The position numbers were made by a program, and so were the translations under genes. This document shows, piece by piece, positions 1 through 64,000 of a stretch of 64,000 nucleotides of DNA (the stretch's first letter is position 1; each line of letters starts with the position of its first letter). The notes under the pieces are model-generated. The model was not told the origin of the DNA. It saw nothing but the letters and a program-made list of their open reading frames with translations, and made no database searches. The stretch spans positions 704,001 through 768,000 of the forward strand of contig CAWKFG010000004.1 in the NCBI GenBank assembly GCA_963848965.1, written 5' to 3'. This stretch comes from an uncultured bacterium. GTDB taxonomy: Bacteria; Babelota; Babeliae; Babelales; Babelaceae.

Positions 1-1
1 C

Positions 2-946
2 CGCACTTATATCAGCAAGTGCTATCTGCGCTGTAGATCTTTCTAGCTCAGTGCCTCGTAAGGTTAACTCAACAGTAAAACCAAGTTCTTCATTTTTCTT
101 TTCTATAGTACGGTTATCTCTGTTAATTACCCCTTTAGGAGCAGGTTCTAGTTTGTGCTCTACTACTGAAGAAACCTTAAGTCTCTGTGGATTCCATAGA
201 TCTCTTTGTGCAGTAACAGCTAACAAGAGAGCAGGTCTACGATACTTTATTGCAGTTTCAACATTATGATAATCTCTTACATTATATATCTCTACCGTTG
301 ACCGTAAAGATGTCTTATTATGGCTTCTGAACGTAAAAGGTAATGAAAATGATCCCTGAGGTTCTACTACTGTTCTCTTTTTTGTAAGAGGATCAAAAAC
401 AACATATTCATCATTTGTTTTATTTTCTATCACTAACAATGTGCTCGCAAGAGCAGGTTTAACAGTAGAAGGTACAGATTCTTTTTGTACCTGTTGTTCT
501 TGAGCTTTAGAGAGTATCTCAGCTATAGCATGATAGCTATTTGTTTTTGCTATAGTAAGTGGAGTAAGGCCTGCATTTGACTTAATAGCTGGATTTGCTC
601 CTCGTTCTAATAAGAAACTTACCATAGGTGTATCAAATGCCATTACAGCAAAATGAAGAGGCGCTAATCCCTGAGAAGTTTGCATATTAATATCTGCTCC
701 TTTATCAAGCAAAAGTCTCGAACCTTCTTTACTTTTATGCAAAACAGCAGCAGTTAAAGGAGTGGCTCTTCCTTGATTAAATGTAAAATTTAGCTCATTA
801 GTTTGAGAAACCAGCTGCTGTATAACGCTTTCGATTCTTATAGCTTTTCCCCACGCTCCTTCAAACCGATTTTCCCAATTCTGCTCCATAGCATAAGAAG
901 AAATCATCCAAAGCGTTGCTATAAAATAAATACCCTTTTTTATCAT
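2..946 (-). CDS. Secreted ankyrin-repeat protein (partial, runs off window start)
   Basis: Not in ORF track; read manually from ATG at 946: MIKKGIYFIATLWMISSYAMEQ... with ankyrin motifs TPLTAAV..LLLDKGADIN, GLAPLHFAV..FLLERGANP, GLTPLTIA; frame appears open to the window edge. Confidence 0.85.
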   Translation of the reverse strand, partial: MIKKGIYFIATLWMISSYAMEQNWENRFEGAWGKAIRIESVIQQLVSQTNELNFTFNQGRATPLTAAVLHKSKEGSRLLLDKGADINMQTSQGLAPLHFAVMAFDTPMVSFLLERGANPAIKSNAGLTPLTIAKTNSYHAIAEILSKAQEQQVQKESVPSTVKPALASTLLVIENKTNDEYVVFDPLTKKRTVVEPQGSFSLPFTFRSHNKTSLRSTVEIYNVRDYHNVETAIKYRRPALLLAVTAQRDLWNPQRLKVSSVVEHKLEPAPKGVINRDNRTIEKKNEELGFTVELTLRGTELERSTAQIALADISA

Positions 947-1145
947 GTTACATATCCTTAATTTAATTTGTTTTTAATAAAGTATAACATATAGATTATT
1001 TTAATACAATATTGCTATTAGAATAAATAAATACAGGTGCTACAATTTTTTCTTTCTAAAAGATACGAGCAAATACTTTTATGTTACGAAAATCAATGGT
1101 ATAACTTACCAGGGAAGTGCTCTTTTATAAGCAACGAGGAAATTT

Positions 1146-1544
1146 ATGAACATTGGTGTAATAGTATCTTTAAGTATTTGTCTTACAAGCGTTTTTACCT
1201 GTATAAGCATGGAGCAACATCAAGCATTTGACCCTGAGCAAGAGTATAGACGCTTACTAGGAATAGCAAAGAATGCAACAACAGACGAAGAGTATGACAA
1301 AGCAATAGAGCACATTAACAAACTTAAAGGATCCTACACCGAAATTCTTTCTAATATGCCAAATGTAAAACACCTTCGTCCTAGCGAAGCGCGTAAGATT
1401 TACGAAGAAAAACTCAGAAAGTTTAAAGCCGCAAAAGGACCTCAAGAAGAAACAGAAGCTCGTAAAACACTTAATGATCTTATTAAAAGACATCCTGAAG
1501 TAAAAAAATTCAGAGAAGAGGTCTTAAAATCTATGAAAAAATAA
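1146..1544 (+). CDS. Small secreted helical hypothetical protein
   Basis: GAGGA RBS upstream, hydrophobic signal peptide ending CIS|MEQ, charged helical mature region. Confidence 0.75.
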   Translation: MNIGVIVSLSICLTSVFTCISMEQHQAFDPEQEYRRLLGIAKNATTDEEYDKAIEHINKLKGSYTEILSNMPNVKHLRPSEARKIYEEKLRKFKAAKGPQEETEARKTLNDLIKRHPEVKKFREEVLKSMKK

Positions 1545-1555
1545 GAAGGCGAACT

Positions 1556-1762
1556 GTGATTAAAATACTACTAACGATTCTCTATACCCTTCAGGTATTA
1601 AATTCCTATGCTATGCAGCACTCCCGTACTAGTAATGCAGATGAATTAACACATTTAGCTACGAAAATACCACATATGCCAAAATTAAAAAGCGGCCAAG
1701 GCTTGACAAATAGCAAAATAAACGGTACATTATTTAAAAAATTGCATATCGTAATTTATTAA
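1556..1762 (+). CDS. Short secreted hypothetical protein, possibly truncated
   Basis: GTG start after AAGG, signal peptide ending SYA|MQH like neighbouring genes; only 68 aa. Confidence 0.45.
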   Translation: MIKILLTILYTLQVLNSYAMQHSRTSNADELTHLATKIPHMPKLKSGQGLTNSKINGTLFKKLHIVIY

Positions 1763-1789
1763 AGGAGTCCTTGCATGTGTTATACCATG

Positions 1790-1945
1790 CCTCATATATA
1801 CCAAAGTGCCCTAGCATCTTATTTCTTACAATCTTCTCTTCCTTTCTTAAAACGTTGCCATAAGCGTTTACCCAAACGCACATAGTCTTTCTTTGCTTAT
1901 TCTTCTGATACTTCTGCAACTAGCATTTTCGACTCTTTTTAATAA
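1790..1945 (-). pseudogene. Remnant of an HD-domain (RelA/SpoT hydrolase-like, small alarmone hydrolase type) gene
   Basis: Minus strand reads KRVEN/(frameshift)LVAEVSEE* then KDYVRLGKRLWQRFKKGRED...ALWY, resembling the 'RVAELVAEVSE' and 'DY..G..LW.RF..G.E..LWYY' segments of small HD hydrolases; contains stops, a frameshift and an apparent internal deletion. Confidence 0.45.
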
Positions 1946-2065
1946 TCTAGAGCATATATTCTCCTTATGTGTAGCTTTTTTAGAAAGCGATTGTATCACA
2001 ACAAGGCATTCAGCACAGCTTATGAGAGTGCTCTCTAACAATACTACTTACTTACAAAGGACATA

Positions 2066-3661
2066 ATGGCTACACCTACATGGATTGTAATTCTTCCACC
2101 ACTTTTAGTACTGTTGAGTGTTTTAACAACACGACGTATGATACTTTCGTTCCTTATTGGCATTGTAAGCAGCGCGCTTATTGTAACAGGAGGGGCGCTA
2201 CAACCTGCTATCTCCCTTATTCTTAAGCGATTTGGAGAAAGCAGTGGCCTCGATAAAATTTATTCATGGCAAGCATTGTGGACCAATTGGAATCTAAGTA
2301 TCTTTATTTTTCTTATTTCATTAGGTGTACTCATTACACTATTGCAACGCTCTGGAAGTACACAGGCATTTCTACAACTTGCCCAAAAAAGAGTTAAAAG
2401 TAAGAAATCTGCAGAAGTCACGTCACTTCTGCTGTCACTCGCATTCTTTATTGATGATTACTTTGCTGCTCTTACTGTTGGATCAGTTATGCGCCCACTA
2501 GCAGCTGCCTATAGAGTATCATCTGTAAAATTAGCTTTTTTAGTAACAGCACTAGCTTCTCCAATAACCATTCTCTCTCCTTTATCAAGTTGGGTAGGAG
2601 AAATCATTGCACAGCTGCGACAGGTAGGGGTGGCAAAAACGGCTGATGCTGTTATTGCAGTTGATCCTTTTTATGCTTTCATACAATCTATACCCTTTAT
2701 TTTCTATGCTCTTTTTATGATATTCAGTGCATGGTACATAGTTTTAAGAAAAATATCCTATGGACCTATGGCAATCTATGAAAAGCAAGAAAATCACAAT
2801 GAACATTCAGTATCTAAAGAAGAGACTCAATCAATATCTATCTTTTATTTTGCCTTTCCTCTGCTTCTTCTTATAGGCTTTATATTTACTACTTTACTAG
2901 CAACAGGAGGATATAGTCTCTTTGGAGGAACCTCTACGTTACTAGAGGCACTTAAAAATGGCTCTATTCAACAGGCATTTCTCGTAAGTGGGATAGGAAC
3001 TTTGCTTATAAGTATCCCGTTCTTTTGGCTCTATGGAAGAATAGCATTTCAGGAGATAGGACCTTCTTTGTGTCAAGGAGCATGGCTCATGATACCCTCA
3101 ATCATAATGCTTGTACATGCTTGGACGTTGGGTGTTATCCTCAAAACAGATCTTCAAACTGGAACGTATTTTGCTTCACTTTTTTGCTCAGTTATATGCA
3201 TAAATTTTCTTCCTCTTGCAAGCTTTGTTACCGCAGCTCTCATTGCTTCTATGATAGGCTCTGCATGGGCAACAATGGGACTTATGTTCCCTATTATTAT
3301 ACCTCTTCTTAAGGTACTTTTACATCTACCTGCAGGAGCAGCACTTGAAGCAGTACCGCTTGCCTTACCTGCTATAGGAGCAACGCTTTCTGGATGTGTT
3401 ATCGGTACTCACCTTTCTTTTATTGCAGATAATCCTATAATGGCAGCAACAAGCTCTGGAGCTCCTCATTTTGAGCTTATGAAAGCTATGACCTGGTATG
3501 TAGTGCCTGTAGGTATTGCAACAGCTGCTGCTTATTGGATACTTGGCATAACACTTCCTTTATGGGGACTTGGCCACTCATTTATTGCTGCACTAATACT
3601 TGGTCTTATAGTCTTAGTACTTTTGTTTGAGATAGCACAACGCTTGTTTGGAAAAAAATAA
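2066..3661 (+). CDS. Na+/H+ antiporter NhaC family transporter
   Basis: 531 aa, about 12 TM segments, FFIDDYF..LTVGSVMRP and SPLSSW motifs typical of this family. Confidence 0.85.
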   Translation: MATPTWIVILPPLLVLLSVLTTRRMILSFLIGIVSSALIVTGGALQPAISLILKRFGESSGLDKIYSWQALWTNWNLSIFIFLISLGVLITLLQRSGSTQAFLQLAQKRVKSKKSAEVTSLLLSLAFFIDDYFAALTVGSVMRPLAAAYRVSSVKLAFLVTALASPITILSPLSSWVGEIIAQLRQVGVAKTADAVIAVDPFYAFIQSIPFIFYALFMIFSAWYIVLRKISYGPMAIYEKQENHNEHSVSKEETQSISIFYFAFPLLLLIGFIFTTLLATGGYSLFGGTSTLLEALKNGSIQQAFLVSGIGTLLISIPFFWLYGRIAFQEIGPSLCQGAWLMIPSIIMLVHAWTLGVILKTDLQTGTYFASLFCSVICINFLPLASFVTAALIASMIGSAWATMGLMFPIIIPLLKVLLHLPAGAALEAVPLALPAIGATLSGCVIGTHLSFIADNPIMAATSSGAPHFELMKAMTWYVVPVGIATAAAYWILGITLPLWGLGHSFIAALILGLIVLVLLFEIAQRLFGKK

Positions 3662-3748
3662 GGATCTATCAATAATAACCTTCTAGTGCATATTGCAATT
3701 ATGTTTGAATTCATCTATCCTAGAAGAAATAGTTATAAAGGAGTTGCC

Positions 3749-5311
3749 ATGAAACAGCTTCCTATAGGTGTTCAAACATTTGAGATAATGATTAATGACG
3801 GTTTTATCTATGTAGATAAGACTGAGCATATTCATAAGATTATAACAAAAGGCAGATACTATTTTCTAGCTCGTCCTCGTCGCTTTGGAAAATCTCTTTT
3901 AGTATCAACGCTTAAAGAGATATTTTTAGGAAACAAAGCACTTTTTAGAGACTTGTGGATTTACAAAAGTACTTATGATTGGGATGAACATCCTGTTATT
4001 CATCTAGATTTTTCACAGTTAGCTCATAAATCGCCAGATGCTCTTGAAGTAGATCTATCATGGTCTCTTGATTCATTAGGCGAAGATTATGATATTGATA
4101 TCTCTAGTGCTCCTTCAATACAAACCAAACTTAAAAAACTTGTTAAATCCCTTGCAAAAAAATATCGACCTTCACGCGTAGTTATACTTATTGATGAGTA
4201 TGACTATCCAATATTAAGTCATTTACATACATTAGAAATTGCTAAAAAACATCAAGAAATCCTAAGAAGTTTTTATGCAACAATTAAAAGCCTTGATGCC
4301 TACTTAGACTTCGTTTTTCTCACAGGTGTTAGTAAATTTTCAAGAACCTCTATTTTTTCTGGGCTTAATAATCTTAAAGATATAACAAATACCCTGCAAG
4401 GAGCTTCGTTATTGGGATATACGCAACAGGAGCTTGAATACTACTTTAAAGAGCATATAGATTTCTTAGCTAAAAAACAAAGAGTCACTATCATAAACAT
4501 TCTTGACCAGATGAGAACGTGGTATAACGGCTATAGATTTTCCAGAGAGCCTATCAATGTTTATAATCCTTATTCCGTACTTCTTTACTTAGATAACGGC
4601 GTAATAGAAAATTACTGGTTTGAAACTGGAACTCCATCATTTCTTATTAATATTCTTAGACAAAAATACGAATCATTAAGAAACATCGAACAAGGAAAAA
4701 TAAGCGTTTCAAGTTTGGGAACATTCAATATAGAAAACATGCCCCTTATAACTCTTCTTTTTCAAACCGGATATCTTACAATTAAAGACTACAATCCTAA
4801 GACACGTAAATACTCTTTAAACATACCAAATAAAGAAGTAGAGATATCTCTTGAAAAAAGCCTTCTCTCTGCGTTTACGTATAAAGATGAACCAGACGTA
4901 GAAAGTCACATCGACCGCATGAAAAAAGCTCTTGAAAGTAATGATATCAAACAATTTTGTAGTAATCTTCAAACTTTGCTTGCTCATATTCCATACAACC
5001 TTCATATTAAGCAAGAAAAATACTATCACTCTTTGTTCCAACTTATAGGCAATATGCTTGGAATAGATAGTAACTCTGAAGTTGCTACAGACAAAGGTAG
5101 GATTGATCTTACACTCATAACCAAAAAATACGTTTATTTATTTGAATTTAAATTTAATCAGTCAGCAGATAAAGCTCTTAAACAAATTGAGCACAAAAAA
5201 TATTATGAAAGATATTTAGAGCTAGAAAAAAAGATAATGCTTGTTGGTGTCTCCTTTCATCGAACTGAAAATGATCTAGCCATTGAGTGTCTGGCCAAAC
5301 CGTTGAGCTGA
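3749..5311 (+). CDS. AAA-ATPase-like protein with C-terminal PD-(D/E)XK nuclease
   Basis: MKQLPIGVQTF, YVDKT, Walker A RPRRFGKS, Walker B LIDEYD, SGLNNL, WYNGY, YNPYS, C-terminal GRIDL..FEFK; start set at ATG 3749 after AAGGAG. Confidence 0.9.
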   Translation: MKQLPIGVQTFEIMINDGFIYVDKTEHIHKIITKGRYYFLARPRRFGKSLLVSTLKEIFLGNKALFRDLWIYKSTYDWDEHPVIHLDFSQLAHKSPDALEVDLSWSLDSLGEDYDIDISSAPSIQTKLKKLVKSLAKKYRPSRVVILIDEYDYPILSHLHTLEIAKKHQEILRSFYATIKSLDAYLDFVFLTGVSKFSRTSIFSGLNNLKDITNTLQGASLLGYTQQELEYYFKEHIDFLAKKQRVTIINILDQMRTWYNGYRFSREPINVYNPYSVLLYLDNGVIENYWFETGTPSFLINILRQKYESLRNIEQGKISVSSLGTFNIENMPLITLLFQTGYLTIKDYNPKTRKYSLNIPNKEVEISLEKSLLSAFTYKDEPDVESHIDRMKKALESNDIKQFCSNLQTLLAHIPYNLHIKQEKYYHSLFQLIGNMLGIDSNSEVATDKGRIDLTLITKKYVYLFEFKFNQSADKALKQIEHKKYYERYLELEKKIMLVGVSFHRTENDLAIECLAKPLS

Positions 5312-5454
5312 ATAGCTGCAGTCTTATCCCGTAAATTTGCTTTTTCATAGCTTAAATCTTGACATTAAGCACGTATTTAAAAGATTCTTATAGAAGAATT
5401 ATACATTCAAACTCCACAAGCAAAATAGACATACATAATGCAAAGGAGATTTTC

Positions 5455-6597
5455 ATGAAAAAGCTGTTTTTCATACTTGTAAGCACTACCTCTTTTTTAT
5501 ATTCAGCTCCTACTATTGACCCTAAAGCAACAAAAGAAGAAATTGCTGAATATGAGCACAAATTAGCAAGTGGAGGAATACTAGAAGTGCTCGCTACTTC
5601 TGGTAAAATTTCTATTTCTGGGTGGGATAAAGAAACGATTTATGTAAGAGCTATTAAGCGAGCTCCAGAAAAACTTATCTCTTCGCTTATAATAGAAGCT
5701 CAGCTTACCGATACAAATGCGCTTATTAGAACAATTAGTGATCCTTCTCCTACGTATACCTATTCATATTCTTTTCTGTTTTTTAATTATTCTTATACCT
5801 ATACCTGTCCTGATGGCTGTATGTCGGTAGATTACAAAATTAAAGTACCGCGTAATACTGCAATTAAAATTTCTTCAACCAAAAATAGTCCTTTGCGAGT
5901 TAAAAATATAGATAATGGAGTATGGATAAAAAGCAACAAAGGAGACATTAAAACTGATGAAATTGCAGGACCATTAGAAGTACAAACGGAGAATAGTGAT
6001 ATACATATTACTGATAGTAGCGATAAAGTGTTGCTCAACGTTGCTAACGGAGACATAAGTATTAATAATAGCTTTTCTGTTTCTATTGAAGGAAAAAACG
6101 GAGATATAGATGTTAATAACGTTCAAGGAGCACTTACAGTAAAAACAAAGCAAGGTCATGTTAAAGCTACCAATATAACACAAACTGCTGCTATTGATGT
6201 CAGTCAAGGAGATACATATCTTACTAATGTGCATGGACCTATTGCTATTCACTCAAAGCGCGGCTACGTAAAAGTACAGAAAGCAAAAAGCTCTTGTACT
6301 ATTACTACTGTACATGGTGATATTACTGTTAGCCAAAAAAGCTGTAAGCCTGAAGAAAGTATTTCTCTACAAAGTACATATGGCGATATTCGACTCTACG
6401 TTCTTAAACATCTTGATGCACACCTTAAAGCAAATACTGAAAGTGGAACAATCTTTTTAGATCGTGCATTAACAGAAGTATATCATGTAGCACAGAATGT
6501 AAAAAGTCTTGATATTTCTTTGGGCAAAAAAGATATTAAGGGCTCTCAAGTAACAGTAAAATCTGTTGATGGTAATATTAAAATCGCAAGTTATTAA
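5455..6597 (+). CDS. DUF4097-like (putative adhesin) beta-strand repeat protein
   Basis: Signal peptide; repeated GDI.I..G.L.V.T..G motifs; VDYKIKVP; start at ATG 5455 after AAGGAG. Confidence 0.8.
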   Translation: MKKLFFILVSTTSFLYSAPTIDPKATKEEIAEYEHKLASGGILEVLATSGKISISGWDKETIYVRAIKRAPEKLISSLIIEAQLTDTNALIRTISDPSPTYTYSYSFLFFNYSYTYTCPDGCMSVDYKIKVPRNTAIKISSTKNSPLRVKNIDNGVWIKSNKGDIKTDEIAGPLEVQTENSDIHITDSSDKVLLNVANGDISINNSFSVSIEGKNGDIDVNNVQGALTVKTKQGHVKATNITQTAAIDVSQGDTYLTNVHGPIAIHSKRGYVKVQKAKSSCTITTVHGDITVSQKSCKPEESISLQSTYGDIRLYVLKHLDAHLKANTESGTIFLDRALTEVYHVAQNVKSLDISLGKKDIKGSQVTVKSVDGNIKIASY

Positions 6598-6621
6598 AAG
6601 GCTCTCATAGCGAGAGCCTTT
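6597..6621. terminator. Bidirectional intrinsic terminator
   Basis: AAAGGCTCTC-ATAGC-GAGAGCCTTT between convergent genes. Confidence 0.7.
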
Positions 6622-6640
6622 GATGATACTATTTTGGTCT

Positions 6641-8110
6641 TTAAGAATGTGCAATTAATGCTCGTAGAGGAGCCAAACTCATTCGTAATTTTTCAGTATA
6701 TTCATGAGCACTTTCTTTATCTGAAGTACTTAACACAGATTCAAGACTTTGCAATGATTGGGCTGCCTGTTTCTTTACCTCGCTCAGTTGCGACTGAAGC
6801 TCTGTATGCTTTCTCGTTATCTCTTCATGTTGTGTTTGGAGCTTTAGGCATCGTTGTTCCCAGAATACCGTATTTTTATGCAGCGTTTCTTTAAACTTCT
6901 CTCCCTCTTTGAGTTTTGCCCATTCAAATTCTAGTTTCCGCTCTTTAACTTCAAGTTCCTTTTTCTGTTTTTCAATCTCTGCTTTTTGGTTAGCAATAGT
7001 CTGTGCTTTATTAAGCTCTTTTTGCAGCTTTATTTCACCTCCTCTTTTTTCCTCTTCAATGTGACTGTGCTTTTCTGATACTTCTAGTGAAAGGCGCTCC
7101 TGTCTTTCATGAAGTTCAAGCCGCTCTTGGTCGCGCTGATGATCAAAATGAGGTTTACGTTGCTTTTCTTGTGCATAAGTATCTGTTGTTACAATATATT
7201 CAAGCACTTCCTGAAGTGTTTTATCAAGTTGATAAGCATGCTCAATTGCTTGTTGTTGAAACGGCAGCGGTTTAAAATCAGTTAATCCTGTAAGCGCTTG
7301 CTTGACTGCAGCTCTATCTTTTTTAAGTCGTTCTACATATGTTACATAAGGAAACTGATACTCTATATCGCTATAGAATGTCCGTATGTGCTTATCAAGT
7401 TTTTGGTTATACTCGTCAGATGATATGCTTCTTTCAAAGGCATAGGTCTCTAAAAATTCTTTTCCTAAAAGAAGCTCTAGCTTTATAAAACTTGTTTGAC
7501 GTTCAAGCGTAAGGTAAAATGTAGTAAAAAACGCACTCAGTGCATCTAAGTGGGCACCCAACTTTTGCCCTTGTATCACATAGGGTTCCCGTTTCTCTTT
7601 TGCTTCCCACTCAAGTAGTTTAACTTCAAGTTGATGCTTATAGGCAGAAATTTTCTCTTGCTCTTTCACAATTACTTTTTCAATTGAGTCAAGCGAATTA
7701 CGCGACCTGGTGATACGACCTTTAACAGTACTTAAAAAGTTTTCTAGTACAGCATTTTCATGAGATCGGCTGACCAATAGCTGCAACTCGCATGCATACT
7801 CTTGCTCAAGCATTTGAATATATACTCCTATAGAAGATAAAAATTCTTGATCTTTTTGTAGTTGATGGCTCTCATTTTGTAACTTATCAATGCACTCGTA
7901 CAACTGTGCTGTAGAAGCTTTATGCTCTGTGTAAACTCTACCAAAATAATCTTCAAGCTTTTTTTTCTTATAATATTCCATACAACCCCACACTGCTGTA
8001 GCAAGTGTTGTAGCACCAAAAAAATAGGCACCCTTCGAAACCGCATGTAGTAATGGTGAAGGAATACAAAGCGTAATAACAAGAAAAAGCCACGATATCT
8101 TCATACTCAC
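6641..8110 (-). CDS. Coiled-coil hypothetical protein with signal peptide and second hydrophobic segment
   Basis: 489 aa, two N-terminal hydrophobic stretches, long E/K/Q-rich heptad region. Confidence 0.75.
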   Translation of the reverse strand: MSMKISWLFLVITLCIPSPLLHAVSKGAYFFGATTLATAVWGCMEYYKKKKLEDYFGRVYTEHKASTAQLYECIDKLQNESHQLQKDQEFLSSIGVYIQMLEQEYACELQLLVSRSHENAVLENFLSTVKGRITRSRNSLDSIEKVIVKEQEKISAYKHQLEVKLLEWEAKEKREPYVIQGQKLGAHLDALSAFFTTFYLTLERQTSFIKLELLLGKEFLETYAFERSISSDEYNQKLDKHIRTFYSDIEYQFPYVTYVERLKKDRAAVKQALTGLTDFKPLPFQQQAIEHAYQLDKTLQEVLEYIVTTDTYAQEKQRKPHFDHQRDQERLELHERQERLSLEVSEKHSHIEEEKRGGEIKLQKELNKAQTIANQKAEIEKQKKELEVKERKLEFEWAKLKEGEKFKETLHKNTVFWEQRCLKLQTQHEEITRKHTELQSQLSEVKKQAAQSLQSLESVLSTSDKESAHEYTEKLRMSLAPLRALIAHS

Positions 8111-8260
8111 AATTCCTTTCTTTAAAAGTATTAATTTGCAGAATATGCATGCTTTCAGTATACTGAAATAGTATATAGATGTTATTTTACCTTATGTCTA
8201 TAAGTTATACAAAAAAATTGCTATACCTAAAGCTCGTATGTTTATCAAAGAGGAGAATTC

Positions 8261-9031
8261 ATGAAAAGATTACTTATTCCCTTGGTGCTCATTGGGGCAA
8301 GCTTTTTAGCTGTCACATGGTACCGCTCAACAAGAGACTATAAACCCTTAGAAAATATTCTTATTGTAGGAACCAGTGCTGACTTCGTGCCCTTCTCATT
8401 TAGAGATCAACAGATGAATATTGTAGGATTTGATATTGATATTGCAAAAGAAGTGGCAAAGCGCCTTAATATGCAGATCGACATTCAAGACAAGCCTTTT
8501 GGTATGCTGTTACCACAGATGGAAATGGGCCAAATCCATATGATCGCTGCAGGTATGACACCAACAGAAGAGCGAGCAAAACGCGTTCATTTTACTAAAC
8601 CGTATTTGACAGGTAATCCTCTTTTAGTAGTAACACTTGCAAAAAATCCGCCAGTAAACAACTTAGAAGATCTTAAAGGTAAAGATGTTATTGTTAATAC
8701 AGGTTATACAGCAGATACCTATATGTCCAAGATACCTGACATTAACCTTATACGTCTTGGCAAAGTAGCAGATGCTATCGCAGCTCTTGAGCACGGTAAA
8801 GGATATGCTTTTGTAACTGCAGCTTATACACTACAGCCATATCTTAAAGAGACAGGCAAAGACAAAACAGAATTTAATGTCTTTAGAATTCAAGAGACAG
8901 ATGAAAAAAATGCATTAGCTATTTCTAAAAAGCTTCCTGATGAATTTGTACAAAAGGTACAAAAAGCGCTTGATGATATGGAAGCAGATGGAACACTTAC
9001 TGCATTAAAACAGAAGTGGGAAGTTGTATGA
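8261..9031 (+). CDS. Polar amino-acid ABC transporter substrate-binding protein
   Basis: VGTSADFVPFSF, GFDIDIA, TEERAKRVHFTKPY, LKQKW motifs of SBP family 3. Confidence 0.92.
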   Translation: MKRLLIPLVLIGASFLAVTWYRSTRDYKPLENILIVGTSADFVPFSFRDQQMNIVGFDIDIAKEVAKRLNMQIDIQDKPFGMLLPQMEMGQIHMIAAGMTPTEERAKRVHFTKPYLTGNPLLVVTLAKNPPVNNLEDLKGKDVIVNTGYTADTYMSKIPDINLIRLGKVADAIAALEHGKGYAFVTAAYTLQPYLKETGKDKTEFNVFRIQETDEKNALAISKKLPDEFVQKVQKALDDMEADGTLTALKQKWEVV

Positions 9032-9687
9032 TCAACTTTGAACTTATTATTTCTATCTTGCCTCAGCTTGCACAAGGAGCACTCGTAACGCTTGCTATAG
9101 CGTTCTGTGCTTCTCTTATAGGCTTTTTTGGAGGCACCATTTTAGGTGTTATACAAACGAGTGGCTATCGCGGACTATCGCTTGCTGTTGCAATATATGC
9201 TACCATCTTGCGTGGTACTCCTATGCTTTTACAGATAGTGTTTCTTTCTTTAATGCTTCCTACTATAGGTATCTACTTATCTGCATTTACTACTGCGGTT
9301 GTTGCAATTGGTCTCAATAGCAGTGCCTATATTAGTCAGATTATACGGAGTGGTATCCAATCAGTATCTAAAGGGCAAATAGAAGCTGCTCGCACACTTG
9401 GAGTAAGTTCAGGGGATATTACAAGATACATTGTATTACCACAAGCGTTGCGAGTAGTTATTCCTGCGCTCGGAAATGAATTTATCACGCTTATTAAAGA
9501 TTCCAGCTTAGCATCTATTATTGGTGTTATGGAGCTTTATATGCGTGGCAACATTATTATAAGTCAAACGTATAACTCACTTTCTGTCTACATTGCTACT
9601 GGTCTCTTTTATCTTGTTATGACCGTTATACTTTCACTTATTGTTCACAGAATCGAAAAGAAGCTTAATTACCATGCTAGAAATTAA
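9028..9687 (+). CDS. Polar amino-acid ABC transporter permease
   Basis: LRGTPMLLQ, GQIEAARTLG (EAA motif), LIKDSSLAS; ATG 9028 overlaps the upstream stop. Confidence 0.92.
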   Translation: MINFELIISILPQLAQGALVTLAIAFCASLIGFFGGTILGVIQTSGYRGLSLAVAIYATILRGTPMLLQIVFLSLMLPTIGIYLSAFTTAVVAIGLNSSAYISQIIRSGIQSVSKGQIEAARTLGVSSGDITRYIVLPQALRVVIPALGNEFITLIKDSSLASIIGVMELYMRGNIIISQTYNSLSVYIATGLFYLVMTVILSLIVHRIEKKLNYHARN

Positions 9688-10387
9688 ACATCTCACGAAG
9701 ATATATCACAGTAAAACAGTACTCAACGATATCTCTCTTTCTGTAGAGCCAGGGGAGATTGCGTTACTCCTAGGATCATCTGGCGTAGGAAAATCTACAC
9801 TTTTGCGTATCCTCAATGGGCTAGAGACCTATGATAAGGGTACTATAGTGCTTAATAATAAATCATTAGATATTAAGCACACACGTGCTGTAGGAATGGT
9901 TTTTCAGCAATTCAATCTCTTTGAACATATGACAGTTATACGCAATATTACATTTGCACTCGAAAAAGCACTTAAAAAGACCCCTAAAGAAGCACGTGCT
10001 ATCGCTCATGCACTTCTAAAAAAGTACGGTCTTGAAGATAAAGCAGATTTGCCTGTAACACAACTTTCGGGAGGGCAAAAGCAACGGCTTGCTATAGCCC
10101 GTTCACTTGCTCTACGACCACGAATTATTTGTATGGATGAACCTACTTCTGCTTTAGATCCTTTACTTACTAACTATGTTGCTCAAAGTATTCAAGAGCT
10201 TGCCCAAGAAGATTATATAGTACTCGTAGCATCTCATGATACTGCGCTTATTGAAAAACTCGATTGTACTATTTACCTTATGGATAAAGGAGAGCTTGTA
10301 CAAACAGCACGCTCAAAAGAATTCCGTAAACATCCAGAAAACTATCCAAAGATCAAGAACTTTGTAGAGGGCGCTCAGTCTACTTGA
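9674..10387 (+). CDS. Polar amino-acid ABC transporter ATP-binding protein (GlnQ-like)
   Basis: GSSGVGKST, GMVFQQFNLF, LSGGQKQR, DEPTSALDP. Confidence 0.92.
   Translation: MLEIKHLTKIYHSKTVLNDISLSVEPGEIALLLGSSGVGKSTLLRILNGLETYDKGTIVLNNKSLDIKHTRAVGMVFQQFNLFEHMTVIRNITFALEKALKKTPKEARAIAHALLKKYGLEDKADLPVTQLSGGQKQRLAIARSLALRPRIICMDEPTSALDPLLTNYVAQSIQELAQEDYIVLVASHDTALIEKLDCTIYLMDKGELVQTARSKEFRKHPENYPKIKNFVEGAQST
10315..10363 (+). repeat. 49-bp direct repeat, copy 1 (3' end of ABC ATPase gene)
   Basis: 44/49 identical to 11811-11859 by manual alignment. Confidence 0.85.
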
Positions 10388-10433
10388 GAAAAACTCAATA
10401 GCTTTAGTAAAATAAAGCAAAAGCCTCTTTATG

Positions 10434-10589
10434 TGTGCGAATTAAAAGTTCAACTTACGATCCGCACGATTTATCTTGTGACCACGAATTTGCCTAATTC
10501 AGCTAAAATATAGTTGATCCTTTACTTTTTAACTATTTCTGGGGTACAATTAAATTGTGCGAATTAAAAGTTCAACTTACGATCCGCAC
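10434..10589 (+). promoter_or_regulatory. Two exact 34-bp quasi-palindromic repeats flanking a promoter (putative operators)
   Basis: TGTGCGAATTAAAAGTTCAACTTACGATCCGCAC at 10434-10467 and 10556-10589; TACAAT at 10545-10550; GGAGGT RBS at 10596. Confidence 0.7.
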
Positions 10590-10603
10590 AAATAGGAGGT
10601 GAC

Positions 10604-11791
10604 ATGTTTAAAAGAGATTTGACCAATACACTTATTAATTACGCCCGTTTTCCTGTTGTTGCTCTTCTAGGACCACGCCAATCTGGTAAAACTACTTTAG
10701 TAAAAAATACCTTTAAAAACCATCGTTTTATCACTTTTGAAGATGCAGACGTACGGTCACTTGCACTTACAGATCCTCGTGGATTTTTAAGAATACATGA
10801 AAATGAGTTTGGTATTATTATAGATGAATTTCAGTATGTTCCTCAAATTTTAAGTTATATTCAGCTTGAGGTAGATGAAAAGAAAAGACCTGGATACTTT
10901 ATTTTAACAGGATCACAAAACTTTTTAATGAACCAAGCAATAACACAGTCTCTTGCAGGAAGAGTAGGCATTTTAAATTTATTACCTCTCTCATTACATG
11001 AACTTTCTCAAAATGCTTTACTTCCTGAACTAGCAGATCAAGCTATAGTTAACGGAGGATATCCGCGAATTTATAGTGAAAATATTTCTCCTATCCAACT
11101 ATACCCCTCGTATATTCAATCCTATATTGAACGCGATGTACGACAACTTATTAATGTAGGTAACCTCAATTTGTTTCAGAGATTTATTCAGTTATGTGCA
11201 GGAAGAGTAGGACGCGAGCTTAACTTAACAGTCTTAGGAAACGATTGCGGGATAAGTTACGTAACCGCACGCAGTTGGCTTTCTATCCTTGAAGCAAGTT
11301 ATATTGTATTCTTGCTTCAGCCTCACTATCAAAATTTTAATAAGCGCATTACTAAAACACCTAAACTATATTTTTTCGATACTGGTATAGTATGCTCGCT
11401 TTTACGCATTTATAGCCCAGAAGTATTATCAACTCATCCCTTAAGAGGGAATATCTTCGAATGCTTTATAATTGCAGATCTTTATAAACAATACTGTAAT
11501 AAGGGCCTACGACCTGCCTTATATTTTTGGCAAGACCAAAATGGCAAACACGAAATAGATTGTATTATAGATACTGGCCTGTCTTTAGTCCCTGTAGAAA
11601 TAAAATCTGGCGAAACAGTAAATCCAGACTATTTTAAAGGTCTTAAGTTCTGGAAAGAGCTTACTGGAATTGATTCTTCAAAAGAATTTGTTATCTATGG
11701 GGCAGATCACACATTCCAGCAGAGAAACGTAGGAACTCTCCTAGGATGGAAAGCTGCTGCGACACTTGTGGACTACGTCCAACCGATATAA
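10604..11791 (+). CDS. AAA_14 / DUF4143 family ATP-binding protein
   Basis: GPRQSGKTT, IIDEFQ, LTGSQ, SLAGR, GGYP, YIERD, KTPKLYFFDTG, EIDCI..VEIKSG. Confidence 0.92.
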   Translation: MFKRDLTNTLINYARFPVVALLGPRQSGKTTLVKNTFKNHRFITFEDADVRSLALTDPRGFLRIHENEFGIIIDEFQYVPQILSYIQLEVDEKKRPGYFILTGSQNFLMNQAITQSLAGRVGILNLLPLSLHELSQNALLPELADQAIVNGGYPRIYSENISPIQLYPSYIQSYIERDVRQLINVGNLNLFQRFIQLCAGRVGRELNLTVLGNDCGISYVTARSWLSILEASYIVFLLQPHYQNFNKRITKTPKLYFFDTGIVCSLLRIYSPEVLSTHPLRGNIFECFIIADLYKQYCNKGLRPALYFWQDQNGKHEIDCIIDTGLSLVPVEIKSGETVNPDYFKGLKFWKELTGIDSSKEFVIYGADHTFQQRNVGTLLGWKAAATLVDYVQPI

Positions 11792-11810
11792 GCTTATGGC
11801 AGCCCACTCA

Positions 11811-11859
11811 AAAAGAATTCTATAAGCATCCAGAAAACTATCCAAAAATTAAGAACTTT
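11811..11859 (+). repeat. 49-bp direct repeat, copy 2 (orphan copy of ABC ATPase 3' end)
   Basis: Encodes KEFYKHPENYPKIKNF versus KEFRKHPENYPKIKNF in the intact gene. Confidence 0.85.
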
Positions 11860-12027
11860 AGCACACACAAAATTATCTTGAAGATATATACTACTGCTTT
11901 TAACAAAACATCTTTATTTTCTTGGACAAACCTTTCTTAAGAAGAAAAAGTAGCATATTATAAGGCTTTATTTACCATCAAGGGATTAATAGAGGGGTTA
12001 TTCTATGTAGATAGTTACAATCGTGAC

Positions 12028-12056
12028 TTGACATTATAAAAAGAGCTTGTTAGTCT
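12028..12056 (+). promoter_or_regulatory. Sigma70-type promoter
   Basis: TTGACA (12028-12033), 17-bp spacer, TG-extended TAGTCT (12051-12056). Confidence 0.6.
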
Positions 12057-12062
12057 CATCAT

Positions 12063-12159
12063 CATTAGAGAGCTTAACAATGTCCCTAAACGAACAATAC
12101 ATCCTACGTATTGTTCACCCCCCTAACCCTTCAGCTTATTTAAGTTGAAGGGCTCTTTT
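12063..12159 (+). ncRNA. Candidate ~97-nt small RNA
   Basis: Follows the promoter; hairpin GAACAATAC/GTATTGTTC (12092-12116), C-rich linker, terminator hairpin 12127-12152 then CTCTTTT. Confidence 0.45.
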
Positions 12160-12436
12160 ATTTGAAAGCCACCTTCAGCTCAGTATCCTTTATACTTTTA
12201 AGAGCTACTCCTTTATCAAATATGTTTACTACTTCATAACCAGCAACCTTATCGCCTATACGTACGGTATATTCTTTACCTTCTAAAACTATAAGAGCAC
12301 ATCGCTTATCAGTTCCTTCTAGAGAACATACAGCTTTACATATACAGCTTTCTGCTTGTTGTACTGGTATCTTAAAAGGATCGCGCAGTTCTGCACAACA
12401 CGAAAGTGTTACAAGAAAACAAAGTATTTTAATCAT
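12158..12436 (-). CDS. PilP-like small exported protein
   Basis: Signal peptide, LRDPFK motif, ALI..GKEYTVRIGDKVAGYEVVNI beta domain; start at ATG 12436; downstream of a PilO-like gene. Confidence 0.6.
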   Translation of the reverse strand: MIKILCFLVTLSCCAELRDPFKIPVQQAESCICKAVCSLEGTDKRCALIVLEGKEYTVRIGDKVAGYEVVNIFDKGVALKSIKDTELKVAFK

Positions 12437-12441
12437 AGTTT

Positions 12442-12972
12442 TTACCTTTTTATTAAAAACTTGAGCATGAAGGTACACAGTACGTGAGCCGTATCTGCCC
12501 GAGTCATAGTACATTCGTCACACATAAGGCCATAGGACAACGTAGCAAGCTCTTTAAAAAAATTTATTATGTTCTCGTAGCTGCCTTCTAAAGCACATTC
12601 AAAAGGTGCATAAGTATAGCCAAGCCGAGAGTGCATTTTTTTAGGAATACATGACCTTAATGATAGCGTATGTCGATTCGCACATTCGATAACCTCTGCA
12701 AGCGCCTGGTGTACTTGATGTACAGAAAGGTGCATAATCTTTTGCTGCACATTTTGTGCTTTTTTGTAGAGTACATCCCTTTTGAGATACTGTGCCTTTT
12801 GTGCCTTTAAAAAAGGTATATGAACCCTATAGTACTCTATAGAGCTTTGTGTAGGGCAATAGTACAAAAAGTACCAACTTGTGCTTACAAGAACAACTAT
12901 AAGAGCAGTTCCTGCAAAGCGTAAATACAAAGGGCACCGTACTAAAAAAATAGAAATTTGGTAAAAACTCAT
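12442..12972 (-). CDS. PilO/GspM-like inner membrane protein
   Basis: N-terminal TM with WYFLYYCP, coiled coil, C-terminal LEGSYENIINFFKEL motif of PilO-like proteins. Confidence 0.65.
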   Translation of the reverse strand: MSFYQISIFLVRCPLYLRFAGTALIVVLVSTSWYFLYYCPTQSSIEYYRVHIPFLKAQKAQYLKRDVLYKKAQNVQQKIMHLSVHQVHQALAEVIECANRHTLSLRSCIPKKMHSRLGYTYAPFECALEGSYENIINFFKELATLSYGLMCDECTMTRADTAHVLCTFMLKFLIKR

Positions 12973-13069
12973 ACATTCTCCTCATCAGACCGTTTTTTCA
13001 AACGTACTACGCTGAAGAAAAAATGCAACCATTTTTAAGCGCATGTTACCGATGAAGATAATCAAGAAA

Positions 13070-13094
13070 AAAGGGAACCCAAAAGGTTCCCTTT
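13070..13094 (-). terminator. Intrinsic terminator of M23 peptidase gene
   Basis: AAAGGGAACC-CAAAA-GGTTCCCTTT with a T-run on the minus strand. Confidence 0.7.
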
Positions 13095-13121
13095 AGCTTT
13101 TTGAATAAGGCTGTTCTTACT

Positions 13122-14336
13122 TTAAAAATCTTGTTTTGTCCATTCAAGTGGATCTACTGCTATGTTATGAATACGCATCTCTTCATGTAAATGATATCCT
13201 GTTGCACGCCCTGTTTGTCCTATCGTTCCAAGAGGGTTCCCCTTTTTAATCTTTTGTCCTACTTCAATAGGCGCAAAGCTATCAAGGTGAAAGAAGAGCG
13301 TAAAAATACTGCATCCATGGTCAATAACAACAGTATTACCGCTATGTGCATATCTGTTTTTAATAATGACAACTCCGTCTTGGGGTGCCCATACAACACT
13401 TTTTGGTGTTCCATAAAGATCTACTGCTTTATGTTGCTTAAGACCTGCATATTGTGTTGTACGAATAACACCAAATTCGGTAGTTATCTGCTTTGGACTT
13501 TTGTATTCAATAGGCATACAGAAAGCTCCTTGCCAGAGTTTTTTACAAGGAGATTTTTTAGAAAGCTCTTCAAGCTCTTCTTCAAGCTTTTGCTCAGGAA
13601 GACTATTTTCTTCTTCAGCCTTAATTTTTTCAGGGCTAATCTTTAAGCTCTGTTTTTTAAAAGGGAACATAACGACTTGAAATTTAGTCTCTAACGTCAT
13701 TTTATTACCTACTTTGTCTTCTATCTCAATAGTAAGCAAATACTCATTAGGCAGTTGCTCACAATCAACAGGAATAAAACACTCATAAATGAAAGATTTT
13801 TCTGCTTCAACATAACAAGGATAGGTCTTTGAAAAAACATGCACACAAGCAGATTTTAACTGTTTATTTGCTTGAAATTGTATATGTAAGGTTCTTCCTT
13901 GAAATACTTTAGCATCCACTGCCCCTTTAACAAAAGCTGCTTGTAATGGAACATTATCTACATATAGTAGTATTTCTTGAGCAGTTTTTTCCTTATGGTA
14001 TGTTCCATTTTGAGCTTCAACAGTAAGCGTATGCTTTCCATTAGAAAGCGCCTTTGTAGGAATAGTAAAGGGATGCTCAAACTCCTTTTTACTTATCCTA
14101 AAGTTACTTACCAACGGCTTACCATCAATTGCTATAGAAATAGTGCGTACTTTATAATTGTCCTTCCCTTTCACGCAACAGGGAACATCTCCTGCATAGG
14201 AACCTTCAGGCTCAATCCCTGCTATAAGCAACAAAGGCGCTCCTTGAGAGAAAAAATAAGAATAAATACTCCATCCAGTCCACGCTACAATAAGTGAAAT
14301 CCCTAAAAGTACAAGCATGCGTATTTTTGATGCCAT
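13122..14336 (-). CDS. M23 family metallopeptidase, membrane anchored
   Basis: HKAVD (HxxxD), GNTVVIDHG, GQTGRATGYHLH (HxH), VDP; N-terminal TM. Confidence 0.9.
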   Translation of the reverse strand: MASKIRMLVLLGISLIVAWTGWSIYSYFFSQGAPLLLIAGIEPEGSYAGDVPCCVKGKDNYKVRTISIAIDGKPLVSNFRISKKEFEHPFTIPTKALSNGKHTLTVEAQNGTYHKEKTAQEILLYVDNVPLQAAFVKGAVDAKVFQGRTLHIQFQANKQLKSACVHVFSKTYPCYVEAEKSFIYECFIPVDCEQLPNEYLLTIEIEDKVGNKMTLETKFQVVMFPFKKQSLKISPEKIKAEEENSLPEQKLEEELEELSKKSPCKKLWQGAFCMPIEYKSPKQITTEFGVIRTTQYAGLKQHKAVDLYGTPKSVVWAPQDGVVIIKNRYAHSGNTVVIDHGCSIFTLFFHLDSFAPIEVGQKIKKGNPLGTIGQTGRATGYHLHEEMRIHNIAVDPLEWTKQDF

Positions 14337-14459
14337 AATCCCTCACCCTACATAAAAATAAGACGTTACTACATCTTCTACTATACCCTCTTTTAACGAT
14401 CTCGTAAATGTGCATATCCTTAAAAGAAAGAGATATACCTAGAAATTACCGTACAAAAA

Positions 14460-14620
14460 GTGCCCCCTCCATGTGGCTTCTTAGGTCGGTGCTTAGTGAG
14501 CCTCTTATCCAAAACCCACTTGAGTAGCTTTCTTGATCTTTAGAAAATTGCTACAAGTACTAGCTCATGTCGCTAAGCTATCAGCATAAGCATTTGCATA
14601 ACAGCTCATTAAAAGCATTC
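14460..14620 (+). ncRNA. Candidate rod-shaped structured RNA (6S-like)
   Basis: Long imperfect self-complementarity 14471-14599 with an internal unpaired stretch; G-U pairs favour the + strand. Confidence 0.35.
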
Positions 14621-14709
14621 AATACCTCTGTTTGAGAAGCTTTTGTTATACAAAAGAGCGCTTTTATGCTATAATAAAAGAGCTAAAGAAATAATCGAAA
14701 AGAGCTATT

Positions 14710-15975
14710 ATGAGCGCAGAAATAATAAAAAATATACCAAAATTACCTGGCATATACGTTTTTAAAAATAAGGATAATGGAATCCTTTATATAGGCAAAG
14801 CTAAGTGCCTTTATAAGAGGGTATCATCCTATTTTAGGCGCCAACAAGACGACTGGAAAATACAAGAGCTTATAAAAGAGCATGCAACAATTGAGCATAT
14901 TATTACCAAAAATGAGATTGAAGCTCTTTTACTAGAAGCTCAGCTTATCCGTAGATTCAAGCCTAAATATAACGTTCTACTCAAAAGCGGTAATCCCTTT
15001 TTGTACCTTTTGGTAACAGATGAAGAGATTCCTCAGCTTAAAATAGTACGTATTAAAAGCGAAAAAGGTACTTATTTTGGCCCCTTTTTACATAAGCAGA
15101 AGGCTCGCTCTGTCTATGACTATCTTGTGCGCACCCTTAAATTGCGCCAATGTTCAGTTAAAATAGAGGGCGGCTGCCTTGATTACCATCTAGGCAGATG
15201 TGCTGGTAGCTGTCTTGATACCTTTAATGCTCAAGATTATAAAGTAAAGGTTACTTTAGCAAAAGAGCTTCTAGGCGGAAACTATGAGGCATGTAAACAG
15301 TTACTTCAAGAGCAAATTAAAGAGCATAATAAAAAGCTTGAATTTGAAAAATCACGCAACTTAAGCAAATATCTAGCTGATTTAGAGACTATTTTTGAAG
15401 TTCTCAAGACGGGCTTTCATGAGACAAAATACGCAAAGGATATCTCTGCTCTTACCGTACCGCTTGAATATAAATTTAAAGAACCGTTAAAGGCTCTTGA
15501 AGAGCTCCAAATTCTCTTAAAGCTTGACCGAAAACCAGTTTCTATCGATTGCTTTGACATATCCCACTTTCAAAGCAGTTCACTTGTAGGTTCATGCGTA
15601 CGATTTACCTATGGGATATCAGATCAGGATAAATTTAGAAAGTTCAAGATCAAAACGCTGAGTGAACAGAATGACTATGCAGCATTACGAGAGATTGTTT
15701 CGCGTAGATATCAACGTAATGATTTCCCTGATGTTATCCTTATTGATGGAGGAAAAGGACAACTCAATGCTGTAAAACATCTAGTACCTCATATCCCTTG
15801 TATAAGCCTTGCAAAACGTGAAGAGACTCTCTTTACTCCTCATCATCCAGAAGGCATAAAACTATCTAACAAAAGCAACGTTGGCAAACTTCTCATAGGT
15901 CTACGCGACTACGCCCACCACTTTGCCATTTCTTATCATAAAGCTTTACGCATGAAAGAACTACGGACGCTTTAA
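14710..15975 (+). CDS. uvrC: Excinuclease ABC subunit C (short form)
   Basis: GIY-YIG (PGIYVF..LYIGKAK), EALLLEA..PKYN, Cys cluster, UVR segment, RNase H-like DCFDISH..DGGKGQ..LAKREE..HHFA; no C-terminal HhH. Confidence 0.92.
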   Translation: MSAEIIKNIPKLPGIYVFKNKDNGILYIGKAKCLYKRVSSYFRRQQDDWKIQELIKEHATIEHIITKNEIEALLLEAQLIRRFKPKYNVLLKSGNPFLYLLVTDEEIPQLKIVRIKSEKGTYFGPFLHKQKARSVYDYLVRTLKLRQCSVKIEGGCLDYHLGRCAGSCLDTFNAQDYKVKVTLAKELLGGNYEACKQLLQEQIKEHNKKLEFEKSRNLSKYLADLETIFEVLKTGFHETKYAKDISALTVPLEYKFKEPLKALEELQILLKLDRKPVSIDCFDISHFQSSSLVGSCVRFTYGISDQDKFRKFKIKTLSEQNDYAALREIVSRRYQRNDFPDVILIDGGKGQLNAVKHLVPHIPCISLAKREETLFTPHHPEGIKLSNKSNVGKLLIGLRDYAHHFAISYHKALRMKELRTL

Positions 15976-16052
15976 TCTTTTTGTAAGTATTTAGATTCTA
16001 AAGACCGCTTTTTATCAAGTAATGCCGCATATAAAAGAAAATAGGCTGTTCT

Positions 16053-16160
16053 ATCACCCACAGCATGGTGGATAATCACCCACCACATGGTGGATTTTTT
16101 ACCATTCTATAGATTTTTCACCCGCAATGTGGTAGAATATCAACCAAGATATGGTGGATT
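16053..16160 (+). repeat. 22-bp period iteron-like tandem repeats
   Basis: ATCACCCACAGCATGGTGGATA (16053), ATCACCCACCACATGGTGGATT (16075), degenerate 20-bp unit (16097), TTCACCCGCAATGTGGTAGAAT (16117), ATCAACCAAGATATGGTGGATT (16139). Confidence 0.75.
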
Positions 16161-16176
16161 TTACACCAAGGAGCTT

Positions 16177-17421
16177 ATGTTTTACCGCAATATTCAGCAA
16201 AGACTGGAAAAATCCCTTACTATTCATCCGGTAGTCTTGTTAACAGGAGCACGACAAACGGGTAAAACTACTTTAATGAAAGAAGTTGCTCAAGGAAAAA
16301 ATTATACTTATATTACCTTTGATGATCTTGGCTTTTTAACAACTGCACAAAAGGATCCACAAGGATTTATACAGAGCATACCCAAACCGGTAATTCTTGA
16401 TGAAATACAAAGGGTTCCAGAACTATTTCTTTCTATTAAACAATATGTTGATGAGCATGATATTCCTGGCCAATTTGCCTTAACGGGATCTGCCAATCCA
16501 CTCTTAATTCCTCGTTTAGGAGATTCACTTGCAGGTAGAATGGAGATACTTAAGCTATTTCCGCTTTCACAAGGAGAATTGCATAACACTTTTAACGATT
16601 TTATTAGCTTTGCATTTAGTGACGCTCTCTTTCCTAAAACTTCAGAACTTCAGAAATCAGAGTTATTGAAAAGTGTTATAGTAGGAGGCTACCCCCGTGT
16701 TCAAGGACTTGATGAGGATGGTCGAACATCGTGGTTTAATTCTTATATCGAAGCATTACTTCAACGGGATGTAAAAGATCTCTCTCAACTTACGAGCATT
16801 GGTGAATTTCCTCGTCTTCTTTATATTTTAGCAACACGCACCGGAAACCTTCTTAATACAGCTGATCTTTCACGCTCAACAGGTATACCCACTACAACAT
16901 TGCAGCGCTATCTTTCTCTTTTAGAAGCATTGTTTATTGTTCAATTACAACCATCTTGGAATTCAAATTTAGGAAATAGGTTTATCAAATCACCTAAAAC
17001 ATATCTCATAGATTCTGGATTACTTTCATTCCTTCTTGGCATTAATCTTCAGAGACTAACTGATGATGGAAAGCTTATGGGTGGAATCCTAGAGAATTTT
17101 GTAGTGAATGAGCTCTATAAGCAGGCCACGTGGAGTAAGATGAGAGTTAAACTTTACCATTTTCGTACAACCACAGGAATTGAAGTTGATACTGTACTTG
17201 AAAACGCTAGCGGGTCACTTGTCGGCATTGAAGTAAAAGGAAGTGCTACCATAAACCCAAGCGATTTTAAGGGATTACAGTATCTGCAAGAAATGACTCA
17301 ACAAAAGTTTCACAGGGGAATTGTTCTTTATCTAGGATCTGAAATCATACCATATGGTAAAGGGCTTTTTGCAATTCCTCTTTCATCTCTTTGGAGAACT
17401 GCTTCTGTCAGCACTCTGTAA
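16177..17421 (+). CDS. AAA_14 / DUF4143 family ATP-binding protein
   Basis: GARQTGKTT, ILDEIQ, LTGSA, DSLAGR, GGYP, KSPKTYLIDSG, EVD..IEVK; start at ATG 16177 after AAGGAG. Confidence 0.92.
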   Translation: MFYRNIQQRLEKSLTIHPVVLLTGARQTGKTTLMKEVAQGKNYTYITFDDLGFLTTAQKDPQGFIQSIPKPVILDEIQRVPELFLSIKQYVDEHDIPGQFALTGSANPLLIPRLGDSLAGRMEILKLFPLSQGELHNTFNDFISFAFSDALFPKTSELQKSELLKSVIVGGYPRVQGLDEDGRTSWFNSYIEALLQRDVKDLSQLTSIGEFPRLLYILATRTGNLLNTADLSRSTGIPTTTLQRYLSLLEALFIVQLQPSWNSNLGNRFIKSPKTYLIDSGLLSFLLGINLQRLTDDGKLMGGILENFVVNELYKQATWSKMRVKLYHFRTTTGIEVDTVLENASGSLVGIEVKGSATINPSDFKGLQYLQEMTQQKFHRGIVLYLGSEIIPYGKGLFAIPLSSLWRTASVSTL

Positions 17422-17463
17422 CTTTCTTTACTCTCAAGCATATAAGCACCAGTATAAGAGACA

Positions 17464-17491
17464 AGAAGGCTTTCCGAATGGAAAGCCTTCT
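17464..17491. terminator. Bidirectional intrinsic terminator
   Basis: AGAAGGCTTTCC-GAAT-GGAAAGCCTTCT between convergent genes. Confidence 0.75.
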
Positions 17492-17496
17492 ACTTT

Positions 17497-19344
17497 TTAC
17501 TTACCCCTTTTTTGGATAGATTCTGCAAAAATCCTATAGACTAACTTCTGTAACTTATCGTTATACTGCTTTAAGCGATCAGGAGCGATAGTAGTATAGC
17601 GTACTATCTTAACACCACTACCTGGACTTAAAAGCATATCGCTTGTAAGCAATAGACGAACTTGAAGCCTATTGATGTTTGGTATAGCTGCTGGAGCTGT
17701 TCTAAATTGTTTTAAAACTTCAGAAACAGTACCATGAACAGTTAAAGCATCCTTAGGATTCTTATCAAGCAATTTCCAGAATGCTTCCATTCTATGCTGT
17801 TTATCAATATCTCTATTAAAGAGGTATCCAAGTGCAAGAGGATTACCATGTGGTGCTCCCCAGCTACGTGCAAAGTATGCATATTTATCTACCACTGAAA
17901 GCGGTATAAAAATCTGTGCTATAGCACCATGATCTTTTACCATATCAGCAAGTTCAGAGAGCTCTTTAGCATATGATGCTGGTAATTTAAGGAGTCCAAG
18001 CATCTGTTCGGTAAGTGCTTTAATTTTAAGAGCGCCACCATGAGACTTTTGCTTTACAAAATAATCAAAAGTACATTCACTTGAAACACCTACATTTCCA
18101 AAGAGCGCAAGATTTGCTGCAATCACAAATGCTCGTACACTTTTTAGACTGTCATCAATCTGTGTATTTTTATCAAGTTCATTTTCAATAAAATCTTTGA
18201 CTGACTTATAGGTATTAAAAAGAGGATCTCCAGGGAATCTTAATAATTCAAACTCAGACATTGGATCAGTTAGAGGATAGAAAAGCTTATAAAAAGCTTT
18301 ATAAATATCTTGCAATACAAAATACTCAACATCATAAGCATGATAAAATGCCGCATAAGGCTCTTTCAGCATCTCTCTTTCTTTAGCAATTATAGCATTA
18401 ATAAGGTCACGATGCTGCGCTACCTCTTTATCGTAAGTTATTCTTACATGATCTTTAATCATTGGTATACTTAAATGTGCCTCTGATTGAGAAAATGTAC
18501 TTTGAGGATGTGTAATCGTTTCCTTATAATATATAGGAAGATAGTTAAGAAGTTCTTGGTAAACTTGTTTTCCTATTTTGCGCACATCATACCGCTTATA
18601 AGGTACAACCTTTTGCATAGGATGAGGCTTCTTAAGTTCAGGAAGACCAAAATAGTTATGCACTGTATCTACTTTATCTGCGCCCTTTGTATCAGCAGCA
18701 CCTATTAAAATAGCCATTCTTAAAAGAGCAATATCAACAGTACCATTACGATACCCAGCCTCTTGTGCAAGGTCTCTTAATTTATCAAGAAAAATCTTAA
18801 AAGTCTTTAATTTAGGATGCCCTTCAGCAATTCCCTTAACAATTATTCCACCAAAATCCCAGTGAACTCCTGTAAGAATAGCAACTACCTTACGCTCTTC
18901 TTCAGAGAGCTTTAACTCTTTGAACAATGCATTAAAATCAAATTGTTTAAGCGTCGAATCAATAAAGTATGGTCGCTTATTAAGAAGATATTCAAACCCA
19001 GCACGAGGATGATATTTCTTAGAGTCATACTTCAATTTTAAATCGCCTGCTTTGCCTATATCGTGAAGCAATCCAGCAAGTATTGTTACTTTTTTCCAAG
19101 AATGAGCTAATCCCTTTACCCAAAAACTGTCTCTACGCCACCATTCTTCTACAGCATTTGCTACCCATGAAGAATGCTCATACAGATCACCTGAGTGAGA
19201 GCAACAATTAGTCGTCTTATATACTTTAAAGTTCTCAAGAAGACTCATAAGTGTCGGATATTTGTGAGTAGCTTTTTCTTTCTGCATCGCCTCTGCTGAA
19301 CAGAACAGAATTACTATCGCTCCTATCTTTACAAACCATTTCAT
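17497..19344 (-). CDS. Secreted HD-domain protein fused to an uncharacterised (ART-like?) domain
   Basis: Signal peptide AEA|MQK; HD motifs LYEHS, LAGLLHDIGK, HPRAG, VHWD, GAAD; C-terminal half paralogous to 19360-20478. Confidence 0.75.
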   Translation of the reverse strand: MKWFVKIGAIVILFCSAEAMQKEKATHKYPTLMSLLENFKVYKTTNCCSHSGDLYEHSSWVANAVEEWWRRDSFWVKGLAHSWKKVTILAGLLHDIGKAGDLKLKYDSKKYHPRAGFEYLLNKRPYFIDSTLKQFDFNALFKELKLSEEERKVVAILTGVHWDFGGIIVKGIAEGHPKLKTFKIFLDKLRDLAQEAGYRNGTVDIALLRMAILIGAADTKGADKVDTVHNYFGLPELKKPHPMQKVVPYKRYDVRKIGKQVYQELLNYLPIYYKETITHPQSTFSQSEAHLSIPMIKDHVRITYDKEVAQHRDLINAIIAKEREMLKEPYAAFYHAYDVEYFVLQDIYKAFYKLFYPLTDPMSEFELLRFPGDPLFNTYKSVKDFIENELDKNTQIDDSLKSVRAFVIAANLALFGNVGVSSECTFDYFVKQKSHGGALKIKALTEQMLGLLKLPASYAKELSELADMVKDHGAIAQIFIPLSVVDKYAYFARSWGAPHGNPLALGYLFNRDIDKQHRMEAFWKLLDKNPKDALTVHGTVSEVLKQFRTAPAAIPNINRLQVRLLLTSDMLLSPGSGVKIVRYTTIAPDRLKQYNDKLQKLVYRIFAESIQKRGK

Positions 19345-19359
19345 AAAAATAACCTTTCA

Positions 19360-20478
19360 TTATTTGTAAAGCATATATTGAGATAACGTTTGTGGACGTT
19401 GTTGATATATATGTTTTGCTATTATCTTAATACGTTTTTTATAGAGATCATGTCTCTTTTTATCAAGTGTTGAATATCTAAACATTTTTACAGAGCTTTG
19501 AGGATTTAAAAATAATTGTCCTCGTAATAAAATACGTGCTTCAAGTTTATCTATATAACGAGCAATCGTTTTAGGTTGCTTACGATAGCGTTCAAGTAAA
19601 GGAGCAAAAGCTGTATGCCTTTTTTTAGAAGCATTAAAACATGAGCGTTCAATAACTTCGTCCCAGACTTTTCCTCTTTCTTTACTTGCATAAACACACT
19701 GGTCAGCTAACTTTTTTGGTATAAAAATCTGAATAAGATTACCCTCTTGTGTTGTAATAGTATCAAGAAGTTCTACAAGAATAGCTATATAGTGAGCTTT
19801 CTGCAGAGGATCTGATGTAAATGGAGAAATAATCTGATTTAAAATTTTACCCATTACTGGTGGATTACCATTGTTTGATTCAACAAAGAACTTAAATGTA
19901 AACGATCGCGGCCGTCCAATTTCTCCAAACAGAGAAAGGTTCGTAGAAAGAAGAAGATCTTGAACACCTGGTTTATAATTATCGTAATCTGCACCGTACT
20001 GGTTAAGTTTTTCTGCGAGCCATTGGTTAACAGGAGGTACATTAAAGAACGAAAACGTACAGGGCCTTAAAAAGATAAAATCTCCACGTACAGACTTGTG
20101 TGTCAAAAGTTCATAAAGAGCCTTTTGTAAATCTCCTATAATACGCCATCGATAATTAAAACTATGGTAAAATACATAGTGAGTATTTTTATATTTCTCT
20201 TCGCGAGTAAGCGCACTTTTAATAATTTTGTCGTACTTTTTTAGACTACCCTTAAGTCCTTTATACTTTTCATAAAATTCTGATTTTTTATCGTGAGGTG
20301 AAAGGGGCCCGTTACCTAACCACTTTACCACGGTAGTTTGCAATTCAGGAATACTTAAATAAGCGCCCGTTTGAGTTGTTAAAAAACTTTTTTTTAAATT
20401 AAATGCATCTTTTGCTTCTAAAGCTATACTTACACTAACAAAAGCAAAAGCTATATACTTTCCTATCATTAACTTCAT
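19360..20478 (-). CDS. Secreted protein with the same uncharacterised (ART-like?) domain
   Basis: Signal peptide; shares LSIP, FYH, LR, NLxLFG, TFxxF, QIFIP, LxxRxLL, PxSxVKxxRY with the C-terminal half of the adjacent protein; start at ATG 20478. Confidence 0.75.
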   Translation of the reverse strand: MKLMIGKYIAFAFVSVSIALEAKDAFNLKKSFLTTQTGAYLSIPELQTTVVKWLGNGPLSPHDKKSEFYEKYKGLKGSLKKYDKIIKSALTREEKYKNTHYVFYHSFNYRWRIIGDLQKALYELLTHKSVRGDFIFLRPCTFSFFNVPPVNQWLAEKLNQYGADYDNYKPGVQDLLLSTNLSLFGEIGRPRSFTFKFFVESNNGNPPVMGKILNQIISPFTSDPLQKAHYIAILVELLDTITTQEGNLIQIFIPKKLADQCVYASKERGKVWDEVIERSCFNASKKRHTAFAPLLERYRKQPKTIARYIDKLEARILLRGQLFLNPQSSVKMFRYSTLDKKRHDLYKKRIKIIAKHIYQQRPQTLSQYMLYK

Positions 20479-20789
20479 AGGATATAAGTCCTTTCTTATA
20501 AAAAACTTTTCAAGCATACTGTGCTCGATAAAGCGCACAAAGAATATTGATCAGTTCTTTAGTAACACCATCATTTATATTATTTTCAAACAGAACATAA
20601 GATATAGTTTAAACTTAAAAAAGATTATCTTATTTATTTTTATGTTTTTTAATGATAGTCTCTTATTTCCTAAATGTCAATATTAAATAAAATAAAAATT
20701 GCTTTATTTAAGGACGTGATTGAATTTATTTAAAAAATAGAGTATAGTAAAACCATTATTACAAAAGATTACACAATAAAAGGATAGAA

Positions 20790-22568
20790 ATGCTTATACG
20801 ATTAAAAATTAGTTACTTTGCTTTTGTGCTTTCGCTCATGAGCAGCATCTCTGGGATGCATAATGGCTACATTCCTTATGCATATGATGAAAAAAACCAC
20901 GATTGGTATATGCTTCTGTTTCAAGAGCAAGGGTTATTATGGAATGCACTTACTTGCCAAGAAGCAAAAGAAAAAGGAGGCAAAATACTTGAAGAAAAAT
21001 TCAAAATGCTTACTCATAAGGCATTTGAAAAACCTCTCGATGCCTACAAAATAAAGACATATTCTTTAGAAGATAAAGCATCTGCTCTTTCTTTTGTGCA
21101 CTATCAGTATTTACCAGAATCCCAGGTTTTACGCACGTCAAATCCTCACTATAATTTTGTTCGAATAAGTTTTAAAAAACTTTTAAAGACATTAGAAAAA
21201 GAACAAAACACCGTTAAAGCAAAGAGCAAAACGTTTAAGAACATAGAGCTTGATCCATCTTTTTTCATTGCTCTTAAGTCAGCGCAACCTTTTTTACAAG
21301 CTCTTTGTTCTTTTAGCCCAGATCAGCAAAAACCCTTCTCATTTAAGAAGTGGAGTATTCCTTTTCTTCATACTGTTGAACGAGCAAAAGACGTAAAATC
21401 TTCAGATATTTCAGCTCAAGAATTTATCGCTACCTTAGAGCAGTCTCTTGCGCTTTTTACAAACGAACTTGAGAGAGGCACCTGGTTACGTGAAAAACCA
21501 GATAAAACACAATCGTTTAAGCCTTATGTACAAAAAGTTATTATACCTGCTAAAAGTACTCTTGTTCTGTGGGGAGATCTTCATGGCAGCGCTCATTCAC
21601 TTATAAGATCATTACAAGCTCTTACAGAGATGAATGTTTTAGATGATACTCTTAAATTGAAAGAAGGATGGTATTGCTGTTTTTTAGGAGATCTTATTGA
21701 TAGAGCTCATTACGGTGTTGAACTTCTCTATCTTCTTATGAAATTAAAGCTCAGAAATCCACAACAAGTATTTTTCGCTCGCGGTAATCATGATAGTTAC
21801 CATTTTAATCATCTCTTTCATAGCTCTGCTAAAACACGCTTTCAAGAAGAGATAAAAGCAAAGTTTCCTCATCAAGCTCATCTTGATAAACTTGCTTACT
21901 CACTCTTTGAGTATTTTCCTTTAGCACTTTATATTGGCTCAGGAAGTAAGCCTATTAATTTTATTCAATGCTGCCATGGTGCACTTGAATTAGGATTTAA
22001 TCCTCAAGAGTTTTTATCGAGCAATAAAGATTTTCAAAGTATTACATCTATTGATCGAGCACATGCTCTCAGCTCTTTAAAAAATGAGCTAGCAAAAGAG
22101 ATAACACGTGTTATTGATAAAAAACGGCTTTGCAAGTTTGTTCCTACAGATCTTATTACCCCTTTAAAAGACAAACCTGCTCATCACGGACTTAAAATAG
22201 GATTTACTTGGCATGAATTTATCCCTCATGATGCAACTACGGTAGTTGATGCAGTTTCAGAAAGCAAAGCTGATAGAGAAATTGTCTATGGTAAACCCCT
22301 TGTTCAACATCTTCTTAAGCTTTATAGCTCTGATACTCATATTCTTCGAGCTATATTTAGAGGACACCAGCATCATGATACTATGCTCGCTCGACTTAAA
22401 GAGAAAAAGGGACTTGTAGAGTTCTGGGATGGGACTGTCTATACTCTTTTTTCTGGCACTGCAAGCGTCGCTCACCATAAATTTCCTTATGATGCGTTTA
22501 CTATGGTAGAAACTGCCGAAGATTACAAAGATTGGCACATATGTCAGTGGTCACAAGAGATTTTATAA
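20790..22568 (+). CDS. Secreted calcineurin-like (PPP family) metallophosphoesterase
   Basis: WGDLHG, LGDLIDR, RGNHD, CCHG, RGHQH; signal peptide ISG|MHN; about 240-aa N-terminal extension. Confidence 0.85.
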   Translation: MLIRLKISYFAFVLSLMSSISGMHNGYIPYAYDEKNHDWYMLLFQEQGLLWNALTCQEAKEKGGKILEEKFKMLTHKAFEKPLDAYKIKTYSLEDKASALSFVHYQYLPESQVLRTSNPHYNFVRISFKKLLKTLEKEQNTVKAKSKTFKNIELDPSFFIALKSAQPFLQALCSFSPDQQKPFSFKKWSIPFLHTVERAKDVKSSDISAQEFIATLEQSLALFTNELERGTWLREKPDKTQSFKPYVQKVIIPAKSTLVLWGDLHGSAHSLIRSLQALTEMNVLDDTLKLKEGWYCCFLGDLIDRAHYGVELLYLLMKLKLRNPQQVFFARGNHDSYHFNHLFHSSAKTRFQEEIKAKFPHQAHLDKLAYSLFEYFPLALYIGSGSKPINFIQCCHGALELGFNPQEFLSSNKDFQSITSIDRAHALSSLKNELAKEITRVIDKKRLCKFVPTDLITPLKDKPAHHGLKIGFTWHEFIPHDATTVVDAVSESKADREIVYGKPLVQHLLKLYSSDTHILRAIFRGHQHHDTMLARLKEKKGLVEFWDGTVYTLFSGTASVAHHKFPYDAFTMVETAEDYKDWHICQWSQEIL

Positions 22569-22831
22569 GCACATTTAGATTTTTCAACGAGTATATAATG
22601 AACTATCAATCATATACGAGTTGATTTTTACTAAAATACAGCAGCTTAGTGATAAATTGCTTTTCACTCTTTGCATATTATCGTTGCATGTATACCTCTC
22701 ACACGCGGTTAAAATTCAAATATATAAAATTTAAACACTACATCTACTAAGTATAGTTGCAAATTGATTTTTGACAAAGCACCTATATAATTATTTATAA
22801 TTATCAATAATACTTACTTTTAAGGAATTTT

Positions 22832-25800
22832 ATGCTTCTTTATCATTGGATAGTGCTTGTTACCTGTGCTATAGCTCCTTTATATGGAATGAAAAGAGAT
22901 ACGCCAGATGAAATCGATAACGATAAAGTTACAAAGGAAATAAAACTAGAGCAAGATACTCTTAACCAAGAACTTTTTAAAGTGCTTGAACAAGAACAAG
23001 AAGAAATAGCATGCTCTACTATACGCAAGCTTATCCAAAGAGGGGCTAATACTAATGCATATAATGCTCAAGGAGATACACCCTTAATAGTTGCGATAAA
23101 AAAAGGATACAAAGACCTTATAATGCTTCTCCTTGCCAAAGGAGCAGAGAACAACAACAATAGCAAAAATGAATCTCCCTTAATGTATGCAGTCTATCAG
23201 GGACATATAGGATTAGTATATGCCCTTATAGAGGCAAGTACCGACAAACAAGCAGCAGAGCAAGACGCTTTATGTGCAGCAGCAAAAAGCAATCAAATAG
23301 CGCTTTTAAAATCGCTTATAGACAATGGTATCTCTATTAACAAACAGAATGCTCTAACAGGTGCCACTGCATTGATAATTGCTGCAAGTAAAGGATATAA
23401 AGAGGCTGTAGACCATCTATTGGCACATGGAGCAGACTGCACTCTAAAACTTAAAGATGGGAACTCTGCTTTAACTTTAGCTGCACAAGCGGGGCATAAA
23501 GAAATAGTTTTTACACTTTTAGATAAATGGCCTTCTGAAAGCAAAAATCAAATTCTTATTTCAGCTTTATTGTCCGCCTCTTATACAAAGCAAGAAGATC
23601 TTGTAGAATTACTTATTAAAAGGTCATCCAACAAAGCAGAAGCATTAGATATAGTTCTTGCAGGAGCAGCTTCTGGGGGGCATCTTTCATTTGTTACCAA
23701 ACTTATTATTCAAGGTCCATCACTAGAAGCACGTGATCATGCTCTTGTAGCAGCAGCAAAGAATGGTCATCAAGAAGTAGTTCAAAAACTCTTAGAATCT
23801 GGAGCCCGTAGTAATGCACAACTTAGTAATGGGTTTACTGCACTAACAGCAGCTATTACTGGGGGACACAAGCAGATTGCACTTTTTCTTTTAGACCAAG
23901 GAGCATATCCTTGTCTTCAAAACAATAAAGGGCCGCTCCCTTTAGTACGTGCTACACAAAGGGGATACAGTGATGTAGTTATTCAGCTCATAAAAAAAGG
24001 GGCTAAGGTTTCTGAACAAGAACCAACAACTGGCACTACTGCGCTTTTAGAAGCTATAAAACATAGAAATGAAGAAATTATTCAGATACTTCTAGCACAT
24101 AAAGTGGACTACGCTCAAAAAGATAAAGCAGGAAATAACGCCCTTTCTTTGGCAGCACAACTCGGGAATATGACTCTTGTAAATATTTTTGTTGAGCTTT
24201 ATGAAGATAAAGATGAAGCATATAAAATCGTCGTAATGGGAGCCATCTGTGGTGAACAGCAGCATGTTTTAGAAAAATTCTTAAAAAATATTCACATCGA
24301 TGCTCTTTTACCAAATGGATATACCCCGCTTAAATTCGCTGCTTATAAAGGAAGTAAAGACTGTGTAAAATTAATACTTGATAATGGTGCTGATATTGAT
24401 AAGGCAGAAGAAATAAATAGAACCGCTCTTATGTATGCAGCTCAACAAGGTCACAAAGAGACTGTTGCTTTTCTTTTAGAGCATAATGCACAGCATACTA
24501 TAGGCACTCCTGGTCAACAGGCTCTTAATTTTGCCGCTGCAGCAGGACATGAAGACATCGTAGATATGCTTATCAATAAAGAAGCTAACAAAGATAAAGC
24601 ACGAGAAAGTGCATTTATAAGTGCTGCTAGAGGTGGAAAAAAAAACCTTCTCTCTAAATTCTTATTATTTCCCATCTCTCAAGCAATAAAAGATACAGCT
24701 CTCTTCAATGCAGCATCTTCTGGATTTAAAGATGTAGTACAAATACTTTTTGAAGCAGGTGCTTATGTAGATGCTAACTCAAGAGGAGAGTCTGCACTTA
24801 TTAGTGCTCTAAAAATCGGCCACAAAGAAGTAGCGGAGTTACTTATACAATTAGGAGCCTCTGTTAATGGCCAGAATTCGTTTGGACAAACTTCTTTAAT
24901 GCACGCAGTACAAAGAAATTTTTCAGACCTCGTATCCCTTCTGCTAAAAAAGGGAGCTAATATTAATGCTAGGGATAGGCATGGGGATACTGCTATAATG
25001 AAAGCGGCCGCACATGGCTTTGAAGATATGGTATTACTTCTTTTAAGTAAAAGTAATGACCATCACACAGCATGTAATGATGCTTTTCTAAGTGCTGCAA
25101 GCACTGGTCACCTTTCATTAACGACAACACTTTTAAAAAATGATATTACAGGAGAAGCTAAAAAAAATGCTTTAATAAAAGCAGTAGCAAGTGGTCATCA
25201 AGAAATAGTTACAATGCTTCTTGAAAGACATGTTGCCATCAATACTCAAGATACAGAAGGTAACTCGCTTGTTATGATCGCATGTAATCATAAGAAGAAA
25301 GAAATTGTACAACTTCTTATCAAGGCTGGCGCTCCTCTTAACCTTGTAAATGATGGTGGTGAAAGAGTCCATACAGCAGCAGTTAGAAGCGGTTCTAAAG
25401 AGCTAGTAGAACTACTTTTAACTCATGATACGTGCCTTTACACAAATGATAACGAACGTATTGCTATTTTACTTGATGCTATTTCTTCAAATTCCTTAGA
25501 ATTAATACAGTTTTTATTACCATACATAGGTACTGTTAATGTCCCTGAAGGTTCAGAAGATGTACCCCTTATCAATGCAGCTCGCTCTAAAAATTTAGAG
25601 ATAGTAAAACTCCTCTTAGAACAAGGCGCTCTCGTTAATACACGTAATAATAAAGGTAATACAGCTCTCCATATAGCTGCAAAAAATGGCAATTTTGAAC
25701 TTGTAAAACTATTGGTAGAAAGGGGTGCAGAAGTTAATGCACAAAATAAGAAGGGTTATACGGCTCTTACAAGTTTTACAAGACAGCATGAATTTACAGA

Positions 25801-27979
25801 TATAGCACTATTCCTTTTAGCCAATGGAGCACAAGCTACGTTACCTAATAAAGATGAACGTACTGTTCTCCATCATCTAGCTTTTAAGAAAGATGAAAAT
25901 AGTACCCAGCTTTCTCAACTTGTAAAAGAGCTTCTGCTCTCAGGTGTTTCTATTAATGCTCAAGATAGTACTGGTGCTACACCACTTATGCTTGCAGCAC
26001 AGCAAGAAAATGAGGCAATAGTAAATCTTTTTTTACAAAATGGTGCTACCTGCACTAATGAAGACAACAATAAGAGGAGCTCTTTAACGTTAGCAGCAAA
26101 AGCTGGCTGTTATAGCATAGTAGAAATGCTTCTTAAACAGATGAAAGAACATTCACAACTTATAAAGTCTCAATTAGATGCTTCTTTACTTGTAGCTGCT
26201 AAATATGGATATAGCGCTATTGTTAAACTTCTTTTGCATTATGGTGCATATAAAGATGCACAGAAATCTTATGGCTCTACATCACTTCTTTTAGCAGCTC
26301 AAAATAATCATAGTGATGTGGTAGAGATACTTCTGAATCATGGTGCTACTATGGAAATAAGAAATAAACAAAACTGGGATCCACTAACCCGGGCAGCAGC
26401 CGATGGGCACTTAGATATAGCAATAAAGCTTTTAGATGCAAGCAAAAATAGAGAAGAAGCCCTTAATAATGCACTACTTAATGCAGCATGGAACGGTCAA
26501 ATACCCATTGTTAATAAACTTATAGAGTTGGGTGCTCCGCCTTCACTCAGAGAAGACGCTCTTTTGCGACGCGCAGGAGATAGAAATGGATTTACGGTAG
26601 TACAACTACTTATAGAAGCAGGAGCTCATATTAACTCTACCAATCGCGCAGGACAAACGGCCCTTATGATAGCTGCTAAAAGTGGATGTACTGAAACAGT
26701 AAAATACCTTGTAGAAAAAGGTGCAGCAATAGAACTCTTAAGTTTTAATGGTAAAACAGCACTTATCTTAGCATCAGAAGCTGGACATAAAGACATAGAA
26801 ACGTATCTTGTTGAAAGATATGAAAACAGAGAGGCTGCAGTTAGTGAGCTGCTATTAGGTGCAAGCAAAAGAGGTGATGAAGAGGCTGTTCAACAACTCT
26901 TGCAACTTGGTGCAAATATTGAAGTAAGAACACACAGAGGTACTCCTTTAATTTTTGCTGTTAAAAATAAGCATATAGGGCTCGTACGCATTCTTTTAAA
27001 AAATAAAGCCTTAGTAAATGCTCGCGATAATAATGGCAAAACTGCGTTAATATATGCAATAGAAAGCAACTCAAAAGAGCTCATAAAACTTCTTTTAGAT
27101 GCAGGTGCAGATCTACGGACCTTAGATAATGCTCAAAATACTCCTTTACATACTGCTGCATCTACTGGTTCTAGAGAGATGGTAGATTTCCTTATAGAAA
27201 AAGGAGCACAAGTAAACGTCACAAATATAACAAGACAAAGCCCTCAAACACTAGCTATTGAGAATGGTCATGTAGCACTTATAGGCAAATTATTAAGTGC
27301 ATCAACTTTACCTGTTGCCACTTTAGCAGAAGATGCTCATCTTACTAACAAATTAAGTACAGCAGTTATTCACTATCTTACCTCTGATAAGGCTACACGT
27401 TTTATAAAAATGTACCAAAAAGAGCAGTATGAAGAGCTAGGAGTATTAGCAGATATACTACAGTTTCGAAATATAAACAATTATCTCAAAAATCCTGTAC
27501 ACTACATAGAACAAATGCTTACGAACAAATTGTATAAAGAAGATCTTAATCAAACAGCCTTAATGTGGGCATGTATATTTGATCATACAAACATTGTTGA
27601 AACACTTGTATCAGCAAAAGAGCTTCCTTCAGGATATATTCATGCTCGAGATTGCAGAGGAAGAACAGCACTTATGTACGCTCTTATCTACAGAAATAGT
27701 GCTTGTGCGTACACGCTCATCCCTCATTGTGCTAAAGAAATTGATGCCCAAGATAGAGAGGGTAACACTGCTTTGAGTTTAGCTGCTCAATATGGCAACA
27801 AAGAGCTTATTAATCTTCTTTTAGCAGCTGGTGCTCGCCCTTCAGTACGAGCTATAAAACGAGCAGCAGAGCTGGGACACACCCAAATAGCAGTTAAGCT
27901 TCTTGCTCTCATGAGTGAATATGCACGAGGACACGCCTACCAAGGATTACCTGGTTGTTTTCCTGCCCTTTTTAAATAG
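22832..27979 (+). CDS. Giant secreted ankyrin-repeat protein (1715 aa)
   Basis: Dozens of G.T(A/P)L..AA..GH..V..LL..GA repeats; signal peptide LYG|MKR. Confidence 0.93.
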   Translation: MLLYHWIVLVTCAIAPLYGMKRDTPDEIDNDKVTKEIKLEQDTLNQELFKVLEQEQEEIACSTIRKLIQRGANTNAYNAQGDTPLIVAIKKGYKDLIMLLLAKGAENNNNSKNESPLMYAVYQGHIGLVYALIEASTDKQAAEQDALCAAAKSNQIALLKSLIDNGISINKQNALTGATALIIAASKGYKEAVDHLLAHGADCTLKLKDGNSALTLAAQAGHKEIVFTLLDKWPSESKNQILISALLSASYTKQEDLVELLIKRSSNKAEALDIVLAGAASGGHLSFVTKLIIQGPSLEARDHALVAAAKNGHQEVVQKLLESGARSNAQLSNGFTALTAAITGGHKQIALFLLDQGAYPCLQNNKGPLPLVRATQRGYSDVVIQLIKKGAKVSEQEPTTGTTALLEAIKHRNEEIIQILLAHKVDYAQKDKAGNNALSLAAQLGNMTLVNIFVELYEDKDEAYKIVVMGAICGEQQHVLEKFLKNIHIDALLPNGYTPLKFAAYKGSKDCVKLILDNGADIDKAEEINRTALMYAAQQGHKETVAFLLEHNAQHTIGTPGQQALNFAAAAGHEDIVDMLINKEANKDKARESAFISAARGGKKNLLSKFLLFPISQAIKDTALFNAASSGFKDVVQILFEAGAYVDANSRGESALISALKIGHKEVAELLIQLGASVNGQNSFGQTSLMHAVQRNFSDLVSLLLKKGANINARDRHGDTAIMKAAAHGFEDMVLLLLSKSNDHHTACNDAFLSAASTGHLSLTTTLLKNDITGEAKKNALIKAVASGHQEIVTMLLERHVAINTQDTEGNSLVMIACNHKKKEIVQLLIKAGAPLNLVNDGGERVHTAAVRSGSKELVELLLTHDTCLYTNDNERIAILLDAISSNSLELIQFLLPYIGTVNVPEGSEDVPLINAARSKNLEIVKLLLEQGALVNTRNNKGNTALHIAAKNGNFELVKLLVERGAEVNAQNKKGYTALTSFTRQHEFTDIALFLLANGAQATLPNKDERTVLHHLAFKKDENSTQLSQLVKELLLSGVSINAQDSTGATPLMLAAQQENEAIVNLFLQNGATCTNEDNNKRSSLTLAAKAGCYSIVEMLLKQMKEHSQLIKSQLDASLLVAAKYGYSAIVKLLLHYGAYKDAQKSYGSTSLLLAAQNNHSDVVEILLNHGATMEIRNKQNWDPLTRAAADGHLDIAIKLLDASKNREEALNNALLNAAWNGQIPIVNKLIELGAPPSLREDALLRRAGDRNGFTVVQLLIEAGAHINSTNRAGQTALMIAAKSGCTETVKYLVEKGAAIELLSFNGKTALILASEAGHKDIETYLVERYENREAAVSELLLGASKRGDEEAVQQLLQLGANIEVRTHRGTPLIFAVKNKHIGLVRILLKNKALVNARDNNGKTALIYAIESNSKELIKLLLDAGADLRTLDNAQNTPLHTAASTGSREMVDFLIEKGAQVNVTNITRQSPQTLAIENGHVALIGKLLSASTLPVATLAEDAHLTNKLSTAVIHYLTSDKATRFIKMYQKEQYEELGVLADILQFRNINNYLKNPVHYIEQMLTNKLYKEDLNQTALMWACIFDHTNIVETLVSAKELPSGYIHARDCRGRTALMYALIYRNSACAYTLIPHCAKEIDAQDREGNTALSLAAQYGNKELINLLLAAGARPSVRAIKRAAELGHTQIAVKLLALMSEYARGHAYQGLPGCFPALFK

Positions 27980-28068
27980 AGGACCTTCTAAAAGAATTGT
28001 TACTTTATTGAGAGTTATATGTGGTAAATTCTTGCTCTGTATACGTACATGTGTGATCTTACAGATTC

Positions 28069-31000
28069 TTACTTAAAAAGAGCAGGATATTTCTCGTTCT
28101 TGTCAGTTCTTGCTACAAAAAAGAGGAGCTTTATGAATATGTCTTTTCTCTCTTGTTGTGCTGCTAATTTAAGGTCACTTATGGTAGGACGTGCACCTGC
28201 TGCAAGCAGATCGTTAATCAATTTTATATCTTCTCTTTTTATGGCATAAGAAAGAATAGTTACCCCTTTTCCGTCTGAAAGATTAATACCTCTACTACAA
28301 TAAGGAGCAAGCATACGAACTATAGTATAATTGCCGATAATGAAAGCATAATGTAAGGCAGTATATCCATAGTTATCTTGAGCATTAATATAGTATTGAG
28401 GTAAAGATAGCTTAAGCAGTGCTTGTACGTGCTCTACATGACCAAACATACATGCCCACATTAATACTGTTTGACCATACTCATCCCGTTGATACTTTCG
28501 TTTAAGAGAGGCTTGAGGATTCTTGAGGTACTGCTTTACTTCAGGATGTTGTGATATTTCTAAAATTTGAACTACTGTATCATTCCTTTGTGATATCCTT
28601 TCTTTAGCGCACCTGTGCTTTTTTGCATTAATATCTAAACGAGCGCCTGCTTTAATGAGAGCACTTACGGTACTTAGTTTTCCTGATTCTGCAGCAGACA
28701 ATAAGGCTTTATTGCCAGCACTTTTTACATTAACTCCAGCTTCTTGAAGTTTCTCTATAACTTCACCATGACCTGCATAAGCAGCTTTATGCAAAGTTGA
28801 CTTACCGACTTCAGTTTGTCCCTTAAGCGTTATACCGGCCTTAATAAGCATATCTGCAATCTCTTTTTGACCCTTACTGAATGCTTCTACAAGAGCAAAT
28901 TGCCCTTGCATTTGAATATTAAGCTTACTATTGTTAAGAAGCATTTCAACAATATCTTTTTGACCGTGTCCTGCAGCAATTTCTAAAATATATAGTAATC
29001 GATCGCCTTGCTTATTATACCAAAATGCACGGATTCCCTCATTTATATCAAGCCCTCTTTCTAAAAGATCTCTGAGTAGGGCACAATCACCAACTTGAGC
29101 TGCATAAACACCTAATATCCTTAACTGTTCAGGAGATTGAGTATTTTGCAAACTGCTTTTTAATAAAAGCTGTACACAATCTTTTTTAAGTGCTTTTGCA
29201 GCATATTCTAAAGCAGTAAGACCTTCTGTAGAGCGCGCATGAGGATCTACTCCTTTTTCTATAAAGAGCTTTACGAGCTCTAAAGATCCAGTTTCTGCTG
29301 CTTTCATTAAAACAGTTTCTCCTTTATTGTTTTTTATATAAGAATCTGCTCCATACTCTAAAAGGTATTTTGTCAATATGTCTTTGTTTTCTTGTGAAAC
29401 TATATAAGACGTAGAATGTTCTGCTATTTGCATTAACGTGGTATTTCCGTTTTCATCTTGAGCATTGCTATCTGCCCCACGCTCTAGAAGGTAAGACAGA
29501 ATTTCTTTACTACCTCGTCCAGCTGCCATCATAAGGGCTGTTCTACCTTCACTATTTTTTACATTAATCGGCGTTCCCTTCTCAAGAAGGGGAGCAATTA
29601 TTTCTAGTATTAGCTTTTCAGGAATTTTTTTCCACCAGTCAGAATGTATGGCCATCATTAATGCAGTACACCCTTTACCATCGCTCATAGTAACATCAGC
29701 ACCTCGATCGATAAGAAGTTTTATTCCCTCTATCCAACGCATACCCGCGGTTACACAGAGAGGAAGGCTGCCCTTAGCACAGATTTTATTAACAGATGCT
29801 CCATGATCTAGTAAAAGAGAAGCGATTTCAAGATTTTTACTTCTTAGAACAATAATAAGCATCGGTTCATTATACTGATTTGTTGCATTAGCATCTATGC
29901 CTGCTTTTAAGAACATTTTAGTAGCCTCAACATCACCTATATTTACAGCCTCTACAAAAGCTCTTTTAACAGATGGGTTTTCTACATCAATCGATTTGGA
30001 TGTAAGTCTTTCGAGTGCTTTTAAATTTCTCTCACATACAGCTTTCAGAAACTTGTTTTGCGGATAATGATGACGCTTTCGTTTTAACGCAGGAGAATTT
30101 TCTTGCAAAGTAGGAGTATAGTGTTCAATTTGCAAAGGGAGCTCAAAAGGTGCTTCTACACGTGGTTGTATATCTTCTTCAAATTCCATTGGCACCGGTT
30201 GCACAGGCACGGGGACTGCAGGTTCATCAACAACTGCTTGCAAACGGTTTTTATGTGGTACAAGGAGCCTATGTATCGCAGCTGAGCAATGAATTGCTGC
30301 CAATGAAAAAACATCTTTCTGCTCAGTATTAGTAATATATACATCAGCATTATGCTCTAATAATAGAGCTGCAGCTTCACGATTGTCTTTTATAATTGCA
30401 TGCATAAGTGCAGTATTGCCTTCTTTATCTTGTATATTTAAATGTACACCAGCATTAATAAGAATACGTAGTATTTCACTATTGCCTACAAACACTGCCC
30501 ACATAAGAGCAGTAGAGCCACCAGCATCCTGAGCATCTAAAAAAGGCTTATATTGTAACAGCAGCTTTACCATGTCAGGTCGTTGTGTATATACCGCCCA
30601 TATCAAAGGAGTACAATTATTTTGACCACGCACATTAATATTAATACCCTGTCGCATCATTTCTTCGACAAATTCTTTGTGCTGTGCATCAATAGCAATC
30701 ATAAAAGCTTCTGTAAAAGTAGCCTCTGTGATATAGCAGCCCGTATCTAACTCATTAAGAATTTTTATTAGATCTGCTTTTCCTCTATGTGCTGCCATAA
30801 TAAGTGTTGCTCTATATATTTTACCTTCAACAATAACGTCAGTGTTCATCTCAGTAAGCTGCCTCATAATATCATAATGACCATTGAGGCCTGCAATTAA
30901 AAAAGCGCTCAGACCTGTATTATTTACTCTATTAATGTAGGTACAACGCTGCCAAGAACTTTTTATACCGTCTAAAAGTATTTTGGCAATAGCTAGATGT

Positions 31001-31569
31001 CCTTCTGCTAATGCCATCATAAGAGCAGTATCTCCTTGTTCGTTCCATACATCTATCTCAGCGCCTGCTGCAATAAGACGCTGAACTGTTTCTATATCAC
31101 CGGCACTTGCTGCAAGCATAAGAGGTGTATTTTCAAGACCCCCTTGCACATTTACTTGAGCTCCCCTTTTTATAAGAAGGTCAACAATTTGAGTATATCC
31201 TTGAGAGGCTGCGCAAATAAGAGCAGTATTGCCTTCAATATTGCGTGCATTAACATCTATATCATATGAAAGAATCATTTTTACGCAATCATAATGACCT
31301 TGGAATGCTGCAATTATCAGAGGAGTATTTCCCACCTTTGTACATACGCCATCTTTAGAATAAAACTCTTTATAAGCTAAGAGTTTCTCTGCATCGCCAA
31401 CACACAATATGTGCCAAAAATCAGCAAGTCGACTCTCCCCATTATCGTCTGTACGAGCTTCCTTAGAAGGTTCAAAATCTTTTTCTTGTACCGCCCTTTT
31501 CATCCCATAATTTTCATTGCTCACAAGCAGAGCGATTGCTAATACTAACAGCACTGTGATATTTTTCAT
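28069..31569 (-). CDS. Large secreted ankyrin-repeat protein
   Basis: Many ankyrin repeats in two blocks split by a Pro/Glu-rich linker with PALKRKR; signal peptide NYG|MKR; start at ATG 31569. Confidence 0.93.
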   Translation of the reverse strand: MKNITVLLVLAIALLVSNENYGMKRAVQEKDFEPSKEARTDDNGESRLADFWHILCVGDAEKLLAYKEFYSKDGVCTKVGNTPLIIAAFQGHYDCVKMILSYDIDVNARNIEGNTALICAASQGYTQIVDLLIKRGAQVNVQGGLENTPLMLAASAGDIETVQRLIAAGAEIDVWNEQGDTALMMALAEGHLAIAKILLDGIKSSWQRCTYINRVNNTGLSAFLIAGLNGHYDIMRQLTEMNTDVIVEGKIYRATLIMAAHRGKADLIKILNELDTGCYITEATFTEAFMIAIDAQHKEFVEEMMRQGININVRGQNNCTPLIWAVYTQRPDMVKLLLQYKPFLDAQDAGGSTALMWAVFVGNSEILRILINAGVHLNIQDKEGNTALMHAIIKDNREAAALLLEHNADVYITNTEQKDVFSLAAIHCSAAIHRLLVPHKNRLQAVVDEPAVPVPVQPVPMEFEEDIQPRVEAPFELPLQIEHYTPTLQENSPALKRKRHHYPQNKFLKAVCERNLKALERLTSKSIDVENPSVKRAFVEAVNIGDVEATKMFLKAGIDANATNQYNEPMLIIVLRSKNLEIASLLLDHGASVNKICAKGSLPLCVTAGMRWIEGIKLLIDRGADVTMSDGKGCTALMMAIHSDWWKKIPEKLILEIIAPLLEKGTPINVKNSEGRTALMMAAGRGSKEILSYLLERGADSNAQDENGNTTLMQIAEHSTSYIVSQENKDILTKYLLEYGADSYIKNNKGETVLMKAAETGSLELVKLFIEKGVDPHARSTEGLTALEYAAKALKKDCVQLLLKSSLQNTQSPEQLRILGVYAAQVGDCALLRDLLERGLDINEGIRAFWYNKQGDRLLYILEIAAGHGQKDIVEMLLNNSKLNIQMQGQFALVEAFSKGQKEIADMLIKAGITLKGQTEVGKSTLHKAAYAGHGEVIEKLQEAGVNVKSAGNKALLSAAESGKLSTVSALIKAGARLDINAKKHRCAKERISQRNDTVVQILEISQHPEVKQYLKNPQASLKRKYQRDEYGQTVLMWACMFGHVEHVQALLKLSLPQYYINAQDNYGYTALHYAFIIGNYTIVRMLAPYCSRGINLSDGKGVTILSYAIKREDIKLINDLLAAGARPTISDLKLAAQQERKDIFIKLLFFVARTDKNEKYPALFK

Positions 31570-31793
31570 GTCTCTCTTTACTCTTATTTTTATTACTTTC
31601 TCTAAAGAAAGCATGCTCTATAGAGCTATACATTATTAAAGTTATTTATATTTTAGAATTATACCATGGATAGTTTAAAATTCAAATAGATAACAAAATA
31701 TAGAAAAACGTTTTTATCACCAAAGTACTTGATTTCACTTACAGCTTTTATTACAGTGGATCTGATTGAAAGTATTTAAGCCAAAGGAGTATT

Positions 31794-33320
31794 ATGAAGT
31801 CTATCTCCATCTATTCATGTGTTCTTACAGCATTGCTAAGTGCATCATATATCTCTTGCGAGGAACAACGTATGAAAACAAAAGTTACAGCGCCTGTTCA
31901 AGTAGGGCTTAAAGTTGTACTTGATAACATTAATCTTCCTACTGTTATTAAGACCGCGATACTGCCAGGTGATAAACATGAAAGCCTTATTGTTCTTACA
32001 CAACCAGGAGAAATTTTAGTTTTACGCAAAGGTAAAATGCAGAAAGTGCTTGATCTCAGTTTTGCTACCGGTGGTCCTATAGTAAAGTTAGGGAACGTTT
32101 CAGGTGACGTAACCTATGACGAACGAGGACTCCTTGGCATAGAGTTTCATCCTGATTTTACTACAAATGGCCGCTTTTTCCTTTACTACTCTACACAAGA
32201 CAATACACAGAAATTGAGAGAGCTTGTTGATAGTCCAGATCCCTGTAATCCGAAGACGATCACCCATGCTTGGACAGATGAAAGTAAATATAGTCATGTT
32301 AACGTAGTAGAAGAGTGGAAATGGAACACTATAGCTGATATTAAGCGAGTAAGAAGACTTTTAAGCATTAAACATCCGTTCTTTAACCACAGCTCAATTA
32401 ATAACCTTTTTTGGTCAGAAGAATTTGATAAACTCTTGCTTTTAACAGGTGACGGCGGTTTTCGAGATGGTCCTTTTAATTTATCACAGAATGATAAGTA
32501 CTTTCATGGCAAAGTAATAGCGCTTAATCTTAATTCCCCTGTATGGCGTACCTATAAATCACAACCTGTTGCTCGATTTGCTGAACTTCCTCCAAGAGTT
32601 CGTAGACAAGTAGAAACGCTTATCAAAGGTGTAAGGAACTGGTCTGGTCTTACTGAGTTCCGTAGTATTAAAGATGAGAGAAGCATTAAGTTTGTAGGAC
32701 AACCAGGACAAGATTTTGTTGAAGCAGTTTTTGCCTTTAAGAAGTTTTATACACGGGACAAATATGGCAAAAAGAGGCCACTCAACTTTGGTTGGCGCGC
32801 TTTTGAAGGGAGTTGGCCAACAACACATTACCGTGACTGCACAACTAATACTCCTAGCCCACGAGCAAGTCACTTATTAGGTGTCACCTACCCTCAAGAA
32901 GCAGTAGCTCTCAATGTAGAACGTAGAATTCCTTATTTCGAATATTTCCATCAGGACAAACGGCCTGGTAAAGTTGAAGGAGTCTGTATTACCGCTCAAC
33001 AAGTATATAGAGGAAATGCTCTTAAAGGGCTTAAAAACCACCTTATTGTCTCTGATTGGGCACAAAATAGCGGTGCTGCATTTCCTACAGGAATGCCTAT
33101 TAGCTTAGGGTTTCTCATTCATGTACCAATAGATCATAAACTTACAAAGCTTCATGACTATGAAAAAATAGATATTGCTTATGACTTTAAAAAGCCTGCT
33201 TTCTTTGTTTCTTTAGGAGCAAATAAGCGGCAAACACGAGTATTTTTAGGAACGTATGAAACAGCCGGGACTACGACCCCTGGTTTAGGTACCGTTTTTG
33301 AACTTGTTCCTGCACCATAA
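31794..33320 (+). CDS. PQQ-dependent glucose/sorbosone dehydrogenase-like beta-propeller
   Basis: DERGLLGIEFHPDFTTNGRFFLYYS, FFNH, TGDGG, GVRN, NFGWRAFEG; signal peptide. Confidence 0.8.
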   Translation: MKSISIYSCVLTALLSASYISCEEQRMKTKVTAPVQVGLKVVLDNINLPTVIKTAILPGDKHESLIVLTQPGEILVLRKGKMQKVLDLSFATGGPIVKLGNVSGDVTYDERGLLGIEFHPDFTTNGRFFLYYSTQDNTQKLRELVDSPDPCNPKTITHAWTDESKYSHVNVVEEWKWNTIADIKRVRRLLSIKHPFFNHSSINNLFWSEEFDKLLLLTGDGGFRDGPFNLSQNDKYFHGKVIALNLNSPVWRTYKSQPVARFAELPPRVRRQVETLIKGVRNWSGLTEFRSIKDERSIKFVGQPGQDFVEAVFAFKKFYTRDKYGKKRPLNFGWRAFEGSWPTTHYRDCTTNTPSPRASHLLGVTYPQEAVALNVERRIPYFEYFHQDKRPGKVEGVCITAQQVYRGNALKGLKNHLIVSDWAQNSGAAFPTGMPISLGFLIHVPIDHKLTKLHDYEKIDIAYDFKKPAFFVSLGANKRQTRVFLGTYETAGTTTPGLGTVFELVPAP

Positions 33321-33322
33321 GC

Positions 33323-33346
33323 AAGGGCTGCTTCAAAGCAGCCCTT
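33323..33346 (+). terminator. Intrinsic terminator
   Basis: AAGGGCTGCTT-CA-AAGCAGCCCTT followed by T-rich sequence, directly after the stop. Confidence 0.75.
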
Positions 33347-33576
33347 TTCTCTTGATTAGAGCTCCCTTAGAAAGAAGTTCAGATGTCTTTTAGATAAACT
33401 TTTTAATTTTTATATCATAATTGTAATAAACACGAAGAAGTGTGTCAAATTTCCTTAACGTAACGCCACTGAAGGTCGAGAACTGATAAATTTGCAGTAA
33501 CTCTACATTGACCACACATTTCTATCAGCCCAGATAAGACAAAAGCTATGCATTTATTAATATAAAGTACATTGAT

Positions 33577-35127
33577 CTATAAAGTCCAAACATTAATTTC
33601 CTTAGAATTGAAAGAAAGAGACTCATGAGAAATCTTTTCTTCCCAGCTTTTGTTTGGATCTCTGTCAAAAATTACGAGATGCCCTTCATGAGCACCACAT
33701 AAATCTATATATTCTGCTGTCTGCTCTAAGCCTTGTTTAAGAGTATCTTCCCCATATTTAATCTTAAGCTCAACAATATATCTGACATTTTTCCAGGAAA
33801 CGAAGAGATCTACTCTTTTTCTTCCTAATGCATACTCCCGATGTAGAGTCCCCCCGCCATTAATAATTCGTTGGAGGAACGCCATTAACAGCAAATGAGG
33901 AAATGATTCCTGATACTGAAACTGCGGTCCTAATGCTTGTGAGTTTTCTCGAAAGAATTGAGTAAATGCAGCAAGTAGTTTATTCATATTAAGCTTACCA
34001 GAAGGCTCTACATACCAAGAAGTTTGATGAGAAATGGTTTCCTGCAATACTGAGGTAAGAGTTCTTGGTATAACTTCTTGATAGATAGGATTAGCGATTT
34101 CCCACTTATTTTTTTTAACCAGGCCAATATCTCGTGTATACTGAATATCATCAATATTCAAAGAAAGAGGTTCTGTAGAGCCACTTATAATAACATCGAT
34201 AACTCGCCTTACTCTATCTTCATTAAGTTTATCAAACAAAGAATCAAGATGTGTATCTCTGCGTATAATAAGCTGCTCTTTTGCACGCTCTATAATCTCT
34301 TTAGTAATAGGCACAGTTCTATCAGTAATATCGTTAAAGCATGCCTGATATGCAAGAGCATTAACGAGCCATGGTTGCCCTTGCGTTAAACAGTAAGCAT
34401 ATTCTAGTGCTTCATCAGTAAATTCTTGCCCTGTTTCTGCTGTATGTTGAAGATAAAGATTTCTTACCTGTTCTTGCGTAAAATTAGAAAGTGTTAAAGA
34501 TAGAGCCTTAATATTAAAAGGACTACTCGTAGAAACATATACTCCAGATTCTTTAGACCACACTCTATAATCTCTTACATCTCTCAGACCAATAAGACAT
34601 ACCGATTGTGGAAATCTTTCTGGCCGTTGATTAAATCCTGCTCGTATTTGTCTGAGTACAGAAAGCAAAGAATCACCAATTAAAGAATCTATTTCATCAA
34701 TAAAAAGAATAACTGGTCTTTTTGATGTTTGCGCAAAAAAGCGTAATGCATTAAGCAAAAGACTGAGGGTAATTGGGTAGATTTTGATCATCTCTTTTAA
34801 ATGATCTGCAATTTCTTGCTGTTCATGAAGTTGTGTAGCAATAGCATTTGAAAGTTCTTCTACAATAGTAAGCAGTGCTTTTTCTACATTATCACGCGCA
34901 GCTTGTGCAGGTTCAATATTCATGTAAAGAGCTGCATACTTACCATTACTGTTAAGATGATGTATAAATTCCTCAATAGCAGTAGTCTTGCCGCTTTGTC
35001 GTGGAGCATGAAGCACAAAATAAAACTTTTGCTCAATAAAACTTTGAAGTTGATCCCAGTCAAGACGCCGAGGAATATAATAGTGATCCTGAGGAATAAT
35101 AGGACCTGCTATACAAAATGTTTTCAC
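33577..35127 (-). CDS. AAA-like ATPase (AAA_35-like) with C-terminal PD-(D/E)XK-type domain
   Basis: F.IAGP, HAPRQSGKTT, FIDEID, SPFNIK, TQGQPWLVN, REYALGRKRVDL..VELK. Confidence 0.85.
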   Translation of the reverse strand: MKTFCIAGPIIPQDHYYIPRRLDWDQLQSFIEQKFYFVLHAPRQSGKTTAIEEFIHHLNSNGKYAALYMNIEPAQAARDNVEKALLTIVEELSNAIATQLHEQQEIADHLKEMIKIYPITLSLLLNALRFFAQTSKRPVILFIDEIDSLIGDSLLSVLRQIRAGFNQRPERFPQSVCLIGLRDVRDYRVWSKESGVYVSTSSPFNIKALSLTLSNFTQEQVRNLYLQHTAETGQEFTDEALEYAYCLTQGQPWLVNALAYQACFNDITDRTVPITKEIIERAKEQLIIRRDTHLDSLFDKLNEDRVRRVIDVIISGSTEPLSLNIDDIQYTRDIGLVKKNKWEIANPIYQEVIPRTLTSVLQETISHQTSWYVEPSGKLNMNKLLAAFTQFFRENSQALGPQFQYQESFPHLLLMAFLQRIINGGGTLHREYALGRKRVDLFVSWKNVRYIVELKIKYGEDTLKQGLEQTAEYIDLCGAHEGHLVIFDRDPNKSWEEKISHESLSFNSKEINVWTL

Positions 35128-35306
35128 GTAAACTCCATGGATAAAAGCTGGGTTGGAGTCTTAAATAGACCATTCAAAAGCAGCATACTGAATAACTGCA
35201 CTAGCATTATTACTAAGTTTACAAAGTCTATGTATTATTAGCAAGAGCAGATGCTCTCTACTGCCATTAAGCATCCTTTTGAAGACACCTAATAAAGGCT
35301 GCTCTT

Positions 35307-35843
35307 TCAAAGCTTACAGCAAAGTGAAAGCAATCGGCCTTTTTTTCCTTTTTTAATGAATCCTGCTTTCTTAAACGCTCGTATTGCTGCATAATTATAA
35401 TCAAAGACTTCTAATTTTGCTTGTTTAAGCTTTCTTTTTACTAGTGCTCTTTTAGCGTATTTAAGAAGATAAGCTCCGTACCCTTTCCCTCTAAAAGAAG
35501 GATGAACATATACTAGCGTAATCTCACCTTTCTTGTTATAAGCGATCACCCCTGCTGTTTTATTGCCTACTGCTAACATTTTAATGGAGTCTTTTAACCG
35601 ATCTTTAAGCACCTCTTTTAATGGTATAGAATTTCCTATCCCACCTACTAAGTAATCATATTCTGCTTTATATGCTCTTAACAGAAAGCCACTATCATAT
35701 TTTAGACTAAAGTTACGAATATGAACTTTTTTCTGAGTTTTCTTTTTTGTGTGCTGTGTATGGTGTTTCTTATGAACGGGTAAAAGAGGAGTGCCATAGA
35801 ACAAGACACTTACTACGAATAAGAGCGTTTTTAATTTAAACAT
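35307..35843 (-). CDS. GNAT family N-acetyltransferase with signal peptide
   Basis: LVYVHPSFRGKGYG acetyl-CoA motif, N.AAIRAFKKAGF; hydrophobic N-terminus, Lys/His-rich linker. Confidence 0.85.
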   Translation of the reverse strand: MFKLKTLLFVVSVLFYGTPLLPVHKKHHTQHTKKKTQKKVHIRNFSLKYDSGFLLRAYKAEYDYLVGGIGNSIPLKEVLKDRLKDSIKMLAVGNKTAGVIAYNKKGEITLVYVHPSFRGKGYGAYLLKYAKRALVKRKLKQAKLEVFDYNYAAIRAFKKAGFIKKGKKGRLLSLCCKL

Positions 35844-35885
35844 ACAATTTCCTAATTTTTGAGCTATTTTTAAATTTATATTACA

Positions 35886-35913
35886 ATTGTAGCCTATATA
35901 AGGGGTTTGTCAA
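35886..35913 (-). promoter_or_regulatory. Sigma70-type promoter for GNAT gene
   Basis: Minus strand TTGACA-N16-TACAAT about 40 bp upstream of the start. Confidence 0.5.
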
Positions 35914-36027
35914 ACCTCTTATGTATACATCATACGCTTAATTTTTTCTTATCCTTATACGTGACAAAAAAAACCAAAATATATACTCTAAAGCTAGAAA
36001 AAACAATTATATTCCTGGAGGCACTAT

Positions 36028-38592
36028 ATGAATCCAGAAAAGTTTACAACAGCTGTGCAAGAGCTTGTTAATAAAGCTATTATGCTTGCCCAAGAGCGTA
36101 AAAATCCAACATTACAACCATTACATTTGCTTGCCGCTGGGCTTGAAAATGAATTTTGCCTTTCATTTTGGCGTGTTCTTCAAGCAGATATAGGCGAGCT
36201 TAAGCGTCTTGTAGAAGATGAATTGCAAAAGCTTCCTGTAGTTACTGGAGGACAACTGAGTAGTGATTATAGTTTAGAAGATTTTTTAAAAGAATGTCAG
36301 AAAGAAGCAGATCAATTAGGTGACAGTTATATAAGTCTTGAACACTTTCTCATTGAATGGGCAGAAACACCATATTTACCTAAGTCTATGCAACAATTTT
36401 TTAAAGCTGCTCGAGTTACACGTTCTGCCATTCTTGCACATATGCAAACATTACGTAAGGGTAAAACAGTGAAAGAGAAAAATGCAGAAAATCAGTACCA
36501 AATGCTTGAACGGTATTGCCAAAATATTACCGATAAAGCACGTCGAGGCGAATTAGATCCTGTTATAGGAAGGCATGAAGAGATACGACGCGTAGTCCAA
36601 ATCCTCTCTCGACGTACAAAAAATAATCCTGTACTTATTGGTGAACCAGGCGTCGGTAAAACAGCTATTGTTGAAGGTATTGCCCAACGAATTATTAATA
36701 ATGATGTACCTGAAACGCTTAAAAACAATACTATCTACGCTCTTGATCTTGGTCTTTTAATTGCTGGTGCTAAATACCAAGGTGAATTTGAAGAGCGTCT
36801 TAAAGGGGTATTGCGAGAAATTGAAGAAGACGGTGACTCTATTATTCTCTTTATCGATGAACTTCATATGCTCGTAGGAGCTGGTGCAGCTGGCGGTGGC
36901 GGTATGGACGCTTCTAATTTACTTAAACCCGCACTTGCCCGAGGAACGTTACACTGTATTGGGGCAACAACTGTCAAGGAATACAAAAAGTATATCGAAA
37001 AGGATGCTGCGCTTGAACGAAGATTCCAAAAAGTGCTTGTAGAAGAACCTACTGTCGAAGATGCACTTTCCATTCTGCGTGGCCTTAAAGAAAAATACGA
37101 AATTCATCATGGAATTCGTATTAAAGATCAAGCACTTGTCAATGCAGTATTGCTTTCTGCCAAAAATATTCCTGAACGCTTTTTGCCAGATAAAGCTATT
37201 GATTTAGTAGACGAAGCTGCTGCTATGGTTCGTATGTCTATCGATTCACAACCAGAAGAACTGGATAGACTCGAGCGTACTATTAGACAGCTTGAGATTG
37301 AAAAAGTAGCATTGAGCAAAGAAAAAGATAATGAAGTAAGTAAAAAGAGGCTTGCAGATCTAGAAAAAGAGCTTGCCGATCTTAAAGAGCAGTTTCAAAC
37401 GCTACTTAATCAGTGGAAAGCAGAAAAAGCACCGCTTGCTACTATCAATAAACTGAAAGAAAAGATTGAATATACCCAGCAGTTATTTGCTCAAGCAGAA
37501 CGTGAAGGCGACTATGCTCGAGCGTCTGAAATTAAATATGGTACTCTGGTAAAATTGCAACAGGAACTTGCTAAAGAGCAAGAGAAGCTCCAAAGCCTTA
37601 AAACCAATCTTATACGAGAAGAAGTAGATGAAAACGATATAGCTATTGTACTTTCACGCTGGACAGGTATTCCTGCAGAAAAGCTACAAACGACCGAAAC
37701 ACAAAAGCTGCTTTCCATGGCAGAAACGCTCCAAGAGCGTGTAATAGGTCAAGATGAAGCAATTGAAGCAGTAACTCAAGCTATTTTACTTCACCGTACT
37801 GGACTTACAGATCCTAATCGCCCTATTGGCTCATTTCTGTTCTTAGGACCAACAGGAGTGGGAAAAACAGAAGTTGCTCGTTCACTTGCAGAATACCTTT
37901 TTGATGATCCAAAGAAAATGATCCGTATTGATATGTCTGAATACATGGAAAAGCATACAGTAGCGCGCCTGATTGGAGCTCCTCCTGGTTATGTAGGGTA
38001 CGAAGAAGGAGGTCAACTCACCGAAGCAGTACGCAGAAATCCTTATAGCGTTATTCTCTTTGATGAAATCGAAAAAGCGCATCCAGATGTATTTAATATT
38101 TTTTTACAGATACTTGATGAAGGACGACTCACTGATAGCCAAGGGCGTACTGTATCATTTAAAAACTGTATTCTTATTATGACCTCCAACATAGGGTCTG
38201 ATATAATACTTGAAGCAGAAGAGATAACACCTGAAGTTAAGCAATCGATTGAAAAGCTTTTACACAAATATTTTAGACCTGAGTTTTTAAATCGTATTGA
38301 TGCAATTGTATTCTTTAGAAGGCTCACACAAGAAGATGTTGCTCGTATTGCTCAATTACAAATTAAGCACCTTCAAGCACGCCTTACAGAACAAACTATC
38401 AAACTTATTGTTACGCCTGAAGCTCTTCAAGAGATAGCAAAATTAGGTTACGAAAAAGAGTTTGGAGCACGACCACTTAAAAGAGCCATTCAACGGTATA
38501 TTACAGTTCCTGTAAGCCAGCTTCTTTTAAAGAATCCAACCATTAAAAAAATAACAGTTTCAGTAGAAGATGGTCGCATTGTAGTAAAATAA
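36028..38592 (+). CDS. clpB: ATP-dependent chaperone ClpB
   Basis: [21 protein letters not shown], middle coiled-coil domain, [25 protein letters not shown]. Confidence 0.97.
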
Positions 38593-38617
38593 TAAGAGCG
38601 GTATTATACCGCTCTTA
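38593..38617 (+). terminator. Hairpin after clpB
   Basis: TAAGAGCGGTA-TTA-TACCGCTCTTA. Confidence 0.6.
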
Positions 38618-38671
38618 AGCGCACTTAACGATAGAACAGCTACCTACAAACTCTATTACAGGGAGTTATGA

Positions 38672-39409
38672 GTGAAAAAGCTTATTGTTGCTAACTGGAA
38701 GATGCAATTTACGCATAATGAATCGCTTGCATGGGTGCACAAGCATGAACAAGAACTCATAAAAATCTGTAAACAAACAGACTGTACTTTTGTACTCTGC
38801 CCAACATTTACTACCCTTGCCTCTCTTACAGGTTCTTTACTCATCCGAGGAGCTCAAGATTGCTCTATCCACGAACAGGGTGCCTATACAGGAGATGTTT
38901 CAGTACTTTCTTTAAAAGAGCTTGGTTGCTCCTATTGTATTGTTGGTCATAGCGAACGGCGAATATACTGTAAAGAAACTACTGAAGACATTAAACAAAA
39001 AGTAGCGTTACTTATGCACCATAAAATTGAGCCTATCTTCTGTATTGGAGAAACAGCAGAACAAAAAGTACATGGCTCTACACAAAAAGCTCTTGAACAA
39101 CAGCTTCTACCTGTACTTAAACACATACAAAATGAGCCTTTTAATCGCATATGTATTGCTTATGAACCAGTTTGGGCAATTGGAACAGGAAAAATACCCA
39201 CCATAGAGGAGCTAAATTCTGTTATAGATTGGCTTCAGGGTTATGTGAAAAGCTCATTTCCTGCGCTTTCTTTCTCATTACTGTATGGTGGCAGTGTAAA
39301 TGATAAGAATATTCAAGAACTGAAAAACATAGAACGTTTGCAGGGGTTCTTACTTGGTAAAGCAAGTACTGATTTTCACGCTCTTAAATACATCATTACA
39401 GCACTATAA
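38672..39409 (+). CDS. tpiA: Triosephosphate isomerase
   Basis: ANWKM, GAYTGDVS, VGHSERR, AYEPVWAIGTG, LYGGSV. Confidence 0.97.
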   Translation: MKKLIVANWKMQFTHNESLAWVHKHEQELIKICKQTDCTFVLCPTFTTLASLTGSLLIRGAQDCSIHEQGAYTGDVSVLSLKELGCSYCIVGHSERRIYCKETTEDIKQKVALLMHHKIEPIFCIGETAEQKVHGSTQKALEQQLLPVLKHIQNEPFNRICIAYEPVWAIGTGKIPTIEELNSVIDWLQGYVKSSFPALSFSLLYGGSVNDKNIQELKNIERLQGFLLGKASTDFHALKYIITAL

Positions 39410-39421
39410 CCACAGAAAATT

Positions 39422-39448
39422 TTAAGGCCACTACTAGAGTGGCCTTAA
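39422..39448. terminator. Bidirectional intrinsic terminator
   Basis: TTAAGGCCACT-ACTAG-AGTGGCCTTAA between convergent genes. Confidence 0.7.
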
Positions 39449-39477
39449 TTTGTATGCTTTTAAGATAAACCTTGATC

Positions 39478-40287
39478 CTACTTCTTTAGTCTATCTTCGT
39501 GCTCTTTAATAAGCCTTTCTGCTTTTCCATAGAGCTCGCTTATTTTTCTAAATCGATCTGCCATTTGCCGCGCTTGATCACCTGCTTTATAAACAGTCGG
39601 GTCTTCAGCAATCGAATACTCAAGCTGTACACCTGCATCTAAAAGCATTTTCAATACTTCTAAAGATTTTTCATCACCAGACTTGCTAATATTCATCAAT
39701 GTATAAAACATAATAGGTGGTGTATTTTTATCATATTTGATAGTACGTGGTTCAGCACCAGCATCAATATATTTTTTTATCTCTTTACCATCACCAAATT
39801 TTACTGCATCCATGAGCCGTTCATTCAGCTGATCTTTTGTAAATTGTGAAAGATCCGTTGGCCCTTCTAGTATTTCTTTGAGTTTTTCAATAAATTTTTC
39901 TTTTGGCATAAAACCAACAAGCTTGCCAATTACTTTCCCCATTTTAATGACTGCAAAAGTAGGAATACTATCAATTTCAAGCTTTTGAGCTAGTTCTTGC
40001 TCTTTTTCAGTATCAATTTTGGCAAATGCATAATCTTTGCTAAACTCCTGGGCTACCTCTTCAAAGATAGGAGCCATCATTTTGCAAGGAGGACACTGAT
40101 CTCCAAAACAATCTACGACCATAATTCCTGGAAACTCCAACATCAAAGCTCGCTCTTTGGTAATCTCAATTATAGGCGATGGAGCTTTTGCTGTTAATTT
40201 TACATCCTCAGAAGCTTCTTTTTCCATTGCTCTTACACCTACAGCAGAACAGCATAATACAACTAATAAAAAGAAATATTTTGTCAT
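39478..40287 (-). CDS. Secreted thioredoxin with C-terminal ankyrin-like region
   Basis: QCPPCKMMAPIFEE, IDSIPTF; C-terminal LMDAVKFGD..YIDAGA and MLLDAGV; signal peptide VRA|MEK. Confidence 0.8.
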   Translation of the reverse strand: MTKYFFLLVVLCCSAVGVRAMEKEASEDVKLTAKAPSPIIEITKERALMLEFPGIMVVDCFGDQCPPCKMMAPIFEEVAQEFSKDYAFAKIDTEKEQELAQKLEIDSIPTFAVIKMGKVIGKLVGFMPKEKFIEKLKEILEGPTDLSQFTKDQLNERLMDAVKFGDGKEIKKYIDAGAEPRTIKYDKNTPPIMFYTLMNISKSGDEKSLEVLKMLLDAGVQLEYSIAEDPTVYKAGDQARQMADRFRKISELYGKAERLIKEHEDRLKK

Positions 40288-40439
40288 GAAAACTCCTTAC
40301 AGTTAAAGGTAAAAGATCTATAAACATGTAGAAAGTATAGCTTCTTTTTATCTCTTTTCAAAAGCCTAACACATCAATCTACTAACCCATTGAGATTCTC
40401 TCATTTTCATGCTATTGTAAACCATTAAAAGAGGAATTG

Positions 40440-42185
40440 ATGGCTCCATACCTTAAAAATAACGTTACATATTTTTTAACCTTAGTGCTATTTTTTACCA
40501 GTATCCTTAAGGCTGGTATTGTACTTGTCATAGATGTTCCTGCCAATATGCAAAAAACGATCCATTACGCTCAAGAAACGGTAAAAACTGCTATTGGCAA
40601 AGTAAACCAAGCTGCTCAAAATGCTCATTATATTTTTGATCACTCACCATATGCTAGTCATATTACTCTCCGCTACTTAAAAAACGATACCTTAAGTGCT
40701 TCTGGAATGTTAGAAGTAGAACCAGCGCTTTCTTCTATTTTAAGCTCTGTAGCAAGCACTCATACGCCCTTTGGTCTCACTGATGAATTAAAAAAAGCTA
40801 CCTATGATGTGTGGCAAGGAAAATTTGAAGTTACCTGTAATGGTAAAAAGAAAAAGAATTATTTATCTATTGTAGTTATATTAGCACCTTCGGTAAAACT
40901 AACTGCTTTAGCAGATGCATTAAACGATCGTATACGCACTTTGCCTTCCTGTATAGAAAGAACATTCCCTTTTCGTGCTCACATCACTTTAGGTCGTATC
41001 TGTGAAGAAAATGACCAGGATGTTACGGTTCTTATGCAAACAGTTAAGGAAGCTTTACAAGAAAAAGCAGAAGCGCTTGCTGGAACAATTAGAAAACAGT
41101 TTAAGGTTACACATTTTAAGCTTGTTGGTCATGATGAAAATTCTGTAACATTTCCTCTTAATGCCACTGTTGGTTATAAGCAGATACAAACAATAGCTCC
41201 TCGCACGTGGTCACAAATATCTGGCTATCCTATAACGAGCGTTCATGAGCTCGCTTTTTGCCAATCTACAAATCATATAGCTCTTGGATTAGGAAAAAAA
41301 GTAGTTGTGTGTAATAGTACCACAGGAAACTATCTTTATGAAGGAACTATATCTTCTCAAAGCTATGGTGCTATACATAAAATGCTTTTCTCACCTACAG
41401 AAGCCTCCTTAGCAGTTGCTACAAGTGCATCTTTAGAAGTATGGGATGTTTCTAATAAGCAGCAAATAAGACTTTTTAAGCATTGTATTGGTTGGCAACG
41501 GCCTGATAAGGATTCTGATATTCCACCGTTTTACGGACATTATCCACCTTACTATGGATCTTCAATACCCCTCTTATGGCTTTCTCCAGATCAGTTGGTT
41601 TTTTGCTCTTTTAAAGATGCAACACCAAAAATGCACATTTTTAACGTTAAAACGAAAGCTCTATTTACAGTGCCTTATAAGCTTCCATTTAAGCCAGCTA
41701 CGCTAGCAGTTTCTCCTGATGAACGTTATATAGCAATGAGAGGTGATTACGGTGAGCCCATTATTTACACTGGTAATTTAAAGAATGGGCAACTACAGCA
41801 TCATAGATCGCTAAGAAATAACAATGAAAAGATTTTTTTCACATCTCCATTAGCATTTTCTCCCGATAGCTGTACTATCGCTTGTGGAGGTAATGACGGC
41901 TGTACTTATATCTTTGACATAAAGACAGGAAAATGCATAAAAACACTTAAAGTACCTTCATACGATATAACTTATCAAGCACCTTATATAACTATGGTCT
42001 CATATCTTTCTCATAACCTTATTCTTATGAGCACTCACAAAATGGTCTATATATATGATCTTACAAGAGTAGAGCCTCTTTTCCAGCTTAAAGGTCGCTG
42101 TACAGAGGTTTCAGCACAAGGACACCGTTTAGCAGTTGCCCACAAAGATAGTACTGTCTCTATTTGGACTCATAGCGGTACATAA
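40440..42185 (+). CDS. Secreted 2H phosphoesterase fused to WD40-like beta-propeller
   Basis: Two HxT motifs (ASHITL, RAHITLGR) about 107 aa apart; C-terminal FSP..LAV..VWD, AVSPDERY, AFSPD..IACGGND..IFD repeats. Confidence 0.75.
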   Translation: MAPYLKNNVTYFLTLVLFFTSILKAGIVLVIDVPANMQKTIHYAQETVKTAIGKVNQAAQNAHYIFDHSPYASHITLRYLKNDTLSASGMLEVEPALSSILSSVASTHTPFGLTDELKKATYDVWQGKFEVTCNGKKKKNYLSIVVILAPSVKLTALADALNDRIRTLPSCIERTFPFRAHITLGRICEENDQDVTVLMQTVKEALQEKAEALAGTIRKQFKVTHFKLVGHDENSVTFPLNATVGYKQIQTIAPRTWSQISGYPITSVHELAFCQSTNHIALGLGKKVVVCNSTTGNYLYEGTISSQSYGAIHKMLFSPTEASLAVATSASLEVWDVSNKQQIRLFKHCIGWQRPDKDSDIPPFYGHYPPYYGSSIPLLWLSPDQLVFCSFKDATPKMHIFNVKTKALFTVPYKLPFKPATLAVSPDERYIAMRGDYGEPIIYTGNLKNGQLQHHRSLRNNNEKIFFTSPLAFSPDSCTIACGGNDGCTYIFDIKTGKCIKTLKVPSYDITYQAPYITMVSYLSHNLILMSTHKMVYIYDLTRVEPLFQLKGRCTEVSAQGHRLAVAHKDSTVSIWTHSGT

Positions 42186-42195
42186 TTGCTGTAAC

Positions 42196-43866
42196 CTAAA
42201 GTACTTCTGATTTTACAAGTACTTTTTTGCCATGGAATGCTATACCGTAAGCTATACTCTCTTTAATGCCTTGTGATCGTAGCTCTTGAGCATAGTGTTT
42301 TTGGTGTATCTGATCCAGAGCTTTTTGAGCTGCAGATTCAAGATTCTCTAATTCAGATACCTTTTTGAATTCGATTATTATTCCACGCTTATGCGGTTCT
42401 CGAGGAATCAGCATAATATCATATCGTCCGAATCCGCTTTCACGATTTGACTTTACCTCATATGTATCATTCAGCATAACTAAAAGACCGAGCACAAAAA
42501 GATGATAACTCTTTTCTGGTTCCGAAGCTGGTAAATCATACATACTCATACTATTAAGAGCAAAGCCCTGAAGCAGTTCTTGAAAAACTACTGTATTACC
42601 CTGCACAAGTGCTTTCAATAACTCTTCTGCTTGATGACCAACTATAGCTTCTATGAAAATTGCCTTGATTAAAGAGGCATACAGATGTGATACTTCCTCA
42701 TTTGGAATGATAAGAGAACAAACTTTTTTTCCTTTTATAAGTTCATAATGAATATAGGTAAGATATCCAGTAAAAAGTAACAAACTCCATAAGACATGTG
42801 GAACTTGCTCAATTTCTGAAAAAGTAATTGATTCTTCTATCTCTTTAACAAGTATGTCACCATGTAAAAGATCTTCAAGCTCAGTTTTTGTGGCTCTATC
42901 TGCTCGAGCAATAAGCCTTTTCAAAAGTACGTTATCGCTGGTATTAACCCAATATAATTCTAAAGAGCCTTGATTTTGAGCACATTTCAAAACAGACCAC
43001 GGATTATAGAGAGTAGTCATATGGCCGAAAGTGTATCCGTTATACCAAGCACGAACGTCTTTATAAAGACTTTGTAATGCAAAATCCTGGAAAAGCACTT
43101 TTATTTCTTCATCAGTAAAACCAAATTTATCCGCCAAATGTACACTTGTGAGAGTAAAAACGTTAAGATTATTGAGCCCTGTAAATATCCCTGACTTAGC
43201 AAGAGCAAGAATTCCCGTAAGTACACTGCGCTCTAAATAACGATTATCTTTAAGCACTCCTGTAAGAATAGACCTCATAAACTCAAGCATAGAGGTATAA
43301 TACCCATGCATATATGCTGCATGCAAAGGAACGTCATATTCGTCTAAAAGAACAACAACCCTTTCTTTATAGCATGCATATAAAACTTCTGTTAAAAATA
43401 AAAGACTTCTTTCAAATGCTACCTTATCGGCCGACTTTGACAAGATTGCTTCGTATTCAACTCTTTGGTAAGAAGAAAGCGTCCCTAAAACAACAGACGC
43501 ATGTCGGTGAAATTCATCTGAGATAACATTTATAATATGTTTATAAGCATCTTCCCAGGTAGCAACTTTAACATCTTTAAAAGTAAGAAAAATAACTGGG
43601 TAACGTCCTTGGTAGTGGCGATAATTTGCTTCTTTCCAAATATCCATCGGATGGAAAAGATGATCATTATTTTCTTGAGTACGCTCAAAAAAATATCTGA
43701 GCATTGATAAATTAAGCGTTTTACCGAATCTCCGAGGACGAGGAATAAGAGTCACCTCTCCTCCAACAGTTATAAGATCTTTTACAAGAAATGTTTTATC
43801 AACATAGTAATAATCGCCCTCAATAAGCTTTTTATAATCGCTGATACCTATAGGAAGTTTCTTCAT
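42196..43866 (-). CDS. AAA-ATPase-like protein with C-terminal PD-(D/E)XK nuclease
   Basis: MKKLPIGISDY, RPRRFGKT, LLDEYD, GLNNL, WYNGY, YNPWS, SNRESGFGRYDI..IIEFK. Confidence 0.92.
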   Translation of the reverse strand: MKKLPIGISDYKKLIEGDYYYVDKTFLVKDLITVGGEVTLIPRPRRFGKTLNLSMLRYFFERTQENNDHLFHPMDIWKEANYRHYQGRYPVIFLTFKDVKVATWEDAYKHIINVISDEFHRHASVVLGTLSSYQRVEYEAILSKSADKVAFERSLLFLTEVLYACYKERVVVLLDEYDVPLHAAYMHGYYTSMLEFMRSILTGVLKDNRYLERSVLTGILALAKSGIFTGLNNLNVFTLTSVHLADKFGFTDEEIKVLFQDFALQSLYKDVRAWYNGYTFGHMTTLYNPWSVLKCAQNQGSLELYWVNTSDNVLLKRLIARADRATKTELEDLLHGDILVKEIEESITFSEIEQVPHVLWSLLLFTGYLTYIHYELIKGKKVCSLIIPNEEVSHLYASLIKAIFIEAIVGHQAEELLKALVQGNTVVFQELLQGFALNSMSMYDLPASEPEKSYHLFVLGLLVMLNDTYEVKSNRESGFGRYDIMLIPREPHKRGIIIEFKKVSELENLESAAQKALDQIHQKHYAQELRSQGIKESIAYGIAFHGKKVLVKSEVL

Positions 43867-44114
43867 ATACCTTTTCCTAAGAGTTTTTGAGTTCGTTGTC
43901 TCTTTCTTAAGTCATTATCTTAGTATATCATAGAAGCTAGAGAAATAAGAGCCTTATAACTTTGAGCATTGCATAGTATGCAAAAGTGTTTTATAATGGT
44001 AGTATAGATAAGTTACAATACTCTTATAAAGAAGGCAATAGCCCTTGCTAGAAGGCAAAGTTTGTATCCTAGTCTAAATTAAAGTCATAGTTTAGCGAAA
44101 TTTAAAGGATTTTT

Positions 44115-44456
44115 ATGCTTTACGGTTTACTTATAACATTATTCGTTGTCCTCTGTGCTACACTTATACTTCTTATCCTTATTCAAAAAGGTAAAAGCAG
44201 TATGGGCCTTGGTAACTTGGGCGGTGGTACCCAGCTTTTATTTGGTGGTTCTGGCGGTCAAGATGTGATGCAAAAAGCTACCTGGGTTATGGGAACCATT
44301 TTTATGTGTGGTTCATTAGTTATTGCTATGATTAAAAAGCCTGTTACTTCTGATATCCTTGGACAGCTGAGCACACAACAAGCAGCTCCTGCTATTAAGG
44401 TTCCTGCGGCACCTACAGCACAAGCTCAACAACCAGCACAGCAGCCTCAAAAATAA
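44115..44456 (+). CDS. secG: Preprotein translocase subunit SecG
   Basis: Two TMs, LILIQKGK..GLG..GG..LFG motif. Confidence 0.92.
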   Translation: MLYGLLITLFVVLCATLILLILIQKGKSSMGLGNLGGGTQLLFGGSGGQDVMQKATWVMGTIFMCGSLVIAMIKKPVTSDILGQLSTQQAAPAIKVPAAPTAQAQQPAQQPQK

Positions 44457-44474
44457 CTTTATAGGACGGTACCG

Positions 44475-45254
44475 ATGGAACTGTTTACTGTCCTTGGTAC
44501 TTCAGCCCTCTATGCTTTGTATGGATTAGGCGCCTTTGTTTTATTTGTACTTAATAGCATTTCAACCTTTTTCTCTACAAAGTTAAAAACAAAGCAGCTT
44601 GCTATCCAAATGAAACGTATAGGAGTTGATTCGTTTCCCATCATTGTGTTAAGCAGCCTTTCTGTAGGCTTCGCTCTTGCCTTACAAACCTATATTGGTC
44701 TTATACGCTTTGGTGGTGAAGAGGTGCTTGGTGTTGTCGTAGCTCTAGGTATAACACGAGAATTGGGGCCCGTTCTTACTGCTCTTATGGTTACTGGCCG
44801 TTGTGGTTCTGCCATGGCAGCAGAACTTGGTACTATGCAAATTACTGAACAAATAGATGCCTTACGAACCTTGCGTATTAATCCTTATCAATATCTTGTT
44901 GTACCTCGTATTGTAGCAGCTACTGTTATTCTTCCTTTTCTAACGGTTTTTGCAATGATCTGCGGTATTACAGGAGGATATCTTTATACTGCTTATGCAT
45001 CAGACTTAAATGCAAGCACGTATGTGACAAACATTCAGCAATATATAATGCTCAAAGACATTTTAGGCGGCCTTATAAAGTCGAGCTTTTTTGGCCTTAT
45101 TCTTGCAACAGTAGGTACCTACATGGGTTATACAACATCTGGTGGAGCAGAAGGTGTCGGCAAAGGAACAACACAAAGTGTCGTTATAGGCTCTATAGCT
45201 ATTCTGGTAGCTAATTACTTTTTAAGTTCACTCTTGTTTAAGGTGGGCATATGA
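44475..45254 (+). CDS. mlaE: MlaE-family ABC permease
   Basis: RELGPVLTAL..GRCGSAMAAELGTMQITEQIDAL; GGAEGVG..TT.SVV. Confidence 0.92.
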   Translation: MELFTVLGTSALYALYGLGAFVLFVLNSISTFFSTKLKTKQLAIQMKRIGVDSFPIIVLSSLSVGFALALQTYIGLIRFGGEEVLGVVVALGITRELGPVLTALMVTGRCGSAMAAELGTMQITEQIDALRTLRINPYQYLVVPRIVAATVILPFLTVFAMICGITGGYLYTAYASDLNASTYVTNIQQYIMLKDILGGLIKSSFFGLILATVGTYMGYTTSGGAEGVGKGTTQSVVIGSIAILVANYFLSSLLFKVGI

Positions 45255-46030
45255 TTGAACTTATTGATCTTAAAAAGCAATTTGATGATCGTTGGATTAC
45301 TAATGGCATTACACTCAGCATTCCAACAGGTAAAGCTACGTGCATTATAGGAAGATCTGGAGAAGGTAAATCAGTTTTATTAAAGCAAATTATGGGGCTC
45401 ATTAAGCCTACGTCTGGCAAAATACTCATTGAAGGCAAAGATATAACAACTCTAAAAGAAAAGCAAAAAGAAGAGCTTTTTAAAAAGTGCGGCTATGTAT
45501 TTCAGTTTGCAGCACTTCTTGATTCTTTAAACATCCTTGAAAACGTAGGGCTCACATTGTTAGAGCATGGTGCTTCTTTAGAGCAAGTAACGCCTATAGT
45601 CAAAGAAAAACTCGCTTTAGTAAATCTTGGTGAAGATATTCTTTATAAATACCCTTCAGAGCTTTCTGGTGGTATGCGCAAACGAGTAGGCATTGCCCGA
45701 ACTCTTATTTCTAACCCTTCAATTATCCTCTATGATGAACCGACAACTGGCCTTGATCCTATAACATCTCGACTTGTCTATGAGCTTATCGCAGACACAC
45801 AAAAGCGATTTAAGGTAACTTCAGTAGTTATTTCACATGATGTTGAGATATTCAAGTATGTTGATCATGTAGCACTATTGCAAGAGGGCCAAATAAAATA
45901 CTTTGGTGATGCAAAAACTATTTGGGACTCAGATAATCCTTATGTCTATCAATTCATCCGCGGTCTTTTAAAAGGCCCTATTCAACCTGATGTTACTATA
46001 CGTATGCGTCAACGAAGATTTAAAAAGTAA
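45251..46030 (+). CDS. mlaF: MlaF-family ABC ATP-binding protein
   Basis: GRSGEGKS, VFQFAALLDSL, ELSGGMRKR, YDEPTTGLDP; coupled to mlaE. Confidence 0.9.
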   Translation: MIELIDLKKQFDDRWITNGITLSIPTGKATCIIGRSGEGKSVLLKQIMGLIKPTSGKILIEGKDITTLKEKQKEELFKKCGYVFQFAALLDSLNILENVGLTLLEHGASLEQVTPIVKEKLALVNLGEDILYKYPSELSGGMRKRVGIARTLISNPSIILYDEPTTGLDPITSRLVYELIADTQKRFKVTSVVISHDVEIFKYVDHVALLQEGQIKYFGDAKTIWDSDNPYVYQFIRGLLKGPIQPDVTIRMRQRRFKK

Positions 46031-46032
46031 TA

Positions 46033-46719
46033 TTAGTCTTCGTCGCCTTCTGATCTTCCTAAAATTTCCTGAGCGTCTTGTACAACATCAAGGAAGAACT
46101 CTGCTGTTTTTCGAAAATGCTTTGTCTGCATAGCCTTTGACTGCTTAGCTTCTTGTAGCTGTAAAACACTCAATGCTGGTAGTACCTTTGTAAGGAATTC
46201 AAGCCGCAAATAGTTCATATCTTCTAGAATTTCAGGATCTGTAATAGCTCTTTGCTGTAATAGTGCAGGATTTTCTTTTACTCTTTCAAGAATAGTTCCA
46301 AAACGAGTCAGAAGATTTAGTAACGTTTGTCTATCAGTATCACTTAATACTTCATTTATCTTAGATACTAATATTGCAAAGCTATCTCTTAAGCTTTCGA
46401 TTACATTATCTAATGAATCTTTAAATTCTTCACTTTTGCTAGCCGTTCCTAAAGCACGAACAATATTCGTATAAGGAATAGATACACGCCCTGGTGCACG
46501 AGAAGCTGCAGATCTTTTATCTTTTAACAATTTTGCAACAATGCGCTGAATATCCTCTCTTCTTATGGGCTCTCGCGTTTCAGATACCCGAGCAGTTTCT
46601 TCAGGTTGAATATCAATAATAATCTCTTCCTCATCACCTGCTGTCCTAGATGCTGCATCTTCAAACTCTTGTGCTATGCACAGTGGAGTAAATGTAAGAA
46701 CCATCCATAACTTTTTCAT
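46033..46719 (-). CDS. Exported helical hypothetical protein
   Basis: Start at ATG 46719 (MKKLW...CIA|QEF); acidic N-terminus. Confidence 0.7.
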   Translation of the reverse strand: MKKLWMVLTFTPLCIAQEFEDAASRTAGDEEEIIIDIQPEETARVSETREPIRREDIQRIVAKLLKDKRSAASRAPGRVSIPYTNIVRALGTASKSEEFKDSLDNVIESLRDSFAILVSKINEVLSDTDRQTLLNLLTRFGTILERVKENPALLQQRAITDPEILEDMNYLRLEFLTKVLPALSVLQLQEAKQSKAMQTKHFRKTAEFFLDVVQDAQEILGRSEGDED

Positions 46720-46951
46720 ACTCTTTTTCCCTTTGCATAAAAATTGTTTAATACCTTTACTATTTATATTACCATTTTTTAATTTCAAATAGCAATTGTA
46801 ATGCTTATTTGAGGTATAATAATTAAAAAAACCCTTGCTGCTACGCACCTTTTTATGCCATACCGGTAAAAAGAGGGTGTTGAAAAAAACAAATATTTAG
46901 CCTACTATTATTCAATAAAACTGTATAATCCTTATAAATAAAGGGGGCCTT

Positions 46952-47323
46952 ATGCTACATAGATATATTTTATTAGCAACTATAATAACCTTCCTCTTTT
47001 CTCTTAATGCTATGTATAATAAAGAAAATAACTCTCCACTAGCAAACGGTGTAAACTTTCACTCCGTGTGTGGTAATCCAGAAGGATATGTTTTCAGAGG
47101 ACATTATCAAAACAAATTGTCATTCGATTCTCCGCTTGCAGATGGCGGACGTTTGGTAGTAACAAAAGTTGTACGAGGAGATCATGAAGGCGATATAGAA
47201 GCGAAAGTATACCCTTCCAATAGTACAGCGTATGCTCTTCCACTATCCGTAGCTCTCTGGTGCTTTAATCTTTTATCAAAACGATTTTATCAACAATCAA
47301 GCAATATTGTAGAGAAGGCATAA
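46952..47323 (+). CDS. Small secreted hypothetical protein (paralog of 50072-50383)
   Basis: GGGGG RBS, signal peptide LNA|MYN; shares CG.P.GYV.RG..Q.KLS.DS.LA.GGR..VTKVVRG and KRFYQQSSNIVEKA with the paralog. Confidence 0.8.
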   Translation: MLHRYILLATIITFLFSLNAMYNKENNSPLANGVNFHSVCGNPEGYVFRGHYQNKLSFDSPLADGGRLVVTKVVRGDHEGDIEAKVYPSNSTAYALPLSVALWCFNLLSKRFYQQSSNIVEKA

Positions 47324-47750
47324 ACTCAGACATAAGTATTCATGCACTTTTCTCTTAGTACTTATCACAGATACGAAAGTTGTTAACAGATAAGCTCTTG
47401 AGCGTAATTTCTTTCTGCTCAAGAGCCTTTCAAGTAGCAATGTCCAACTCTCTAACTTCTTCAGATACTGTTATAGTGCCTTAATATACAAAGATAACCA
47501 TTAAATCCATTATATTATGTAGTATATTTGCTAATAAACGAATTATGTTATATTATAATATAAAATATTTATTAAAATTAAAAATAAAGGCACAGAATGC
47601 TTAAAATAATACTGCTTATAACCCTTATGACACTCAACTTTTTTAGTTACACAATGGAAGAACAGCAATTAAGTTCTCCTCAATCTACTAATACTACCTC
47701 TCTTCAAGAGCAGGAAGTACAAAGACTATTATCTTTTTTACGCCAGTCGG
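46990..47750 (+). repeat. Diverged segmental duplication, copy A
   Basis: Small gene, GCTCTTGAGC/GCTCAAGAGC hairpin, AT-rich promoter region and MLKIILLI gene start are all repeated at about 50049-50835. Confidence 0.8.
47394..47426 (+). terminator. Hairpin terminator
   Basis: GCTCTTGAGC-N13-GCTCAAGAGC; the same stem with a different loop occurs at 50454-50494. Confidence 0.6.
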
Positions 47751-47974
47751 AAGATGAAGATAGAGCCATTTTAGGTTTACATAGTACACGATCTACTTTA
47801 CTCAATATACTACCGCACCTTTCTGCTAACACAGAAATAGATCCTTTAGAAAAGGGGTACATCTTTAGTTCAACATCTACGTATTCTATGGGCAAAAGTA
47901 CTATGCCTGCTCCCGCTTCACCATTATCAGAAGAACAAGGTAAGCGTAAAGAAACCAAGCAAGAAGGTAAATAA
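47597..47974 (+). CDS. Short secreted Ser-rich protein, paralog of the N-terminus of 50675-52684
   Basis: MLKIILLI..YT|MEE..SSP..QEVQRL..L.QS shared with the 669-aa ankyrin protein. Confidence 0.65.
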   Translation: MLKIILLITLMTLNFFSYTMEEQQLSSPQSTNTTSLQEQEVQRLLSFLRQSEDEDRAILGLHSTRSTLLNILPHLSANTEIDPLEKGYIFSSTSTYSMGKSTMPAPASPLSEEQGKRKETKQEGK

Positions 47975-48068
47975 ATCTTATTGAATATTCTAACTTTAAA
48001 ATACGTGGACAACTTTTTATGCAGATTCTATACTAATATTATTTAAGTATAAGAAAAGAAAGAACTGC

Positions 48069-49658
48069 ATGAAGAAAGCACTTATTATTTTTATCTTATT
48101 AGTTGTTGGTATATACATAGGCTATCGCACTTTACATCCAACTCAACCATCTCCTTACACACTCTATGCCAACCTTATACCAGGTACTTATAGAGTTGGT
48201 TTTACTAACCTTGATAAAGAAGTAGCTCTTGAAGATCTGCCTATCAAAGGAACAATTCCTGTATGGCTCTCTGGGACACTGCTTCGTAATGGTCCTGCAA
48301 AGTTTACCCAAGGCAACAGTGCAGTGTCTAATTGGTTTGATGGACTTGGTATGCTGCATGCATTTTCATTTCATGATGGTAAAGTCTCATACGCTAATAA
48401 ATTTTTACGCTCTGACGATTATGAGACTGTTCAAAGAACAGGTAAGATGTCATACGCAGGCTTTGCGCAAGACCCTTGTAAATCACTGTTTAAAAGATTT
48501 TTCTCGTTCTTTGTTCCAGCTTCTAAAAAGCTATCTATGCCAAATGCAAACGTTAACATCGCACGGTATACAGATACCTTCATAGCATTAACTGAAACTC
48601 CATTACCTATCACATTTGATTCAAAGACACTTGATACGCTTGGTGTCTTACATTACAACGACACATTCCCAAAATCAAAAATACATGAAAGTGCACATCC
48701 GCAGTATGATCCAGAAAGAAAAGAGCATATAAGTTACCTTACTCAATTTGGACGAGTCAGCAAGCTTGTACTTTATCGCATTAAAGATGGAACAACACAA
48801 AGACAGCCTATTGCTACCATAGAAGTAGATAGACCTTCGTATATGCATAGCTTTGCACTTACAAAACAGTATGCAATTCTAACTGCTATCCCTTTAGTAG
48901 TTAATCCACTTGATCTTCTTTTAAAGCAACAAGCATTTATCAAGAACTTTAAATGGCAGCCAGAGCGAGGAACTCAGTTTATTGTTATTGACAGAATTAA
49001 TGATAAACTCATTGGCTCTTTTAAAGGACCTGCATTTTTCACATTCCATCATGTAAATGCATATGAACAAGATGATAGTCTTATACTTGATCTTATAGCA
49101 TATCCTGATGGCAAAGACATTGGACAAGCGTCATTAGATAAAATTTTAGCTCAAAAGCACAAACAAAGTTCTACTCCTGTAGCAGAACCTGACGTTGAAG
49201 TTGTAGAAACTGGTAAGTTAACACGTTATACAGTTGCAATGAAAACAAAGCAGATAACACAAGAGGCTATCTCACAAGAGCTTATTGAACTACCACGTAT
49301 TAATGACTCATTTAATGGCAAAGACTATACGTATGTATACGCTGCAGGCAGAAATGATAAAGAGATGTCTTATGTGTTTGATATGCTTGCAAAAATTAAT
49401 GTAAAAACAAAAGAGGTAAAAAAATGGTATCAAGATAAGTGCTATCCAGGAGAACCTGTATTTGTACCATCTCCACAAGCTCAAAAAGAGGACGATGGTA
49501 TTGTTCTTTCAGTTGTACTTGATGCACAAAAAGGAACTTCGTTTTTACTTATTTTAAACGCAGAAACGTTTACTGAGCTTGGTAGAGCAGAACTTCCACA
49601 CCATGTTCCATTCGGCATTCATGGCATTTATACAAAGAAATCAGATGCTAGATATTAA
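48069..49658 (+). CDS. Carotenoid oxygenase (RPE65/CCD family)
   Basis: G.IPVWLSGTLLRNGP, WFDGLGMLH, SAHP, SYMHSF, FHHVNAYE, ELPRIN, EPVFVP, EDDG, PFGIHG (four Fe-binding His); N-terminal TM anchor. Confidence 0.93.
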   Translation: MKKALIIFILLVVGIYIGYRTLHPTQPSPYTLYANLIPGTYRVGFTNLDKEVALEDLPIKGTIPVWLSGTLLRNGPAKFTQGNSAVSNWFDGLGMLHAFSFHDGKVSYANKFLRSDDYETVQRTGKMSYAGFAQDPCKSLFKRFFSFFVPASKKLSMPNANVNIARYTDTFIALTETPLPITFDSKTLDTLGVLHYNDTFPKSKIHESAHPQYDPERKEHISYLTQFGRVSKLVLYRIKDGTTQRQPIATIEVDRPSYMHSFALTKQYAILTAIPLVVNPLDLLLKQQAFIKNFKWQPERGTQFIVIDRINDKLIGSFKGPAFFTFHHVNAYEQDDSLILDLIAYPDGKDIGQASLDKILAQKHKQSSTPVAEPDVEVVETGKLTRYTVAMKTKQITQEAISQELIELPRINDSFNGKDYTYVYAAGRNDKEMSYVFDMLAKINVKTKEVKKWYQDKCYPGEPVFVPSPQAQKEDDGIVLSVVLDAQKGTSFLLILNAETFTELGRAELPHHVPFGIHGIYTKKSDARY

Positions 49659-49675
49659 GTGGTAATAGACCGCTC

Positions 49676-50016
49676 GTGAATTACCTCCACCAGTAGAGGT
49701 GTGACTTCCTAAGAACTCTTGAGCAACCTCAAGATATTGATTAGGCTATCCCCGCCACCCCAGCGGTTCTTATATTTCTAGCAGCATTGATATCTCTGTC
49801 TTGAGAATATCCGCAATGCTGACAATCATACTATCTTTCTGATAGTTCTAGACTTTCTTTTATATTACCGCATGAAGACACGTTTTAGATGAAGGAAACC
49901 ATTTGTCTATCTTTATCAGCTGTTTGCCTCTGTCTGCAAGCTTATAGCCTAGCATTGTAACAAACTTACCCCAACCGTTGTCCGCTCCCACTTATAGAAG
50001 CTGGGAGAACTCTTGC
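49676..50016 (-). mobile_element. Non-autonomous, internally deleted IS200/IS605-family element
   Basis: Minus strand: TTAA, then left-end hairpin CTCCCAGCTT-CTAT-AAGTGGGAG, tnpB 3' fragment, right-end hairpin ACCTCTAC-TG-GTGGAGGT and terminal TTCAC. Confidence 0.75.
49741..49979 (-). pseudogene. tnpB: tnpB C-terminal fragment
   Basis: NGWGKFVTMLGYKLADRGKQLIKIDKWFPSSKTC/(frameshift)SCGNIKESLELSER*YDCQHCGYSQDRDINAARNIRTAGVAGIA*: TnpB zinc finger and DRD.NAA.NI motif. Confidence 0.9.
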
Positions 50017-50027
50017 TTAACTTTGTT

Positions 50028-50056
50028 AAAAAGCTATATATCAGCCTTCCTCCTTC
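50028..50056 (+). repeat. Exact 29-bp direct repeat, copy 1
   Basis: AAAAAGCTATATATCAGCCTTCCTCCTTC, identical to 52692-52720. Confidence 0.9.
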
Positions 50057-50835
50057 TTTTCTCTTAATGCCATGTATGATAATACACATAGCACTTCTTT
50101 ACTACACGATACCTTTTTTTATATCTTGTGTGGACGCCCGGTAGGGTATGTCTACAGAGGTGAGCTTCAAAGTAAGCTTTCATATGATTCTCAACTTGCA
50201 TTAGGGGGACGTGTAATAGTAACTAAGGTTGTCCGAGGAAGTCGCGAAGGTGAAACAGAAGCAAAAATATACCCATCTATGGGCAATAACTTTGCTTTAC
50301 CGTCCTTTCTTGCTCGCTGGTGCTTTGGTCTTCTAGCAAAACGATTTTACCAACAATCAAGTAATATAGTAGAAAAGGCATAAGCTCAAACTATCTATGA
50401 GAGCTCATACATTTTTCTCTTAGTACCTATCAAAAATATGACAACTCTTAACAAAAAGCTCTTGAGCATAGAATGATTACGCTCAAGAGCTTTTCAAGTA
50501 ATAGCGTTTCAGGTCTATAGCTACATTCTTTTACTTTTTCAGACCCTGGTATAGTTTCTTGATGTACAAAAATAACTAGTAATCCATTATAGTACCCAAC
50601 ATACTTGCCAATAAATAAATTATATTATAATATAACATAAAATAGTCATTAAAATTTATGAACAAAGGTACCGAATGCTTAAAATAATTTTACTTATAAA
50701 CCTTGTGCTCATAGGTTTCTCTATTTATACAATGGAGAAAGAACAATCACCAAGCTCTCCTCATCTTACTATTCCTGTAAGCTCACAAGAATGGCAGGAG
50801 GTACAAAGGCTTATCTTCCTATTAAACCAATCAAT
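50049..50835 (+). repeat. Diverged segmental duplication, copy B
   Basis: Homologous to about 46990-47750. Confidence 0.8.
50072..50383 (+). CDS. Paralog of 46952-47323 lacking most of its signal peptide (possibly a pseudogene)
   Basis: Upstream in-frame FSLNA is retained, but homology breaks at the 29-bp repeat and there is an in-frame TAA at 50027. Confidence 0.6.
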   Translation: MYDNTHSTSLLHDTFFYILCGRPVGYVYRGELQSKLSYDSQLALGGRVIVTKVVRGSREGETEAKIYPSMGNNFALPSFLARWCFGLLAKRFYQQSSNIVEKA

Positions 50836-52684
50836 TACTGCTCCTTTAATGCAAGAACAATCAATTAATCAAGAGATAACCAGTAATAGAGGTACCTGTG
50901 CGGCAGAGTCTCAAAGTAGTATACAGCTTGAACAGGAAGAAAGCTCTTCAAGCTCAGCACATAGCCTGACCGGCCCTTATTTTCCAATATCAGCTGCGCT
51001 TGAAAGAGGTAATTCAGGAGGACCAATAATATCTACAAGCGGTTATGTAAGTGGAACAGTACAAGATGATAGAGATTGTAGCTTCCTTCCCTTGATTGAC
51101 ACGGAACCTTATAGTACAAATTCTCAAAACGAAGATCATCCACCGGTCGGTGACAATAGACTAGCAGGTGATAATATTAGTACCCTCACTATTCCGCTTA
51201 GAACAGTTAGAGCACCACAACCGTCACCGATAAACGGAACTTTTCAGTATTTTATTGAGTCTACTGTACATCCTCTTGAAGTTACTGGCCGTATAGAAAA
51301 AAAAGATAAGATAAAGCCTACTTTTTCTATATGTTTTGATGATCATAGTGCCTTTCTTGCTCCAAATGCTACAATTTCTGAAGGAGCAGATCGTAGAAAA
51401 CAGGCCCAAGCAAGGATGGCTCTTACCCTCAAGCAATTAGAAGAAAAAGAAAGCCAAGAAAGAGTCCAAAAGCTTCTTAAGCTAAATTGTAAAGTGATAC
51501 CTTTTGGTAATACACCTGCAAATTTACTTTCACTTGTCATTATTAAGCTTGCTCAAATAGACAAACCAGACGAGCTACAATCGTTACCAAAAGAACTACA
51601 AGATGCAATTAGTACCTTTAAACAGGTTCTAGGAGATAAGAGACATAATCTCCTTAAAGCCATTGATTGTCAGCAATTCAGCATGCCTCTTGTAGAAGCA
51701 CTTATTATCGCAACCCCTGTTCTAAAACGAGAAGTGCTCATTAAACAAATCATCGAAAAAGCAGCTTATAACGCAGATATACCTCTCCTTTCTTTTTTTA
51801 AAGAAAAAGGAATTGATCTCTCTTTACACCGATCCCATAGGCTTGGCAACTCTCTTTTGCATATAGTATGTACCTCGCCAAGCACTAAAGCTCTTGAATC
51901 CATAGCCTTCCTACTTAACCATAAGATCGATATTAATGGCAAAGCTAAGGATGGCGCGACAGCTCTTCGTAGAGCGATAGAGGCTAGTAAAACAAGTATT
52001 GTAGAATATCTTTTAGCACATGGAGCAAGCATACAGACCAAAGATGTTCAAGGTAAAACTGTTCTACATCATGCAATAAACAAAGGACATAAAGAAATAG
52101 TAGACTTACTTATAGCTCATGGCGCTGATGTTAACGCTCAGGATAATAATAACAATACGCCTCTACATTCTCTTGCTGAAGCATTTCCTCTATCAGAAGG
52201 ACATAGCACTATAGTAAAATGCCTTTTAGATCATAAAGCTGATGTTACTATAAAAAACAGGCGCGGCCATACTCCTTTAACATTAGCACGCATAAATGGT
52301 GGAGCATGGCACAGCTCGCGCTCTACTTTGTTTAAAATAATGGCTATTCTAAAAGAATATGCTAAGCAATTAGGCCAGAAAGACGCTGAAAAACAAGAAA
52401 GTTTAACAGAAAGTTTTCTTAATGCAGCAGAAACGGGCAATATAGAAGCATTAAAGAGGCTACAAAACAAAGTATCTGTTAATAGCAAAGGAAAACAAGG
52501 CAATACTGCTCTTATGGTAGCAGCTCGTGCTGGCCGTACTGAGACAGTTCTTTATCTGTTAAGTCAAAAAGCAGATGTTTCGCTCACTAACGTATTTCAT
52601 GAAACTGTTGCTGTTTTAGCGCGCCAAACAGGTCAGCATCACATTGCTTACATAATTGAGAATGGTGTTATGAAACATTTATAA
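50675..52684 (+). CDS. Secreted ankyrin-repeat protein with disordered N-terminus and SOCS-box-like motif
   Basis: Signal peptide IYT|MEK; Ser/Gln-rich region; ankyrin repeats in the C-terminal half (GATALRRA, GKTVLHHA, NTPLH, GNTALMVAA). Confidence 0.88.
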   Translation: MLKIILLINLVLIGFSIYTMEKEQSPSSPHLTIPVSSQEWQEVQRLIFLLNQSITAPLMQEQSINQEITSNRGTCAAESQSSIQLEQEESSSSSAHSLTGPYFPISAALERGNSGGPIISTSGYVSGTVQDDRDCSFLPLIDTEPYSTNSQNEDHPPVGDNRLAGDNISTLTIPLRTVRAPQPSPINGTFQYFIESTVHPLEVTGRIEKKDKIKPTFSICFDDHSAFLAPNATISEGADRRKQAQARMALTLKQLEEKESQERVQKLLKLNCKVIPFGNTPANLLSLVIIKLAQIDKPDELQSLPKELQDAISTFKQVLGDKRHNLLKAIDCQQFSMPLVEALIIATPVLKREVLIKQIIEKAAYNADIPLLSFFKEKGIDLSLHRSHRLGNSLLHIVCTSPSTKALESIAFLLNHKIDINGKAKDGATALRRAIEASKTSIVEYLLAHGASIQTKDVQGKTVLHHAINKGHKEIVDLLIAHGADVNAQDNNNNTPLHSLAEAFPLSEGHSTIVKCLLDHKADVTIKNRRGHTPLTLARINGGAWHSSRSTLFKIMAILKEYAKQLGQKDAEKQESLTESFLNAAETGNIEALKRLQNKVSVNSKGKQGNTALMVAARAGRTETVLYLLSQKADVSLTNVFHETVAVLARQTGQHHIAYIIENGVMKHL

Positions 52685-52691
52685 ATTTTTA

Positions 52692-52720
52692 AAAAAGCTA
52701 TATATCAGCCTTCCTCCTTC
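52692..52720 (+). repeat. Exact 29-bp direct repeat, copy 2
   Basis: Identical to 50028-50056. Confidence 0.9.
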
Positions 52721-52802
52721 GCTCAAGATCTTCCCGCATACGCTCATAAGCTATTAACCTTCGCCAAAGGCTATGGCTAACATAGCAGCGGACATAAAGC
52801 TA
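52713..52802. repeat. Nested REP-like palindromic elements
   Basis: CCTTCGCTC..., CCCGCATACGCTCATAAGCTAT...ATAGCAGCGGACA, inner CCTTCGCCAAAGGCTATGG. Confidence 0.45.
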
Positions 52803-52934
52803 AATTGGTATAAAGCTATAAGCTCCATTACAGTCTAGCGTATCTATTGTTATGAACTTGAAATATACTAATGTTAAATAATTTGATATACTAACAAAAA
52901 TATATTAAATAACTATTAAATTTCCTGGAAACAT

Positions 52935-54335
52935 ATGAAAGTATATATTTTCTTTTCTCTTTTAACACTTTTTAGCCAACTGCTTTGTAGTGAAGGTATA
53001 GAAGTAAGTACGCATCACCATCCTTACTCTCCTAAAGATATACAAAAACTCTTAAGTACGCTTACTGCTGACCCAAAGCATCTTTTAAGTGAGATAGGCT
53101 TTCAAGTAGAACATATACTTGAGGAAAAAATTGATAAGCTACCATTGAGTTTTTTTATAGACAGGCTACCTGATTGGCTCTGCAAGCGGAGTAACACATT
53201 AAAAGCACAATGTGAGCGCAAAACAAAATTACAAAGGCTCTTAAAAGGACCTCAAGAAGCAGGTAATCCAGCACGATTTCTTTATGAGGGGTATACACGA
53301 GCTCATATACTTGCAAAAGTACTTTCATGCAACCCAAGGCTCATTCAAAAAGTTCTTGGTAAGCCATTCGAATTTGATCCACCTACTACAGAAGCAGAAC
53401 TTGCTCAAGCATTTGATATACTAGCTCTTTATAATGATAAAGACCTTCCATTCTTTGCACAGTTATCCTATAGTGATTACAAGCTTTTGAAAGACTATTT
53501 TAGCGATAATACTTTCCTTACTTTCATTCATACAGTAAGAGAATGTATTGGATGCCCTCTTTCTCGACTTGATAAACCTGCTGCAAGAAAGTATTTTGAA
53601 GATGAGGTCGTAACATATACTCAACAAACTTTTACAGATAAAAAGCAAAAAATCACTCTAACCGATTTTGGATGCGGAGAGCTTTTCCAAACAACGGTAC
53701 TTCTTTCAAAAATTCTCAACCAAGGATATCACCATATACGTATTAATCTTATAGACACTGAGTATGCAAAGACTCTACACGTATACCGACATCTCAAGAA
53801 AAAGTTTTCGATCTCATCCTCTATAGCGCTAGACGATTGTACAGCTGAGTTTATACATGAATGGGTAATGGAATGCCTCAAAAAGCAAACTTCTCGTATA
53901 GAACTTATAAAAGATATAAGAGAAATGGTTTTTTCTATAGCATACCACCATATCTTTACTTCTTTTTGTCAATGGTTTAAGGCTCTTGGAAAAGAAGTAG
54001 AAGTAGTCCTTTATGAGCATGTAGATGATTATGTAAAAGATTGCCAATCTTTTACAAATCTTAAGAGTAATATTATCATAAGTTGCGATGCAAGCTCTAT
54101 ATTACTGCAACCCAATTTTGACCTCTTGCACAAGCAGATACTCATGAACTCAGGCATGATCTTTAATATAATCCAATCTGAAGGCGATATCTATTTTGCT
54201 AAGGGATCTCAAGAGGTATATGGTCGCGAACGCTTCCAATTCAATCAAGTATGTAATACTTTCGAATTGCCATCAGCTCTTTCAATTTCTAACGTAGCAC
54301 TTACACTCTTAGATAGCTTTTTATTACTCTCATAA
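52935..54335 (+). CDS. Secreted hypothetical protein with class I SAM-methyltransferase-like motifs
   Basis: Signal peptide; ITLTDFGCGELF followed by RINLIDTEY. Confidence 0.55.
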   Translation: MKVYIFFSLLTLFSQLLCSEGIEVSTHHHPYSPKDIQKLLSTLTADPKHLLSEIGFQVEHILEEKIDKLPLSFFIDRLPDWLCKRSNTLKAQCERKTKLQRLLKGPQEAGNPARFLYEGYTRAHILAKVLSCNPRLIQKVLGKPFEFDPPTTEAELAQAFDILALYNDKDLPFFAQLSYSDYKLLKDYFSDNTFLTFIHTVRECIGCPLSRLDKPAARKYFEDEVVTYTQQTFTDKKQKITLTDFGCGELFQTTVLLSKILNQGYHHIRINLIDTEYAKTLHVYRHLKKKFSISSSIALDDCTAEFIHEWVMECLKKQTSRIELIKDIREMVFSIAYHHIFTSFCQWFKALGKEVEVVLYEHVDDYVKDCQSFTNLKSNIIISCDASSILLQPNFDLLHKQILMNSGMIFNIIQSEGDIYFAKGSQEVYGRERFQFNQVCNTFELPSALSISNVALTLLDSFLLLS

Positions 54336-54343
54336 AGACATTT

Positions 54344-54368
54344 CACAAGAGCCAAATAGGCTCTTGTG
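54344..54368. terminator. Hairpin between convergent genes
   Basis: CACAAGAGCC-AAATA-GGCTCTTGTG. Confidence 0.65.
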
Positions 54369-54415
54369 CTAATAATTTTTACAAGAAAAAGTGCATAGAA
54401 AGCCAATAAGCTTAA

Positions 54416-56092
54416 TTAAGGAATGAGCTGTGCTTTAAGCAACGTTTGCTTGCCTTTAAACGCTATACCAAGAGCATATATATGCTGTATCCTACGTTTT
54501 CTAAGCTCTTGTGTATAATTCTTCTCTATTATTTGCTCTAAAGCTTTTTGAGCTGCACTTTCTAATGTTTCTTGCTGAAAGGAGGAAGCCTTCTTAAACT
54601 CTATGATATAACCCGGTCTAATTCTTTCTTTAGGAATAAGCATAATATCATATCTTCCATAACCACTTTCTTTATTAGACGAAACTTCATAATCATCACT
54701 AAAGCTTACAAGAAGTCCTAAAACAAAAAGGTGATAGCTCCGTTCCGGTTCAGTATCAGGAATATCAAACATACTCATGCTATTTACCACAAACTCCTGC
54801 AAGAGCTCCGCTATCCTATTAATGTTACTAGTCTTGAGGGCATCTAAAAGCACTTGGACACGAGCAGCAGGTAAAGACTGATCAAAAATCTCTTGAATAA
54901 GGTGTTTATAGAGTAACTTTATTTCTTTATTGGGCAATATAAGCGCACAGATGTCCTTCCCTTCTTTTATTTCATGAGAGTTATAAGTTACATAGCCAGT
55001 CCACAAAAGGAGGCTCCACAATGCTGTAGAACTGTGATCTAAATGAGGGAAAACAAGTCTTTCATCAATCTCTTTGGTAACTTGAGTTCCTGTAAGTAGT
55101 AATTCTAATTCTACTTTTACTTCTTGCGTTGAATGTGCAATAAGTCTTTTTACCAAGTAATTATTACTTGTGTTAGCCCAATAAGCTTTCAGAATTCCTC
55201 TTGTTCTTACACATTCAAGAACAGACCATGGATTATAAAGTACTGCACCATTGGCACTGTATCCATTGTACCACATCTTTATATTTTCTTCTTCTTGTAA
55301 AAGCTCCTGCTCTATAAGGAGCTCATGAACTTCATTAGGTGTAAAACCAAATTTATCACAAAAGTTTTTATCAAGCAGCGTAAAAACATTAAGATTATTA
55401 AGTCCTGAAAATATACCTTCTTTTGCTATACGCAAAATACCTGTTAAAATACCTTTCTCAAGATAAGGACTATCTTTTAACACTGCTGTTAACAGCTCCT
55501 GCATGAAGTTGACAAGCTCTTTATAATATCCATGTGCATATGCTGTATGAATAGGTGCATCATATTCATCTATGAGAACCATCACCCGCTGGTTATAGTA
55601 ACGATTAAGAAGCTTACTTAAAAAAAATAAACTACGCCCAAAATCAACAACACTTCCTGTTCTATAAAGGATTGCTTCATAGTCTCTCTGCTCATATTCA
55701 GGCAATTGTGGTAAGACAAATTCAGCATGCCGAGCAAATTCTTCAGCAATAATCGAAATAATATACTCATACGCTTGATTCCAATTATCTGCCTTAATAC
55801 CCTTAAATGTTAAAAATATAATTGGATAAAGCCCTTGTAATGATCTATACTTTGCACGTTCCCAAATATGAGTACCATGAAAAAGATATGAATTGCTTGT
55901 AGATGTAGATTCAAAAAAATATTTAAGCATAGAAAGGTTAAGTGTTTTTCCAAATCTTCTTGGACGAGGAATAAGAATGACATCGCTTGAAAAACCAAGT
56001 AATTCGTCTATAAAAGAAGTCTTATCAACGTAATAGTAATTACCTTCTATAATCTTCTTAAAATCACTAATACCAAGAGGAAGCAGTTTCAT
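54416..56092 (-). CDS. AAA-ATPase-like protein with C-terminal PD-(D/E)XK nuclease
   Basis: MKLLPLGISDF, RPRRFGKT, LIDEYD, SGLNNL, WYNGY, SNKESGYGRYDI..IIEFK; close paralog of 42196-43866. Confidence 0.92.
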   Translation of the reverse strand: MKLLPLGISDFKKIIEGNYYYVDKTSFIDELLGFSSDVILIPRPRRFGKTLNLSMLKYFFESTSTSNSYLFHGTHIWERAKYRSLQGLYPIIFLTFKGIKADNWNQAYEYIISIIAEEFARHAEFVLPQLPEYEQRDYEAILYRTGSVVDFGRSLFFLSKLLNRYYNQRVMVLIDEYDAPIHTAYAHGYYKELVNFMQELLTAVLKDSPYLEKGILTGILRIAKEGIFSGLNNLNVFTLLDKNFCDKFGFTPNEVHELLIEQELLQEEENIKMWYNGYSANGAVLYNPWSVLECVRTRGILKAYWANTSNNYLVKRLIAHSTQEVKVELELLLTGTQVTKEIDERLVFPHLDHSSTALWSLLLWTGYVTYNSHEIKEGKDICALILPNKEIKLLYKHLIQEIFDQSLPAARVQVLLDALKTSNINRIAELLQEFVVNSMSMFDIPDTEPERSYHLFVLGLLVSFSDDYEVSSNKESGYGRYDIMLIPKERIRPGYIIEFKKASSFQQETLESAAQKALEQIIEKNYTQELRKRRIQHIYALGIAFKGKQTLLKAQLIP

Positions 56093-56333
56093 CAATTCTC
56101 CGCCAAATAGCACAATAAGATCTTATCTTAAGTATGGCACAAGTATGCAAAAAATGAAGTATACTTCTCTATAACCCTTCTGCTATACTAATTATTATTC
56201 ATACATTGCCTTTTAAATTTATTTTAATTTTTTAATTAATAGTAGCACTAAATAAAAAGTAATGTCAACGATTCTTTCCCTGGGATTAAGACAGCAATAG
56301 AGCAAGTTCCTTTTTCTTTATTAAAAGACGCTC

Positions 56334-58124
56334 TCAATCTATAGATTCTAAAAAGATACGTCCTTTTCTACATTCTTTGCTGAGTAAAGCTCGTTGTAAA
56401 TAGCCTTCTTGTGCTTTATCAACAGCTGTTTTTTCTTCATTATCCTTAAGATATATATCTGCTCCTGCATCTATAAGCATATCTATACATTCTATATGCC
56501 TGTGCTTTATTGCATACATAAGCGCTGTATTACCTTGTGCATCTTGCTTATTTATATCTACTTTTAAAGTTATAAGCTTTTCTAGCACTTCTTTGTGACC
56601 TGCAGTTGCTGCATACATGAGTAATGTTTTCCCTTTTTCATCTACAATAGTATCAATAGCATTCTTTAATCTTGTTACTGCTTGCTGTAAGCATACATAC
56701 TTATGTTCTTGCCAATCCTTTCTTTGGCACTCTTGTGAACAGTATTTTACTTTCCTGCAAAGAGAACATTTATAGAACTTCTTTTTATCTTGCTTACACG
56801 TATAGCAGCACCCTATCTTTCTTTGCTCTTCTTTTACAGCTAGTATCTGTTGTGTATTTTGTGCTTTTTGGATAAGAAGAGTTACTATTTCTTTATGATT
56901 TTTCTTTACTGCATATATTATGGCAGTCAAGCCATTTTTATCTTGCGCATTACTATCTGCGCCTGCAGTTAAAAGTTTCTCTACGATTTCTTTATAGCCA
57001 TTACCTGCAGCAATCATTAAAGCAGTAACATTAGCATTTGTTTTAGTATTAGGAGCAGCATTACAAGCTAAAAGCAATTCTACTATATTTTTATAATTAT
57101 TTGCAGCAGCATACATTAAAGCAGTCCAACCATTATCAGTTTGAGCATTAATATCCGCTTTGTGTGCTAAAAGGATTTTCATTATTTCATTACAACCATT
57201 TTGGGCAGCAAAGAGCACAGGAGTCCACCCATTATTACTTTGAGCATTAACATCTGCTCCTGCATTTATAAGTATTTCTACTATCTTCTTGTGTTTCCAA
57301 TCTACAGCCAACATTAAGGGAGTCCCATGATTATGAGCCTTAGCATTACTATCGGCACCATGATTTATAAGTAATTGTACTATTTCTTCATGTCCTATTT
57401 CTGTAACCCAATGTAAGGCTGTATTACCATTATTATCTTGAGCAGTAACATCAGCACCGTGAGCTAAAAGCACCTCTACTACTTTCTTATGCCCTCCCTT
57501 TGAAGCTATAATTAAGGCAGTCCTTCTGAGTCTATCTTGAGTATCAATAAGAGCACCAGCTTGCAAAAGCATTTCTACTATTTCTTCATATCCACTGAGT
57601 GCAGCAAATAGCAGTGCAGTACCATCATCACTTTTAATATTAGTATCAGCGTTATAAGATAAAAGTATTTCTACGATTTCTTTATGACCGGCAAGTACAG
57701 CACATAGTAAGGCGGTACAATTTTTATAATTTCTAGCATTAATGTCAGCTCCTGCAGCTAACAACATTCTTACTATTTCTACATCTCCATACTGAGCAGC
57801 AATCATCAAAGGCGTCCACCCGCTCTTACTCTTAGCATTGACACAAGCATTGTGAGCTAAAAGTGCTAATATTGCTGACTTATGCCTTTTAATTACAGTA
57901 ATCATTAAAGCAGTTCTATCATCACCACCAGTGCGCGCATCAACAGCAACCCCTTTCTTTAAAAGCTTTTTGAGCTGCCCTACATTTCCCTCTTCACTAG
58001 CAATAAAAAATTTAGAAGTTAACGATACATGTTCAGCAGCCATGGGACCACTTTTCTCTTTTTGCATAGCTAAGGATGTAAAGGACACAAGAATGCTTAG
58101 TAAAAGTAATTTTCTATAATTCAT
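56334..58124 (-). CDS. Secreted ankyrin-repeat protein with MYND zinc finger
   Basis: Regular ankyrin repeats interrupted by CYTC...CSLCRKVKYCSQECQRKDWQEHKYVC; signal peptide SLA|MQK; start at ATG 58124. Confidence 0.92.
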   Translation of the reverse strand: MNYRKLLLLSILVSFTSLAMQKEKSGPMAAEHVSLTSKFFIASEEGNVGQLKKLLKKGVAVDARTGGDDRTALMITVIKRHKSAILALLAHNACVNAKSKSGWTPLMIAAQYGDVEIVRMLLAAGADINARNYKNCTALLCAVLAGHKEIVEILLSYNADTNIKSDDGTALLFAALSGYEEIVEMLLQAGALIDTQDRLRRTALIIASKGGHKKVVEVLLAHGADVTAQDNNGNTALHWVTEIGHEEIVQLLINHGADSNAKAHNHGTPLMLAVDWKHKKIVEILINAGADVNAQSNNGWTPVLFAAQNGCNEIMKILLAHKADINAQTDNGWTALMYAAANNYKNIVELLLACNAAPNTKTNANVTALMIAAGNGYKEIVEKLLTAGADSNAQDKNGLTAIIYAVKKNHKEIVTLLIQKAQNTQQILAVKEEQRKIGCCYTCKQDKKKFYKCSLCRKVKYCSQECQRKDWQEHKYVCLQQAVTRLKNAIDTIVDEKGKTLLMYAATAGHKEVLEKLITLKVDINKQDAQGNTALMYAIKHRHIECIDMLIDAGADIYLKDNEEKTAVDKAQEGYLQRALLSKECRKGRIFLESID

Positions 58125-58331
58125 TTTATTAACTTTACTAGTAAGAACGAACAATTAAACTATATATTTGCTAATAGTATATAAGATGATGATTTTTTGT
58201 AAACAAACTTTATTTTTTTGTAGATCTACCGCGTTCTCTATTCCTTGAGAGATAATTTCTTGTCCATTTCCATTCTTCTAATTTTTGAGTACACTAATGG
58301 TGCACATAATCTTTCATTAAGGAATACACAC

Positions 58332-59300
58332 ATGAACGAAAATGATATGCTTGCACAAGAAAGCACTCGCTTTCAAAAATTAACCGAAGAAGTAAGTAAA
58401 GTTATTGTAGGTCAACAAGAAACGATTACCTTTATGCTTCTTGGTATTCTTTGCCAAGGACACATTCTATTGGAAGGTGTTCCCGGAGTTGCTAAAACTA
58501 CTATGATTAAAGCGCTTACAAAGGCCATGAATCTAAGCTTTAAGCGTATTCAATTTACTCCGGACTTGTTGCCTTCAGACCTTATTGGTACTCTTATTTA
58601 CAACCCTAAAACGCAAGAGTTTGAAACGAAACAAGGCCCTATTTTTGCTAATCTTATTTTAGCAGATGAAATTAACCGAGCTCCTGCAAAAGTACAATCT
58701 GCTCTTTTAGAAGCTATGCAAGAACAACAAGTTACCATAGGATCAACAACGTTCAAACTTGATAAACCATTCTTAGTCTTTGCAACACAAAATCCCCTTG
58801 AGCAAGAAGGTACCTATCGATTGCCAGAAGCGCAAGTAGATCGCTTTATGTTCAAATTGCTTATTGGATACCCTACTATGGCTCAAGAGAAAGAGATTAT
58901 CGAAAAGTCTCATAATATTGATACTATCGAGCCAGTACTTTCAAAAGAGGATATTTTTGCAGCACAAGACCTTGTAGCAAAAGTGTACTGTGACCAAAAA
59001 ATTATTGATTATATCGTATCCTTAGTATTTGCTACCAGAACTCCTGAGCTTTTTAAGTTACAAGAGATAAAAAAATATATAGCATATGGCGTTTCTCCAC
59101 GTGCAACGCTTGCACTATACGCAGCTTCGCGTGCTTATGCATTTTTAAAAAAGCGTCCGTTTATTACACCAGATGATGTAAAAGCAGTGGCGCTACCTAT
59201 ACTACGTCACCGCCTTGTACTATCATATGAAGCAGAAGCTGAGGGAATAAGCGCAGATACTATTATTAACAAAATAATAGCAACAGTACCAACACCGTAA
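58332..59300 (+). CDS. MoxR family AAA ATPase
   Basis: GHILLEGVPGVAKT, RIQFTPDLLPSD, LADEINRAPAKVQSALLEAM, ATQNPLEQEGTY.LPEAQ.DRF, GVSPRA. Confidence 0.95.
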   Translation: MNENDMLAQESTRFQKLTEEVSKVIVGQQETITFMLLGILCQGHILLEGVPGVAKTTMIKALTKAMNLSFKRIQFTPDLLPSDLIGTLIYNPKTQEFETKQGPIFANLILADEINRAPAKVQSALLEAMQEQQVTIGSTTFKLDKPFLVFATQNPLEQEGTYRLPEAQVDRFMFKLLIGYPTMAQEKEIIEKSHNIDTIEPVLSKEDIFAAQDLVAKVYCDQKIIDYIVSLVFATRTPELFKLQEIKKYIAYGVSPRATLALYAASRAYAFLKKRPFITPDDVKAVALPILRHRLVLSYEAEAEGISADTIINKIIATVPTP

Positions 59301-59386
59301 ATTTCAGAAATCCATAAGTTGATCTTGACAAAATCTTATGAAGAGGAGAGTATTGTGTCATGTTTCTGACCACAAAAAGGAAGTAA

Positions 59387-60514
59387 ATGAGAAGCCCCTT
59401 ATGGATTTTAAATAGTATATTTTTGATCCTTGTACTTACCATAGTAGGATATATTATGTATTCCTGGAGAGCGGTTACCGAGGTTCCACCACGAGTTCCT
59501 TTAAAAACTGGAGCTCCTTCTGAGCCTACCAGACGAGAAGGCGTAAAACCAAAAGATATACAATTTATTTATTCAGAAGGAGATCTCTTTTCAACGTATC
59601 AACCGGTTATTATTCCTCCAAAACCACTAGAGACTCTTCCGGTGCTTCCTCCGCCTCCTCCTAATAAACCGGTAGTATCACAACCAAAACCTACTATACA
59701 ATTTTTAGATCCTTTACCAATTAAAATTACTGGTATCATAGCTTCTACCAATGAGGCAAAGTCACAGGTAACTATAGTAAACACGAATACAAAGAAAACA
59801 GAGTCCTATCGTGTTGGCGATAAAATCTTTGATGCTTATGTAGTACGAATATTCCCTAAAAAAGTTATGCTCATCAGATCAAATGGCCAACAAGAAACAT
59901 TGTATATGTATCCAGCAGATGCTCAAGCTGATATAAAAGCATTACAAGAATCTTCATGGGCTGATGTCATTCAAAAACAGTCAGATACATCGTACTTGGT
60001 AAATCCAAAGGCATTTATCTCGCGCATTGGCAATCTTGCACAGCTTATTGAAATGCTTGACCTTACAAGTGCATTCAGGCGTGGTGAAAGTATTGGATGC
60101 CGTGTTGGCAAAATGGACACTAAATCAATAGGATATGCACTAGGATTCTTGCCAGGAGATATTGTTACAAACATCAATAGTATAATACCAAGCACTACTA
60201 CAAATCGTATAAAGATTTATAATGCACTTTCTGAACTTGATCTTGGAGCACAAGTAAAAGTTCAAATACTGAGAAAAGGGCGCACAATTACTCATGAATA
60301 TACCCTCTTTGCTGTAGGTCAACCTACAGAAACACCACAAGCAAGCACTCTTACTGCTGATGCAGAAGAAGTAAAAGCAAAATACTATAAGAACCTTCAG
60401 GAGAAATATAAGCATACAGCTGATATTCAACAGCTTAAAAGACATGAAAAATTTGCAATGGAACACTATGGAAGTAGACAAGCGGTTCTTAAACGAGTAC
60501 CACTTACAAGTTAG
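59387..60514 (+). CDS. gspC: Type II secretion system protein C-like (TM, Pro-rich linker, HR and PDZ domains)
   Basis: N-terminal TM, KITGII...YRVGDKI..IFPKKVML..NGQQETL, PDZ-like LGFLPGDIVTNIN; upstream of a secretin. Confidence 0.75.
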   Translation: MRSPLWILNSIFLILVLTIVGYIMYSWRAVTEVPPRVPLKTGAPSEPTRREGVKPKDIQFIYSEGDLFSTYQPVIIPPKPLETLPVLPPPPPNKPVVSQPKPTIQFLDPLPIKITGIIASTNEAKSQVTIVNTNTKKTESYRVGDKIFDAYVVRIFPKKVMLIRSNGQQETLYMYPADAQADIKALQESSWADVIQKQSDTSYLVNPKAFISRIGNLAQLIEMLDLTSAFRRGESIGCRVGKMDTKSIGYALGFLPGDIVTNINSIIPSTTTNRIKIYNALSELDLGAQVKVQILRKGRTITHEYTLFAVGQPTETPQASTLTADAEEVKAKYYKNLQEKYKHTADIQQLKRHEKFAMEHYGSRQAVLKRVPLTS

Positions 60515-60525
60515 ATAGTAGTATT

Positions 60526-63500
60526 ATGAAAACAAACAAAAAAAGCATATTTTTAGTTTTACTTGCACCCTTTTTAAGTGCTGGTTTCTTATTAAGAGCT
60601 CAGGCTCCTGATGCACGGAAAAAGCAAGCACAAGCAGCTCAAACTGCTGCTGCAGTAAAAAAGCAGCAAGCAACGGCTCCTGCAGCTCCTCAACCATCTG
60701 CACCAGCTCCTAGTACAACAGTAACTACAACAGTTACTCAACCAGCAAAGCCTCCTACAGCACCAACAACTACTGCTGTTACAACCACACAAACTGCAGC
60801 CACAGCACCCACCCCCGCTGACACTAAAACTAAAGCTGCAACAGATGGAACATCAACAGTTACTACTACACAGGTTACTACTGATACAACTCCTACCGAT
60901 GCTAAAGCTAAAGCAGCAGATGAAGCTCCAGCAGTTACTACAACCACACAAATTACTGCTACAACACCTGCAGACAAAGCAAAAATAGACGCTGCAACTG
61001 CAGCAACACCTGTAGCTGTTACAACTACACAAACTGTAGATACAGCTTCTACAGATAAAGCAAAAGCAGATGCTGCAGCTTTAGGAGCACCTCCAGCAGA
61101 GGCACTACCTGTACCTTCAGTACCCCCTACAGAAGCAGTACCTCCAGTAAGCACTGCTCTAGAGCCAGTTACCGGTCCAACAGCTCCTGTGACAGCGACA
61201 GCACAAACAGTAACTGTGCCACTAGTAGTGCCTGCAGCTCCAATTTCTGCTGCAGAACTAGCTACCGTTCCACCCATAGCTCCTGCTCCTGTGATAACAC
61301 CAACACAAGCAGTAACTGTTCCACCAGTAGTGCCTGCAGCTCCAATCCCTGCTGCAGAGCCAGCTGTTGTACCGCCAGCTCCTGCTCCTGTAATAATACC
61401 AACTCAAGCAGCACAAGCTCCAGCAGAAAAAGTAAAAGCAGAAATTGCTGCTCTACCAGCACCAGTTCCAGCAGGCCCTAGAACTCCTGTTACTATCACT
61501 CCAAAAGAAGCAGAAACTGGTATCACTCCTGTACGACGTAGAGCAGGAAGAAGACGACGGCCTGCAATAAGCATCATTGACACACCTAAAACTCCAGAAG
61601 AGAAAAGGGTTATAGAGCAAGCACTTGCAGTTCCTGAAACTGGGATTATTGAAGAACAAAAAAAAGAAGCTGATGTTTCTTTAAAAAAATTAAAGGCAGC
61701 AGGAGAAGTATTTCTTTCTCAATATACTGCTCCCTGGCAAGGATTTGATACACAAGAAACCGTCGAAATGAATTTTGAAAATAAAGAACTCAGCGCTCTT
61801 CTTAAATTTTTAGAAGACAATCTTAATATAACCTTCATTCTCGACGACTATATAGAACCTCAAAGAGTTGATGGTACTCAACCTTTAGCAGGTACTAAAA
61901 TATCATTTAGATCAAATGTTCCTCTTACTTTACGGCAAGTATGGGAACTGGGTACCACCTTCCTTGAAATGGCAGGATTTTCAATAATTCCAACAACATT
62001 ACCGCGCACTTATCGTGTAACTCTCAGTGCTTCTAAAGATAAACCTTCTGCTAACAGAGAACCATTACCAACATTCATAGGCACTCAGCCTGACATTCTT
62101 CCTGATAGTGACCTTAAAATTAGGTACGTCTATTTTGCTGAAAATGCAGAATTAACGACTATAAGTCAAATTGTAGAAGCACTCAAAAGTGGCTCTGCAG
62201 GACCTCTTATAGAGTTTCCACAGCTACGCGCTGTTATGATAACTGATAAATCTGCAAATATTAAATCTCTTGTCCAAATATTACAAGAAATTGATCGTGT
62301 AACATTGCCAGAAACTCTTGCAATTATCAGACTTAAGCATACTGATGCCCGAAATGTTCGAGAGCTTTATTATAAGCTTATTGGTAAGGACCCACAAAAT
62401 CCTGTATTTAATCCTTTTGGACGGCAACGTAAGCTAACAACCACACAATATTTTAGTGAAGCTACACGAGTATTTGAAGAGCCACGAACCAACTCGCTTA
62501 TTGTACTTGGTACTCGAGAAAATATTAAACGTTTTGAAGATTTTGTTGTAAAACAAATAGACCGGACACTTGATCTTCCATTCTCACCGCTTCATATTAT
62601 TCAGCTACGGTATATTGATGCTGCTTCAATAGCAAAAATTCTTAATGATGTTATTCAGAAGTTCAATGCAGATCCTGCTAACGCAGCAGCTGCTGCAGTT
62701 GGTGGCGTACGAGACTTTAACAAATTCTTTAGACCAAGCGTACGTATTACTGAAGAGCCAAGTGGAAATAGACTTATTATTAATGCCGATTATGATGAAT
62801 ATCTTAAATTGCGCAAAATCATAGAAGATCTTGATGTTGAACAACCACAAGTAGCAATCAAAGTACTTATCTTAAACGTCGATTTAACTGATGATAAAGA
62901 GTTTGGAACACAGTTACGCAATAGTATTCAATGTTGTGATGGTACTGGCGGTACAACAAGTATCCTTGGTCCAAATATCAACTTCCAGTCAGCACAGTTA
63001 GGACCTGTTATTACCCGTGATACTGCAGGTACTCCACCGCAACCAGTCAACGGAGCAGAGCGGCTTTTAGGTAACCTCATTAATCTTGCAAGTAGTTCGC
63101 AGATAGGAAGTACCCTTGTTACTCTTGGAAAAGATATCTTTGGTTTCTGGGGCCTCTTTAGAGCTCTTGAACGATTGACACGTGTAAGTGTTGTTGCTAA
63201 TCCATTCTTGGTAACAACACATAAGTACAAAGCCGAAGTTAAAGTTGGTGAAATTCGACGGGTAGAAACTGCAATTGTACAAGGACAAACGGCAACAGAA
63301 GCAACTGGTGATTTAGAAGCTAGTCTTCGTGTTGTTATCACTCCACAGATTAGCTATGATGATATGGTAACCCTCACTATTTACATAGAGTTAAGCCAAT
63401 TCTCTGGAGAAGATCTTGGTCTTGGGCCAACACGATTTGTAAGAAAAGTAAGTACAGAAGCACTTCTTGCTAATCGTGAAGTGCTTGCAGTAGGCGGTCT

Positions 63501-63954
63501 CATTCGAGATATCGTTGCAGAAGACGAGACAAAAGTACCACTTCTTGGTGACATTCCTGGAATAGGATGGCTCTTTAAATCAAAATCTAAATCTGTAACG
63601 AGAACGAGCCTTCTCATTCTTATATCTCCCGAGATTATTAAGCCACTTGAGCCTGAAGTTGCACAACGGTATACCTATACCAAAATCAATGATGCAAAAC
63701 AGACGCTTTATGAAATGCGTAATAAAACGAATCTTCGTGATCCAATTCACCGTTGGTTCTTTAATGAACATAAAGAGAAAGAAGCAAGTGCTATCGATAA
63801 GTTTGTAAGTATTCAACAGCGCTATGTCGATGAGAGCCAAAAACAGGCTGCTCGTGTTGTAGCTGTTAATGACCAAAAACAGGCACAGCCTAAAAAGGAT
63901 AGCCTTCTTGACTTTATCGATTCCCATACACCGCACGAGGGAGTAAAAACATGA
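60526..63954 (+). CDS. gspD: Type II secretion secretin GspD with long Ala/Thr/Pro-rich N-terminal extension
   Basis: N-domain motifs (PRTNSLIVLG, GNRLII), LDV..PQVAIK, ANPFLVT, ITPQI, VGGLI, KVPLLGDIPGIGWLFK, LLILISPEII. Confidence 0.88.
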   Translation: MKTNKKSIFLVLLAPFLSAGFLLRAQAPDARKKQAQAAQTAAAVKKQQATAPAAPQPSAPAPSTTVTTTVTQPAKPPTAPTTTAVTTTQTAATAPTPADTKTKAATDGTSTVTTTQVTTDTTPTDAKAKAADEAPAVTTTTQITATTPADKAKIDAATAATPVAVTTTQTVDTASTDKAKADAAALGAPPAEALPVPSVPPTEAVPPVSTALEPVTGPTAPVTATAQTVTVPLVVPAAPISAAELATVPPIAPAPVITPTQAVTVPPVVPAAPIPAAEPAVVPPAPAPVIIPTQAAQAPAEKVKAEIAALPAPVPAGPRTPVTITPKEAETGITPVRRRAGRRRRPAISIIDTPKTPEEKRVIEQALAVPETGIIEEQKKEADVSLKKLKAAGEVFLSQYTAPWQGFDTQETVEMNFENKELSALLKFLEDNLNITFILDDYIEPQRVDGTQPLAGTKISFRSNVPLTLRQVWELGTTFLEMAGFSIIPTTLPRTYRVTLSASKDKPSANREPLPTFIGTQPDILPDSDLKIRYVYFAENAELTTISQIVEALKSGSAGPLIEFPQLRAVMITDKSANIKSLVQILQEIDRVTLPETLAIIRLKHTDARNVRELYYKLIGKDPQNPVFNPFGRQRKLTTTQYFSEATRVFEEPRTNSLIVLGTRENIKRFEDFVVKQIDRTLDLPFSPLHIIQLRYIDAASIAKILNDVIQKFNADPANAAAAAVGGVRDFNKFFRPSVRITEEPSGNRLIINADYDEYLKLRKIIEDLDVEQPQVAIKVLILNVDLTDDKEFGTQLRNSIQCCDGTGGTTSILGPNINFQSAQLGPVITRDTAGTPPQPVNGAERLLGNLINLASSSQIGSTLVTLGKDIFGFWGLFRALERLTRVSVVANPFLVTTHKYKAEVKVGEIRRVETAIVQGQTATEATGDLEASLRVVITPQISYDDMVTLTIYIELSQFSGEDLGLGPTRFVRKVSTEALLANREVLAVGGLIRDIVAEDETKVPLLGDIPGIGWLFKSKSKSVTRTSLLILISPEIIKPLEPEVAQRYTYTKINDAKQTLYEMRNKTNLRDPIHRWFFNEHKEKEASAIDKFVSIQQRYVDESQKQAARVVAVNDQKQAQPKKDSLLDFIDSHTPHEGVKT
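61210..61410 (+). repeat. In-frame tandem repeat (period about 102 bp) within gspD
   Basis: VTVPLVVPAAPISAAELATVPPIAPAPVITPTQA / VTVPPVVPAAPIPAAEPAVVPPAPAPVIIPTQA. Confidence 0.8.
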
Positions 63955-64000
63955 TAAGAAACATATTTATTCCTGAGAAAATTGGTTCTTATTACCTTTT
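63951..64000 (+). CDS. Start of next gene in the secretion operon (partial)
   Basis: ATGA overlap with the gspD stop, GAGGGAG RBS; MIRNIFIPEKIGSYYL; product cannot be determined from this fragment. Confidence 0.55.
   Translation, partial: MIRNIFIPEKIGSYYL

Follow-up and report, generated by a model that had tools for sequence, protein, structure and literature searches.

Methionine directly after predicted Sec leaders in a Babelota locus and its possible role as a mature N-terminus

The locus described here, a 64,000-nucleotide stretch of contig CAWKFG010000004.1 from an uncultured member of the Babelaceae (the window), raises the question of why so many of its exported proteins have methionine as the residue immediately following a Sec-type leader. 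A preliminary description listed twelve such genes, and all twelve have this arrangement in the sequence as written. They are also recovered by a scan of all open reading frames of at least 45 aa on both strands for a hydrophobic leader, a small residue, a Met, and a hydrophilic stretch, which matched exactly these genes, plus alternative upstream starts of two of them; matches at four other places are spurious, lying inside other genes or out of frame (20863–20887, 44265/44268 in secG, 46218 on the minus strand, and 58434 in a MoxR gene). The twelve genes are as follows, with a slash marking the boundary between leader and Met.

2–946, minus strand: ankyrin protein (Ank_2, E=2e-12), truncated at the 3′ end by the edge of the window; leader 19 aa, +1 Met codon 889–887 (SYA/MEQ), SD-like AAGGA before the first ATG
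1146–1544, plus strand: exported protein of 132 aa, with no Pfam family at E≤0.001; leader 21 aa, +1 Met codon 1209 (CIS/MEQ)
1556–1762, plus strand: 68-aa ORF starting with GTG, which may be a decayed gene; leader 19 aa, +1 Met codon 1613 (SYA/MQH)
17497–19344, minus strand: HD-domain protein of 615 aa (Pfam); leader 19 aa, +1 Met codon 19287 (AEA/MQK)
20790–22568, plus strand: calcineurin-like phosphoesterase of 592 aa; leader 22 aa, +1 Met codon 20856 (ISG/MHN)
22832–27979, plus strand: ankyrin protein of 1715 aa (Pfam); leader 19 aa, +1 Met codon 22889 (LYG/MKR)
28069–31569, minus strand: ankyrin protein of 1166 aa (Pfam); leader 22 aa, +1 Met codon 31503 (NYG/MKR)
39478–40287, minus strand: thioredoxin-domain protein of 269 aa; leader 20 aa, +1 Met codon 40227 (VRA/MEK)
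46952–47323, plus strand: exported protein of 123 aa with a strong SD (−10.7 kcal/mol); leader 20 aa, +1 Met codon 47012 (LNA/MYN), the sole window case with a bulky hydrophobic residue after the Met
47597–47974, plus strand: exported protein of 125 aa; leader 19 aa, +1 Met codon 47654 (SYT/MEE)
50675–52684, plus strand: ankyrin protein of 669 aa (Pfam); leader 19 aa, +1 Met codon 50732 (IYT/MEK)
56334–58124, minus strand: ankyrin and zf-MYND protein of 596 aa with the weakest SD among the twelve (−0.4 kcal/mol); leader 19 aa, +1 Met codon 58067 (SLA/MQK)

The set was said to include all six ankyrin-containing proteins of the window; five are ankyrin proteins by Pfam, but the sixth is the thioredoxin protein at 39478–40287, whose C-terminal part has a weak ankyrin-like similarity (E=0.04) and no Pfam Ank match at E≤1.

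All twelve leaders are 19–22 aa long with a hydrophobic core. The −1 residue is small throughout (Ala in six, Gly in three, Thr in two, and Ser in one), and a boundary Met after a non-small residue occurs in none of the window genes. The −3 residue is Ser, Ile, Leu, Cys, Ala, or Val in 11 of the 12 and an unusual Asn in the ankyrin protein at 28069–31569, and the N-region contains Lys or Arg in all except 1146 and 22832 (10/12). Each of the twelve has the layout of a type I signal peptide, with a neutral or positive N-region and an uncharged core of ~8–15 residues, and the set conforms to the signal peptidase I site rule, which calls for small uncharged residues at both −3 and −1 and bars Pro from the stretch between −3 and +1. 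Two other types of export signal were considered and rejected. Lipoprotein (signal peptidase II) signals are incompatible with a +1 residue that is Met in every case and not a lipobox Cys. Type IV prepilin leaders are short, charged, and Gly-terminated, and their hydrophobic segment follows the cleavage site; here that segment lies upstream of the site and hydrophilic residues come after the Met.

A crude cleavage rule that considers only the −3 and −1 residues and the drop in hydropathy, ignoring the +1 residue, cuts directly before the Met in nine of the twelve genes. It cuts 3–5 residues upstream in two ankyrin genes (31569, by 5 residues, and 50675), and the 68-aa ORF at 1556 falls below its length filter, such that the disagreement is two of the 11 genes scored. 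By the same rule, Met is the predicted +1 residue at 9/24 leader-like N-termini in the window compared to 1/197 in an outgroup of 79 loci belonging to other phyla (Fisher p=4.2e-9), with both the 24 and the 197 containing false positives of the heuristic. From the position of the predicted site, cleavage probably occurs at the bond between leader and Met. Counting the non-Met leaders by our own reading, Met follows a cleavable-looking leader in 12 of 21 window proteins, with ~6 further hydrophobic N-termini resembling membrane anchors. Met constitutes 1.64% of residues, giving P(≥12/22)=2e-16, or 2.5e-7 if each protein is granted a 10% chance of Met. Chance does not explain the +1 Met.

An in-frame ATG at the end of a leader could itself be a translation start, and the preliminary description suggested looking for a ribosome binding site there. 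Anti-SD pairing averages −5.2 kcal/mol at the first ATGs of the twelve genes compared to −6.0 for 25 other genes, and −1.3 kcal/mol at the inner ATGs compared to −1.34 for the background of all ATGs. Pairing of −4 kcal/mol or stronger is present at 7/12 first ATGs, 1/12 inner ATGs, and 20/25 real genes, and a −10-like hexamer at the spacing of a leaderless transcript precedes 1/12 inner ATGs versus 13% of all ATGs. Indels between the duplicated leaders of 47597 and 50675 are all 3 nt. The leaders are translated from the upstream ATG, and the earlier alternative of a second start or an untranslated leader is disfavoured by the background-level pairing, the promoter spacing, and the 3-nt indels. 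A second functional start at the inner ATG, yielding a cytoplasmic form with the same sequence as the mature protein, would be in frame and is followed by A-rich codons in several genes, and Met retention before a large +2 residue would hold equally for a form synthesised in the bacterial cytoplasm. We nevertheless rate it as highly improbable, as it leaves the small −1 residue in all twelve genes unexplained, the Val that stands in place of the Met at 6641–8104 is coded by GTT, which is not a start codon, and cytoplasmic ankyrin proteins are of no evident use to a bacterium.

The remaining cleavable-looking leaders of the window lack the Met. These include DUF4097 (5452), 6641–8104 (minus strand), a PilP-like protein (12158–12436, minus strand), 19360–20478 (minus strand), and a GSDH-like propeller (31794), as well as a WD40 protein (40440), 46033–46719 (minus strand), 52935, and GspD (60526). 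The contrast drawn previously with envelope-resident proteins holds within the window, with +1 residues of Gln in GspD, Ala in DUF4097, and Glu in both the PilP-like protein and the propeller. Also correct was the observation that some effector-like proteins (the WD40 protein at 40440, 19360–20478, and 52935) lack the Met; the +1 residues predicted for them would be destabilising. The broader claim, in which the Met is a marker of the effector set, is not supported in that form, given these WD40 and other exported proteins, the Babeliales locus L002, and a phosphoesterase family in which most members lack it. L002 is the sole other Babeliales locus obtained, and none of its ~9 hydrophobic N-termini is followed by Met in this way. 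With regard to an enzyme that would modify the new N-terminus, the window encodes a membrane-anchored RimI-like GNAT (35307–35843), which nothing connects to the leader-Met proteins.

Where homologs are available, the Met is retained in orthologs at 46–81% identity with diverged flanks. In the thioredoxin family A/ME is invariant in all three members (60% and 46% identity), alongside a leader and linker that have diverged and acquired indels. The representative of the phosphoesterase at 77% identity keeps G/MHN. The five HD-family members with an alignable N-terminus have Met, Met (81%), Val (61%), Met (42%), and Val (41%) at the boundary; the two that lack Met thus both have Val, and the homolog at 42% identity reads Pro-Met. 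More distantly, among the best 150 of 4036 phosphoesterase matches, Met is the commonest predicted +1 residue, at 12/99 leader-bearing representatives (p=1e-5 versus the outgroup), and the other 87 are non-Met, many with Glu, Leu, Ile, Asp, Asn, or Lys. Met-type members are scattered in the phosphoesterase tree, with at least 13 changes for 18 Met-type among 148. Generic ankyrin matches have the leader-Met arrangement in 8/120 cases by eye. A total of 42 Met-type sequences, including both orthologs and paralogs, was assembled, of which 30 come from homolog searches and were chosen by eye for the pattern, making their −1 statistics circular; Pro occupies −1 in three of these 30, where signal peptidase I should not cut.

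These comparisons bear on whether the pattern, though real, serves no particular function and reflects a peculiarity of this lineage in signal-peptidase preference or in composition. Tyr is at −2 in 15/42 Met-type sequences, suggestive of lineage-specific habits in the cleavage region, and the absence of the trait from L002 is similarly in keeping with a quirk. However, a peptidase preference should extend to the envelope proteins, which it does not, and both the low share of Met among residues (1.64%) and the conservation of the Met in orthologs argue against it; we consider this reading very improbable.

The members of the set were described as mostly non-homologous, which is correct for the leaders. 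Of the 66 leader pairs, only one has a DNA score that clearly exceeds the range for shuffled sequences (score 80; the next pair scores 26 and the null maximum is 25), and this is the 47597/50675 pair, two otherwise unrelated genes with the promoter, leader, Met, and ~30 aa in common. On this DNA comparison, the origins of the leader-Met arrangement appear independent. Mobility of such 5′ modules is one of several observations compatible with the Met being a fossil start codon, left when a leader was added, through 5′ extension or 5′ module capture, to genes that were cytoplasmic or had been acquired horizontally. The Met is associated with eukaryote-like, presumably acquired, genes, six ankyrin homologs read leader/MKR, which is a typical bacterial start, and some leaderless ankyrin matches begin with MKR. 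One gene in the window has the appearance of a leaderless relative.

50072–50383, plus strand: truncated paralog of 46952–47323, whose start codon corresponds to the +1 Met of the intact copy

The leader of this gene was lost, since the 3′ half of its coding sequence is still present just upstream, and it is therefore a truncation and not a leaderless ancestor. The junction of the moved module is ~35 aa past the Met and not at it, and the phosphoesterase family, with its scattered Met-type members, is nearly all leader-bearing. Moreover, a relic is expected to decay, but A/ME is invariant at 46% identity between proteins whose flanks have changed, and the cleavage motif abutting the Met in all twelve genes would be left unexplained. 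We regard a fossil start as distinctly improbable, and the residue following the Met also argues against it.

True N-termini are expected to have a small second residue in a large share of cases, but the residues permissive for Met-aminopeptidase (Gly, Ala, Ser, Thr, Cys, Pro, and Val) are present at +2 in only 2/42 Met-type sequences versus 28/87 at the same position in non-Met relatives (p=3e-4). Instead, +2 is Asp, Glu, Asn, or Gln in 24/42, Lys, Arg, or His in 12/42, and hydrophobic in 5/42, and nothing is conserved across the 42 sequences past the Met and this loose +2 preference. In the window +2 is mostly Glu or Gln, unlike the real starts of this genome, which are mostly MK, ML, or MN. 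An N-terminus free of known N-degrons (Met and then a residue that exceeds Val in size without being bulky hydrophobic) is predicted for 11 of the 12 window proteins; the exception starts Met-Tyr, which would itself be an Arg/N-degron.

Babeliales and other Dependentiae are intracellular parasites of protists, and the leaders, start-codon choice, enrichment, conservation, and +2 bias are consistent with selection keeping an N-terminal Met on host-directed Sec substrates, where it would play its role at the mature N-terminus in the host cytosol. We favour this reading tentatively, at somewhat short of an even chance. The proteins would be ordinary Sec and signal-peptidase-I precursors, started at the upstream ATG, with cleavage placing Met first in the mature protein. 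Selection would maintain the Met on the eukaryote-like, presumably host-directed subset (five ankyrin proteins, a thioredoxin, an HD protein, a phosphoesterase, and several small proteins of no assigned family), with the envelope machinery going without. Delivery to the cytosol of the host is inferred, as is any influence on protein half-life. If delivery occurs, Met followed by a large non-hydrophobic residue should resist trimming by Met-aminopeptidase, and such a Met would be, with Val, among the very few unmodified N-termini that escape every known N-degron pathway of eukaryotes. The conservation of the Met, the rarity of +2 residues that would allow its removal, and Val as its replacement in the HD family lend this reading indirect support. 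The residues typical of +1 at bacterial signal-peptidase sites (Ala, Ser, Thr, Gly, Asp, Glu, Gln, Asn, and Lys) would all be destabilising in the host cytosol; the GASTC and Pro N-degron branches are described in yeast and animals. A preference for Met over the usual Ala or Ser at +1 would thus follow from the N-degron classes and the Met-aminopeptidase rule (PMC11441550). The additional proposal that the exposed Met is a substrate for NatB is unsupported, the available portions of the same review describing N-terminal acetylases as ribosome-associated.

The Met together with its acidic, amide, or basic +2 residue could alternatively be a short N-terminal tag for sorting or processing that the bacterium itself reads, either to distinguish proteins bound for passage across the outer membrane (by a type II secretion system or vesicles) from those resident in the periplasm, or to route them to a dedicated signal-peptidase paralog. 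Lipoproteins in other bacteria are sorted by residues just past the cleavage site, which provides a precedent, and a tag fits the adjacency to the cleavage site, the conservation, and the contrast with envelope proteins equally well, as well as the predominance of Asp, Glu, Asn, and Gln at +2. Part of the type II machinery is encoded within the window and is a candidate outer-membrane route for the leader-Met proteins.

59387–63954, plus strand: gspC-like gene (T2SSC, E=3.7e-7) and gspD secretin gene (Secretin, E=1.4e-34)

We know of no linear N-terminal signal for type II substrates, however, and the conserved part is limited to the Met and the loose +2 preference. A tag would leave unexplained both the rarity of small +2 residues and Val as the substitute, and Pfam searches of the window revealed no candidate reader protein or extra signal peptidase. 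A Dependentiae cell, with ~44% of its coding sequences bearing signal peptides (PMC6561590), would nonetheless need some discriminator, and we consider a sorting tag possible but unlikely.

Returning to a role in the host cytosol, a stronger form would be a one-residue code at the signal-peptidase site, in which Met plus a large non-hydrophobic residue marks host-bound Sec substrates that are invisible to N-degron pathways, and periplasmic residents keep an ordinary +1 residue. This is possible but doubtful. If true, it would be the first N-terminal rule separating host-delivered from envelope-resident signal peptidase I substrates in a bacterium, and effectors could then be predicted from sequence in a phylum that offers no type III or type IV secretion signal as a guide.

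The fate of a bacterial protein in the eukaryotic cytosol is reportedly decided by the residue exposed by signal-peptide cleavage in one instance, the Sec-secreted listeriolysin O, which Schnupf et al. (2007) are said to have found subject to N-end-rule degradation in the host cytosol. That case concerns one protein with a destabilising N-terminus; here a whole set has a predicted stabilising one. In kind, the leader-Met regularity is comparable to the Q-rule of Bacteroidetes, in which Gln at +1 of signal peptidase I substrates is cyclised to pyroglutamate (PMC5837995, PMC10653852), likewise a lineage-specific, selected residue right after the site that is thought to protect the N-terminus. 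According to the available parts of those sources, the Q-rule applies phylum-wide to most signal peptidase I substrates, and the enzyme that carries out the modification is known. The window set differs in its residue (Met), in making up only part of the exported set, in being missing from L002, and in implying no modifying enzyme, and the proportions (12/21 in the window, none of ~9 in L002, and 12/99 in the phosphoesterase family) are not those of a phylum-wide +1 rule. Methionine, TM6, and Dependentiae are not mentioned in the accessible text of the Q-rule paper.

Signal-peptide-bearing ankyrin proteins are also a feature of another intracellular parasite, Chromulinavorax destructans (Dependentiae), a cultured, AT-rich parasite of protists in which Sec signal peptides are carried by many coding sequences and by the majority of ankyrin proteins (PMC6561590); neither 'methionine' nor 'N-terminal' occurs in the available text of that report, and the +1 Met regularity is not described there. 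Effector candidates of powdery mildew are similarly marked by a short conserved feature directly after the signal peptide, a Y/F/WxC motif (PMC2886064, in the portions available). The likeness is one of position, the mildew motif belonging to eukaryotic secretion and spanning several residues at some distance from the leader, compared to a single residue at +1 in a bacterium. The same difference separates the leader-Met proteins from those of eukaryotic pathogens with the host-targeting motifs PEXEL and RxLR, which lie past the signal peptide.

Twelve genes of the window encode a Sec-type leader that ends in a small residue and is followed by Met at the predicted +1 position (starts at 946 (-), 1146, 1556, 19344 (-), 20790, 22832, 31569 (-), 40287 (-), 46952, 47597, 50675 and 58124 (-)), and all 12 N-termini read as the preliminary description had them. 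The -1 residue is small in 12/12, and a pattern scan of all ORFs of at least 45 aa on both strands returns the same 12 genes and zero other credible ones. Nine other proteins have cleavable-looking leaders without Met when read by eye, giving a Met-type share of 12/21, and about six further hydrophobic N-termini resemble membrane anchors. Given a Met content of 1.64%, the probability of finding at least 12 in 22 is 2e-16, and it is still 2.5e-7 at 10% per protein. Cleavage sites were also placed by a crude rule that uses the -3/-1 residues and the drop in hydropathy and is blind to the +1 residue; by this rule, which yields false positives in both sets, Met is at +1 in 9/24 leader-like N-termini of the window and in 1/197 from 79 clpB loci of other phyla, used as an outgroup (p=4e-9). 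An earlier strict leader filter (6/16 in the window vs 3/62 in the outgroup) lost half of the 12, and the looser rule was used instead. Met frequency in the 10 residues past the hydrophobic core is not enriched (0.021 vs 0.021), this being a flawed measure in which the core definition often swallowed the Met. An NCBIfam scan contains no match to a curated N-terminal signal domain; models of Legionella Ank effectors were rejected, as they match through the ankyrin repeats only and far under their cut-offs. Tyr occupies -2 in 6/12 of the window genes and in 15/42 Met-type sequences overall, and because non-Met leaders have it too (the DUF4097 protein of the window, and one in L002, a locus from another Babeliales genome bin), it could be a tendency of this lineage around the cleavage site.

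The Met codons could in principle be second translation starts, and the preliminary description had raised initiation at this inner ATG with the leader untranslated. This is not borne out, as Shine-Dalgarno pairing at the inner ATG is at background: anti-SD pairing averages -1.3 kcal/mol there and -1.34 kcal/mol over all 1028 + strand ATGs of the window, with means of -5.2 kcal/mol at the first ATG and -6.0 kcal/mol for 25 other genes. A -10-like hexamer placed for a leaderless transcript precedes 1/12 inner ATGs vs 13% of all ATGs. The HD and thioredoxin proteins have the same upstream start in the public protein set, and indels in the coding part of the one duplicated leader pair (47597 and 50675) are all of 3 nt. 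Judged from these sequence features, translation includes the leader and does not begin at the inner ATG.

The leaders are not copies of one cassette, in keeping with the earlier statement that most members are non-homologous. Among 66 pairs of 5′ regions only 47597/50675 lies clearly beyond the shuffled range (score 80), the next-best pair scoring 26 and the null maximum being 25. The duplicated and truncated copies are as follows.

Duplicated and truncated copies of leader regions
47517-47700 and 50595-50785: duplicated 5′ module comprising promoter region, SD, leader, Met and ~30 codons, with 82% identity over 261 aligned columns
50072-50383: truncated paralog of 46952-47323; the 5′ half of the leader is lost and the 3′ half of the leader DNA is retained upstream

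The duplicated module heads two otherwise unrelated genes, encoding a 125-aa protein and a 669-aa ankyrin protein, which share everything from the promoter to ~30 residues and then diverge completely; 5′ modules therefore do move, which is evidence for a modular shuffling of secretion leaders. The junction of the moved module falls well past the Met. The truncated paralog was considered as a 'leaderless twin' that would mark the Met as a fossil start, and was rejected because it is a truncation with the 3′ half of the leader DNA still upstream. The ~400 bases upstream of 50072 (within 49660-50383) contain no ORF matching 46952-47323 and resemble an insertion or a rearrangement.

The window has a G+C content of ~36%, and Pfam matches include the housekeeping genes clpB, tpiA and uvrC, together with secG, mlaE/F, gspC/gspD and a pilO-like gene; no RNA families are matched in Rfam. 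A ClpB-anchored scan of genome contigs has one Babeliales locus among its best 80, the remaining 79 serving as the outgroup control. The window ClpB is 67% identical to that of the 'Candidatus Babeliales' bin and no more than 59% identical to any of the 79 others, which belong to different phyla, so that the source organism is probably a member of the Babeliales (Dependentiae). The Babeliales are intracellular parasites of protists, and the Dependentiae are widespread, mostly uncultured, and send a very large part of their proteome through Sec. Signal peptides were reported for 44% of CDS, most ankyrin proteins among them, in the only cultured marine representative (PMC6561590).

Pfam also identifies a WD40 protein, three AAA-ATPase_like/PDDEXK_9 genes (3749-5311, 42196-43866 (-) and 54416-56092 (-)) and two AAA_14/DUF4143 genes (10604-11791 and 16087-17421), both being multi-copy families scattered among the exported-protein genes. 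Six ankyrin proteins had been claimed and Pfam backs five; the sixth is an exported thioredoxin (39478-40287 (-)) whose C-terminal 120 residues are weakly ankyrin-like, with E=0.04 in a comparison to one of the window's ankyrin proteins and no match in Pfam. One of the five (56334-58124 (-)) contains an embedded zf-MYND finger (E=1.8e-10), which is typically a eukaryotic domain.

Conservation of the Met differs among the families and loci available for comparison. The thioredoxin family consists of three proteins among 5.8 billion, and its boundary Ala-Met-Glu is invariant in the two relatives of the window protein (60% and 46% identity) while leader and linker vary, with indels. The HD family has 14 matches, five of them with the N-terminal part, and the boundary residues are Met (self), Met (81%), Val (61%), a Pro-preceded Met (42%) and Val (41%). 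Among the best 150 phosphoesterase representatives of 4036 matches, 99 have leader-like N-termini by the crude rule; the commonest predicted +1 residue is Met (12/99; p=1e-5 vs the outgroup), and 18 are Met-type by eye. The Met state is scattered in this family rather than derived from one ancestor, because the 18 Met-type rows require at least 13 changes on a 148-row tree, a descriptive count from FastTree only, without a label-shuffle control and with two rows of more than 1000 aa left out. The ankyrin search yields 7121 matches, which are generic ankyrin proteins spread over every domain of life; the best 120, from which the window's own protein and any close ortholog are absent, show only that leader-Met ankyrins exist elsewhere (8 by eye; 4/40 leader-like N-termini by the heuristic). 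Six of these eight read Met-Lys-Arg, as do two large window ankyrin proteins. Three Met-type homologs (P0091, P0124 and P0282) have Pro before the Met, as Tyr-Pro in two and His-Pro in one, and signal peptidase I is not expected to cut there; either cleavage takes place a few residues further upstream, or the Met is important in some other way. Locus L002 has zero leader-Met proteins among ~9 hydrophobic N-termini. It encodes five leader-bearing proteins with collagen-like Gly-X-Y triplets around clpB (494-13879) and three leader-bearing tandem paralogs with a GD-x-H motif (14795-18633 (-)), none with Met past the leader.

The residue after the Met is also biased. A pool of 42 Met-type sequences combines the 12 of the window with 12 ANK/HD/Trx homologs and 18 representatives of the phosphoesterase family; the sequences are not independent, and the 30 homologs were picked by eye. 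At +2, D/E/N/Q occur in 24 of them and K/R/H in 12, whereas 5 have a hydrophobic residue there and 2 a small one (G, A, S, T, C, P or V). Small residues are at the same position in 28/87 non-Met phosphoesterase relatives vs 2/42 of the pooled set (p=3e-4), the significance being confined to the pooled 42, as the position-matched comparison within the phosphoesterase family is not significant (1/12 vs 28/87; p=0.17). The Met abuts the signal-peptidase motif exactly, is kept while its flanks drift, recurs in unrelated proteins and is followed by few small residues, all of which argues for selection on the mature N-terminus and not for a second start or a relic.

For listeriolysin O, a bacterial protein, the first residue left by removal of the signal peptide reportedly decides its fate in the host cytosol. 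According to a 2024 N-degron review (PMC11441550), deamidation or arginylation precedes the recognition of N, Q, D and E, the GASTC pathway reads G, A, S, T and C, Pro has its own pathway, and Met-aminopeptidases strip Met if the next residue is no larger than Val. The N-termini that signal peptidase can expose all have a named recognin apart from two: Met with a large non-hydrophobic residue behind it, and Val. The former is found in 11/12 window genes, and Val is the sole substitute for the boundary Met in the HD family. Because the recognin-free N-termini are the pattern seen, the reading ranked first, tentatively, is that Met would provide an N-degron-free, host-like N-terminus for proteins acting in the host cytosol; we infer all steps past translation. 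Several observations count against an N-degron-free role: one window protein has Met-Tyr, three homologs have Pro at -1, some eukaryote-like exported proteins lack the Met, the pattern is absent from L002, and in 87/99 phosphoesterase relatives (among the best 150 of 4036) the predicted +1 residue is not Met and often 'destabilising'. The reading further presumes a way for the proteins to pass from the periplasm into the host cytosol, and suitable N-recognins in protist hosts, and both presumptions count against it. Ranked second is a role within the bacterium, in which the Met would act as a sorting or processing tag.

The closest known system is the Bacteroidetes Q-rule, a lineage-specific +1 residue that reportedly protects exported proteins (PMC5837995, PMC10653852); the window case involves another residue, is limited to part of the exported set and has a different proposed site of action. 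No description of the +1 Met regularity was found in literature on Dependentiae signal peptides and ankyrins or on signal peptides and N-degron effectors, in which few subscription journals are covered, nor in the texts of PMC6561590 and PMC5837995. If it holds genome-wide, the signature would allow candidate effectors to be flagged from sequence alone, would tie bacterial signal-peptide processing to eukaryotic N-degron pathways in a directly testable way, and would be a second example, after the Q-rule, of a lineage tuning the residue exposed by signal peptidase I.

Three further observations concern single proteins of the window. GspD (60526-63954) is 1142 aa long, with a low-complexity Ala/Gln/Pro-rich stretch already within the first 70 residues past the leader, and its first secretin-related domain (N0) is matched only from residue 415. 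A RimI-like GNAT acetyltransferase (35307-35843 (-)) has an N-terminal hydrophobic segment followed by a very basic His/Lys-rich stretch, which resembles a membrane anchor that would hold the enzyme on the cytoplasmic side more than it does a cleaved leader; connecting this enzyme with N-terminal modification of the exported proteins is purely speculative. The protein encoded at 48069-49658 belongs to the RPE65/carotenoid-oxygenase family (E=1.5e-127), an unusual enzyme for a metabolically reduced parasite, and has an N-terminal hydrophobic anchor.
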